NCBI GenBank assembly: GCA_963693365.1
Contig: CAVNZM010000006.1
Location: 9,675,355 to 9,739,354, forward strand
Direction of reading: 5' to 3'
Length of the DNA: 64,000 nt
Source of the DNA: Amoebidium appalachense
Taxonomy: Eukaryota; Protista; Ichthyosporea
Below are positions 1 through 64,000 of the stretch, piece after piece. Both the position numbers and the translations under genes were made by a program. Each line of letters opens with the position of its first letter. The stretch's first letter is position 1. The notes under the pieces are model-generated. The model made no database searches and was not told where the DNA came from. It was given only the letters and a program-made list of their open reading frames with translations.

Positions 1-508
1 TCACCACCACCCCCGTCCGCCCAACTCTCCCACTCACCCGTCAACCACCACCACAACCACCATTACACACCATCAAAAATGAACGGTTAGCTTTACCGAG
101 TGGAGAGCTAATTTGCACAAATATCATGATCATAAATGAATATCTGCCCATCCAGCCTCATGGGCTAGTGAATGAATAAATATGTACACGTGAATGTTGT
201 CCCCTCCCCCCTCCCCCCCCCCCTCCCCCCCCCCCCCCCCCTCCCCACCTCCGCTCCCCTCCAACACCCACCCAAAATGCTCGCACACCGGCAGCCAGAC
301 AGCAACGCAGGCAGGGATGCAGGGATGCAGACAGGCATGCAGGCACACATGCACATGCACACAAACACACGTGCCTGCAGGGGGCGGGGGGAGAAAGGGG
401 GGCCGGGGGGAGGGGGGCACGTGGGTGGGTAGGTGGGTGGGTGGGTGGGTTGGGGGGGGGGAGGGGGGGGAGGGGGGGGGGGGGGGGGGGGGAGGGATGG
501 GTGCTCAC

Positions 509-662
509 CACATCGGGAGTGCCCGGCCACTGCAGCATGAGGTCGATATGTTGGCCCTCAGCCTGGGCCCCCTCGTACCGGTTGCATTGGTTCTCGTTGT
601 CGTAGATGTTGGCCTGTGCATGCAAGTGTCACCAAGAGAACGTTAAGCAGAGCCCCTTCGAG

Positions 663-696
<34 letters not shown>

Positions 697-2489
697 TCTC
701 CCCCCCCTTACCCAACCCACACACACACACACACACCATCCCCGCTCACCCTCCCGAGGGACTGTTCACTTAATCGTTGATATTCCATGCGAAATATAGA
801 CGTGGTTCTGGCCACAAAGTACGCAATCTTGACAGATGTGAGGAAGGCGTGGGCAGTGGTTTATACTTTGGCGGACAGTACGGGGGAAAAAATGGATCAA
901 AGAACACGGTGTCGCCCATATAATCATATGCTATAAGGACCATGGAAAGTAGGCAAGTCCGGGAAACAGAAGAAACGGAGGATGGGGAGGGAGGGGGTTG
1001 GATGTAGTGAAGAGCACTATGAAAGCAGCCTTTGCGATGCATTTAATCGAAAGGGGGGAGAAGGGCTCACAACGGGCAGGATGGGGGGAAGGTGAGGGGA
1101 GGGGGGAGGGGGAGTAGAAAGGCAAAGAGGGGGAGTGTACCTGGCTGGCCCCCACCGTAGCAACGATATTCCCACACTGGCCATGGACCGTGTTGAAGCA
1201 GATCTTGGTGATGGCCTGAGTGCCCGGGGGTGGGGCAGGGGGCAGGAGGGGGGGGGGGGGGGAGGGGGGGGGGGACAATGAGAACTTATGTCCGAGCACA
1301 TAATAATGAGTCGCTATCTTCTGCCAGGAATGAGGAGGGAGGGAGAAGGGGGAGAGGGGGAGAGGGGGAGGGGGGGGGGGGGAGGGGAGGAGAGAGGAGA
1401 GGCATACCATTGCTTCCATTCTTATATGCCTCACCTCTTGCAGATTTGCTGGTGCTTATGCATCCCTTCAAAAACTATTGCATGTATTTCACTTCTCATA
1501 CCGATTTACACAGTTCCTACATCAATATCCTGACAGCCTGTGCCGTGTTCTACACAGACCATGAAGGTAAGCCGAGAGTCAAACATCCCCAGGTTGATTT
1601 GCAATTACGACTATCAATCGGTGTGTGCCCCTGCAGTGAGGCCAAACAAGGAGGAGCGGCATGATGGTGAGCATCAGGAGCACATACCCCATTGTGGTTC
1701 TCTTTCACAATCCGCCGCAGCATAAAGTCCCTAAACTTCTCTTTGAAACCTCCTTTGCGAGCCCTCTTAGGGTTGTTCTCTGGCTCTTCCACATCATCCC
1801 CGCTCGATGCTGCGGGTCAAGTATGTGCAAACGAAGGTATTGGAATAGAGGAAGTGACACTGATCAGAAAGGGGGTTTTGGAATATCAAGAAGAGAGGGT
1901 GGGGTGGAGGAACACAGATTGTTTTGTTGTATGAATGTATGAATGAATTCGTGCTTAAACACACACTGTGGGCAAGCCTGTGTGTGTGAGCCAGAGCACA
2001 CGTGCAGTTCAAGGACACAAGTGTGCAGTTGCATGGCTGCATGTGCTCGTCAGTACAGTTATGTGTAGGTCTAGCCGTGCCTGCAGGTGCATGTGTTGGT
2101 TGTGTATGAGGATGTGTGTGTGCATGTGTAGGTGAGACTGTGTGTGGATGTGTCGTTGTGTTAACGTGTCCCTGTTTGTGTGTGCTTGTGTGTGTATGTG
2201 TGTGTGTGTGCGCGCACGCATGTGTGTGTGCACGTATGTGTGCGTGTGCGCGTGCATGTGCTTGTGTGTATGGATGATGTTTGTGCCTGTGCGAGCAGGC
2301 CTGCAAGTGCGTCTTTATGTGTGCATGTATATGTGCATATGCGGGTGGGTGTGTGTGCGTGTGTGTGTGCGTGTGCGTGTGCGTGTGCGTGTGCGTGTGC
2401 GTGTGCGTGTGCGTGTGCGTGTGCGTGTGCGTGTGCATGTGCGTGTGTGCGCACTTGTGTGTGTGTGTGTGTGTGTGTGTGTTGTGTCG

Positions 2490-2520
<31 letters not shown>

Positions 2521-2968
2521 CGCTCTTGTGTTTACGTTTGTCTTTGTATGTGTGTGTACGGTGTTTTTGTGTGCCCTATTTGTGTGTGCTGTTAGTGGGG
2601 GTGGGAATGCCTGTGCCTGCACGTGTATGTATCCATGTAGGTATCTGTGTAGGTGTGTGCTGGTGTGTATGTGAATTTGCGATCGTACACGTTCCTTGTA
2701 AGAGTTATTGTCCTTCATGAGTAGCCCAACAGCGCGTTTGTGTTATAGTGGTCATAACCTAGAAACTGGTAGAGATATGCCTCTTACGCTTCAATGTTGT
2801 GTATAGCTGGTCACCAGTAAGCTAAGTTGCTTCATTTAAGCAGCACCTAGCTTCGCTTAAACGATGCATTCCACGCAAACGTACAGTTTGTGGTAGAAAT
2901 GGGACCACCAACCCACCTGCTGCTTTGGTGCGCTTTTTTGGTTCTTGTTTTTCTGTGTCTGTCGTCAT
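509..2968 (-). CDS. EED/ESC-like WD40-repeat protein, 5' part (continues beyond left edge of window)
   Basis: Phase-consistent GT-AG exons 2968-2917, 1809-1688, 1215-1141, 613-509 give MTTDTEKQEPKKRTKAAASSGDDVEEPENNPKRARKGGFKEKFRDFMLRRIVKENHNGAITKICFNTVHGQCGNIVATVGASQANIYDNENQ.... The KExH...FN...ATVG....IY pattern resembles the start of the EED/ESC/FIE propeller (KEDH...FN...FATVGSNRVTLY). Confidence 0.7.
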
Positions 2969-3910
2969 TTTGGCCTAGAAAAATGAGCGAGTGAATGCAG
3001 AAAGTCCCTAGGGGATCGGCCGTTAGTTTGACGAAAAAAAAAGTTGAGGGCAGGACTTGGTAGTTTGCTTCCTTCCTACTTCGAACTGCTAGTAACAGGC
3101 TTAATAATACTGCTTGTTGCACCTATAATGCAGGATGGTAAGGGTGAGCCTTCTCAGTCTTTTGTATTTTTGCTAAAGAGACAGACCGGAGATGTCTTAG
3201 CGTGGGCACTTCTAGGACACTGTTAGGAATTACCCTTGGAGCTGCACACAGTCACTGTCTGCTCAGGGCCGGGGCCGCCCGGCTCCCTGCAACATGATGA
3301 TTGGACAACCAGGCAAAACCGCGGGAAGCATTTTGATTCGATTCCGGAACATTCCATTCCAATGACGTCACGACGTGCCTTGCTTATTCTCATGTATCTA
3401 AATCCACCTCAAAAGGTTGAAGTTTAACTGCATATCAATAAATATCACAATATATGGTCTCAGACATATATAAAACTGCACATGCAAACTTTGCTACTGA
3501 GTTCTGAGCTTGCCCAACTTCAAGAGATGGTTCAAGGGCAAATATTTGGTGCACAGCCGGGATCACCAATCAGATTCAGGCTCCAACCACGGTACAGTTT
3601 CGCGGGGGTGCATGACAGCCCGTACACAGTGCATACGTACAGTGGTGCATCTTCCGCTATTCATGAACACTAATAGAATCTAACAAGTGTGTGTTTATTT
3701 AGTAAAAGAACCTACAACGTACGGTAAAATAGCCAGTGACCTTTTGTCACCGACTCACCCTCCGTTGCCGTCACGAGTCGGACTCTTATTTAATTTAGAC
3801 CTGATTGCTCCGATAAGCGGTGTGTCCAATCACATTGCGGTATAGGGGAAAAAAGTTTTGTCCTATTGGCCTGTCAAAGCAACAGGGCACTGGTTGAGTA
3901 GCCCCCGCAC

Positions 3911-3918
3911 TATATAAA
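3911..3918 (+). promoter_or_regulatory. Putative TATA box upstream of the adenosine deaminase gene, in a divergent intergenic region
   Basis: TATATAAA about 195 bp upstream of the ATG at 4106. Confidence 0.35.
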
Positions 3919-4105
3919 GCACCTCTGTCTATTCCATTCAAAGATTTTTTGTGACACTTTTCAAGTGCGTAACGAACAGCAACATATTACACCTGTCGCC
4001 GGGTTGTGAGAAGCTTATACCCTTTGCTTTTACAGGAATAGTCAGCTGGGAAAGTTATAAACGTGACAAATACCATACACTTATAATTAGGAACACAGTG
4101 CACAT

Positions 4106-8070
<3,965 letters not shown>

Positions 8071-10038
8071 ATTAGTGTTCATGGGACCCTGGGTGTATAA
8101 ATATTTGATTATGGTGTCACGGTCATATGGATATTGTTTAGTGCATGCTTTAATAGCGCATTCAGCCTGCTATTTTGCGGATAGGAAATGCCCAAAAAGG
8201 CCGGCTGCAGTGCCCTTTTTTTTGCTCTTCGACTTCAAGCAAGTACCTAAAAGTATCAATAATATATTTTGTAACATTCAACCTGACTTCTTGTCTCGCA
8301 CAATCTTTAAACCTTAACCTTAGCACTTGTAGGCTGGGCAGATGTGCACCACATGCGGGTTCGTGTGTGTGCCAAGGCCTACTGAAAATAGGCCATGGTT
8401 TCCTTACTAAATCGTACGCATTTGACCCTGCCCGGTTACCCTGCCTCCCCCCCCCCCCCCCCCCCTTCCCCCCTCCCCCCACCCCCCCCCCCCCACCCAC
8501 CCACCCACCAACACCCACCCACCCACGTGCACACATGTACTGTAACACACACGCTACTACTTTTGATGTATTTTCAACTTGCCCCAATCTGCACACTGTT
8601 GTTATTTCCGTTACAGATGTGTGCTTTTTTCGGTTGTGACAGCCCCCCCTGCACCCCTCCCCCCCTCGCAAAAACAAACACACGCACGCACCGACACACA
8701 CACACGTAGACGGTGCCAAATGTACATAGATCGATATCTCTCTTGAAATATCCCTAGGGCTGGCTCCGGGCATAAATATCTAGATCGATAAGCTTAGGAA
8801 GGATATTCGAATGCATGCCCATGCATATGGCCACTTCGACACACAGCGACACTGTGCGCAGTGCTACCCAGTCTAACACATGGTGACTGTATCGGCGCCC
8901 CTAGTGGTGCACACATGCCCTGCCCTAAGGCCCTGTGTGCAAAAAAATTGTGACTGCAGCTGACAGTGCCCATGCACGCTGAGCCTCCGTGCACTGGCCA
9001 GTGGAGATGGCGGTGTAGGAGGGGAGAGGGGGTGGGAAGGGGGGGGGAGAGGGGGGGGATGCGAGCGCTATAGTGCACCGGTCCGCGGCCTGCCCGGGCC
9101 GGGAGCTCGAGAGGAATTGTTTATTGTTTCAGTAGTACGTAGTTGCTTGTTTCAACTCGTAAACAAAGGTGCTCTGGCCATCATGATGGCTGAAAGTGTT
9201 ATGCAGGAGTATAGGCGAAGGCATGGGGAACCGCGTATACCCAAAATACCCGGTCCGGTATCACCATCTATCTATACTACACTTTCAACACTGCCCACAT
9301 GCGTCCTTTGTGCAACCTTCTACGAATACAGACTGAACGTGGCGAAGCTTTGTTCGACATTATAAAGCTCAGACCACGAACCTGCTCAGAAACAATCTGT
9401 CACGCAAAAACCTTGCGGCAGCCTGGTCTGCCTACTGAGACAAGTCACTTGGTGGCCATATGGTTTTAACTTCATCCCCCCAACAGTGCGCATGATGATG
9501 GTCGGCCCACAGCTGCTGCATCGCATTTGGGAAAGGGTTACTGGTGGTGGGCTGACTGGTCAGACTTAAAAAAGTTTGCACCGGGGGTCCCGGGAGGAGG
9601 AGGGGGGAAGGGGGGGGGATTGAATGCATTATAAAGTACGAAGTACACATCAACAACGGATAGTTAAACACGATGCAGAGTGCACGCATGCAAACCATAC
9701 ATAATGAGTATGCATAGTATTAGCCCATCCTCAGGTGGGCCCACCGGGGGCGAGGCGGGGGGCGGGGCTCGCTTGAAAGCGGTTGACAGTTCGTTCACAG
9801 TGCAAAGAGATAACCCATTGCGGTAAGTTGAGTAAAACAAATACCAATCATCCGGCATAAGTAGAGCCCATCCTCAAGAAGTTTTGGCCACCTGCGCGAA
9901 ACTCAACAAAAATACCATGATCTAATATTACTTCGTTCCCGGAGTTATGGTTGCGGTGGCAAACCCTGCAATTGGGGTGAGGTAGGGTGTGGTGAGCTGG
10001 GATGGGTGGAGAGAGATGGTGGTGGTGGTGGTGGTGGT

Positions 10039-10083
<45 letters not shown>

Positions 10084-10279
10084 ATGTGTGTGCCTGTGTT
10101 TTTGTTTTGTGTGCGCGTGCGCGTGTGTGTGTGTGGGGAGGGGGGAGGGTCATCACTGAAAAAACGATAGCACACAGCCGAGGATCATGTAAGACTATCT
10201 GCTGGCAACCAGACCAGATCTGCGGTTTTATTTAACAATCAAACTATATTTTAATAACATTCACTCATTGGTTGGCCAT

Positions 10280-11237
10280 CTAAGCCGAGGAGGCAGCTGC
10301 CGAGCGCCAGATCTTGCCCATGATGTGTAGAAGGAAGACGGAGAAGATGAACACCAGACTCATCACAAGCACGGGCACGGGGCCACTGAAAAAAAAAAAC
10401 GTTTTAGCAAGGGGATTGGACTTGGAAGTGTACCAGGGAGTAGACATTTTGATATGACATGTGTCCACTGGCAGGCCGTACCCCGGCCCTGGTGTAAAAG
10501 TGCAAGGAACAAAACACAACCAAAACCAGGGCCAAACGTGTTTGCGCATTTGCGGCGCGAAGGCAAGGCTCGCACGTGCATGTGTGCAAGCGACAAGCAT
10601 CCTGCACCCACATAGCAGGGGCGAGGCAGCTCGACTCATAAATCACAGCTCACATACGCACACAAATACTCGTGAATTACACACGTGTTTTACGTGTGTG
10701 TGACGCGCTCGACGGCAATGCAATGTGCGCACAAACATCTTGGCAATATATGTACTGCTGCCACAATAATGAGGATGCATGGAACAAATATACACAGGCA
10801 CATCTACTCGTGTCCTTGAAAAAACAGCAAGTACGAGGTGCCACACATTAAGATACCGGCAGGCATAACCATTACGTCTCTCGTTCATTCAATAGTATTT
10901 TTGGTTGCGTAGTCGCGCATGGGTTGAGATGAGGGTGTGTGTGTTGGTGTTTGTGGGTGTGTGGGTGGGTGTAAAGGGGGGAGGGGGAGGGGGAGGCGGG
11001 GGGACTTGCATGTCGTACAACAGAGCAAAGCCAATAGACACATACTGGCTATTACAGTACGTACACAGAAAAGCAGAAAAGAACACAGACCCAGCATCAC
11101 AAACAGGCACAGCGGCGGGTGGGTGGGTGGGTTGTGGGAAGAACGGAGGGGGGAGGGGGGGTGCAATACGCAGGCTATGCTATTGGTATCCCACAAGAAC
11201 CGTCACGTCACGTGTGAACCCTCAGGGGTTGAATAAG

Positions 11238-11276
<39 letters not shown>

Positions 11277-12373
11277 GGGGGGGGATGTGTTAGAGAGCAT
11301 GAAGTGCACGCCCATGGCAGACAGCACAATGCAGACTGCAAAGAGAGGGAGGAGATACCCAACCAAACTACACCTACAGTCACACAACGATCACACGAAC
11401 AACAAAACAATGGACGAGGAAGTATACGGCCGCATGTGCAGGTCTGCATCCAGCACGCGTCATTAGACCTTGTGTGCCGATGCAGATACCACCCATAGCA
11501 GCAAACAGAAGCCTGTGTGGGCACAGCCGTGTGGTCTGCCTAACCTGACCCTATACTTAGTGTGCACGGTTTGCTAAAAATGCTGTAGGAAGCAGAAACC
11601 ACATACGTGTTATATCCCGTGCATACACGGAATAACAAAGCACTCACATCATCAGTCCGGGTGAGTCCTCAGTGTAAAACCGGAGCATGCCGCCAGGGTT
11701 GTTTGAGCGGAGTGGTGCCTGCTGGGAGGACGATGTATTCCTCTTGGAGGCCTGGCGGCTGCAGGGCCAAATGTCAGAACTCAGCAATAAGTTGCGCATC
11801 TGGTAACAATACCAATCTCAAGCAGAAAAGGGGGAAAAGAAAAACGGAAACACAAGTCATAGGACAGGTAGTAACCGCGTCCATATTTTCGCAGCAGAGA
11901 AGCTAACAACCATTGTTCCAAAGGATCTTGTTATCATAACAGACGTGTTGTCAGAAGTGAAAAATAATGAAGTTTGCTGCCGTATGTGTGTATGCACTCA
12001 GTGCACAATACTAGAATACAATGCTAGATAGGCAACCTTCTAACAGTACAAATGGTGTACCGGTGCATGCCCCGTCTTTTCAACATCTTCTACCCCTTTA
12101 CTGGGACTTCCAAGCTTCTAGTCTCTGCACGGCCGCGACACGCACGTGTGTGTGTGTGTGTGTGCGCGCGCGCGCGCGCATGTGTGTGTGTGCTCTCAAT
12201 GGAAGTACTTGTGTCTTCGTCCTTGTGTGCTCGTGATATGCACGTGTTTCTGTGTGTCTGTGCGGAAAGTAGTGAACCTGGGGCAACTGTGCATGTGCCC
12301 AGCCAAGCCCGAAATACCTACTGCTTAAAAAGCCGTGCTTACATATACATATACATTTACATATATTTACATA

Positions 12374-12428
<55 letters not shown>

Positions 12429-13853
12429 GCACACAGACAGACACGCGCGCACACACACATACCCACACACATGCCTTTGTGTGTGAAAAAATCTGTGTGC
12501 GCGTGCGTGCTTGCGTGTGTGTGTGTATATACAGAGAGTATATCATGCACCAAAGGCCAAAAAAGTGCATACCAGCAGCTGGTGGGTGCCGTCAAGACTG
12601 TGTGTGTGTGTGTGTGTGTGCGTGCGTGTGGTATAAGTTTTATATTTGCACAGTTGTAAGTGCATAAAGAGGGTGTTTAGGTGTGTGGTGTGTGCACGGG
12701 TGCCTGTGTCTGTCATGTGTACGTGTGCCCACGCGTGGATACACCATGTGTGTGCATGTGCAAGTGAGTAACTGTGTAAAACTAGCGCAAGCCAATGCAT
12801 GCACAACCGCCTGCTTGTGTCTGCACAGGATGCTTATACATGTATGTCAGCCATGGGTCAGCTGGCAAAGTTTGCCTGGACTCGCAGCACTACAGGAATA
12901 CTCGTGCATAAGAATGAGCCGTGACATCATGATTGCACTCAAGGCCATATTGTTTGGATGCATAGAGCACGCCCTCGTGGTCTGCGCATAAGGGGGCTAA
13001 GGACGTATGCTTTTGTGTATGCGTGTCTATGGTGGGTGCGCACAGGCTCATGTGTGTGGAGGTGCGTGTGTATGAGTGCTGCAAGGTAAATGCAATTTCT
13101 TGCCGCATGTCTGAGCTAGTGCACTTGCAATACGTTTATGATGTGAAAGCAAAGGAACTTCGGTTCTTTAGGCTGTCTTGTGCAAGATGCCATTTCTGGT
13201 CCTCCTGTAACACCAACACCTGTTTACTACAACGTTCAAATACTTAGAGCCTTATCATCTATCAACCACGCACAATCCTAATACTAAAAAGGGGCTAAGT
13301 CTAGTCTCCAGCAGCACGCAAAAGACATGCTGCCCTCCCCCCTCCCCCCCGTCCCCCCGCGCTTCCACCCCACCCTGCGCTTCTGCTTAACCATAAACCC
13401 CCCCCCCCACCCCCCCTTCCCCCCGACACATACACACCTCCTCTGCCTCCGCCTCTTCCCCCCCCCCCCCTCCCTCCCCCCCGCCCCCCTTTACAACCGA
13501 GGGTGTGTACCTGCGAAGCCCAGCTGGCGAGCCGGTTCCCTCTCCTGCCTGCAAATGCACCCGAAAGTGTTAACAGCGTGAAAACTGAAGTTATACAACA
13601 CAAAACAGAACACAGACAGGCATAAATTAAGGCGTGGATGAAGAAAACGCTTTCTTGAGGTACATTTCTGTTCACAGCTATAAACATGCAAGATAATGCA
13701 GGAGCAGTGGCACTAGCTCAAAGACGATCTGAACTCTGTGGCGTCTAAGGCATTCCAGCAAAAGCATTTTAGATTCTCACCAACGGCCGCCTAACATCCG
13801 AAATTCAGGTGCAAAGAACCTGTGCATACAGAAAATAAACATACCGTAGACAT
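10280..13853 (-). CDS. SEC61B: Protein translocon subunit Sec61 beta, 4 exons
   Basis: Exons 13853-13845, 13548-13511, 11758-11648, 10385-10280 splice in phase to [87 protein letters not shown]. The [21 protein letters not shown]..GK stretch is the Sec61beta signature. Confidence 0.95.
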
Positions 13854-14407
13854 GTTTTTGCTTCTGACAGGTAGCGTATGTAGGTGTTCTTCTCTTCTTC
13901 TTCTCTTTCAGACCTTCGCTACAAATCAGAAAGTTTTATTTTGTCTCGTGCAAACATTGAGACGGCTGGGCCACAGGCCGCGGGCCCCTGGCAACGCATG
14001 TATCACGGACAGAATGTGGATATACAATGTTATGATTATAAGGTCGGGTGTCGTTTTCTACAACCTACTTTAAAATCTTTTTAGCCTTAAATATTTATTA
14101 AAACCACTGTATACCAATCTGTAAACGCCTCGTATTTATCCGAGTTTCCGAATCTATTGCACATACTTCTTGAGCAAGCGAGCCAATCATGATTAATCTA
14201 AGTTATCTACTTTTGGTTTTTTTTCAGTGCATATTATTGGTTTTTTGTAACCAGTGCTCAGCTGCCGCTTTTTCTCAATTTTCTGCTTTTTGTTGACTCA
14301 AAAAAGTTTCCCACAGCTGCAGTTGTGGTGCAGCTTGCTTCGGTGAGATTTGGGTGCTTGTGACAGACAGGGCAGTTTTTTCTTCGTTTTCGCTGCATCT
14401 TCAGAAA

Positions 14408-15291
14408 ATGGGCAAGACTTACGCTATGGAGACCCAAAAGGGCCTGTTGGTGGCTTTGGAGCCCAGCATGGCAGGTTTTATTGTCGTGAAGGTAAGGGTG
14501 CTCATAGATCCCTGTGACTGCCAGAGCTGCAGGTTATGGACTACTCGGTTGGTGTTAGGTTGTGTATCTAGCTAAGGTTTAAGTGGTCTTGTTGTCTTGT
14601 TTAAGAAATGGTCACCTTTCTGTACCTAGCCCTCCCTGATCTCCCTGATTCACTACTTTCAAAAGTGAGCCACCATGTACGTTTTTTTTTTTTTTTAAAG
14701 AGTCTGCACTGCCCGCCTGTTTTCACTCTCTTCTCTGCCAGAAAATCTACGACCCTTTACCTAGAAACACGTGTTTACGCTCATATCCACACTCTCATGT
14801 CGTATAACTGCTCACATGCAACTGCCCTTCCGAGGTTCACACTCGCACACACAAACATATTCTCCTCTCTCTCTCTCTCTCTTCCCTCCCCCCTTTTTCC
14901 CCCCCCTCCCCCCCTCCCCCCCTCCCCCCCTCCCCCCCCCCCCCTCCCCGCCCCGCGCGCCCCCGCCCCACACACACACACACTCGGTCTCTTCCCCACC
15001 TTTTTCTCATCCTCCCGCTGCCTTACACTTGCACACCTGTCACTCCTTCTCTGATAACCATAGTTTCTGTGAAGCCCACTGTGTCTGTTGTTTCCACTGT
15101 CTTAGTTTGCTTTCGCTTGGAAGCTCGGAATTCCTTCTCTGTCTTTTTCATTCTCTTTATTTCTGACAATTTCCAGTGCAAGGCTTTTGCCCACCCCACC
15201 CACATTATTCGTACACATACGTACACACGGACCGGCACACACACACACACACACACATACACTCACACTCACACTCACACTCACACTCACA

Positions 15292-15358
<67 letters not shown>

Positions 15359-15362
15359 ACGC

Positions 15363-15459
<97 letters not shown>

Positions 15460-15732
15460 AACAAACAAACAAACAAACAAACAAACAAACAAACAAACAA
15501 GCAAACAAACAAACAAACAAACAAACATCTAGACACTCATACACTCACTTCTACACTCACTCACTCACTCACGCACCCACTCAAAACACTCGCTCACTCG
15601 CTTACTAATTATAATGGCATGTATCCACGCGCGCTCATCAAAGAGCACACACAAACAAACACACATACACACACACACACACTCTCTCTCTCTCCCCCCC
15701 CCCCCCCCTCCTCTCTCTCTTATGAAGGCGCG

Positions 15733-15768
<36 letters not shown>

Positions 15769-17617
15769 GCCCCCCCCCCCCCCCCCCCCCCCCCACACAC
15801 ACACGGATAAGATATCACAAGCGCACAACTCCTGAGCCCACTCTCTCTAGGCTTCTTTCTCTTCATTTTTAAATGAATGTTGCTAAACAACATGTCTGCC
15901 TTTCCTTCATCACTCGCTGTGGCTGTTTATGGTTTCCTGTCTCCTCCCCCCCCCCCCCCCCTCCCCCCTCCCAAAAAAAATAATTAAAAAAAAGTTTTCT
16001 TACCTCCCCCCCCCCCCCCCTCCCCATTTCCCCCCTCCTCCTCGTCTCCCCCCCCCCCCTCCCTCTCTCCCCCTCCCTCCCCTTCCCCTCCCCCCCCCCC
16101 CCCTCCCCCCGGCCCCCGTTACACATACCCTTCGTGTGTGCTCTTCAATTTGTGCGTTGTTTTGCTTGCCGTGAATGTGTACCTCGTACGTCATAACACA
16201 TTCTACCCCCCCCTCCCCCCCAGCCATCAGGCCCCTGGTTGAAGAGGTGGGGGAGGAGTGGCGAGGGGAGAGGGGAGGGATTGTTTCTGTTCTTGCCGCT
16301 GTTGAATGCTACCTCTTGCCTTTCTTTGTGTCAGCTCGCTTGTACGCAACTTTGTTTTTAGCTGTTACTCTGTTTAATTTTTTTATTTTTTTTTTTGCTT
16401 GGGTAATTCCCGCTCTTGGCCTCTTCCCACTTTACGCTCCAATGATGAATGATAACTTCTCAGGCCACAAGCAGTGTCACACTTAATTAACCAGTACATT
16501 TGCAATCAAACAAAACACGGTTGGCGAAGGGCTAGGGAGAACCGGAAGTGCGTGGGGCTGGGGGCGAGGAGATTGGGAAGAGAGATTGAGTTGATTTGGT
16601 GACAGGCAGGGTCACACATACCGAATGGTGGTTGGGGAGGGCAAGCGGGGAGAAGGGGGTGGGGGATACGCAAAATGTAACACTGGTGTGTGGTGTGACC
16701 AGCCACCCGTCCTACTGCCCACCACTAATATTCAACACCGTGCAGGCAGCAGTAGTCAACACGGCGCTGTGTGCTGCAACGTGCAGAAACCTGGACCAGG
16801 CAAAGAAGGCCTTCCCCAAGGGCGTTGCCAACACCCTGTTCAAGGAGACATGCTATGTCGTAAGTGCGGCGCTGATTGCATTGATGTGGCAGGGTGTGGA
16901 TCTGTGTGTTGCACTTAAAGAACTTGGGCTGGTTGATTTGGTTGGTTGGTGGGGTTTGCAGGCGAAGTTCTGGGAATGGCTTTGGTTTTTGATTGTTTGG
17001 GTGGTGTCCTGGTGTGTTCTCTCAGATGTGGTTGTCTTTTGAGGGGGGGGAGGGGGGGGGAGGGAGGGCTTAGATAAAGCTGGAGCGACCAAGAGTGTGT
17101 GAATGAGATCGATTGTCTGAGAGTGGGCCGGGGGGGAGGGGGGTGGGGGGGGGAGGTGTTTAACGGATGTAGCTCCTTAATTTGAAGTGCGTTGAGGTTG
17201 GCGTGCCCTTCCCCACACAGACCCTCCCGTCCACTGCTCCGCCGCTTTTCTTTCTGGTCTCCAAGAAACCTCTCTCTTTCTCTCCCTCCCTCCCTCCCTC
17301 CCTCCCTCCCTCCCTCCCTCCCTCCCTCCCTCCCTCCCTCCCTCCCTCCCTCCCTCCCTCCCTCCCTCCCTCCCTCCCTCCCTCCCTCCCCCCCCCCCCC
17401 CCCCCTCCCTCCCTCCCTCCCTCCCTCCCTCCCTCCTCTCTCTCTCTCTCTCTGTCTGTGTCTGCCTGCCTGCCTGTCTGTCTGTCTGTCTGACTGTCTT
17501 CCCTCTCTCTTCCTCTTTCTCTCCCTCCCTCGCTCCCTCCCCTCCCTCCCTCCCTCCCTCCCTCCTTCCCTCCCTGCCTCCCTCCCTCCCTCTTTCTTCT
17601 CTCTCTCTGTTTCTCTC

Positions 17618-17667
<50 letters not shown>

Positions 17668-18351
17668 AGCCCCCATGCCATATGCTGCTCTGTTGATGTT
17701 TGCATATAGTTATAGCAATTTTCGTCGATTTATCGGTTTTTCTTTAATATGCTACCCCCCCCCCCCCCCCCCCCTCCCCCCTCGCTTCCCCCGGGAGGCT
17801 AGCACACACACACACACACACACACAGACACACAGACGGGCGTGCACACACACGCACACACACACCTCTGTGTCGTCACCTACTCACCCCCTTTTCACAC
17901 AGACCACCAAGTCTGCCCTGCAACTTCTGTCGGTTGAGTTTCTGTCCAGGCGCTTGGCCCATAAACTTATGAAAGGTACGGGCAAAGACACTTCTTACTA
18001 ATTACATGTGCGTGGTTCTATGTGCGTTTTTTGCTCAGGAAATGATGCAAGGTTATCGTTCCGAAAGAACAGACGAAAAATACGACTTGTTTTTAGTGTG
18101 ACCAGTTCGTGTAGTATTATCACCTATTATTAGTGTTTCTTTCCCTTCTCTTGCCCTCTCTCTCTTTCTCCCCCCCCACTCAGACGCAATTGATGACTTG
18201 GGTCCTCCCTGAGGATGGGCTCTGCTTATGACGCATACTGTGCACATGACTGATGTGGCATACTTGAATGTTTGCCTTTGCATGTGTCCTGCACCATGCT
18301 TCTCGTCGTGTATACGTACCTCGTACCGTGTTCCGCATTCAAACCCCCCCC

Positions 18352-18382
<31 letters not shown>

Positions 18383-18571
18383 ACACCCGTGCACACCCCG
18401 CATTTCGTATCTTTTTCCCTCTTTCCCCCCCCTCCCCTCTCCTCCCGGCCTTTTCTTTTCGGGGTCCAGGCTCACAAACAGGACACACACAGTCACACAC
18501 TCCTTTTCACGGTATGGGTACACGCGGTAGGGGTGTGGTACTGATCATATGGAGGTTTGAGGGGTGTGTTG

Positions 18572-18623
<52 letters not shown>

Positions 18624-18802
18624 GCGTGTGCGTGTGTGCGTGTGTGCGTGTGCGTGTGTGCGTGCGTGTGCGTGTGCGTGTGCGTGTGCGTGTGTGTGTA
18701 CGCGCGCTCGCGCACGATTGGGGGAGCGGAGGGTGGGGATGAAGGGGGGGCAATGTATGCTATATAGTTCATGTGAGGGCGAGCAGATTGACACACACGC
18801 AT

Positions 18803-18850
<48 letters not shown>

Positions 18851-19309
18851 TACACATACACTTTCATGCATGCAACTTGATAAGTGAAAGCCTACCCTTA
18901 CTGGTTACCTTGCTCACCTCTTGGCTGCCTGCCTAGCACAAAAAGACAATACGTAACCTGTAGTGTGGGAGAGGCGGTGCAGTGTTCGATTGTGTCCAGT
19001 GAATTATATGCCCTCCTGGTGAGTGTTCATGGTTCTTGGGTTCGGTTGCTCGGTAGCCCGTGTTCGGATCTATAAAACTCTCTGGATATTCTGTCACATG
19101 ATGCACGCGGATCTTCTCATTATTGCATGATGATGTCGATACTGACTCGTGGTGTCGTTCTGCATGCTGAATCTCCCCCCCCCCCCCCCCCCCTCTTGCC
19201 CGCACATTTGTCCGGTCTCGGTTGTACAGTGGCTTGGTTGTCTTCTATGTTCTACCTCCCCTTTGGACCACCTGATTTCTATCGTGTGTGCCCGTTCCTG
19301 TCCCGTCCC

Positions 19310-19394
<85 letters not shown>

Positions 19395-19920
19395 GCATTC
19401 GTGTATCGTAATCTGCCAATCTCTTGCGTTGTCTGCCACCCGTGTTTGACAAGATAGTTTCAAGAGGGCCCCTGAGACCCCCACAGTTTACAGAAAATTG
19501 CAAGTGGCAATATCTCCAGTGAACACTTCAGAGAAATGTCGTGCTTTTCCATTCATCCCACTTGCTCCAATTTGCCGACGAAATAACCAGCACACACCCC
19601 ATGCATTTTTGAATAATATGTGTGATCTTCCTGTTCCCACTGATACCCGACTGACCATGTATCTTATCAGATGTCCGGGCATCTGCCTTGCGTAAGGTTG
19701 CACGGTACCACAGCCGGGCCACAGCCGGGCTCAAGCTGCTTAAGACTGGTGCGCTGGCCAGCCTTCTGGGCCACCTTGCCGTGTTCCTTGTGGAGGAGTG
19801 TGTGGCCTACTACGCCATGCTGAACTCCTCCGACCATGACGTACGTAACCTCCTCCCCCCCCCCCCCCCTCCACACACACACACACAACAACAACAACCC
19901 ATACGCACACGCACCCCCCC

Positions 19921-19951
<31 letters not shown>

Positions 19952-20687
19952 CCTTTCCCCCACATTGCCTCTTACACACCCTGAGTCTACAGATACCGAA
20001 TGTTGTGCGTATAAAGAATGGGCGGCTATACCGTACCCAGATACCCAAACCTAAATGCAGATTCCTAGATTTAGTATAATATTGACGGTCGATTGGATAG
20101 CGAAATAATGCATTTCAACCTGCTACCAATCATCGCGTGGTCGGATATGCCATAGATCACCATCGAGCACCTGAATCTTATAAGAAAAGCGCATCTTTGA
20201 TAGCACATCTTTTCCAAATAAAGCAGGTAATTTAGGTTTCACGGTTCAAAATCTGGGTTTGGGATAGGAATTTAGAAGGGGGGGGGGGGGTCTTCCAGAT
20301 TCCTAAACCCAAACCCAAATCTTCAGCGACAACAAGATGAAGCAAGAAAACCCCAAGAACTAAGATGTTAAGCATATTTCTGGTATAATTTCGGCCTAAA
20401 AATATTATCTTGTTACGCAGCATTAATATTTGTATGTTTTATAATGCTTTATTATAATATATATTCTTTGTTTCTTCATGATACATAGGCGTGGTGCGAA
20501 GCGGCGGCCATGCCGTATGCGTGACATCTGGGTTTAAAATCTGGGTTTGGGTTTGGGTATTTGGGTACGGTATAGTCGCCCAATGGTGCCTGTGCTGTGT
20601 GCTAGCTAACCAATGTAATGGACAGCCGGAAATGCTCAGGAGTGAATTTTAATTGTCTCTAGTCCTATCTTTTCTCTTTCCTCCCCC

Positions 20688-20727
<40 letters not shown>

Positions 20728-21723
20728 AATAAGCAACCCTGCTCGTCTTTGATCAAGACGGGTTGACCCATTCAAGTTCAGTTGATGCTGCTGTCTGAGT
20801 TGGAGCGTCGTATATACGCGGGCTAAGGGGTCGAAACTCAGACGCAATTGATGACTTGGGCCCTCCCTGAGGATGGGCTCTGCTTATGACGCATACTGTG
20901 CGCATGGCTGATGCTGCATACTTGAATGTTTGCCTTTGCATGTGTCCTGCACCATGCTTCTCATCGTGTATGCGTACTTCGTACTGTGTTCCGCATTCAA
21001 ACCCCCCCTGTCTTCTTTCAGAGGTGTCCTTTCAGGACAGACCACTGTGTGGAGACATCTTTACTTCCATGCAACCGGGCATGGTTGCTCTGTGTCGTGC
21101 ATCTGTAAGCACATACGTGTTTGTCGCTGCACTGCATTAGTTTGCACACACATCTTCACCGTTTTGCTCACCTTGCTTGCATAAGCAACCCTGCTCGTCT
21201 TTGATCAAGACGGGTTGACCCACCCAGGTTCAGTTGATGCTGCTGTCTGAGTTGGAGCGTCGTATATACGCGGGCTAAGGGGTCGAAACTCAGACGCAAT
21301 TGATGACTTAGGCCCTCCCTGAGGATGGGCTCTGCTTATGACGCATACTGTGCGCATGGCTGATGCTGCATACTTGAATGTTTGCCTTTGCATGTGTCCT
21401 GCACCATGCTTCTCATCGTGTATGCGTACTTCGTACTGTGTTCCGCATTCAAACCCCCCCGGAGGATGGGCTCTGCTTATTACGCATACTCTTTATGTAT
21501 GGTTTGTACTCTGCATCGTGTTATCCGTTGTTCATATGTACTTCCTACTATATGACGCATTCAACCCCCCCCCCCCCCCCCCCTCCCCGGGGGGAAGCGT
21601 TCTCACTCTCTCCTTCTCCTTCTCTCCACCAGTCCCTTCTCCACCCCCTTCCCTCCCCCCTCCTCAACCCCTGCAACCCCACCCCACCACTCCCCCTCCC
21701 CCCCCCCCCCCCCCCCGACTCTT

Positions 21724-21771
<48 letters not shown>

Positions 21772-22098
21772 CCTCTCCCTCCCTCCCCCCCCCTCCTCTT
21801 CTTTCGCTCTCTCGCTCTCCCCCTCTCAACGACCTCTTGTCGCTTGGGAGGTTCAAGTTCTAAGTGTGATTCATTGTCGCGTGTTCTCAGGACACATGTA
21901 AAACTGATAGTTCTTTCTGACTTGCAGTATGAGATGCGGCGGGCCTCACTGCGCAAGCAGCGTGTGCACAATTTTGAGATCATGATGGGCTCCGTGGTGC
22001 TGCAGGGGGTGGGCGCTGCTGTCGGCACCATGGTGAATCCGGGCAGGGGCACGTTTATTGGTGGCCTCGTAGGGGGGTCTGTGGCTTATCTTTTCTAG
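14408..22098 (+). CDS. Uncharacterised protein (~200 aa) with C-terminal glycine-zipper hydrophobic hairpin, 5 exons
   Basis: Exons 14408-14491, 16746-16859, 17903-17975, 19671-19840, 21928-22098 are phase-consistent GT-AG. Translation includes RRLAHKLMKDVRASALRK and GSVVLQGVGAAVGTMVNPGRGTFIGGLVGGSVAYLF*. Confidence 0.8.
15236..15525. repeat. Compound microsatellite (CA)n/(CACACT)n/(AAAC)n; representative of many intronic SSRs in the window
   Basis: Directly visible. Similar (CA)n/(GT)n, (CCCT)n at ~17283-17430, (AT)n at ~12385-12425 and poly(C)/poly(G) runs occur throughout. Confidence 0.95.
20020..20581. mobile_element. MITE, PIF/Harbinger-like (562 bp), intronic
   Basis: Imperfect ~45-bp TIRs: left GGGCGGCTATACCGTACCCAGATACCCAAACC, right (reverse complement) GGGCGACTATACCGTACCCAAATACCCAAACC. 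3-bp TSD AAT at 20017-20019 and 20582-20584. AT-rich non-coding interior. Confidence 0.8.
20729..21565 (+). repeat. Two near-identical ~280-bp copies (20729-21008, 21181-21460) of a dispersed repeat ending in poly(C), plus a variant tail (21461-21565)
   Basis: Direct sequence identity between copies. Related copies at ~18178-18345, ~25917-26065, ~26304-26445, ~6361-6418 and ~9612-9742 (minus). Shared motifs GTCGAAACTC, CCTGAGGATGGGCTCTGCTTAT and GTACTTCGTAC...GCATTCAAACCCCC. Confidence 0.85.
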
Positions 22099-22603
22099 AT
22101 TGGTCCATGGATTTCCAGAAGCATGGGGTTTCCGTGGGGGGGCTGGTCACACCTTCAAAAGTAATGTTGGCGCTCACAAAACGCACTGATGGGATGTGGG
22201 CCTGTTCGAAGTCGTTTTTTGGTGAGTTATTGTCGAGATGTATTTGTGAATACGTATGAGAACGATGTGATAATGTGTCCACGATTTCTGTGCTGCAGCA
22301 CCAAGATCCTAGCACAGCTGCTGTGTTTTTGCTGCTATTGTAGTGCCACTCGGTCTGAGACTATGATGATCTCAGTAAAACAATTCAGACAAGTGACATG
22401 TGGCAGGCTTGATAACTCAAAACAACACTGGCAACCCCCCCCCCCCCCCCCCCCCTCCCCCCCCCCCCAAACCCCCCGCGCTCATACATATGCATACTCC
22501 GTGTGTGCTTTGCATGGTGTTGTCCCCGTCTGATGTGTACATGCTTAGCACTCTGAGCTGTGCATGTAACACATTTTTTGACCCCCCACCCCCCACCCCC
22601 CCC

Positions 22604-22649
<46 letters not shown>

Positions 22650-24734
22650 TTTTGAGTGTCTTTTTTTCCTTTTTTTTTTTTACCTTTTTAAGAACACACA
22701 CCAAAAAAAGAAAAAAGAAAGAAATCTTGATCATGATATAGGGGGGTGGTGTGTGTGTGTGTGTGTTGGAGGGGGGGGAGGACTTTGCTACTACACCCGA
22801 AACCCATGCCGTTTCCTTCGAAGATCCCTCAAAACCAGGATGCGCGGTGCTGCACTGGACACAGCCTGTGCATGCCATGTGAAACCGTTATATGTAACAG
22901 TAACAGGTAGCCGGCCCGAACCAGAAGATTCGACATACACGTAGATGTACATATATGCTTGCAACCAGCTACAAATTGCAACCACGTGAGACCTGCGCAC
23001 GCGCACATGGTGATCGGTCCCCGTGCTCAAACTCTTGGCCCCGAGGATCCGTTCACAGTCAGGCCATCAAATTGAATGGTGTTCGTTCGCATTCGTTTTG
23101 GGAAAGCCCTCTTTCATACGGTTTCCATTCATGTGACAATACGGTGGTTGGACTGAAATATTTCGACGAGCCTCAGATGGCCATCCCAATGTTGTGATAG
23201 AACTTCGTGTGAAACCTTATAGATCCTTCGCATCTCTTTCCTCTTTCTGATGTGATCGATCATAGAATCTCCGAGTAGCAGGAGCCTGACACGAGAATTA
23301 TAACTTTAAGGAAAAAGATATGCTGAAGACGGACCGAGGAAGCATCGAAGAGAGTGCACGCGAGTGATCCCGGAGACAGGAAAACGGTATGCCACGGTGG
23401 AGATGTAATGCTAAGGCAAGTTCAAGTTGTACATGTGCTAACGGGAATGCACGATGCCGATGGATCCATTTGTACGCCAGGTGCTTTACGCACATGTACA
23501 TGTCTTCTGTTAGTCACCATATCAAAAAAACAGTCACGGGCTATTCCTCATTATCATATCCCATCTCCTTTTACACCTTCAAGCTACATTATCATTATGA
23601 TTATATATATGGTACTATATGCATATGCTGAGCACGCCCCGGCCCACTTCCCATGCCATAGGGTGGCAGCTCAATTGGAACTCCTTTCCGAGTGAGTTGC
23701 CATCCCAGGCTTGGAGCCAACAACTGTTTTTATTTAGTAACGCACCAGGGCGAATCGCAAGAGGTAGAAGGCGAACACAGCACCTTTCGTGAGCGGCAGC
23801 AGTACCTACAAGGCTACGCCTGTTTGCTGTCTCGACTGTGACACAGATGATGGGGCACACTTCCCCGTAGATTAGGCATGAGATAAACTTTATCCATTTA
23901 CAAGAAGAAATGTATGTGAAGCGTGCAAAAGTTTTTTTTTCTCGTTCGACTGGATTTATTCGACTGAAAGATAAGCAAGTATGCACGGCATACTGAGAAG
24001 ACAATAAAAAACTTCACGAGTTATCCAGTAACAAGTGCATACTAAGATACCTGAACACTGTGTGAAAATCATATAAATACTCAATGTGACGTCCAACAGT
24101 ATTCAACAAAAAGTCTAAAGTGTTCACATTGCCAGCCAGTGTAGCAGACAGGCGTTGTTCGTGGTTATCTCTGTATTGTGAACTAGGGGGAATTCTACGA
24201 AAATTGGTAGTCACAAACCAATGGGCTTGCAGACAACAAATTAATTCTTCCAATCAAATCGTAGATGGCAAATAGGGTTGGCCCACTTGAAGAAACGGCA
24301 GACCCGCCCAAACTGCATTTGGGTAATGAAAACTAAAAAACTAGCTGTGTTTTTATTCTAAATTGTAGTGAGTCTTGAAACTTTTTGATGGTGTGATTGC
24401 TCGAACAACATTGTGTGTGATCAGCTGACACTCCTTATCAGTTAAAGTGGTCAGCGATTCTATTTGCTAATAATCACTCGGATGCATTGCCGTGCGTTTA
24501 TTCAGTGGCTCACTTCGGCACTGGCCGATATGACTGGATAGCCGGGCATCAGTATCATATGGTGGACCCTTCTCCCTTTTCATTCACAACACCTTTTGGG
24601 ACAAAAAAAAACGAAGTTTTGTTTGTTGCTTTACAGAAGTTCCTTTGACAGAGCTCTACTTTTTTTGTTCATTCAAGAGCTAACATATATGCAACACAAC
24701 TGATAATCTATCTTGTGAAGTATAGTGGCATAAA

Positions 24735-26620
24735 ATGGCGGCTAGTGCAAAGTGCAGCTACGCCATGGACCTGCAAGGTCCAAGTCCATCGACCCTTCGA
24801 CCCGCATACGATTACTTTGACATGACCGACCAGATAGTCACGTTTAACTGCTCCGGACGCACTCTGGTGGCGTTGCGCGCGGCCCTGCAGTCAGCTGCGG
24901 GCAGCGTGATAGGTTCTATGTTCAGTGGCAGGTGGCAGACTACAAACGCCGCACTGGCAGAAGGTGGGCACGTCGTTGTTGACTACGACCCAGTTCACTT
25001 CGCTGAGATTTTGCGGTTTCTGCATCTCAAATGGTTGAGACATGCCGAGTTGAATGACAGGCAGAAAGCTCTTGTTCTTGGTCTTCTGCGGCAGGCATGG
25101 TGTGAAGAGGATACGATAACGGAGCAGGGCCTCTTGGCACCATCTTTAACACAACCGCACAACATGTGGGCAGTAGATCTTTCAGACACTGCCGTTAAAG
25201 AAGCAATCACCTTTCTTTCCAAAGCCAGAGCCCCAAAGTGCGATGCAGATGTGGAGGACCTGGTAGACTACCTTAGTCTTTGGGAGTACATGTATGCAGA
25301 TGAGTTGCCGTTCTCGTTCGTAGAAACAGCCGACGGTGGGGTTTGCATTTCCAACCACGGGCGCACAGTAACACGGGTGTCGGTTTTAGCACGTGACGGG
25401 TATACCATATCGGGGCCTGCCATAAGCGCAAAGAAGACCGTGTGGAGGATGAGGGTCACCCGCCTGGCTTCGGGTGAGTTTGTGTGTGCACGTTGTTGCT
25501 GGGTGTGTGTGTGCCGGTGTTGTGCAAGGGCCATTCTTGGAGATGCAAGTGTGCTTGTCTGCACTGAGCTTTTTCAGTAGAATTGTGTTGTGTGTGGTAT
25601 ATCTCGACTGTGGAACTTTTTTTTTGGGAAAGGCATGTGCACGTTCCTTGTAAGTATGTGTATGATGGCCATGATTTTGAACCACGTGCACGTGAAAATC
25701 AAATTATTGCTGTGTGGGCTTGCGCGCTGGTGGCTCCGAATGCCCTCAAAGGGGTACTGGTCTTTTTGTGATTTCGCTAATGTGTGTGTGTATATCCAAA
25801 TACTATGCATTTGAAACCATCAGTCGCTCTCTCTATCTCCCTATATCTCTCTGACTCTTTCCCCCCCCTCCCTGCCTCCCCCCCCCCCCCCCCCCCTTCG
25901 TTAACGAGGGGAATAGGTCGAAACTCGGGTACTGTGGATGACGTGGGCCCCCCCTGAGGATGGGCTCTGCTTATTATGCATACTCTTTATGTATGGCTTG
26001 CATTCTGCATCGTGTTATCCGTTTGTTCTTGTGTACTTCGTACTTTTTGACGCATTCAAAACCCCCCCCCCCCCCCCAAAAAAAAAAAAAAAAAAAAAAG
26101 GAAAAGAAAATTTACCCCGGGGGCCGTGTGTGTTTGGATGTCTGCCATGTTTTGTTTTTATAGCCTTCCCCTCCAGCCCAAAAACAAGTAAGGGGAAGCA
26201 AGATAGAATGTAATGGCTTGAGCACCACGTTCTCCTTCTTGGTGTATTCTGGTGTGTTTACGGCCCCCTACCCCGCCCCCTTTCGCCCCTGGAAAGTTTG
26301 AATGGGTCGAAACTCGGGTATTGTGAATGACTTGGTCCTTACCGGAGGTTGGGCTTTGCTTATGGTGAATACTTTTTGCGTGCAAATGCTGCATTGTTTG
26401 TCTGTCGTTAATCTGCACTTCTTACTCTGTAACACATTCTACCCCACCCCTTCCCCCTTATAATGACCGTACCACCCACCTCATTCCCCCCCCTCCCCCC
26501 CCCCCCCCTTTCCCTCTCCCTTCCACCACCACCACCACCACTACCACACATTCACAGACACGTGCGCACAAACACACACACACATGCTCACACACACATG
26601 AGTGCGCGGGCGCACGCACG

Positions 26621-26677
<57 letters not shown>

Positions 26678-27292
26678 GCCAACCCAAGTGTGATCTCCTC
26701 ATTCGCTTCGCCTGCGTTTTCTGCTTGCGTGGACATGCTAAACTTGATGTTAGAAAGCAGTTAAGATCCTTTTCTCATCAATACACTCTCATGTGTGCTG
26801 TTTCTAACCCCCCATGCCCCCTCAAAAACAGGCTACCGTCTTTTCTTTGGTGTGATGGCCACGTCAACCTCCCTCTGCGACAGCATTACACGTATGGAGG
26901 GGTCGTACGGGTGGGTCAACAAGCGGATGGCAAATAGCGCACGCAACCCACCCACACAGCAACGGCGTGCATCGGGTATGGGCGGGGGCAGGAGTTGGGT
27001 GGAGGCAGAGGCACAGGAGCAAGGACCACAGTTGTGGCAGGGGGATGAGGTGGTGATGTGTCTGGACAGGGAGAATGGGCAGTTGGCAATGAAGGTTATC
27101 CAAAACACACGGAACACACCCACACGTTTCCCGACAATGATGACGGGGCACATGGAGAGACCCCCCATGCCGGATGTGTTCCGTGTGAGGGTGGCCAGGA
27201 ACGAAGAATATATGGTGCAGGTGGTGTTGTATGGCAACGGAGACACAATTGATTTGCTGCCTGCGGAGGATGGGGATGAGCTGATGTTTTGA
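24735..27292 (+). CDS. BTB/POZ (T1/KCTD-type) domain protein with C-terminal SPRY/B30.2-like domain, 2 exons
   Basis: Exons 24735-25473 and 26832-27292 (phase-1 intron). BTB motif IVTFNCSG...[12 protein letters not shown]...[18 protein letters not shown]-like pattern ISNHGRTV...WRMRV...FFGV...SYGW...[16 protein letters not shown]. Confidence 0.85.
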
Positions 27293-28360
27293 TTTCATGT
27301 CACTGTATGTGCATGGGTTATTTACGGTGACCGTATGCTGGTGCGTGACGGTAGTTTTCAACACCTTGAATATATTGTTTATTGTTTGTATGGTTGGATG
27401 AAAATGATCTATCGAAGGTAATGGTTTTATTCCATCGTTTCTTCATGAATTTAGGTACCTGGGTGGAAGTGCTATGATTTACGAATGATGGGATTGTAAA
27501 GCCCCAAGGTGGTGTGGTCTGGTGTACATACTGTAGGAGACTGCCGCGAATTATCAAGGACATACCCAAGTTAGCTGTTGCCTGCGGGTTCAACACGTAT
27601 GTATGCGATTGAAAGAATAAATATTTGATATTTTCTCTCCAAAGAACGTGCTCCACGATCTGTTGTTTCCCCCCCCCCCCCCCCCCCCCCCTTTCTCTAT
27701 CCCCCCCCCCCCCCCCCCCCCCTCCCCCCTCCTCCCCCCTCCCTTCCCCCAAGTGCGCGCGCACACATACACGCGAGTGCACGCACACTCACACGTGCAT
27801 GTACACACACACAGTGGCGTCGTAGGTAAGAGGCTGCAGATTCAATCATCGTTTGAGTCATCTTTCTGAATTCCTGCTTGCTCCTATTTGTGTCTGCTCG
27901 TGCTTTACTCCCCCTCCCCACCCTCTCCTCCCCCACCTGCCAAGCAACCCTGTTCCTGCCAAGAAAAGCTGACGTCAACACCTGGCAGTGCATGCACGCA
28001 TGCGTGTGCGCGCCACCGCACACACACACACACAGGGCGCGTTGGCCTGAAATCATGCACACATACAGGCACCCACACACACCGACACCACCCTCTGCCG
28101 TAACGGGCCACTGCCTCCACGTGTAAAAATTTTCCGCCTCTCCTTTGTGCTTATTCGTATTAGGAGAGCCCCCCCTCCCCCCCCCCCCCCCCCCCCCCCT
28201 CTCCCCTTTTCCACAATCCCCCCACCCCCTCCTCTCCCCCCCCTCTTTGAAGTACTCTCTTTTCCGGAGATATGTGTTGCGTCATACTATAATTGGCCGG
28301 CCTATCCCCCCCTCCCCCCCCCCCCGTCCCCCCCTTCTCCCCCCTTCCCCCCTTCCCCCA

Positions 28361-28778
28361 TGCGCATGCCTGGGCACAGCCTCAGGCTTCAAGTTGGTAG
28401 TTCTGCGCAACTCTGCTTGCTATAGGCTTTTGTGCTCATCCTTTGCCTCGACACCGGGCCCCAGAGAGCCGGCGAGGGGGGGAGGGGGGGGGGGGGGGGG
28501 GGATTTAGTTGGGGAAGGATGGGGGATAGTGTGGGTGGGTAGCGGGGGGAAGGGGGGGGACCCCCCGGGTTCTCTGGGGTCCGGTGTCGAGGCAAAGGAT
28601 GAGCACAAAAACCTATAGCACGCAGGGTTGCGCAGATCTAGTGTACTGTCGGTGCTGCGTGTAGTAGACGGTAGTTTCCCTAGAGGGCCTGCAAAGGCTC
28701 TCCGGGAACAAAACGTGATAAAATAAAACAGGGTTGCGCAGAAACTACCAAGCCTGAGGCTGTGCCTAGGCATGCGCA
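28361..28778. mobile_element. Palindromic foldback / MITE-like element
   Basis: Left arm 28361-28472 (TGCGCATGCCTGGGCACAGCCTCAGGCTT...TTGTGCTCATCCTTTGCCTCGACACCGG) matches the reverse complement of 28566-28637 plus 28730-28778. Confidence 0.75.
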
Positions 28779-28809
<31 letters not shown>

Positions 28810-29118
28810 GGGGGGGGGGCAAGGGGGGCCGGGGGGGGGGGCGGGGGAGGGGGGGGGGGGGGGAGGGGGGGGGGGAGTTGATATATCCTCTAGAATAGGG
28901 ACCGGGGTGTTCTCTATCAGTTAAGGCAATGCCAAAAGATTTGACAAGAATCCTTTTGGTTTCCCCCCTTTCACACACATGGGCACTTGCGGAGGGCGTG
29001 TGCACACAGCTGCAGATACACATACACACAAACACACACACACACAGTGACTGCAGACACACAGAGACGCACACACACGCAAACACACACACACACACAC
29101 ACATACACAGACACACAG

Positions 29119-29191
<73 letters not shown>

Positions 29192-29709
29192 GCTTTCAGT
29201 AGCAATGAAGCAAGGTACCCAGATTCAATACCTAAAGCCATACCATGCATGGACATTTTTTGCTTTCAGAGTTTTTTTAAAATGAGGTGGGTGGCTGGAA
29301 AATTATGGTTACATTGATTGCTTCAATAGGTAGGGATTGGGAGGATCCGAGAAAGCCTGGAGGAGAGGAAGGGAGTGGAAGCGTGTGTGCATGAGAGAGA
29401 GATGGTGGTAGTGGGGGGGGGGGAGGCGGCAGCAAAATTTAACTCGTGCGTGTGTGCGCGTCACGGTGCACGTGCGTGGGTGCGTGCATGTATGTGTTCG
29501 TGCACCCATGCGCTTGTGTGTGCATCTGTGTGTGTGCACCTGGTGCATATGTGCATCTGTGTGTGTGTGTGTGTCTGTATGTGTGTGTAGTGTGTTATGT
29601 ATGTGTGAACGTGTTTGTGTGCACGTATGCATGTGTGCTTGTGTGTGTATGCACTGTATGTACGCTTGTGTGGGGTTGCAGCATATGGATTTGTGTGTGT
29701 GCAGCATGG

Positions 29710-29744
<35 letters not shown>

Positions 29745-29782
29745 ATCACACACAAACTCTCTCTCTCTGTGTGTGTGTGTGT

Positions 29783-29829
<47 letters not shown>

Positions 29830-30362
29830 CGATGTGCTCTTGCTGATGCCAACCAATGGTTTCGGTGTAGTGGTGGTGACAATATACCAGGTCCTGTTCA
29901 GCATCGATATAAAAAAAAAATGCACACATGTACCTCGCTGTGTTGGTGGAAGAGGGTTGAGAAGTGTCATGCGGGAATTCGAAATCATGCAAGCCAAGGC
30001 AGATGGATTCCGCGGGGGGGGGGGGGGGGGGGGGGGAGGGGGGCGGGAGGGGGGATCGAGGTGAAACTTAGGCCTTGCAGAGTCACAACGGACGGGGAAG
30101 GGTTCACATTCGGCTGGGGACAAGACAACTCCGGATGAGAACAAGGAAGAGTGATTGGTCAACAACAAATAGACACAATAGTTAAATTGGTCAATGATAC
30201 TTTAATCACCACGATTGGTTAAGCACCGAGACGTCCTATTGGCTATACACTACTCATACCATATATGGTAAGTACGTGATCTGGACGCTGCGGTGATGGC
30301 ATCACTAGGTGGAGTGTGGCTTGCGGCATGCGTGCACAATGATACTTTTACGTATCTGTGCT

Positions 30363-30416
<54 letters not shown>

Positions 30417-30835
30417 GGGATGGGATGGGAAGGTGTTAGTCTTAGGCGGGAATAGAACTGCCGCACCTATTGAGTAGAACGAGCTAGCAACACTTTAAGC
30501 CTACTGTTTGTGAGAAATATTGGGGGATGTAAGCAGAGCGGAGACCACCTGCAGTGTGTGAGTATGTGTGTGTGTGGGGGGGGGGGAGGGGGGGGGGGGG
30601 GGGAGGGAGAGGGGGGGGAGGGGGGGGGGGAGGGGGGGGAAAGGGGACTTATGGAGCTCAGTAACGGGCATCGCAATAAAGTCAGTACTATAATTTTCCT
30701 ATTTGGTCCGCACTACCCCCTCACACTATGTGCATGGCATTCATCAGTATAGCTCAACCACAGTGCTCTTCCCTAGCCAGGGCTATGCTTATGTACGGGA
30801 CACTGGGGGTGGAGATGGGAGGGGGGGGGGGGGAT

Positions 30836-31272
30836 GTCCGTTAGGGCCCAACCACATGAGCAGAATGAATTTGTTTCAGACAACAGTTATTCTGCAAAAA
30901 GCAGAATCATTAGTATCCTGCAAAAAAGCACACGTATTCTGCACAAGGCTTGAATATTTCTGCAAAGAGCAAAATTGTTCTGCAAAAAGCTGAATTATCA
31001 TGCAAAAAGCACAAAACTGTTGTGCAGAAATCATGCTCAGACTGCTTTGAGATTTCACTTGCAGCAAAATCATATTTACAGTAGCAAGCACAGAGCAGCC
31101 CCGCTTTGAGCAGATTTCATTCGCTGCGCGCACATGTACCGTGTGCGCATATGCACGATGAATTACTACTGACGGCAGTTGGATTATTCTGTTTTCGGAT
31201 TCTGAGCAAAAGGCAAATTCAAATATTCTGTGCCGACCTGATGGTTCTGCTCATGATGTGGCTAAGCGGTCC
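30836..31272. mobile_element. Degenerate MITE-like element with internal ~20-bp repeats
   Basis: Inverted CCACATGAGCAGAA (~30852) and TTCTGCTCATGATGTGG (~31243). Internal degenerate repeats of TCTGCAAAAAGC. Confidence 0.45.
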
Positions 31273-31747
31273 TTCCCCCCCCCCCCTCCCCCCCCTTTCC
31301 TTCCCTGCATTGCCCCTGCCAGCGGCCGCGGATGGCCCAAATAGTGGGTCACCATTATCGATCCTTCCCCCCCCCCCCCCCCCCCTCCCCCCTCCCCCCT
31401 CCTTCCCCCTCCTTCCCCCCCTCTCCCCCCCAAAAAACAATAATGATATAAAGTAAAAACAAATGAAAAAACCCCGGAAAGCTTGTTAATATCTCCTTCC
31501 CCTCCCCCCCCCCCCCTCTCCCCCCTCCCCCCCTCCCCGGGCCCCGGGATGCTCCATTGCAACTAATACAAGTCAAAAACGCATGCCATGACATTGTAGC
31601 CCGTTCAACTGAAGCGGTGGCTCCCAAGTCACCAGCTGACCAGTGTAAGGGAATCTTGACTTTGAAACGGGGAGGGAGGGTAGTAGCTAGTTTGGGGGGG
31701 GGAGAGGAGAGCCATCCACCCCCCTCGGCCGGGTGTGTCACTCCCCC

Positions 31748-31778
<31 letters not shown>

Positions 31779-32364
31779 AAGGGGGGGAACCACCGCCCCA
31801 CCTGAGTAGGTGGGTTCCCCCTCCAGGGGGGAGGAAGGGTGGGACCCACCCACCCCATATAGGCTGCCATCATATAACTATATCAGATAACCTGATCATA
31901 TATAGTACTAAGATTTAGCCGCGGAATACATACATTCTCCAAACGTAAACATCGAGGCTAAGTAATAGAAGCCACTCTTGTATCACCTTTAAACTCAGGC
32001 TATATGTCGTAAGGTCATACCCCCCGCCCCCCTCCCCCTGCTGCCACCACCGCGGCCCCCTGTCCCCTCCCCCCCCCCCTCCCTCCCCCTCCCCGCCCCT
32101 CCCCTTTCGCGCTCGTCTCTAGTCGCCCCACCGCGCGCGCACACAGCACACACTTCCACACGTATTCAATTCACCCGTACCTGCACAGGAATGTATCGCA
32201 CACGCACACGAGGTGCACTAACTCTGATTAGCAATGACCAACCGACATGAACATGCAGATACACTCACCCACACCACACACACGCCCCGCCACACATATT
32301 CACACACGAAAACTGCATTGTTAGCACGAAAACTTAGGCCCCAAGAGTAATAAATAGTTGACCC

Positions 32365-32434
<70 letters not shown>

Positions 32435-32816
32435 ATGTGCACATGCATTAACTTGTGTAAACGAGCAGGGTGAGGGAGGGGGGGGGAGGGGGTGGGGGGA
32501 GAAGGTGAGTGAGGCAGGAAGGGCCGGGGCAGCGGGGGTTGAGGGGGAGGGCCTCGGGTCGTTAGAAAATGTTATACCTATAGGTGGGGGAAGGGGGGAG
32601 GAGGAGGATGTGAGTGAGTCAGGAGGGCCCACGAGGAAGGGGGGGGGGGGGAGGGGGGGTTCGGGTCGGTGTCTCGGAAAATGTTATGGACCATATAATA
32701 CACATGTGCAGCAGCGGACAACACAAAGGAGACCTTTCAAAGAACACACAATGAGTATGCATTCGGCAGAAGAAGAGCAACAGCACTAACTTACCAGGCC
32801 TTGCGTAAGGGGTGGG

Positions 32817-32884
<68 letters not shown>

Positions 32885-32979
32885 GTGTGTGTGCGCGTGC
32901 GTGTGTGTGTGCTTGCGTGCGCATGTGAGTGGATGGGTGGGTGGGTGGGTGAGGGTGCAATGTGCGTGTGACTGTGTGC

Positions 32980-33043
<64 letters not shown>

Positions 33044-33271
33044 CGGTGTGTGTATGTGGGGGGGGAGGGGAGCGCGGGGGAGTTGGGGGGAGGAGGAGGG
33101 GGGGGGGGGGGGGGGGTGAAGCGGCGGGGGAGGGGGGGGGGGGGGGGGGGGAGATATGCATGAGTGGCCAAAACGAAAAAAATTCCTCCAAAAGAAAAAA
33201 AAGAAAGTAACGAATAGACATGCAATTTTCGTGAATGGAAAAGAGACTCTGGCCATGACCCCGCGCATGGG

Positions 33272-33308
<37 letters not shown>

Positions 33309-33807
33309 CCACCACCCCACTCACCCAGGTGGGTCCCTCCCCCCTGGAGGGGGGAGGGGAGGGGGGGGGGTGACCCACCCATCCCTGCAGCTACCATGGG
33401 GAAGAGGGGGGGGGGGGGGGGGGGGGGAACCCAAGCTAAAGTATGATGAGTGTGCACGCGTGTGAGCAAGCCACACTTCATCTACTGACCCCATCATCCA
33501 CATGCATAGGGATCACGTACTTACCATGTATGGTAAGAGTGCGTGTATAACCCATAGGAATTACTCTAATGTAGTGGCCAATTAGATTCATCCCAGCCCC
33601 ACCGGGAATCATCGTGGGAACTCCTCCCTGTGGGAGGACACACGACTGACAGGCTCAGTTGTACGTAGTGTACGTTGTACGTTGTACGTTGTGTTAATAG
33701 AAGTCTGTGCCAACCATGCTACCAATCACACCACTGCACCTCTGCAAGGACTCTACTTCTCAGTTACCCACCCATCCCCTATGAATCATCCCCCCCCCCC
33801 CCCCGGG

Positions 33808-33846
<39 letters not shown>

Positions 33847-35956
33847 AGGGGGGGGGAGGGCGGTACCACCAGGACGGACGTCGACCACTCCCCCCCATCC
33901 CATTTCAAATTCAAAAATCCCTATTAGTGTACACAGGCTGAAAGTGCGGTGCCGGAAACTTTGCAACCCATCATCATCCATGAATGCATGAGGACCTGGT
34001 GCACGCACACCCACACTAACTGTTTAGGCCGCTCACGTGGCAGCATGCATTCATGCACGTGCCTGCGTGACGGTACACTAACATGGATGCACTGAAGGTG
34101 CATGTCAATGATCTCGGCGAATGGATATTATGCGTGGATTTTAGCCTCACAATGACAAAGTTTTCAAATGGCATGCACACTGTCAGTGTGGTTGTAACTT
34201 GAAGCTGGCTGCAGCAATTGATCCAGCCACACAGATTCACGTTCTAACATTCCATGCAATAAAAAACCGCGTACCAAACACGTTTTCCTGCAGCAGCGCC
34301 GCCCGGGACCTCGAAGTGCGCAATACTGTTGCACACACTCACATCACTAGCAAGTGGTAAAATATAATTGCCCCGCCAGCTAGACATTATACTAAAGACA
34401 GATTACAGTACAATACAAACCCCATGGGCACCTTGGGCCATGGGAAAGAAAACGCTCGCTGTGCTTCTCAAGATTTTATCGCATGCTAAGCATGACCGCA
34501 TGATCATCATGCTCTGACGTCACAAGGGCATATATAGCCGTGACTTCATGAAAACGTGTGTGGCCGGTTTGTGCATGGCCACGTGAATGAGCGGCAACAT
34601 GCGAACTCAGTTTTTGCTACTTGACCATCAATTGAGTAATGGGCTGGCGAAGATGAGTGTGGCGCCGAACAGATGTGCTTTCTTTCTTTCTATGATGCAC
34701 CTCATCACAAACGTTGGACGGACAGTGTAATATGTGACCGTGTTTGGCAGCATTTCATTTAGTCGTTTTGGGCCAAAGTAGTGACACTAAAACGAAGTCT
34801 ACTCACTCATATTACGGACCAATATTCAAAGCTTCAATATATACGTAGTAGGAAACACTCACTACCTGCGCACAGCTTTCAAAAGTTACAAACATTCTAA
34901 ACCTCCTTACCTCTCGAGGACCATCGTTGTTCCCTGGGCCTACTCCGTGCAGGCAAGTTTAAAATATAAGTTTGCCTGTTTTGACTGAACGGAAATCAAA
35001 GCCAACAACTTTTCATCAGCAAAAAAGCTGCTAGAGGTGTACTGTAATGTTGTGACGGTCGACCTTGCGGTATACTGAAAATTGATATTTGTTGTTGACA
35101 GCGTCCCCGTCGAGCCACATGCTACTTGCAGACAATGATTTAAAATTCACAGGCCGAGGTCCTTTGAGTTTTTCGACGAACCTTCTCGTTTAACGTCTTC
35201 TGTGCACACACTACCGTTTTAAGCCTGTGACGAAAACACGTTCTAACAATCCAGTTACGTTCTTGCCCCCACCTACAACGCACACAGAACCTTCAACGAT
35301 ATTCATGCAAACCGTGCATGCATCAACACAATGCTCCCCTCAGACAGTGACATGGCATGTGTATTTCAGCCCACTGAGGGCATTCGTGGGAATGGGAGCC
35401 TCACCATGATCCCGTGCACGAGCTCTTGTTGGTTGCTGGGGTGGGGATTTTTCTGGCGCATTTATCAAACGTCGTCGTTATGTTTTATCTGGAGGGATTT
35501 TGCGGGATGAATGCGCGTAAAGCGTTTACAATGTTAAGTTTTTTGACGTCCATCCTGGGTGCTATGGCCGTGGTGGGCGACCCATATGCAAGAGCATCCG
35601 AGTGCCAAGACAACTACAACGTCTACATCCCCCGTGAGTTCACGTGACATTACCAAATCTCTTTCACAAAGAGGCCTTTCAATGTGCTGCTGTTGCCAAT
35701 CTGTATAGTTTCAGAAGCGAGAAGCTTACTGTGCTTTGTATATACAGCCCCAAATGTTCTCGTGCATGTGGAGCTGGTAGACCGTGTTATGTACGCACAT
35801 GCTCTGTTTCTGTGTTTTTGGTTGGTACGACTTTTTGGGTATCAAATTGAAATGTGCGAAAGTTAGCTTATGTGTTCGTCTTTTTTGCTCCCCCATTTTT
35901 GTCACCGTGCTGAATTGATTGATTCCTGTTGGTTTCGAATGAGATGTATCACCAAC

Positions 35957-36013
<57 letters not shown>

Positions 36014-36015
36014 CC

Positions 36016-36656
36016 TGTAGACATGGTTGTGTACATTCACGTGCACACCGTGCTGTTCCCCCACAATCAGTCTACGTGCCTTTGTGTCTTCTCGCCAGAG
36101 GCTGGAATAGAGCCTCGGAAGCAGCTACCAATCGGCTGCATCACTTTTAGCTGTATTCCTTATTAGGGCAGTTGCTCTGCACCTTAAGTATGCAGTTAGG
36201 AGCGATGCAAAGAATGTGAACACTTTGCCAGCATGTATCTTAGGTGTACGGCACACACTGTGTGCCGTAGACACTTTATTGGGCACTAGACATACACATG
36301 TAGCATTGTAGTATAACAGTGAAGCTACAATATGATCACCCAGGAGAAGCTCATGCACTCATGTATATGTCATGTACTTTATTTTAAGTAGGGCCACATG
36401 CCTATTGGCTGTCGCCTTACAAAAGTATGCGAGCAGTGCTCTCCGGACCGGCGGAAACCAAGGGACTATAAAAGGCTGGTACATTCCAGACTTGGGTCAC
36501 TTGGGCGGGGCTGTGTGTCCGAGTAAACGTTACACTAGTCGTGCGGTGTCAGACTAGCTGTAGCACCCGCTTTCTTGTCTCTATACTTACGTGCTTCTCC
36601 TAGCCTGCATATGTTAATTAGGGCATAGTATTAGTGTATACACACCCTGGTTTTTA
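36016..36656 (+). repeat. Gypsy 5' LTR (641 bp)
   Basis: Matches 51742-52381 with about 14 substitutions and 1 indel counted by eye. Contains TATAAAA. Confidence 0.95.
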
Positions 36657-38305
36657 CTGGCGACCGCAGGCAGTCGAAGGTCTAGAGCGTTTGCATTAGC
36701 GTTTTTAGACTTTCGGGTGATCACAATCAAGCGTTTTTGCACATTCTTTACGGTAAACAGTCCGGAAATTTCTCCTAGTTACAACTTTGTGATTGGTTGC
36801 GATTCGCGCTGTTTTCCTGTGATTGGATACCTAAAATTTGTTGGCCACATTTGGATGTTTGCGCCATCAACTTGGTATCGGGCGTGCTACTGCGAAGTTC
36901 CGACTTTCACCGTGAACGTGGGTGGCTGCCAGCGTGGGCTGGAGCTGCTTGCACTGTGCTTTGCAAGTGCAACCGGTGGTACTGTGTGACAGTGACCACT
37001 GGGAGGGTAGGCTGCTGTGTTGGGGCCGTGGGCACGACCAGTAGGGAACCCTTTTGACAAGTTGGTGTGAGCCACTGTGGTGGCAAGAACGTGCAGCTGA
37101 GATGGCTGGCACTGGGGCTGAGAGAGGCGGGCGCCGTTCCCGCAGTCGCAGCCGTGAGCCTGGCCGGCGTTCGGCCACGTCTGAGGGCGGTCGGGAGAGT
37201 TCCCCTTATGATTCTGGTGAGTGTGCTGATGATTCCCGTGTGTGTATGGCTCCACCCATGTCTGGGCTGGGTGACGATACAGAGACACGTGGCATGCACA
37301 CACCTGGCCGTCGTGTTATGCCTGCTACTCAGTTGCGTGGGCGCAGGACTCTTCGGGGCACTAGGCCTATAAATGTTGCTGCTTTCCATGTTGAGCCTGA
37401 GTCTGATGATTCTGAGTGGGAGCAGAATGAGTCTAGCGAGAGCTCGGGGTCTGAGAGTGACGAGGGTAGTGACTCAGATTACGAACCCCAGTCACCTGTG
37501 CGCTCTCCTGGTGTGTGTGATCGTGTGGGGGATGGGGATGACGTTAGTGAGGGTGATGGTTCTGAGTCTGAGCCTGACCTGACTGTACCCCCACCTGCAC
37601 GTGACCCTAGCACACAGGAACGTTCTTTACTTGATCATGCCGCTGAGGTTATGGGGGTAGATGCTAGCAGCACGGAAGAAGTGTTGCGCCGGCAGACTGA
37701 AGCATTGCGTGCATTCGAAGCCCTGGGAGAAGCTGGGTGGGTTCCTGCTAAAAAGAGGGGTGCACGTGGTGTTGGCAGTCAGGCTGGTGGGAATAAACAG
37801 GCAGTTGGCAATCAGGGTGAGACCCAGGAGGGTGATGTTTACTTACGGAATAACTATTATGGGGTTTTGGCAGATGACCAGCGGGGATACAACTACAACC
37901 CGCCCACCCCTGGCCGTGAGTACCGTTCACCATCACCTGACCGCGATGCCGACCGTTCCCGCTCCCCTCCCTCGCGGCGCCGTTCTCCTTCTCGTCGTAG
38001 CCGGTCCCCTGAGCGTGTGCGTGAGCGCGAGCGCGGTGGTGAGCGCAGCAAGGAGCGTGGGTGTGTGCACGAGCGCACTCGCTCGCGCAGCCGCTCTCCC
38101 CAGCGCAACCGCACTCCAGAACGGGAGTCTTCTCGCGCACGCACCCGTGACCATTCACCACGGGGTCGGGACTGTACAACACCATCTAACTGTGGGTGTA
38201 ACCACCGGGGTTGTGGGCCGGTGCAGCTGTGGCCTTTTGGTTTCCCGGCCATGCCTGCAGGGGGGCCCAACACTAACATGAGTGGGCCCATGATGACCCC
38301 CTTCC

Positions 38306-41300
38306 TGTTATAATACGTAGTATTTACATATTGTAAGATCTTCTCAGTTCGTGTTATGTTTTCATTCATTTACTTAATGAAAAAGATGTGCTCCTTGTAC
38401 GTAAATTATGACATCGATCTCCAGTGTATTTGAGTACTTGTAATCGTGTTGTGTCGGCTATATTCGTGTGTTTAGATATCGATTACAGCAACTGATTATA
38501 GGTACACGAGTCTACCCAGTGAGGGAGACACGTGTACATGTTATGTGTACATGAATATCTTCGGTTATAACTGTGTTTTGCTGTTCGTGTTTTCTGTCCT
38601 GCTTTCTTTTCTTTTTCCTCTTTCTTCGTCTTTTCTTTTCTCTTTCTTTCTTCTCTTGTTTCCTTTCATTTAATTATATTTCTCTCTCACTAATATACGT
38701 TGAGTAGATTTATATTACTCGTTATGTTTTGATTGGTAGAAAAACACTTAGGTTACACTTTAGCTTGTCAGGTATGATTCATAGCTTAGTCAACCACTTT
38801 TGTTTTGTGTGTTGCCGTACTATATCCAATCAGTGGACTTAGTCAGAAAATGTCTGAGTCTTTGTAGCCGATGATAGGTTAGAAACACCACCTCTTTCCT
38901 CGTTACTCTTCACCTCTTTTCTTTCTTATAGCTGTGACCTATGGTGTGTGTTCCCGCGTCTCCGGATCTATCCGGGAAATAATCAGTTAATTATGATTGG
39001 TTATTTTAGACATAGATCTGATTTCCGACTGGTCGGAAATCATGTATGGATTTAACTTAAGGGAATTTCAGGTATTTATTAGCGATCAAAATAAATTGAG
39101 TTCAGTCGTGTCTAAACATTGATGTCTGTTGTGTACACTGCTCCGATCGTTCCGTGTTTTGTTGTTGTGTATGTCTGTGGTGTTTTCACACTGCACCACT
39201 GTGTCTCTGCTTACATCCTAAATACTTATAGAATTTAACAGGTTATGCAGCCCTTTTGCACGCTCCCTACACACATCTAGAACTCGCGCTCGTTTTTCAA
39301 TCATGGATCCAAACAAAACTGGCGTAAACAAAATCACCATGTGGAAAGGTGAAGGGAAGACTGGTCCCGATAGCAAAACTACCTATTTTCAATGGGAAAT
39401 CATTTTTCTCGGCATGATGACCGGCACTAAAGGTGTCCGACTCGTGGATGTTGTCCTTGCTGACAACTACGTCCCCCCTACCACCGTCGCGGTTGACGGT
39501 GAACCCCCCTTCTATGGCTACGGCACTACCGCGGAACTCAAAGAGGCCCGCAATTGCCTCCTGCTCCATATGATACAGAACATCGACCCTTCCGTCCTCA
39601 CCACCGTTGCCCAGTACCGTATTGGCATGGACCCTGAACGGGCCATGTGGAAATTCCGTCAACACTATCTCCAAGGCAAACCCGATCAGATCCGCATCCT
39701 TCACCGTCAGTGGGATGCCTGTGCCCTTCAGCCCGGTGAATCATTCACCACCTACCTGAGCCGTCTGCAGACCATCGTGAACCAGCTCCAGTCTCTCCAA
39801 GATGAGTCCATTCACTTCACTCGTCTAGCTGAGAAGTTCTTCAATGAACTCACCACCAGAGACGACCTCACCCCTGAGTTCAATCGTCTTATCGAAGACT
39901 ATCACTTCGGTGATAAGCTATTCCCCGACTTCGAGTCCCTCCATAACCACGTCAAGGGCATCGAGTTACGTCAAGACCTCAAGATGCAACTCCGGAACAA
40001 CCGTGCCCACCGTGCCTCCAAGTCCAGCATGGCATTAAATGCCAGTGCTCCCCCCCGTGATCTTCCTCGCCGTGACTTACGCACCCGACTTGACCGTACC
40101 TCTGGCACGGACCTCCGAACTCGTCTCTCCCGTCAGCACACCCGATCCCGTTCCCCCCACCGGCCTGTCTTCCGGTCCACGTCTCGTTCCCCCAGTCGTT
40201 CCCGTTTCTCGGGTTCCCGTCGTTCTGATTCCCCGGCTCGTTCTAACACCCCGTCCGTGAAAGAATGCTCCTACTGCCACGAGCCTGATCACACGATCAT
40301 CGATTGCCCTGAGCCGAAATGCCGTATGTCCAGACACAACCGTTCCCGTCAAGGCAGTGAGAAATCTGTCTCCTTTGCTTTCTCGGCATACAATGCTAGC
40401 TCCGTCCCCGTGTCCTCCGACCCTGCCTGGGATTCCGGGTGCAACATGACTGTTTGCCCCACCCGTGAGTTCTTCCATGACCTCACTCCCCTTCCGACAC
40501 CGACTCCCGTTGCTGCCTTCAATGGCACCCCCGTCTTGGCCACTCACACCGGCCATATCGTCATCAACACCACCACCGACCATGGCACTACCACCCTAAC
40601 CATTGAAGCCTACTACACCCCGTCTGGCCAAGCCTTCCTCATTTCAACATCCCAAGCTGCTGCCGAATACATCAAGGGTGATTTGAACGATGCCTCCACT
40701 CCGTCATTCCTCTTCGACCGACTCACCGGCCGTCATCTCGTCAACCTCCGTCTACACAACGGTCTGTATTACTTCAAGGACTACACCATTCAACCACCCA
40801 CTCGTCCTGTGGCTCTGGCTGCCACTACCAGTGTTAACCCATCCATCTGGCACCATCGTCTGGGGCACCGAGCTATGACCAGCATCAAGGACATGGTGAA
40901 ACACGACCTTGTTATTGGTCTCCCCTCCTCTGTCCTCGACTGTGATGTTCCTGATTGTCATGGCTGCATTATGGGTAAGACCACCAAGGCTCCGTTCAGG
41001 GGTGACCGTCCTCACTCCAACATCCCCGGTCATGAATGGCATTGGGATTTTTTTGAGCCTACCACAACATCGTACGGAGGTTCCAAGGTTGCTCTCGTCA
41101 CTGTCTGCCGTGCCTCTGGCCTCGTCAAGATCTACCCGATGGCCGACCGTACCACCACCCTGGATATTCTCACAGCTCACACCAACCTCGTTGCCAACCA
41201 TGCCCCCTCCAAAGTTGGTGTTTACCACTTCGACTCCGGCTCTGAGTTCACCTCCAAGGATACCCGTGCTTTTTGCCTCTCCCAGGGCATCAAGGCCAGC

Positions 41301-44300
41301 TATGCTCCGGTGGACTGCCCTCAACTGAACGGCTATGTTGAACGACGTATGCGGTTCCTCCAAGAGATTGTCCGTTGCCTCCTCCATCAAGTCCAAGATC
41401 ATTCTCTGTCTCCCAAACTGTGGGCTGAGGCCCTCCAACATGCCGCCTACATCATCAACGTCACCCCGTCCACGACTGCCAATGGTCGTACACCATTCGA
41501 GGTTTTCTACGGTGTCAAGCCCGACATCTCCGAGCTCAAAGTGTTCGGTTGCCCTGCCTACACTCACGTGCCAGCCTCTAAACGGAACAAGCTGGCCCCC
41601 ACCGTCAAACTCGGCATGTATATCGGCTATGATCTTCAATCACACTGCCACCGGATCTTCAATGCCACCACCCATCGTGTCGGCCTCTTCCGTGATGTGA
41701 TTTTCGACGAATCAGCTTATCTCCCGTCCGACATTCCATCAACCCTTCCGACCCCCGACACCACTGCTACCTCGACCACCCCACCCCCCACAGTTGACAC
41801 TGAAGATGATGTTTGTCTAGTGTACTCTGGCCCCCCTCCTGCCATCGTCGTTCCCCCCGACACCCCCCCCCACCGGCCCCCCTGCCCCCGTGCCCGTCCA
41901 GCCTGCCGACCCTCATCCTGCCCCTGGCAACGTCACACCCATCCGACCCGGCTCCCCCGACAACTTCCACTCGGCCCCGTCCAGCCCGGAGGTTGCCCCC
42001 CCTGCACTTCCGAACTTCCAAGTTCCCCCCCCACCGTCTCCACCTACCCCGGTTCCTGCACCCCGTCGTTCTGCCCGTCTCCAGGGCAAGGTTGGACTTC
42101 AAGCCACCACCACCCTGCCAGTCCCCCCCGGTCCCCCCATCAACATCGACCAACTACCCAAACTTGTCCGTCAACTCTGTTCCGGACCCAATGGTGATCA
42201 GGTCAAGTCAGCCCTGACTGCTGAGTATCAAGCCTTCATCGACAAAGACATCTTTGAACTTGTTGACCCTCCCCCTGGTGCTAACATCGTCGGCTTCAAG
42301 TGGATTGTCTCCGAGAAAACTCTCAACTCGGCTGGTGACACCAAGATCAAGGCACGTGGTGTTGCTCAAGGCTTCAGTCAGCAATACGGTGTTGACTATG
42401 AGTTGATTGAGAGCCCTGTCATCCGTCCGGCTGCTCTCCGTGCCATCCTAGCTCTGGCCGTTGTTGAAGGTCATGACATACATCAACTCGACGTGTCTAC
42501 GGCCTTTCTCAACAGCCCACTCACCGAGACCATCTACATGAAACAACCCCCGGGATTCATCACCATGGCCACACTTGGCAAGGTCTGGAGACTCAAGAAA
42601 GCCCTGTACGGCCTCAAGCAAGCCTCCAAGGCTTGGTACGACTTCCTCGACGGCATTCTTCTTGCCCATGGCCTGACCCGTACTAAGACCGACCCGTGCA
42701 TCTACCTCCGGTTCTTCCCCAACAACGATGTGGTACGGGCTGGTAACTACGTCGATGACTCCACCATCACCAACACCCGGGGTTCTACTGCTGCCAGTGA
42801 CCTGGCTGCCCACATCAGCAAGATGGCCAGCTGTCGTATGAGTCCATTTGACCGTATGCTCGGTGTTGATTTTAATCACTCTGATCCCCATCACCTCCAC
42901 ATGCACCAGAGGTCTTACATCATGGATATCATCCACGACTTTAACCTCACCGATGCCAAGTCCAAGTCTACCCCCATCCCTGCAGGCACCACCGTCTCCC
43001 TGGCTGATTGCCCCCCCCAACCGTTCACCGTGCCCTACCGTGAGTTACTCGGCCGTCTCCTCTGGGTGGCACGGTGCACACGTCCCGACATTGCCTATGC
43101 CATCGGCTTCCTTGGTCGGTTCAGCACCAACCCCGGCAAGACTCACTGGGACCTTCTCCGTCGTGTGGCCCGGTACCTGCTCGGCACCATTGACCTTGGC
43201 ATTGACTACAAGTACTCGGCCACCCAGTCCCCCATACTCGAATGCTACACGGATGCTGACTTTGCTGGTTGTGCCGACAGCAAGAAGTCTACCACCGGCT
43301 ACATTATCGTGTTTGCTGGTATGCCCGTCATCTGGTACTCCAAGCTCCAGCCCATCACGGCCACCAGCACCACTGAAGCTGAGCTGATTGCTCTCAATGC
43401 TGGCACCCAAGAAGTTGCTTGGGTCCGTGACCTCTTCAAGGAACTCGGCTGTCCCATGCTTGCTCCGACTCCGGTGTACTGTGACAACCAGTCGACCATC
43501 GCCATCGTCAACTCCACCGGCATCAAGCACCGTACCAAACACATTGCCGTCCGGTATCACAACACCAAGGACTACATTGCCAGTGGGGACGTGGTTGTCC
43601 ACTACGTTGAGTCAGCCCACAACTTAGCTGACATACTCACCAAACCCCTCCCCGGCCCGAGTCATGTCCACCATCGTGCTCGACTTTGTTTACCGGATAT
43701 TGTGGATTGACCTGACCTACTTCAAGAGTGATTTTCTCATGTGTACTACTTACTTTATCAACATCATTATATCATATGTATTGCCTTTGTGGGTATGCCC
43801 ACTTAGGGTTTATATATAAGGTTTGACCTGTACCATCACTCTACTCTATCTTTCACTGGTTTAAAACCCAGTTAATCAAACACCGCCTATACACGTTATA
43901 TATATTCGTTGTTTTTGCCCCGGTTCCTTCCCCCCCTCCCCCCCCCCCCCCCTTCCCCCCCCCCCCCCTTCCCCCCCCCCCTTCCCCCCCCCCCCCCCCC
44001 CCCCCTCCCCCCCCCTTCTCCCCCCCCCCCCCCCCCCCCCCGGGAAAAGTACACACTTTAATTTTTTTTTTTTTTCCGTTTCTGTTCTCAAGTGGGGAGA
44101 TTTCACTAGTTCAGTGGGGATATGATAACACAAACTTCAAAGTCTTAAGTGGGGATGTTATAATACGTAGTATTTACATATTGTAAGATCTTCTCAGTTC
44201 GTGTTATGTTTTCATTCATTTACTTAATGAAAAAGATGTGCTCCTTGTACGTAAATTATGACATCGATCTCCAGTGTATTTGAGTACTTGTAATCGTGTT

Positions 44301-45090
44301 GTGTCGGCTATATTCGTGTGTTTAGATATCGATTACAGCAACTGATTATAGGTACACGAGTCTACCCAGTGAGGGAGACACGTGTACATGTTATGTGTAC
44401 ATGAATATCTTCGGTTATAACTGTGTTTTGCTGTTCGTGTTTTCTGTCCTGCTTTCTTTTCTTTTTCCTCTTTCTTCGTCTTTTCTTTTCTCTTTCTTTC
44501 TTCTCTTGTTTCCTTTCATTTAATTATATTTCTCTCTCACTAATATACGTTGAGTAGATTTATATTACTCGTTATGTTTTGATTGGTAGAAAAACACTTA
44601 GGTTACACTTTAGCTTGTCAGGTATGATTCATAGCTTAGTCAACCACTTTTGTTTTGTGTGTTGCCGTACTATATCCAATCAGTGGACTTAGTCAGAAAA
44701 TGTCTGAGTCTTTGTAGCCGATGATAGGTTAGAAACACCACCTCTTTCCTCGTTACTCTTCACCTCTTTTCTTTCTTATAGCTGTGACCTATGGTGTGTG
44801 TTCCCGCGTCTCCGGATCTATCCGGGAAATAATCAGTTAATAATGATTGGTTATTTTAGACATAGATCTGATTTCCGACTGGTCGGAAATCATGTATGGA
44901 TTTAACTTAAGGGAATTTCAGGTATTTATTAGCGATCAAAATAAATTGAGTTCAGTCGTGTCTAAACATTGATGTCTGTTGTGTACACTGCTCCGATCGT
45001 TCCGTGTTTTGTTGTTGTGTATGTCTGTGGTGTTTTCACACTGCACCACTGTGTCTCTGCTTACATCCTAAATACTTATAGAATTTAACA
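38306..45090 (+). mobile_element. Ty1/Copia LTR retrotransposon, young, nested in Gypsy gag
   Basis: 935-bp LTRs at 38306-39240 and 44156-45090 (TG...CA; one mismatch seen, 38992 vs 44842). Perfect 5-bp TSD CTTCC at 38301-38305 and 45091-45095. PBS GGTTATGCAGCCC, PPT AAGTGGGGA. Domain order gag-PR-IN-RT-RH. Confidence 0.97.
39303..43710 (+). CDS. Copia Gag-Pol polyprotein (one apparent frameshift in C-runs at ~41850-41890)
   Basis: Zinc knuckle CSYCHEPDHTIIDC; protease WDSGC; WHHRLGH..CHGC; integrase D/D/E (WHWD, FDSGSEF, NGYVER); RT HQLDVSTAFLN, YGLKQA, YVDD; RNase H YTDADFAG, STTEAE, CDNQS, ADILTK. Confidence 0.93.
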
Positions 45091-46384
45091 CTTCCCCATG
45101 TTAATGTTTGGTTATCCGCAGCCCAATGTTGGGGCAGCAGGTAGCAGCACTCAGCCCACAGATAACAAGGTGGAGAAGGAGAGAAAGACCCGTTCATCTC
45201 GCAAGCGTAAGTCTTCTGGCCAACGTGCACGTACGCCTGTGTCTGAGAGGACTGCAGCGAGGATGACGGGGCGAGCCAGAGCAGCTCGGAGAGTGAAGAT
45301 GGCAACCACCCGCCAAAGAAGGTGAAGTCTGCACGTGATTTGCTCCTTGCTTTGATGCCGGAGCATGATATGGCATGGCGTAAACCGTTGGTTGTGCATC
45401 CCTCTCGGCACTATGCGCCTCTGATCACTGCAGATAAGGTGCCCCAGTTTAAGGATGATATGAGTGATACGCGCACGGTGGTTGAGTGGCTCTCTGAGCT
45501 TGCAAGCTTGTTTTTCAGAGTGGCTGGTGTGCCTGTGCATGATGCTGTGCTTTTAGTTGTCTCGTGCTTTCCTCCTGCAAGCCCCGCACGCAATTGGTTT
45601 TCCAAATTTTGCCGCACACACCCTAATGCCACGTTCGAAGCTTTTGCGCAAGAAGTGGTTAAGGAGTTCCATGGTGAGCACGTTTTGGAAAAATGGCAGG
45701 GCAAGCTGGACGAGTTGAAGCAGGGAAACATGGAGGTTTCGGAATTCTATACACAGCATGCTAGCTTGTGGGCACGAGTGTATCCACATGGCACGGATGA
45801 AGCGTGTTTGATTGATTTTTCGCACAAGTTGAACGCTGCCGCATTTAGTGATTACCAAAAATGGGCTGTGAAGCAGAGGCGTGCGAAAAAGTGTCTAACA
45901 ATCCAGGATGCACTCGTTCACTTATCGGAAAAAGAGCGCGACCGCAAAAGCACACAGAAACACACAAAGGGTACAGCCGGTGTGTTTAATGTGCAGCAGT
46001 CGGCTATGGTGGCTGTGCAGGAGCAGGCAGCAGCATTGGGCTTAGATGTGCCGTCGTTTATTGCTCTGGTGGGGTCCGGTTTGACTAAAAATCCGTGGAA
46101 AACTTCCCCACAGAAGCCCAAATACGGTGCATCGGGCAGCAGTGTCGTTTGCTACGGCTGCGGGAAGCCGGGGCATCGCAAAGGTGATGCGGAATGCCCT
46201 GCTGCTAATCGCCGCTGCAACGTTTGCAAGAAAGTAGGCCACTATTACGATTCCCGGTTGTGCAAGGGAGAGCCCAAGGGTAACGGCAAGCATCAGCAGG
46301 GCCGTGACCCAGACAAGAAGAAGCATTCACACCGCAAATAGGAACTCGCGGGGGTAGAAGGCGCGGTGCCGGGGGGTAGTTGAT

Positions 46385-49300
46385 GTGCGTAGCGCATTTT
46401 TGCACATCGGAGAGGATAGTGTACAAAGTAGTGAGGTGGTTAACGAGAATTTTGTGCACGACCCTTCTCCCCTGGCGGGAAGTTGCAAGGGAAATAAAGC
46501 AATCACTCGAAAAACTGTGTCTTTTGCCCCCACCCATATTGTGATCCCGTCCACCCTAGGTGCAACCACCCCCACAGGTGTTGGGGAGGGGGAGGGTGCA
46601 CCCGGGAAGGAGGGTGTTATGTCGGTTCAGGATTTTGTGGATTTGAAGCAGGCACGGGCAGAGGGGTTGGCGGGGCTGGCGGGGCGCGTGCATCCCACCC
46701 CCAAAGAACCATCTGTGTGCAAAGCGTCTGCTAAGGGCTCTACCTCTTGTTTGCTTGCCACTGTGAGGTTGCATGGGCACCTAGTTACGGTGGTTGTGGA
46801 TACCGGTGCTAGCCATTCATGCTTGCAATATGATTTTGCGCTGAAATTACCATTTGCTACGCGTAAGCGCATTTCGCCGGTTCACAACTTTAGTGCTGTT
46901 GGTGCTAGCGGGGACACCTTGCCATGTGCAGGCCGTGTGGGTTTGCACCTGCAGGTGCCCAACACAGAATGGAGCCATGTGCAAAAGTTTCATATTTTGC
47001 GTGGCCTCCCCTATGCAGCCTTGCTAGGCATGGATTTCTTGTTGGGTTTCGATGCACAGATTGACCTGTTGTATAGGCACTTGCTGCACAGGCCTGCCCA
47101 CGGCCAGGCAGAGTGCTATATGCCTGTTTGGTGGCTTGGGGCGGGGGTGCGGGGTGGTGAGGTGGCAACACTTATCACCACCACCGGCGTGCATCTCCCT
47201 CCTTTCAGGTCGAATGTGGCTTTGTGCTCGATGAAGGATGGGGGGGAAGGTTTGGAGGCTGGTGTGACGGGTGTTGTCGTACCCAGACCCACCTCTAACA
47301 CCGATATTCCCTTCCATCCTGCGCATAGTGTGCAATCACTCTTGTCTGTAAATGGCAGCCTCGGCTGCAAGGTACGTTAACAAATCTGACTGAAAAGCAT
47401 GTGTATTTGAAGCCTGGTACCCAGGTGGCAGCACTAGAGCCGTTGGTTGAGGGTGATATGCTCACTGTTTTGGTCGATGTGTCCGGGTCCCCAGCTGCAG
47501 AGAAGACTGGTGTGGAGGCCGTTGGGTCAGACTCACCGTCAGGCTCTGTGGGTGGGCAGGTGTTTGCTGCTGCTGCGCCGGCGGCTGCAGACAAACCTCC
47601 GACGGGTGGAGCCACAGTGGGGGGATCAGGGACCACTGGGGCTATTGGGGACAACATTATTATTGGTGAGGGTGGCCGCGTACACGCTAGTGTGCCTGCA
47701 CGTGTGTACAGGCAGGGGCGCGCGTGCACGGAGACTGTGCAGCCGTGGCTGTCAAAGAAGAAGGCCAGGGGCCGACTTGCTTTTGCAGCTAGGGCCAGGC
47801 ACCCAGGGTCGCAGGCGCCTGGTGCTCCAGCCCCTACCAGCACTAGTAAAGTTGCAGGTACCGGGCAGGGGCAGGTTTCCTCTCCTCAAAACGAACGTGT
47901 ACATTCCGATCGGAATCTCGAGTTCTCATTGGCTGAGGGTACCTTCGGGCCGGCCGCTTCATCCTCTGAGGGAGGGGTTGGGCTGTGGCATATAAAGGAG
48001 GACACTCAGGGGCAGTGTGAGGGAGTATCTGCCGGGGATACTGAAGCATCTGGCCCAGGGGAAGAGACTGATGTGCAGTGTGCAGGGGCCCGCCATGCAC
48101 GAGGTCAGTCTGGTGGTAGTCAGCCGGGCGCACCAGGAGCCAATCAGATTGCAGCAGGGGTGAGCCACGGGCCCACAGCCTCTGCATCTGATGCCGACTC
48201 CGGGGTCACCGAGGATGAATTACCACCGGGCGTGGAGGACCCAGAGACTATCCCCCTTCCTGATCTGACACCTGCGGAGAGCAAGAGATTCGCTAAGCGC
48301 ATTTGGAGGTTGATTAGCAGATGGAAGCACGTGTTTTCTGCACACGAGCATGATTATGGCAAGTCTAATGTGGCAACGCTGAAGATAGAGCTAACCACAA
48401 ATGAACCACAGTATCGGCCTCCATACAAAATTCCACACCATATCCGGGATCAAGTGTGGAAGCAACTTCAAGTATGGTTGGCTGGGGGGGTCATTGAGCC
48501 TTCCACCTCTCCCTACTCTGCACCCATGGTCCTAGTGCGTAAAAAGGATGGGAGCGTAAGAGTGTGCCTGGATTTTCGGGAAATAAATTCATGCACTGTG
48601 AGGGATGGCTACCCCCCTACCCCGCATAGACACTCCTCTCGATGTGTTGCGTGGGGCGCGCTGGTTCAGTGTGTTTGACCTCTATGGCGGCTATCACCAA
48701 ATTGAGGTGGATCCAGAAACACGGCCTAAGTTAGCTTTTACTACGCCGTGGGGTCACTATCAGTTTTTTCGCGCACCTTTTGGGGTTACGAATATGCCGT
48801 CTGTATTCAGCCGCGCCATGAATACCGTATTCGCGGGCATGCTGTGGGTTCACTTGCTTGTGTATATCGATGACCTTCTTCTGTTCACCCCGGATTTGGG
48901 AAGTCACTTAACCCACTTAGAAGAAGTTTTCAGGCGGCTGTCCGCGGCTGGTCTAAAGCTAAAGGGGTCCAAGTGCCACTTTTTCCGTAGAGCGGTGGCG
49001 TATTTAGGCCATCGTGTGGGCAGAGATGGTATTAAGGTTGATGACCGGAGAATCGCTGTGATACGCGATAAGCAGGCACCCACTTCTGTGTCCGAATTAA
49101 GGAGTGATTTGGGTCTGTTTTCGTATTACAGAAGGTTTGTTCCGAATATGAGTGACCTGGCCGAGCCGCTAACGCGCATGTTGGGTGATAGCCCACAGGA
49201 TAAGCAGTTGCGCAAAAAGATTCACGGGAATGAGCCCCCCACATCTAGTGCGCGACGGAAGCGGAATGGCACGGCCAAGGAGAAGGCTAGGCTAGCCCGT

Positions 49301-51644
49301 ACTGCTGCAGCAGATGAAAGCACAGAGGTTATTGGGCAAGCCGAATCAGAGGTTGTGGTGAGTGCACCGGGCGAGAATATTCATGCGAATATTTCAGCGA
49401 ATAATTCGCGCACACGTGCGAATACGCGCAAAAATGCCTATTTTGTGTGGGGTGAGGAGCAGCAACGCGCATTAGATGCTCTAAAGCGTGCTCTCACACA
49501 TGCCCCCGTGTTGGCTCATCCAAACTTCGACAAGCCTTTCATTGTGGACTCCGATGCTAGCAATGTGGCGCTTGGTGCGGTGCTGTCGCAGGTGGGAGAT
49601 GACGGGCAGGAGCACCCCGTTGCTTATGCCTCCCGCACGCTCAGTAAGAGCGAGCGCAATTATTCCGCCACCAAGAGAGAGGGTTTCGGCATCTATTGGG
49701 CTGTGTGCAAAGCCTTTCATCAGTATACCTACGGGAAGCCATATATTTTGCGCACAGACCATTCTTCGCTGACTTCCATATATGGTAATGGGGATGCCCC
49801 CGAGCCCATTGTTGCTTGCTGGCAGATGGTCCTGTCTGCATACACCTATGACATCCACCATCGTGCTGGGAATGACCAAAGCAATTTTGCACGGCATTTC
49901 ACGGCCTTCCAGCGCGGATTTGGTGCCCAGCGAAGATGATCCGGATCTGACTTTTCCTTCGCTGATTGGGTGTGTGCACGGAGATGACCACAGTGATTTT
50001 GTGCCAGACACCGTTGTGTTTCCTGCGCTCGTGGTGACGCGTGGGCGGGCATGTGCGGACGGTGGTGCTGAGGCACCCACCCACAAACCCGCGTCAGCGG
50101 CGCGCACGCAGAAGCGCAAGCGCACGTCAGGGGTTAAGGGTGGACCGGGGGAGGGTGTGCATGCCACTGCCAACCCCACCCCCACCCCCCTCTGGCTGAG
50201 CATATCTCTGATGCTGCACGTGATCATACCCATGGGTTGAAGGTGAATACTTCCCGCGAGTTACGCGCGCTTACTATCCCACAGTTGTCGGGTATGCCTA
50301 CTGTGGAGGAAATTAAGGCGGCGCAAAATGCAGATCCGTTTTTGTGCAGTATTCGTGATTACCTCAGCAACCCCACCGCGCCGGCACATGTGGATGGAAG
50401 TGTTGCTTTAGAGGCAAGCAGGTGCACGGTTTATAAGGGGGTGGTGTATGTGTGGACACCGGAGCAGCGTGCGACTCGTCGCCCTACCTGTGCTTGCGGC
50501 TTGCAACGATGCCCCTACAGCCGGGCATCTTGATGCCCAGCGCACGTTTCATCGCATTTGGTCTTCGTTTTGGTGGCCGGGGATGTGGTTCGATCATCCA
50601 CCCACCGCAGAGGATATCGCCAATGCTATCCACAACTATGTTTTCGCGCGACACGACTACCCGAGTTTGTGCTGTCGGATAATGGGTCGAATATTTCTGC
50701 GCAGCTGGTTAAGGATGTGTTAACCCTCCTAACTAGTCGCCAGATCCTCGCATTACCCTACTCCCCCCAGACAAATGGGCTGGTTGAACGGTTCAATTGC
50801 ACCCTTTAGAGTATTCTTGCGCAAGTGGCTACAGATAAGTTAACAGAGTGGGACACGTTTTTGCCCCAGGTGCTGTTTGCCTACCACACGGCTATGCACT
50901 CCGCACTGGGCGACAGTCCTTTCTTCCTTTTGTATGGCCGGGACCCCCGTGACCCCTTTGTGGAGAAACTGGGCCCCGAGTACAGCGGCGCCACTAAGGA
51001 GCATCGGTATGCACTCTGGGAGCGATTGACCTATGTGCGCGATGTGGTTCGTGCACGTATGGTTACCGAGCAAGATCGGCACCGCAAATCAGCCAATCAG
51101 AGGGCGCGGCCTGTTCCCAATTTGGCAGATTTGGTGCGCCAAGCTCGACAACATCCTTAACAACAAGAAGGTGGTTGATGGTGATGGTAACCAGCTGTAT
51201 GAGGCTGCTAGCCTACGGGACAAGTGGGTGGGGCCCTACCGGGTTTTGCGCAAAGTCGCGCCACTTACCTACGATATTCAGCGGGTGGGGACACAGGATG
51301 TGGAGCGTTCGCACGCTCGTTTCCTTAAACCCTATGTACCCCGCACGGATGGACCCCCTACCCCACTACCTGAGTTCCGTGTGGCAGGTGACGCTGTGAC
51401 CGCGGAAGTGGCTAAGATTACTGACCATAAATGGGAAAATGGACGCGCCCTCTACAAAGTTCGCTGGAAGGGGTTTAAGGCCACCGATGATTCGTGGGAG
51501 TCACATGCAAACTTGTCTGAGTCGGCCTCGGGTGCCTTAGCTGATTATTTGCAGCAAGTGATTCGGCCCCCCAGTGAGGAGCCAATCAAAAATCAGCGCA
51601 AGGACACCCAACAGCATGTGCGCAAACGCAGACGTAAAGGTTGA
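46385..51644 (+). pseudogene. pol: Gypsy pol (protease, RT, RNase H, partly deleted integrase, chromodomain), fragmented
   Basis: VVVDTGAS protease; RT SPYSAPMVLVRKKDGSVRVCLDFR, DLYGGYHQI, PFGVTN, YIDD; RNase H DSDAS, YASRTL; integrase SDNG, PQTNGLVERFN; GPY motif; chromodomain YKVRWKGFKATDDSWE. Multiple frameshifts and stops. Confidence 0.93.
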
Positions 51645-51741
51645 TCCCCCTTAAGGGCAGGGCATGTGGGCACTCGGTGCAGTTACCCTTCGTTGCCCCT
51701 AGGGAGGGGGTTGCCCTTCGTTACCCCTAGGGAGGGGGGAG

Positions 51742-52381
51742 TGTAGAAAAGGTTGTGTACATTCACGTGCACACCGTGCTGTTCCCCCACAATCAGTCTA
51801 CGTGCCTTTGTGTCTTATCGCCAGAGGCTGGAATAGAGCTTCGGAAGCAGCTACCAATCGGCTGCATCACTTTTAGCTGTATTCCTTATTAGGGCAGTTG
51901 CTCTGCACCTTAAGTATGCAGTTAGGAGCGATGCAAAGAATGTGAACACTTTGCCAGCATGTATCTTAGGTGTTCGGCACACACTGTGTGCCGTAGACAC
52001 TTTATTGGGCACTAGACATACACATGTAGCACTATAGTATAACGTGAAGCTATATTATGATCACCCAGGAGAAGCTCATGCACTCATGTATATGTCATGT
52101 ACTTTATTTTAAGTAGGGCCACATGCCTATTGGCTGTCGCCTTACAAAAGTATGCGAGCAGTGCTCTCCGGACCGGCAGAAACCAAGGGATTATAAAAGG
52201 CTGGTACATTCCAGACTTGGGTCACTTGGGCGGGACTGTGTGTCCGAGTAAACGTTACACTAGTCGTGCGGTGTCAGACTAGCTGTAGCACCCGCTTTCT
52301 TGTCTCTATACTTACGTGCTTCTCCTAGCCTGCATATGTTAACTAGGGCATAGTATTAGTGTATACACACCCTGGTTTTCA
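51742..52381 (+). repeat. Gypsy 3' LTR (640 bp)
   Basis: Direct repeat of 36016-36656, preceded by a polypurine tract. Confidence 0.95.
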
Positions 52382-53351
52382 CCCCCCCGCCCAAAAATTA
52401 AAATAAAAAAAATAATAAAAAAGACCCCCCCCCACCCACCCACCCACCCACACACACACACACTGTTTCAGGACTGTACGACCGCCCTCGCGAAAAATCG
52501 CCAATAACTCATTACTTCATGATAATGAACCTGTTCACAGACTGAGCATTTGTTGCACAAACTCACAATCCCTGTTCCACGACTGCACCCACAGAGATCT
52601 ATAAAATGCTCACAACCGTCATCAGCCACATCTTCTTCTATGACACCGTCACCGTTGCCAGCCACACTTTTGCACAAAACGCACTGGCTCGTACGCAGGC
52701 GGCCACTGCTTTACAGACTGACCATCCTCAGCATGGCGTTTGTGTTTTTCGTTGTGATTCCCACTGCTCTCGTGGGGGGTTATCTTTACATGATGCGTGA
52801 GGCCACCACAACGCAAGCCCTGTCGGTCAATGTGACGTCAATGGTGATGTCATTTATTTCGTTTTTTGCTACATTCCTGGCCTGTCTGTGGTTGATCTAT
52901 GGGTTTAGCTCGGCCGCAAGCTCAAAACATGTAAGAGCCCCCCCCCCTCCCCCCCCCCCCCCTCTCTCTCCCCCCCCCCCCCCCTCCCTCTCCCCCCCCC
53001 CTCCCCCCCTCCCCCTGCGCGTGCGTCCACATCCCCTGAGTAGTTCCCAACGTCTGTTTGAGCCACGAAACAGAAATGATGGTGAAGGACTAGTCAACCA
53101 TGATGCACCACAGTGGCCTAATACTATGAAAAATTAACTCATTCCAGTGGATTGCACCGACATCGAGCTTCACAGTTGATTTCATATGATCTTTAAACCT
53201 CCTTTCCCTTCCTCCCCCCCATCTCCCCACCCAAATCCCTATGCATCCCTATTCCCCCCTCACTCCCGCTTTCTCCCTCTCCAGTCCAATACTCATCTCC
53301 CGCCTTCAACCTCCCCCCCCCCCCTCCCCCCCGAAAACACATACACACACA

Positions 53352-53440
<89 letters not shown>

Positions 53441-53980
53441 CCACAGATACACAATAATTTCAAGACCTATTCTGACCCCCCCCCCTCCCCCCCCCCCCTT
53501 CCCAATTCTCCGCTCTTCCCCCTTCCCCCCCCTCCCCACACCCCCCCAATTATATAAAAATAAAAATAAAAATGAAACTAAAAACAAAAACAGATGAGCT
53601 CAGCAAGGGTCTATCTCTCTGCCAACATTTCGGCCCCAATCGTGCAACGTCCGGCCAGAGGCAAACAACAAGCCCATGACCCGGCAAGCTACCATCACCC
53701 ATAAGATGCAGCAGGGGGTTGCAAGGAGTGTGCTGCAATTTCTGACGTTCCTGGTCGTCACCAACATCGGCGTATTTGCACTTCTGGTCTACTACTCTGG
53801 GGTCTATCTCTACATGGCAGAGTATGGGGGGAAATATCATACTCTACCGGGTACGTGATGCCCCACTCAGTTTCACTTTGAGCTTCCTTCTGTATTTTCT
53901 GTTTTTTTTTTTTTTTCTTGCCACATGCAGGTCACAGAGAAAGGACTCCCCCTCCCCCCCCCACATTCCCCGCCCCCATT

Positions 53981-54011
<31 letters not shown>

Positions 54012-54403
54012 CGCCCCATGGCCCCCCAAAAAGAGTAAAATGAAAAATAGAAAATAAATACCGATAACTTGAATAAAAAGTACTCGAGCTCAAATAAACA
54101 TCAACACCGGTTACCTAACGGAGCTACTTGCAGAACTCCACCGGACTATTTGGCTACAGCTCACACGACTCCATCTACGTGCTCCAATCACTCATGTACA
54201 TAACATTCTCCTGCGGCTGTCTGTTCTACCGATACCCCTGGCCCAGAGGGGAGATTTTTGTACCGGCCAGCTTTTACAGCCCCAACCAAAACGACACCGT
54301 GGTGGGTGAGGGCCACTTTGGGGGGGGTCACGAAGGGCACCCTCAGGAATGATGGAAAGAAGGTCGAAGTGGCTACAAAGACGGTACCCCCTCCCTCCCC
54401 TCC

Positions 54404-54434
<31 letters not shown>

Positions 54435-55919
54435 AAAAAAAAAAAAACATCACATTTTATATCACTTAATACCCCCCACCCCCCCCCCCCCTCCCCCCCC
54501 CCTCCCCCCTCTCTTCCCCCAGTGCCCCTTCCCCTCAGCCCATTGATCGGTATATCTATATTTGTTTCGGTAACCTCTGGAGTCAAGTCCCGCTACCCAC
54601 CTTCCCCCCCCCCCCCCCCCCCCCGGGGGGGGGGGGGGGGGGGGGAAGGTGTCCTTTGTGCTTGACCAGTATCAGGGTATAGGAGGTGAACTTCGTTATT
54701 ACACACCTTTAGCAAAATGCAATGAGTGCAAAGAGAAACAACGGTTAATCCGCGTTGAATCCCCCTCACTGCCTCTACGAAACACATTACACGTTCTTGT
54801 ATGCAAACCACATAAAAATCCGTCTCTCCTCCCCCTCTTTCTCACACGATTCTATAAACCCCACAGCTGAAAAACGGCAACTTGTGGCGTGAGGGTGAGA
54901 GAGGCCTATTGGGGGAGGCCGAGATGCAGCGTCTGGTCCATCACCTCTTCGTGCTCCAGTAACCCCTCCCCCTCCCTCCCCCCCTCCCCCCCCCCTCCCC
55001 CCCACAAAAAAAAAAAAAAAGCATCCCCCCCCCCCCCCCCCCGACTCTCTTCTTCAAAACCATTCCCCCATCTCCTCACAAAAAACACCCCAGCTCTGCG
55101 CACATGCAACCCCTTGCCTTCAACCCCTCCCCTCCTCCCCCCCCCCCCCCTCCCCCGGCCCGCCCGCCCTCCCCTCTTCTTCACCCTCCCTCCTCCGCTT
55201 GCTGCCTTGCCCTCTCATAGTATCAACCTCCCTCCCTTAGATCCGCCCCCCTCCGATACCCTCCCCACTTCCCCTGGGTCACAATCGTCAAATTTCTGCC
55301 TTGCCAACACACACTTACACCCCCCCTCCCTTCTCCCCAAAAAGTTTCTTAATCAATCTTTCATAGTTGCATGGTTCCTTTCTTATTGGCAACATGGGGG
55401 GCATCCAATTGATTATTGCCGCAAATTATTTGTTGCGGTTGTTGTTACAAGTAAAGCTGGGAAGCATGGAGAAAAGCATCAACGTTGCACCCATGAGTGG
55501 CTTGCCACGATTCTTCAGCCTTAGCCGCCCCCCTCCCCCCCTCCCCCCCCCCCTCCCCCCCCCCCCCCCCCTCCCCCCCCCCCCCCCAAAAAAAAAAAAA
55601 AAAAAAAAGAGAAGAAACCCCCCCCCCCCCCCCCCCCCCCCCCCTTTCCCATCCGCCCACCGTTGCCCCACACTCACATATGCTTGCTCCCAACACCCCC
55701 ATCTCAAACTCGAAAGCACACGGTATTTCTGTCTTAAACTAATTTTGTGTTGCAACGAGGTGCCTCGGGGTGTCGTGTGTTGGGGGCCAACTGTGCATGT
55801 TCACGGAGTTGACGAGGGAGGGCTCCCTTTGAGATGCACTGCTGCAGAGGAAACAGAAGAACTCGGGTTATGCCCCCCTGGGCCTGTATCAGAAACTGTG
55901 CCTGGCATGGCAGGTGTGT

Positions 55920-55950
<31 letters not shown>

Positions 55951-56024
55951 GGGGAGTGGGGGAAGGGGAGGGGGAGGGGGGTAGGTGTGGTTGGGTGTGG
56001 TTGGGTGTGGGTGAGGAAGCGGGG

Positions 56025-56109
<85 letters not shown>

Positions 56110-56346
56110 CGCGCGTGCGCGCGCAAGAAAGGTGTGTTTCTAAGTGCAGAGAAGGTTTGACATTGGCTTTCGGTTATAATCTTCACCATAGCAGTGCAGG
56201 TCCAACACATTATTTAGTGTGGTTTGCCCACCCGGGGGGGGAGGGTGAAGAGCACCTGTTGAATGCAAACGTCCTGAATAATCAAGTTCGCGTCGTTTGA
56301 CACTCCCTCCCTCCCCCCACCCCCCACCCCCCACCCACCCACCCAT

Positions 56347-56414
<68 letters not shown>

Positions 56415-57196
56415 CTGCCATTCCACACAGGTGTCTGTGAGCATGTCTGCGCTTGTGTCCAAGCACACCGTGCACCGTGATCTTGCCCCTCGCAACGTCT
56501 TTGTGGGTGCCTTGCCTGCCACTGACCCCCAGCTGGCATTGGTAAGCCCCCTGATTGGTTGGCTCCCTATTACCATTTTTGATTCCTGCTACCGCTAGCG
56601 ACCATGGCTTATTCCTCCCCCTCCCCCCCCCCCCCCCCCCCCCCTTCTCCCCTGTTCCTCCCCTTCTCCCCCCCCCTCCCCCCCAGTTCCCCTTCCCGCC
56701 CCTCTATCCACCTCTTCCTCTCTCACCCGTGCTCTGCTCCCTGAGAACTCCAACCTCCCCCTCCATTCCCTCCCCCCCTCCCCGTCCTCTTCCTCTCTTC
56801 CAGAGTGATATTATGTCCTTGTTTGGACGTCCCTGTCCTTTCCTTCATTCGTCTTTACCTCTCCTGCAGGTGTCCGGCTTCTCCCCCTTACTCCCACCCA
56901 ATGTGACGACAAATAAGAGCCCTTCCGATCGGAGCCCAGAGGTGTTCATTGCAAAAGTTGCCGATTTTAGACTGGCACGGCACATGAACACAAGCACAAA
57001 CTTATACCTGGATACCGAGAGCGAAAGGCTGCCTGCCCGGCGTGCACCAGAGACATTTCGCACACATGTATTATCGGAGAAGTCGGACGTTTTCGACTTT
57101 GGGTTTCTTCTATGGGACCTACTCACCGACTTGGGCAATCCGTTCCCTCAGTGCAACACAACACACACCATGGTCCAGTCCTTGGTGGATGGTAAG

Positions 57197-57236
<40 letters not shown>

Positions 57237-58470
57237 CAACACTATCACCACCGCCACCGCCACCGCTACCCACCCACCCACCCCGCACCCGTTCGTTTCC
57301 CCCGAGTTTTCCCTTTTCGTCATTTGCAATTCCCTTCGCCTCACACTCTTTTTCAAAGCTTGGAGCAAAGTTAGTTTTTTTTTTTTTTTTTTTTTTTTTT
57401 TTGTGGGTGCGGGGGGGGGGGGGGGGGGGGGGGGGGGGGCTTTGTGTTTGTTAGCTCACGGCCGTAAATCAACTTGTTCTGGCCCAGCTGTGTGGTTTTG
57501 AAAGGGGATAGGCGGAAAGCGGAAGCAGGGGGGGGGGGGGGGGAGAGAGAGAGAGAGAGAGGGGGAGGGGGGGGGGGGGGGTGCTTGGACAACAGAATCT
57601 TGAAAGGTCTGGCAGCCTCACGGCCAATGCATGGTACTTATGATTCTCCGGTCGAAATCATAGCCATAGATGCACATAACCACATGTCCCTCCCAACTCC
57701 ACAGGATACCGCCCAGAGCGCCCACCTACCCTCCCACTGCAGAATGAGGGCGTATGGGAGCTGATCACACAGTGCTGGTCCCCCAGTGACCATCTACGAC
57801 AAACATTTTCGGATATATCCCCGGTATTGGAACGGGAAATCCTCTCGTTGCATGAGTTGAATCGGTTGGATCGAAATAATGCCGAAACATGGGTCGAGTT
57901 TCATTCAACTGTTGCTGTGCGCTCCACAATGTCGCTGGACATCCCAGAGTACGTAGAGGTGGGCTTGAAGAATGATATCTTGGATTTCGGCCCAAATACA
58001 CGTGTGCATGTGATGGATACAACACAAGGATACGAGAGCGCAGACATCGTGCAAGAAAATACGTCGTACGATTACGACGATGCAGACGCACCAAATTCCG
58101 AATCGAACATGAATCGCACATCGACGCTAGACTCCAGCAAAGAGACCCAGGTGGATGTCGAAACAATTACAGACGCTTACCCTGAAAGTGTTCAATTGTG
58201 CGGCAAAGCACCAAAATCGGCTCAAAACCAGCCAATGTTCTCAAGCCGCTATGAAAATATGAACCCCGGCCTAAACACAATTCAGCTCTGCGATGTGGTT
58301 GAAGATTCAGTTCAGGGAAGCCGTGAACATACAGACAGATTCATATGACTACATGTACTACGTCTAAGTGGTCTAGGGGATTGTTACATCGACCATAACA
58401 TTAAGGTATGATGCACACCGACTAGATGCATGTGTATAAAATACCTACTTTGGTGTTGCTTTGATTCCCC

Positions 58471-58526
<56 letters not shown>

Positions 58527-59403
58527 GCGCGTGCGTGTGTGGAACACCAACACAAGTTGAACATGCTCGATTCCTTAGGCTAGCCTTGCAATGGGCGTAC
58601 ATATCTATTATCAGGGCAGCCTGAATACACACTTTATTAGCACACTCTATTAGTAGGTGCTTGTCAAAGACTCCTAGTCCGTTAATCTGGTGCATTCTTT
58701 TTTTAACCCTGCCTTCATTTTACCCTTTTTGTTGTTGTACGGGACTTCCGTTGCACGCTAATAAGTTTGGTGTTTGCAAACGGAAGAGTAAATAATCTAA
58801 TCTGCTTTAAGCTGCCAAAAAGTTTGTTTAGAAGGATCAAATATCAAATTTAATAAGGCCAGCTGTGAGTCGCCAACTATCGGCATACATATTGGGGTTG
58901 GCTTCGTTGAGATGTAAATACATTGATATTGCTTTGTAGCCTTTTAGAGTAGTTGCCTGGTCCACTATGTAGTCAGTTACTGTAGCCTTAGCACGGCATG
59001 TGCACGTGGCTACAAGTTGCAGCACTGTTGATATATGCACAAGAATTCATAGGCAACGGTTCGTTGTAGCATAAGTGTGTGCAGGCAATTTCGCTGTACA
59101 GTCGCAAAAGTATCAAAAAGTTTAAAATGTAATTTACTGGTTAATGAGCTTTTACACAATACATGGACAGCAAATCAGCCCGGCAGTAGAGGACTAATTC
59201 ACCCGCCAGTGGCTCGTGGAAATAATGGGCAGCCAGACTGTGGGTTTGTTGGACCGATTAAGGTACATATGGAATTTATTTGGCCATGGCCCTCCGCTCA
59301 GTGTCTCCTCCCAACACGTGCACGTGCACCACACACATGTACACACGCAAACGCACGCGCACACACTGTGTCACACACAGTGTGTCACACACACTCACAC
59401 GCA

Positions 59404-59446
<43 letters not shown>

Positions 59447-59536
59447 ACACGAACGCGTGCACACACACGTGCACGCCCACCCATGGCCACCCACCCACCC
59501 ACCCGCCCACCCACACAAACACACACACGCACATGC

Positions 59537-59636
<100 letters not shown>

Positions 59637-61007
59637 ACACGCACGCACATGCACACGCACACGCACACGCACACGCACACGCACACGCACACACACACGC
59701 GCGCGCGCGCGCGCGCGAAGTGCATGTGTGTGTACCGCACGCGTACGGCATCCGGTGTGCACGTGTGTAACTGCGTATGCTACACCGGTGCTGATACGTT
59801 TGCGCACAGTGCGCATCTCCCCAAAAGCCCAAACTACATGTACCGACCAAGCGTAAGGAGGCCTCAAGGTACCGATGTACGCTGTGCCTGGCACGTACTG
59901 ACTGTGCCCTCTAGCCGATGTACGATAAATCGACGCTGGCTGATTTTTCAAGGTAGGTGAGTCACGTGATCAGCCGCTCTCCGTATCGTCCGCGTTTCCT
60001 TGAAAAATAACTGCTACATCAGAAGGTACCACAGACGCTGTTCAAACGTTCAACTTCATGGCATCCGGTATTGGCAAAATTTCCCGCCAGATCCAAAAGG
60101 AAAGATCAGGATTGGTCGTAGTTTTTGACTAATAGTAGGTCATGATTGTAAGCCAATCTGATAGCGGGTCTAATGCGATCTATACAGAGCCAATGTCTTG
60201 CACACGAGGGAAACACGCGCAAGCCGAGCATGAGGATTACTTTAAAACAATGAATTAAGGGGAAAAATAAAAAAGTAGAAGCTGCACATCTGCAGAAGGC
60301 GATAACGTTTTCGGCTACGGAGTGCCAGTGTGTCAGACTCCGCACGCAACGTGGGTCAGACCCAAAATCATCAGAGACCATAACCAATCATATGCCACGG
60401 TGATAAATCACTCTGGTAGGACCATAACTAACCATAAAAAGGTACTCAGCAACATTTCCTATTAGATGCTTAGATTTCTTTCTACAATAATAAGTTTGAT
60501 TGGTTACGTGTCAGGGTTTACAGTAGCGGACCTCCGTGCCGTATTCCGTGATCAACAGAACAGGGTCACCGTGTGGAAAACACGTGTCGCCAGCCAGTTG
60601 CTGCTGCCAGTTTACCTGCCTGTATATACTTGCACCAAAACCATACTGAGATCTGATGTTATTTACAGAACAGAAAAACATTTACGTGCATTCATATTCA
60701 AGCGGTTTGTGTTAGCATTCTACTGTGCTGCACACTGGCATCGGGCAGTTCTTTCACACAAAGGTGCTAGATCCACGTACAGTTGAGTGACTAAATTCTG
60801 TTGACACCACAAACAGAAGAATAACAGGTCTGTAGGGTAGTGTCAACTCACAAGAATCCCGAAAAGGCTATTTGATGGTGCGCAATTAGTTTCAGAGGTG
60901 TTTGATTCAGAGTATTGGTGGCACACGGCACGGCAGGAACATCATCTGCCACTCGTGATTTCGCAATGCTATGTGCATAGGTTAGAGTTTGTGTTTCAAT
61001 CGTCAAC

Positions 61008-62183
61008 ATGTCTTCAGCACTACGCTCAGCCGACTTGTGCATCGGCCCACGGTTACAGAGTCTTGGGCAAAACCTAGCCACCGTTTTCAAAACTACTGCA
61101 CAGAATGCAACAGATTTTGACAAGTATGACTACAACTGCACCGTTGTGAACAGCAGTCTTTTTGTGCTGCCAAACAATGTCGACAATGGAACTCTGAACA
61201 GAACATGGAGCCTGAACGAGACTTATCATCCTGTATGGAATTTCAGCACTATTTGCCACGTTTTGCCTAGAGATTACAGTTCAGATATGAGCAATGATTA
61301 CAACCCCGTTACAAATACTACGGTGCCCCAGAACTTTGAGGTATGTGCTGAACGTTGCTGTGTGTCAAACAGGCACAGGCCACACGCGTGAAACGTGCAG
61401 CTGTCTAGTGTATGCACAGCACCATATGCCATGTTTAATAGGAGTAGGCACATCGTGCACTCCCTCCCTCTCCTAGCTCTTCCTCCCCCACTTCCCCGAC
61501 GCTTACCTGACTGTGCACGCCCGTGGGGTCCATGTGCAAGTACACGCTGAGGCACAGGCACCAAGTACACTCACAAACACACGGGGAGCGGGGCCCTCTG
61601 GGAGAGAAGAGGGGGGGAGGGAGGGGGACGGTTTAACAAGCAGGAAGCAAATTACATTGGGGGGAGATAGGAGAAGGGCGTGGGTAAGCAGATGTGTGTG
61701 TGTGTGTGTTGCAAGGCGGGGGGATGGTGGAGGGGAGGGGGGGAGGAGGGGAAGGGAGGAGGGGAGTGGAACGAGGGGGGAGAGGTAGGGGCGGGGGGAT
61801 ATAGAGGCGTGTTGGGGGAGAAGGGTGTATGCAGGGTGGAGGGCGGGGTGGGAAGGGAGGTGGGGGGGAGGGGGGGTTGAAGGGGGAAGAGATGGGAGGG
61901 AAGGGGGCTTGGGCACATTGCCTGCACATAGACGTGCTTTTGGAGATCTAGAGAGAATCTGTCCACCTCGCACACTCTTCATGTCTTGTAAGAGAGCACT
62001 GCCCCTAAACCTTGTTGACGCTGGGACATTGCAGGCGTTTGCAGCTGCCCTGGCTGTGAATGCTGCTACGTTTCTGGTGCTGTTTGTGGCCTTTGTGGCC
62101 CTGCGGCAGGCCTTCAAGAAGATATACAGCCCACGCACAGAGCTGCTGCAGCACGTGCTCCCCTGTTCCTCCCCTTCCTCCCT

Positions 62184-62217
<34 letters not shown>

Positions 62218-63831
62218 CCCCTTTAAGGAGAACCTTTGTTTGGAAAGCATCCGGGAGAATGGGCTGTATGGGTGGGTGGGTGATTGGCTGGCAATGGTGG
62301 TGGTGGTGGGTTTGAAGGTAATGGAGAAGGTGGGGGAGAGGGGGGGGGGGGGGGGAGGAGGATGGAGGGGAAGAGGGAGATGGGGGGGGGGGGGTGGCGG
62401 GCAAAGGGGGTGGGGGGGTTTGAGATACAAACGGAGGGAGACATGCTTTCAAGTCTCGTGTCCTCGTGTTCTCCCCCCTCCCCCTCTCCCACCCCCCCCT
62501 TTATCCCCTTTCCCATTCTTTACTTTCAATGAATCTGCATAAATGTTGCCAAACATGTGGATGGGAAATGGTGGATGACTTTCATAGTTTGGGCAAGACA
62601 TGTTGGGTTATGTACGGGGAGGGATAATGAAGGACATGTTGGGTTATGTACGGGGAGGGATAATGAAGGACATGTTGGGTTATGTACGGGGAGGGATAAT
62701 GAAGGACATGTTGGGTTATGTACGGGGAGGGATAATGAAGGACATGTTGGGTTATGTACGGGGAGGGATAATGAAGGACATGTTGGGTTATGTACGGGGA
62801 GGGATAATGAAGGACATGTTGGGTTATGTACGGGGAGGGAGAATGAAGGAGGTTGGGAGGAAGGATAGCTCGGAACGTGTGGGGGGTGTGAACCTGAACA
62901 AGGGCGGCCCACCACCACCACCAAATACAACCCTCCCTCATCCTCCTCCCCTTCTCCCCCCCCCCCCCCCCCCCCCCGGTCCCTCCTCTGTGATTCCCTT
63001 ATATGTGGCGGGATCTGTCCTTCTGCCACCGTTTTATGGAACATTCCTATCTCAGTATCCCCCACCCCGAGGTTGAAGCTCTGTTTATGATGCATATCCT
63101 CAGTGTGCGCTTTCCAAAAATTGTATGTGCTGCCCGTCGTGGATGTGTACTTCTGTACTCTGTAACGTAACGATTCTATATTCTCGCTCCCACCCCCTAC
63201 CCCCCACCCCTCTTCCCCCCCATCCTCCCCCCTCCCCCCTCCCCCCCCTCCCCCACACACACACGCGCGCACAAATTCATCGCAGCACACCTGCCACGCC
63301 ATGCCCTGACTCAAGGGCCAATCATTTCTCTTTTTTTCACATCTGCAAATGGACCAGCACTGACATCCCCGACCCCCCCCCCCCCCCCCCCCTAAACCCC
63401 TTGCCACTCTCATGCACGCAAAACACATATCTCCCCTCGTTACCTCGCCGGCCACCCGGAGCATCATCCCTCCTCCCCACTCCCCCCCCCCCCCCCCCCC
63501 CCCCCCCCCCACACACACACCCTCCCCTCCTTCCCCCACCCCCACCCGGGGGGCACCCCCCAACCTGCAACCTCCCTACCAACCACCCGCACATCTCTTT
63601 CTCTCACCAAGCACACAACCTACTCTACCTTTCATGCACACGTGCACACTACTTGCTGCAGCTTGCAGCAGCACACCCGTGCAGCGTTGCCCCGGGGGGT
63701 GTTGGCCTGGATCATGCCTGTGGTCAGGGTGACGGAGGAGGAGGTCGTGAAGTTCTGTGGGTTGGATGCCACGGTCATGCTAAGGGTGTATGTGTTGGGT
63801 GTGAAGTTCTTCTCGCTGATTTCCATATATG
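61008..63831 (+). CDS. OSCA/TMEM63 (CSC1/RSN1-type) mechanosensitive channel, 5' exons (continues beyond window)
   Basis: Exons 61008-61340, 61993-~62154, ~63669-63831. AFAAALAVNAATFLVLFVAFVALRQAFKKIYSPR and GVLAWIMPVVRVTEEEVVKFCGLDATVMLR match the RSN1_TM N-terminal pattern (IYxPR, W, GLDA..LR). The exon 2/3 junction is uncertain. Confidence 0.85.
62597..62850. repeat. 36-bp minisatellite, ~7 copies, intronic
   Basis: Unit GACATGTTGGGTTATGTACGGGGAGGGATAATGAAG repeated head to tail with no spacers. Confidence 0.95.
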
Positions 63832-64000
63832 GTAGGTGTGCTGGTGCACGTGCGTGGGTGTACTCGTAATGGGATGTTTGTTCTGTCCATGTCTTTGTTT
63901 GCCTGTCTGCCCGTGTGTGTGTGTGTGAGCAGTTGTCCAAGAGCATGTATGTTGGAACAAGAGCCACATAATCGCGGGCATTTTATGGTTTGGACCGCCA

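Follow-up and report, generated by a model that had tools for sequence, protein, structure and literature searches.

Gene model and nested retrotransposons

Amoebidium is a unicellular relative of animals, and the window examined here is a 64-kb stretch of the Amoebidium appalachense genome. On its forward strand we modelled a broken gene of 10 exons and 2,517 coding nt, with a predicted multi-pass membrane domain followed by a tyrosine-type kinase domain. Exon 1 (35352..35633) encodes a short N-terminus and the first two candidate transmembrane segments, TM1 (35423-35479) and TM2 (35522-35578). The path from start to TM1 is interrupted: either the TM frame contains a TGA (35375-35377), or the frame shifts downstream of the ATG at 35352. 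Exon 2 (52472..52540) joins exon 1 in phase 1 and opens the marginal TM3. The 54-nt intron that follows it has AC where a GT donor is expected, and its retention would bring in a TGA at 52543-52545. Exon 3 (52595..52930) carries the remainder of TM3, TM4 (52718-52774) and TM5 (52841-52897), with a frameshift at ~52678. Exon 4 (53594..53850) holds a long basic loop and TM6 (53730-53786), has a frameshift at ~53675-53678, and does not match exon 5 in phase.

Exon 5 (54134..54383) forms the junction between the two domains. The first-pass annotation had placed the last helix and the kinase Gly-rich loop in a single exon, and this holds: the marginal TM7 (54173-54229) and the motif GEGHFG (54305-54322) lie in the same frame, 25 codons apart. 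Since they share one exon and one frame, the fusion is real: a single gene encodes both the multi-pass membrane domain and the tyrosine-type kinase. The same exon has a frameshift within a G8 run (54320-54327) and the VAxK lysine motif at 54369-54380. Exon 6 (54867..54958) was placed in the kinase alphaC region by position and motif, having no Pfam match when searched alone. Exon 7 (55760..55913) covers the hinge region, with a GAG acceptor and an in-frame TGA at 55830-55832. A candidate exon at 55367-55450 was discarded, given that exon 6 joins exon 7 in phase and that exon 7 matches PF07714. The catalytic loop, HRDLAPRN (56473-56496), is in exon 8 (56431..56541). Exon 9 (56870..57191) includes an insert, DFR instead of DFG (56963-56971), LPARRAPE (57029-57052) in a P+1 loop without its Trp, and a degenerate SDVW motif. 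Exon 10 (57705..58348) has the CWSP motif at 57773, ends the kinase C-lobe and continues into a tail of ~170 aa with six tyrosines, the stop codon ending at 58348.

The 16-kb insertion described earlier for intron 1 is genuine. It is a Ty3/gypsy-type LTR retrotransposon with a chromodomain (36016..52379, forward strand) whose coding region is broken; its LTRs (36016-36654 and 51742-52379) show 14 differences over 639 positions. Nested inside it, in the same orientation, is a Ty1/copia-type element (38306..45090). This element is very young; its LTRs differ at one of 935 positions, it is flanked by the target-site duplication CTTCC, and its frame is broken once, close to a C run (~41863-41870).

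Considering the 16.8 kb that separate exon 1 from exon 2, and the lack of a transcript or homologue joining them, exon 1 with TM1-TM2 might derive from a different gene or relic, leaving a kinase gene with only four or five helices. We regard this as highly improbable, because removal of the LTR element restores a 474-nt GT-AG intron with matching phase (other introns of the gene measure 283-801 nt), and no further gene lies between the two exons.

Predicted membrane domain and topology

All seven hydrophobic segments quoted in the first-pass annotation were found at their positions, with Kyte-Doolittle 19-mer peaks of 2.24, 1.86, 1.32, 2.49, 2.24, 2.19 and 1.45 from TM1 to TM7. Five of the seven are clearly hydrophobic (at least 1.6) and two are marginal (1.32 and 1.45), so that the seven-helix count stands as a set of candidate segments rather than as seven clear helices. 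Six-frame controls gave 1.4-2.3 peaks per 1000 codons against the five in 374 codons here, a contrast inflated by the by-eye choice of frame. An additional hydrophobic peak at model residues 427-445 was not taken as a transmembrane segment, as it falls inside the kinase.

The proposed GPCR likeness found no backing in domain searches: none of six pieces of the TM region (58-90 aa) matched a 7TM Pfam family, and two TM pieces gave no match in the PDB, the pieces in both searches being short and decayed and sensitivity accordingly low. Loop charges and sequons mostly fit an N-terminus outside and a C-terminus inside. The predicted inner loops hold 2, 4 and 8 K/R, and the three predicted outer segments one K/R each plus an N-glycosylation sequon. 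The pattern is not clean, however, as the second loop, with its 4 K/R, is ambiguous and a sequon also occurs in the third predicted inner loop.

Kinase domain

Judged from its sequence, the kinase is of tyrosine type, nearer to tyrosine kinases than to TKL or Ser/Thr kinases, in agreement with the TK-type signatures noticed earlier. The match to PF07714 was above the cut-off (E 3.4e-12, 46.6 bits), whereas that to PF00069 was below it (E 2.2e-5, 24.4 bits). Among PDB matches to three kinase exons, the best 60 of 603, 160 and 505 were all tyrosine kinases (60/60 for each exon, 180/180 of those listed). Four kinase exons align in order to PF07714 positions 67-108, 114-136, 140-214 and 222-256, two of them weakly (E 0.13 and 0.062). 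The VAxK lysine and HRD are kept, DFG has become DFR and the P+1 Trp is lost. With the TGA at 55830 and the Gly-loop frameshift in addition, the active-kinase motif set does not occur in one open frame.

Lesions and the state of the gene

As read, the locus is unable to encode a working receptor. The lesions mentioned in the first-pass annotation are present, but their extent had been understated: we count eight frame or splice lesions, five of them away from homopolymer runs, on top of the damaged catalytic motif set. Three frame breaks lie at or near A4, G6 and G8 runs. These positions, together with the C-run break in the very young copia element, mean that some of the breaks could be assembly errors.

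Taken further, the same evidence might suggest that the gene is live and encodes a truncated receptor or a multi-pass pseudokinase, with lesions that are only apparent and stem from assembly or from wrongly modelled splicing. Seven of the nine introns do have canonical GT and YAG ends, 213 codons are open in the last exon, and the read check covered exon 1 of the ten exons. We nevertheless consider a live gene very unlikely. Homopolymer error does not explain the TGA that stands in frame at 55830, the loss of the donor or the GAG acceptor, and the exon-1 break persists in contigs from three DNA runs. In two of these (X1 and X3) the exon-1 region is letter-identical, and one or both runs may be the source of the window; in the third (X8), exon 1 has no indel relative to the window. 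Four of the five differences between X8 and the window in the TM1-TM2 frame alter the amino acid, which likewise speaks against a live gene, although neutral evolution cannot be demonstrated from only five substitutions. Furthermore, a control gene, the neighbouring adenosine deaminase (ADA), is intact, with GT-AG in-frame splicing at 6/6 junctions and no stop. Its spliced product is identical (435/435) to the transcript-derived protein EP00123_Amoebidium_parasiticum_P013095, the next best match being Ichthyophonus hoferi at 79%; this identity also places the host in the genus Amoebidium. The single run that may be RNA showed nothing over exon 1, a result with no bearing on expression. The present locus would yield no working protein, and its decay is probably older than the retrotransposon insertion.

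Relationship to known receptor kinases

The suggestion of a new receptor class is not supported, because the architecture has already been catalogued twice, as IchRTK19 (PMC4342544) and as the GPCR-TKs (PMC12716839). IchRTK19 is an Amoebidium family that combines six putative TM segments with a tyrosine kinase, represented by Apa_RS32128, RS32970 and RS31361 (Suga et al., PMC4342544). Like IchRTK19 of A. parasiticum, our locus belongs to this host genus and pairs several TM segments with a metazoan-type tyrosine kinase domain. In contrast, IchRTK19 was described from expressed transcripts as having six putative TM segments, while in the locus, which is broken, five helices are clear and two are marginal.

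The GPCR-TKs, in which a 7TM domain precedes a C-terminal tyrosine kinase, were described from choanoflagellates (11 proteins) and sponges (PMC12716839 / bioRxiv 10.1101/2025.04.15.649019). Their 7TM parts are heterogeneous and were fused repeatedly (Garcia De Las Bayonas and King, PMC12716839), and according to the same paper none has been functionally characterised. In the locus, too, one gene carries both the TM domain and, C-terminal to it, a tyrosine kinase; its seven-helix fold is putative. GPCR-TKs were reported as not recovered from other holozoans; the taxon table of that study lists six ichthyosporean proteomes with Amoebidium absent, although EukProt was BLAST-searched (PMC12716839). 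The GPCR-type transmembrane kinases of oomycetes, ciliates and amoebae, and the acanthoecid GPCR-TKL/K, also link a multi-pass receptor to a protein kinase (PMC10463195; PMC12716839). Theirs, however, is a TKL (or protist clade I) or other non-TK kinase, whereas in the locus both the catalytic loop and every listed PDB match point to the tyrosine-kinase type; a few metazoan GPCR-TMKs are nested within the TK clade (PMC10463195). The GPCR-PIPKs of Dictyostelium (RpkA) and oomycetes (PMC5784254) are similar in joining a 7TM domain to a cytoplasmic enzyme and differ in that the enzyme is a lipid kinase.

Here, we propose that the locus is a broken Amoebidium gene for a tyrosine-type kinase joined to a membrane domain of six or seven predicted helices, likely an IchRTK19 pseudogene (probability about 0.68), the family assignment being made by host genus and rare layout, in comparison with the published description rather than with sequence. 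It could instead be the pseudogene of another Amoebidium multi-pass tyrosine kinase family, which would imply a second, independent helix-bundle-to-kinase fusion in the genus. Fast turnover of RTK architectures has been reported in ichthyosporeans (PMC4342544), and the model has seven candidate helices as opposed to the six given for IchRTK19. In addition, the searched protein collection includes the EukProt Amoebidium proteins, so that it could have been expected to contain an intact, closely related paralogue. No intact relative was found among 88 candidates for the kinase exon, nor among the four that the junction exon gave with E up to 10. Still, short decayed exons are insensitive queries (the top PDB tyrosine kinase reached only 42 bits), a predictor could report six helices given the two weak ones, and host and rare layout both match IchRTK19. 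A separate family is therefore an unlikely source.

Further searches added no relative. Against 1.84 billion representatives, the TM4-5 exon gave a single match, an ORF made of tandem repeats (22% identity) that was rejected as composition bias, and the ESM Atlas returned for TM4-5 only unnamed bacterial clusters (<0.9). One locus from a metagenome scan (L001) was rejected as an off-frame match within a bacterial efflux operon of 68% GC, and the 64-kb window holds no second copy of the gene.

Possible ancestral function and implications

In its working state, the ancestral gene may have encoded a bundle of membrane helices, connected outside by short loops, that sensed a cue. A tether of 25 residues linked the last helix to the kinase, which would then have been switched on, probably via clustering or a change of shape, and would have phosphorylated its own activation loop and the tail tyrosines (YVEV, YESA, YDYD, YENM). 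The resulting phosphotyrosines could have served as docking sites for SH2 proteins, giving receptor-tyrosine-kinase-like signalling for which a G protein would not be needed. Amoebidium has 55 SH2 domains (Table 1, PMC4342544).

As it stands, the locus is of little significance, being probably a dead copy of a layout known from other holozoans as well as from this genus. What it offers is a reason to look for a seventh helix in the expressed IchRTK19 proteins. We tentatively suggest, at somewhat less than even odds, that both IchRTK19 and the present relic are genuine seven-helix receptors with a GPCR fold, the weak third helix having been overlooked in the first description, and that GPCR-TK fusions thus reach the ichthyosporeans with an independent origin. 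IchRTK19 kinases are listed in the ichthyosporean RTK cluster (Fig. S8, PMC4342544), which argues for a fusion independent of those in choanoflagellates and sponges. Should IchRTK19 have a seventh helix, the confinement of GPCR-TKs to choanoflagellates and sponges would need revising, and the 7TM-kinase fusion would have recurred in an early-branching holozoan line. Intact Amoebidium paralogues could serve as a test system for whether such receptors signal through their own kinase, G proteins, or both.

Gene model and retrotransposon insertion

The candidate gene for a multi-pass receptor joined to a tyrosine kinase (35352-58348) was modelled on the + strand as ten exons summing to 2,517 nt: exon 1 (35352-35633), exon 2 (52472-52540), exon 3 (52595-52930), exon 4 (53594-53850), exon 5 (54134-54383), exon 6 (54867-54958), exon 7 (55760-55913), exon 8 (56431-56541), exon 9 (56870-57191) and exon 10 (57705-58348). 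A GT donor and a YAG acceptor flank 7 of the 9 introns, the exceptions being intron 2, which has no donor, and intron 6, whose acceptor is GAG. All seven hydrophobic segments and the kinase motifs quoted in the first-pass annotation were found in a three-frame translation of this strand. Its proposal that TM7 and the Gly-rich loop share one exon also held, as the last segment ends at 54229 and GEGHFG begins at 54305 in the same frame of exon 5, 25 codons later.

The 16-kb insertion claimed for intron 1 proved to be a gypsy-type LTR element (36016-52379) encoding gag, protease, RT, RNase H and a chromodomain (Pfam), with a copia-type element (38306-45090) nested 5' of its gag and flanked by a CTTCC target duplication. 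Without the insertion, 474 nt of intron remain and exons 1 and 2 join in phase. The LTRs differ at 14/639 positions in the gypsy element and at 1/935 in the much younger copia element, which is near-intact, its reading frame being interrupted just once, at a C run. The gypsy insertion site is a poly-C tract. The gypsy 5' region also holds an acidic, RS-rich open frame of 422 codons on the + strand, split by copia (37045-38313 and 45091-45246), for which a Pfam scan gave zero matches.

Lesions and decay

We identified eight frame or splice lesions in the kinase gene: an interruption separating the start from TM1, the donor loss in intron 2, frameshifts near 52678 and 53676, an exon 4-exon 5 junction that is out of phase, a frameshift at a G8 run in the Gly loop, the GAG acceptor of intron 6, and an in-frame TGA (55830-55832). 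Some may be assembly errors, since 3 of the 8 coincide with homopolymer runs or fall close to one, and a C run is also where the very young copia element is broken. Comparison with short-read contigs covered the exon-1 region. Here, contigs from sequencing runs X1 and X3 are letter-identical to the window, and one or both may be its source. The contig from run X8 has 13 substitutions, a single insertion that falls in an intron, and zero exon indels, so it shares the exon-1 break. In the TM1-TM2 frame, 4 of 5 X8 differences alter the amino acid, a small sample that fits lost selection. As a control, the adenosine deaminase (ADA) gene (4106-8070) splices in frame at 6/6 junctions into a 435-aa protein without a stop. 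Because lesions are denser in the kinase gene (~3 per kb) than breaks in the gypsy coding region (~1 per kb, ORF list), we weakly infer that decay predates the insertion. As read, the present locus cannot make an intact receptor kinase.

Membrane domain and kinase class

On a read-through translation with X placed at every break, Kyte-Doolittle 19-mer peaks for TM1-TM7 were 2.24, 1.86, 1.32, 2.49, 2.24, 2.19 and 1.45. The claim of seven helices thus stood in part, with five segments passing 1.6, whereas TM3 and TM7, which do not, are marginal. The five peaks fall within 374 codons, against 1.4-2.3 per 1000 codons in six-frame controls, although the TM-region frames were picked by eye. Predicted inner loops carry 2, 4 and 8 K/R, while the N-terminus and two predicted outer loops carry 1 K/R each and a sequon, the N-terminal one hinging on the choice of start. 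For the most part this is as expected of seven helices with the N-terminus outside and the C-terminus inside; 4 K/R with 5 D/E in the loop after TM2, and a sequon within the long inner loop, speak against it. Comparison of TM-region pieces with 7TM Pfam families gave 0/6 matches, and a PDB search with two such pieces gave none for either. Overall, sequence features leave a multi-pass membrane domain well supported and the predicted number of seven helices plausible.

The tyrosine-type assignment of the kinase was borne out by exon 9, which passed the PF07714 cut-off at 46.6 bits and fell short of the PF00069 one at 24.4 bits, and by structural matches, since the 60 top-ranked PDB entries for each of three query exons were tyrosine kinases throughout (FGFR, MET, EGFR, TRK, FAK, JAK3, RET and others). 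Four exons hit PF07714 in order (positions 67-108, 114-136, 140-214 and 222-256), two of them weakly. HRDLAxRN, an established tyrosine-kinase signature, is displayed in the alignment with EGFR. The gene does not qualify as an active kinase, with DFR in place of DFG and the P+1 tryptophan absent.

Homologue searches scored 0/88 candidates as relatives for a kinase exon and 0/4 for the junction exon (exon 5). The TM4-5 exon drew one repeat-protein match, judged spurious, and in the ESM Atlas just weak clusters with no name attached; a metagenome scan drew one bacterial match, rejected as off-frame. Because the queries were short decayed exons, these blanks are weak evidence, somewhat disfavouring a very close intact paralogue within the EukProt set.

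Comparison with known receptors

The broken gene is probably an addition to an already known kind of receptor. Fusions of a 7TM domain to a tyrosine kinase were named GPCR-TKs by Garcia De Las Bayonas and King (PMC12716839; bioRxiv 10.1101/2025.04.15.649019), who report 11 in choanoflagellates and more in sponges, none recovered from other holozoans and zero functionally characterised so far; their ichthyosporean proteomes exclude Amoebidium, although EukProt was BLAST-searched. PMC10463195 reports GPCR-type kinases from oomycetes, ciliates and amoebae, with members of the TK clade in a few metazoans; the accessible part of PMC3971589 holds nothing relevant to such fusions. By host and layout, the gene is probably a member of IchRTK19, an Amoebidium family with six putative TM segments and a tyrosine kinase domain (Suga et al., PMC4342544). 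Literature searches, whose coverage leaves out most subscription journals, returned 'IchRTK' from Suga et al. alone and no description of IchRTK19 as a 7TM or GPCR protein. The boldest reading, to which we tentatively give a probability of about 0.4, is that IchRTK19 proteins do have seven helices and represent a GPCR-TK fusion that arose independently in ichthyosporeans.

The gene would once have worked like a GPCR-TK. The ancestral protein, of ~840 aa, would have had a helix bundle preceded by a short outer N-terminus and followed by a kinase held close beneath the membrane and a tail. Six tyrosines lie in this C-terminal tail, including YVEV, YESA, YDYD and YENM, the last of which we take to conform to the YxN and YxxM SH2-docking patterns. 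The simplest mechanism would be that of a receptor tyrosine kinase whose sensor lies within the membrane, in which a stimulus causes clustering or a conformational change, followed by autophosphorylation and SH2 recruitment; Amoebidium has 55 SH2 domains (PMC4342544, Table 1).

Neighbouring genes and repeats

The intact ADA gene has seven exons on the + strand. In an exon search, its top match was a 100% identical EukProt protein, followed by Ichthyophonus hoferi; the spliced product is identical at 435/435 residues to EP00123_Amoebidium_parasiticum_P013095 and 79% identical to EP00124_Ichthyophonus_hoferi_P000977, which assigns the window to the ichthyosporean genus Amoebidium. Past these two, the matches labelled with a taxon come from bacteria (Myxococcota, Elusimicrobiota, Aminicenantes), the top ones ~52-56% identical over the full length, a hint that the ichthyosporean ADA may have come from bacteria. 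In a gene at 24726-27295 (+), the long first exon weakly matches BTB/POZ (PF02214, E 0.025), and additional open exons lie downstream. At 60981-64000 (+) begins a gene for an RSN1/CSC1-OSCA-like membrane protein (PF13967, E 4e-7), with a sequon-rich exon (N-glycosylation) preceding the PF13967 part and an intronic tandem array of a 36-nt unit (62597-62850, ~99% alike). A three-copy repeat of 173-280 nt, 94-99% alike, lies at 18178-18350, 20729-21008 and 21181-21460.
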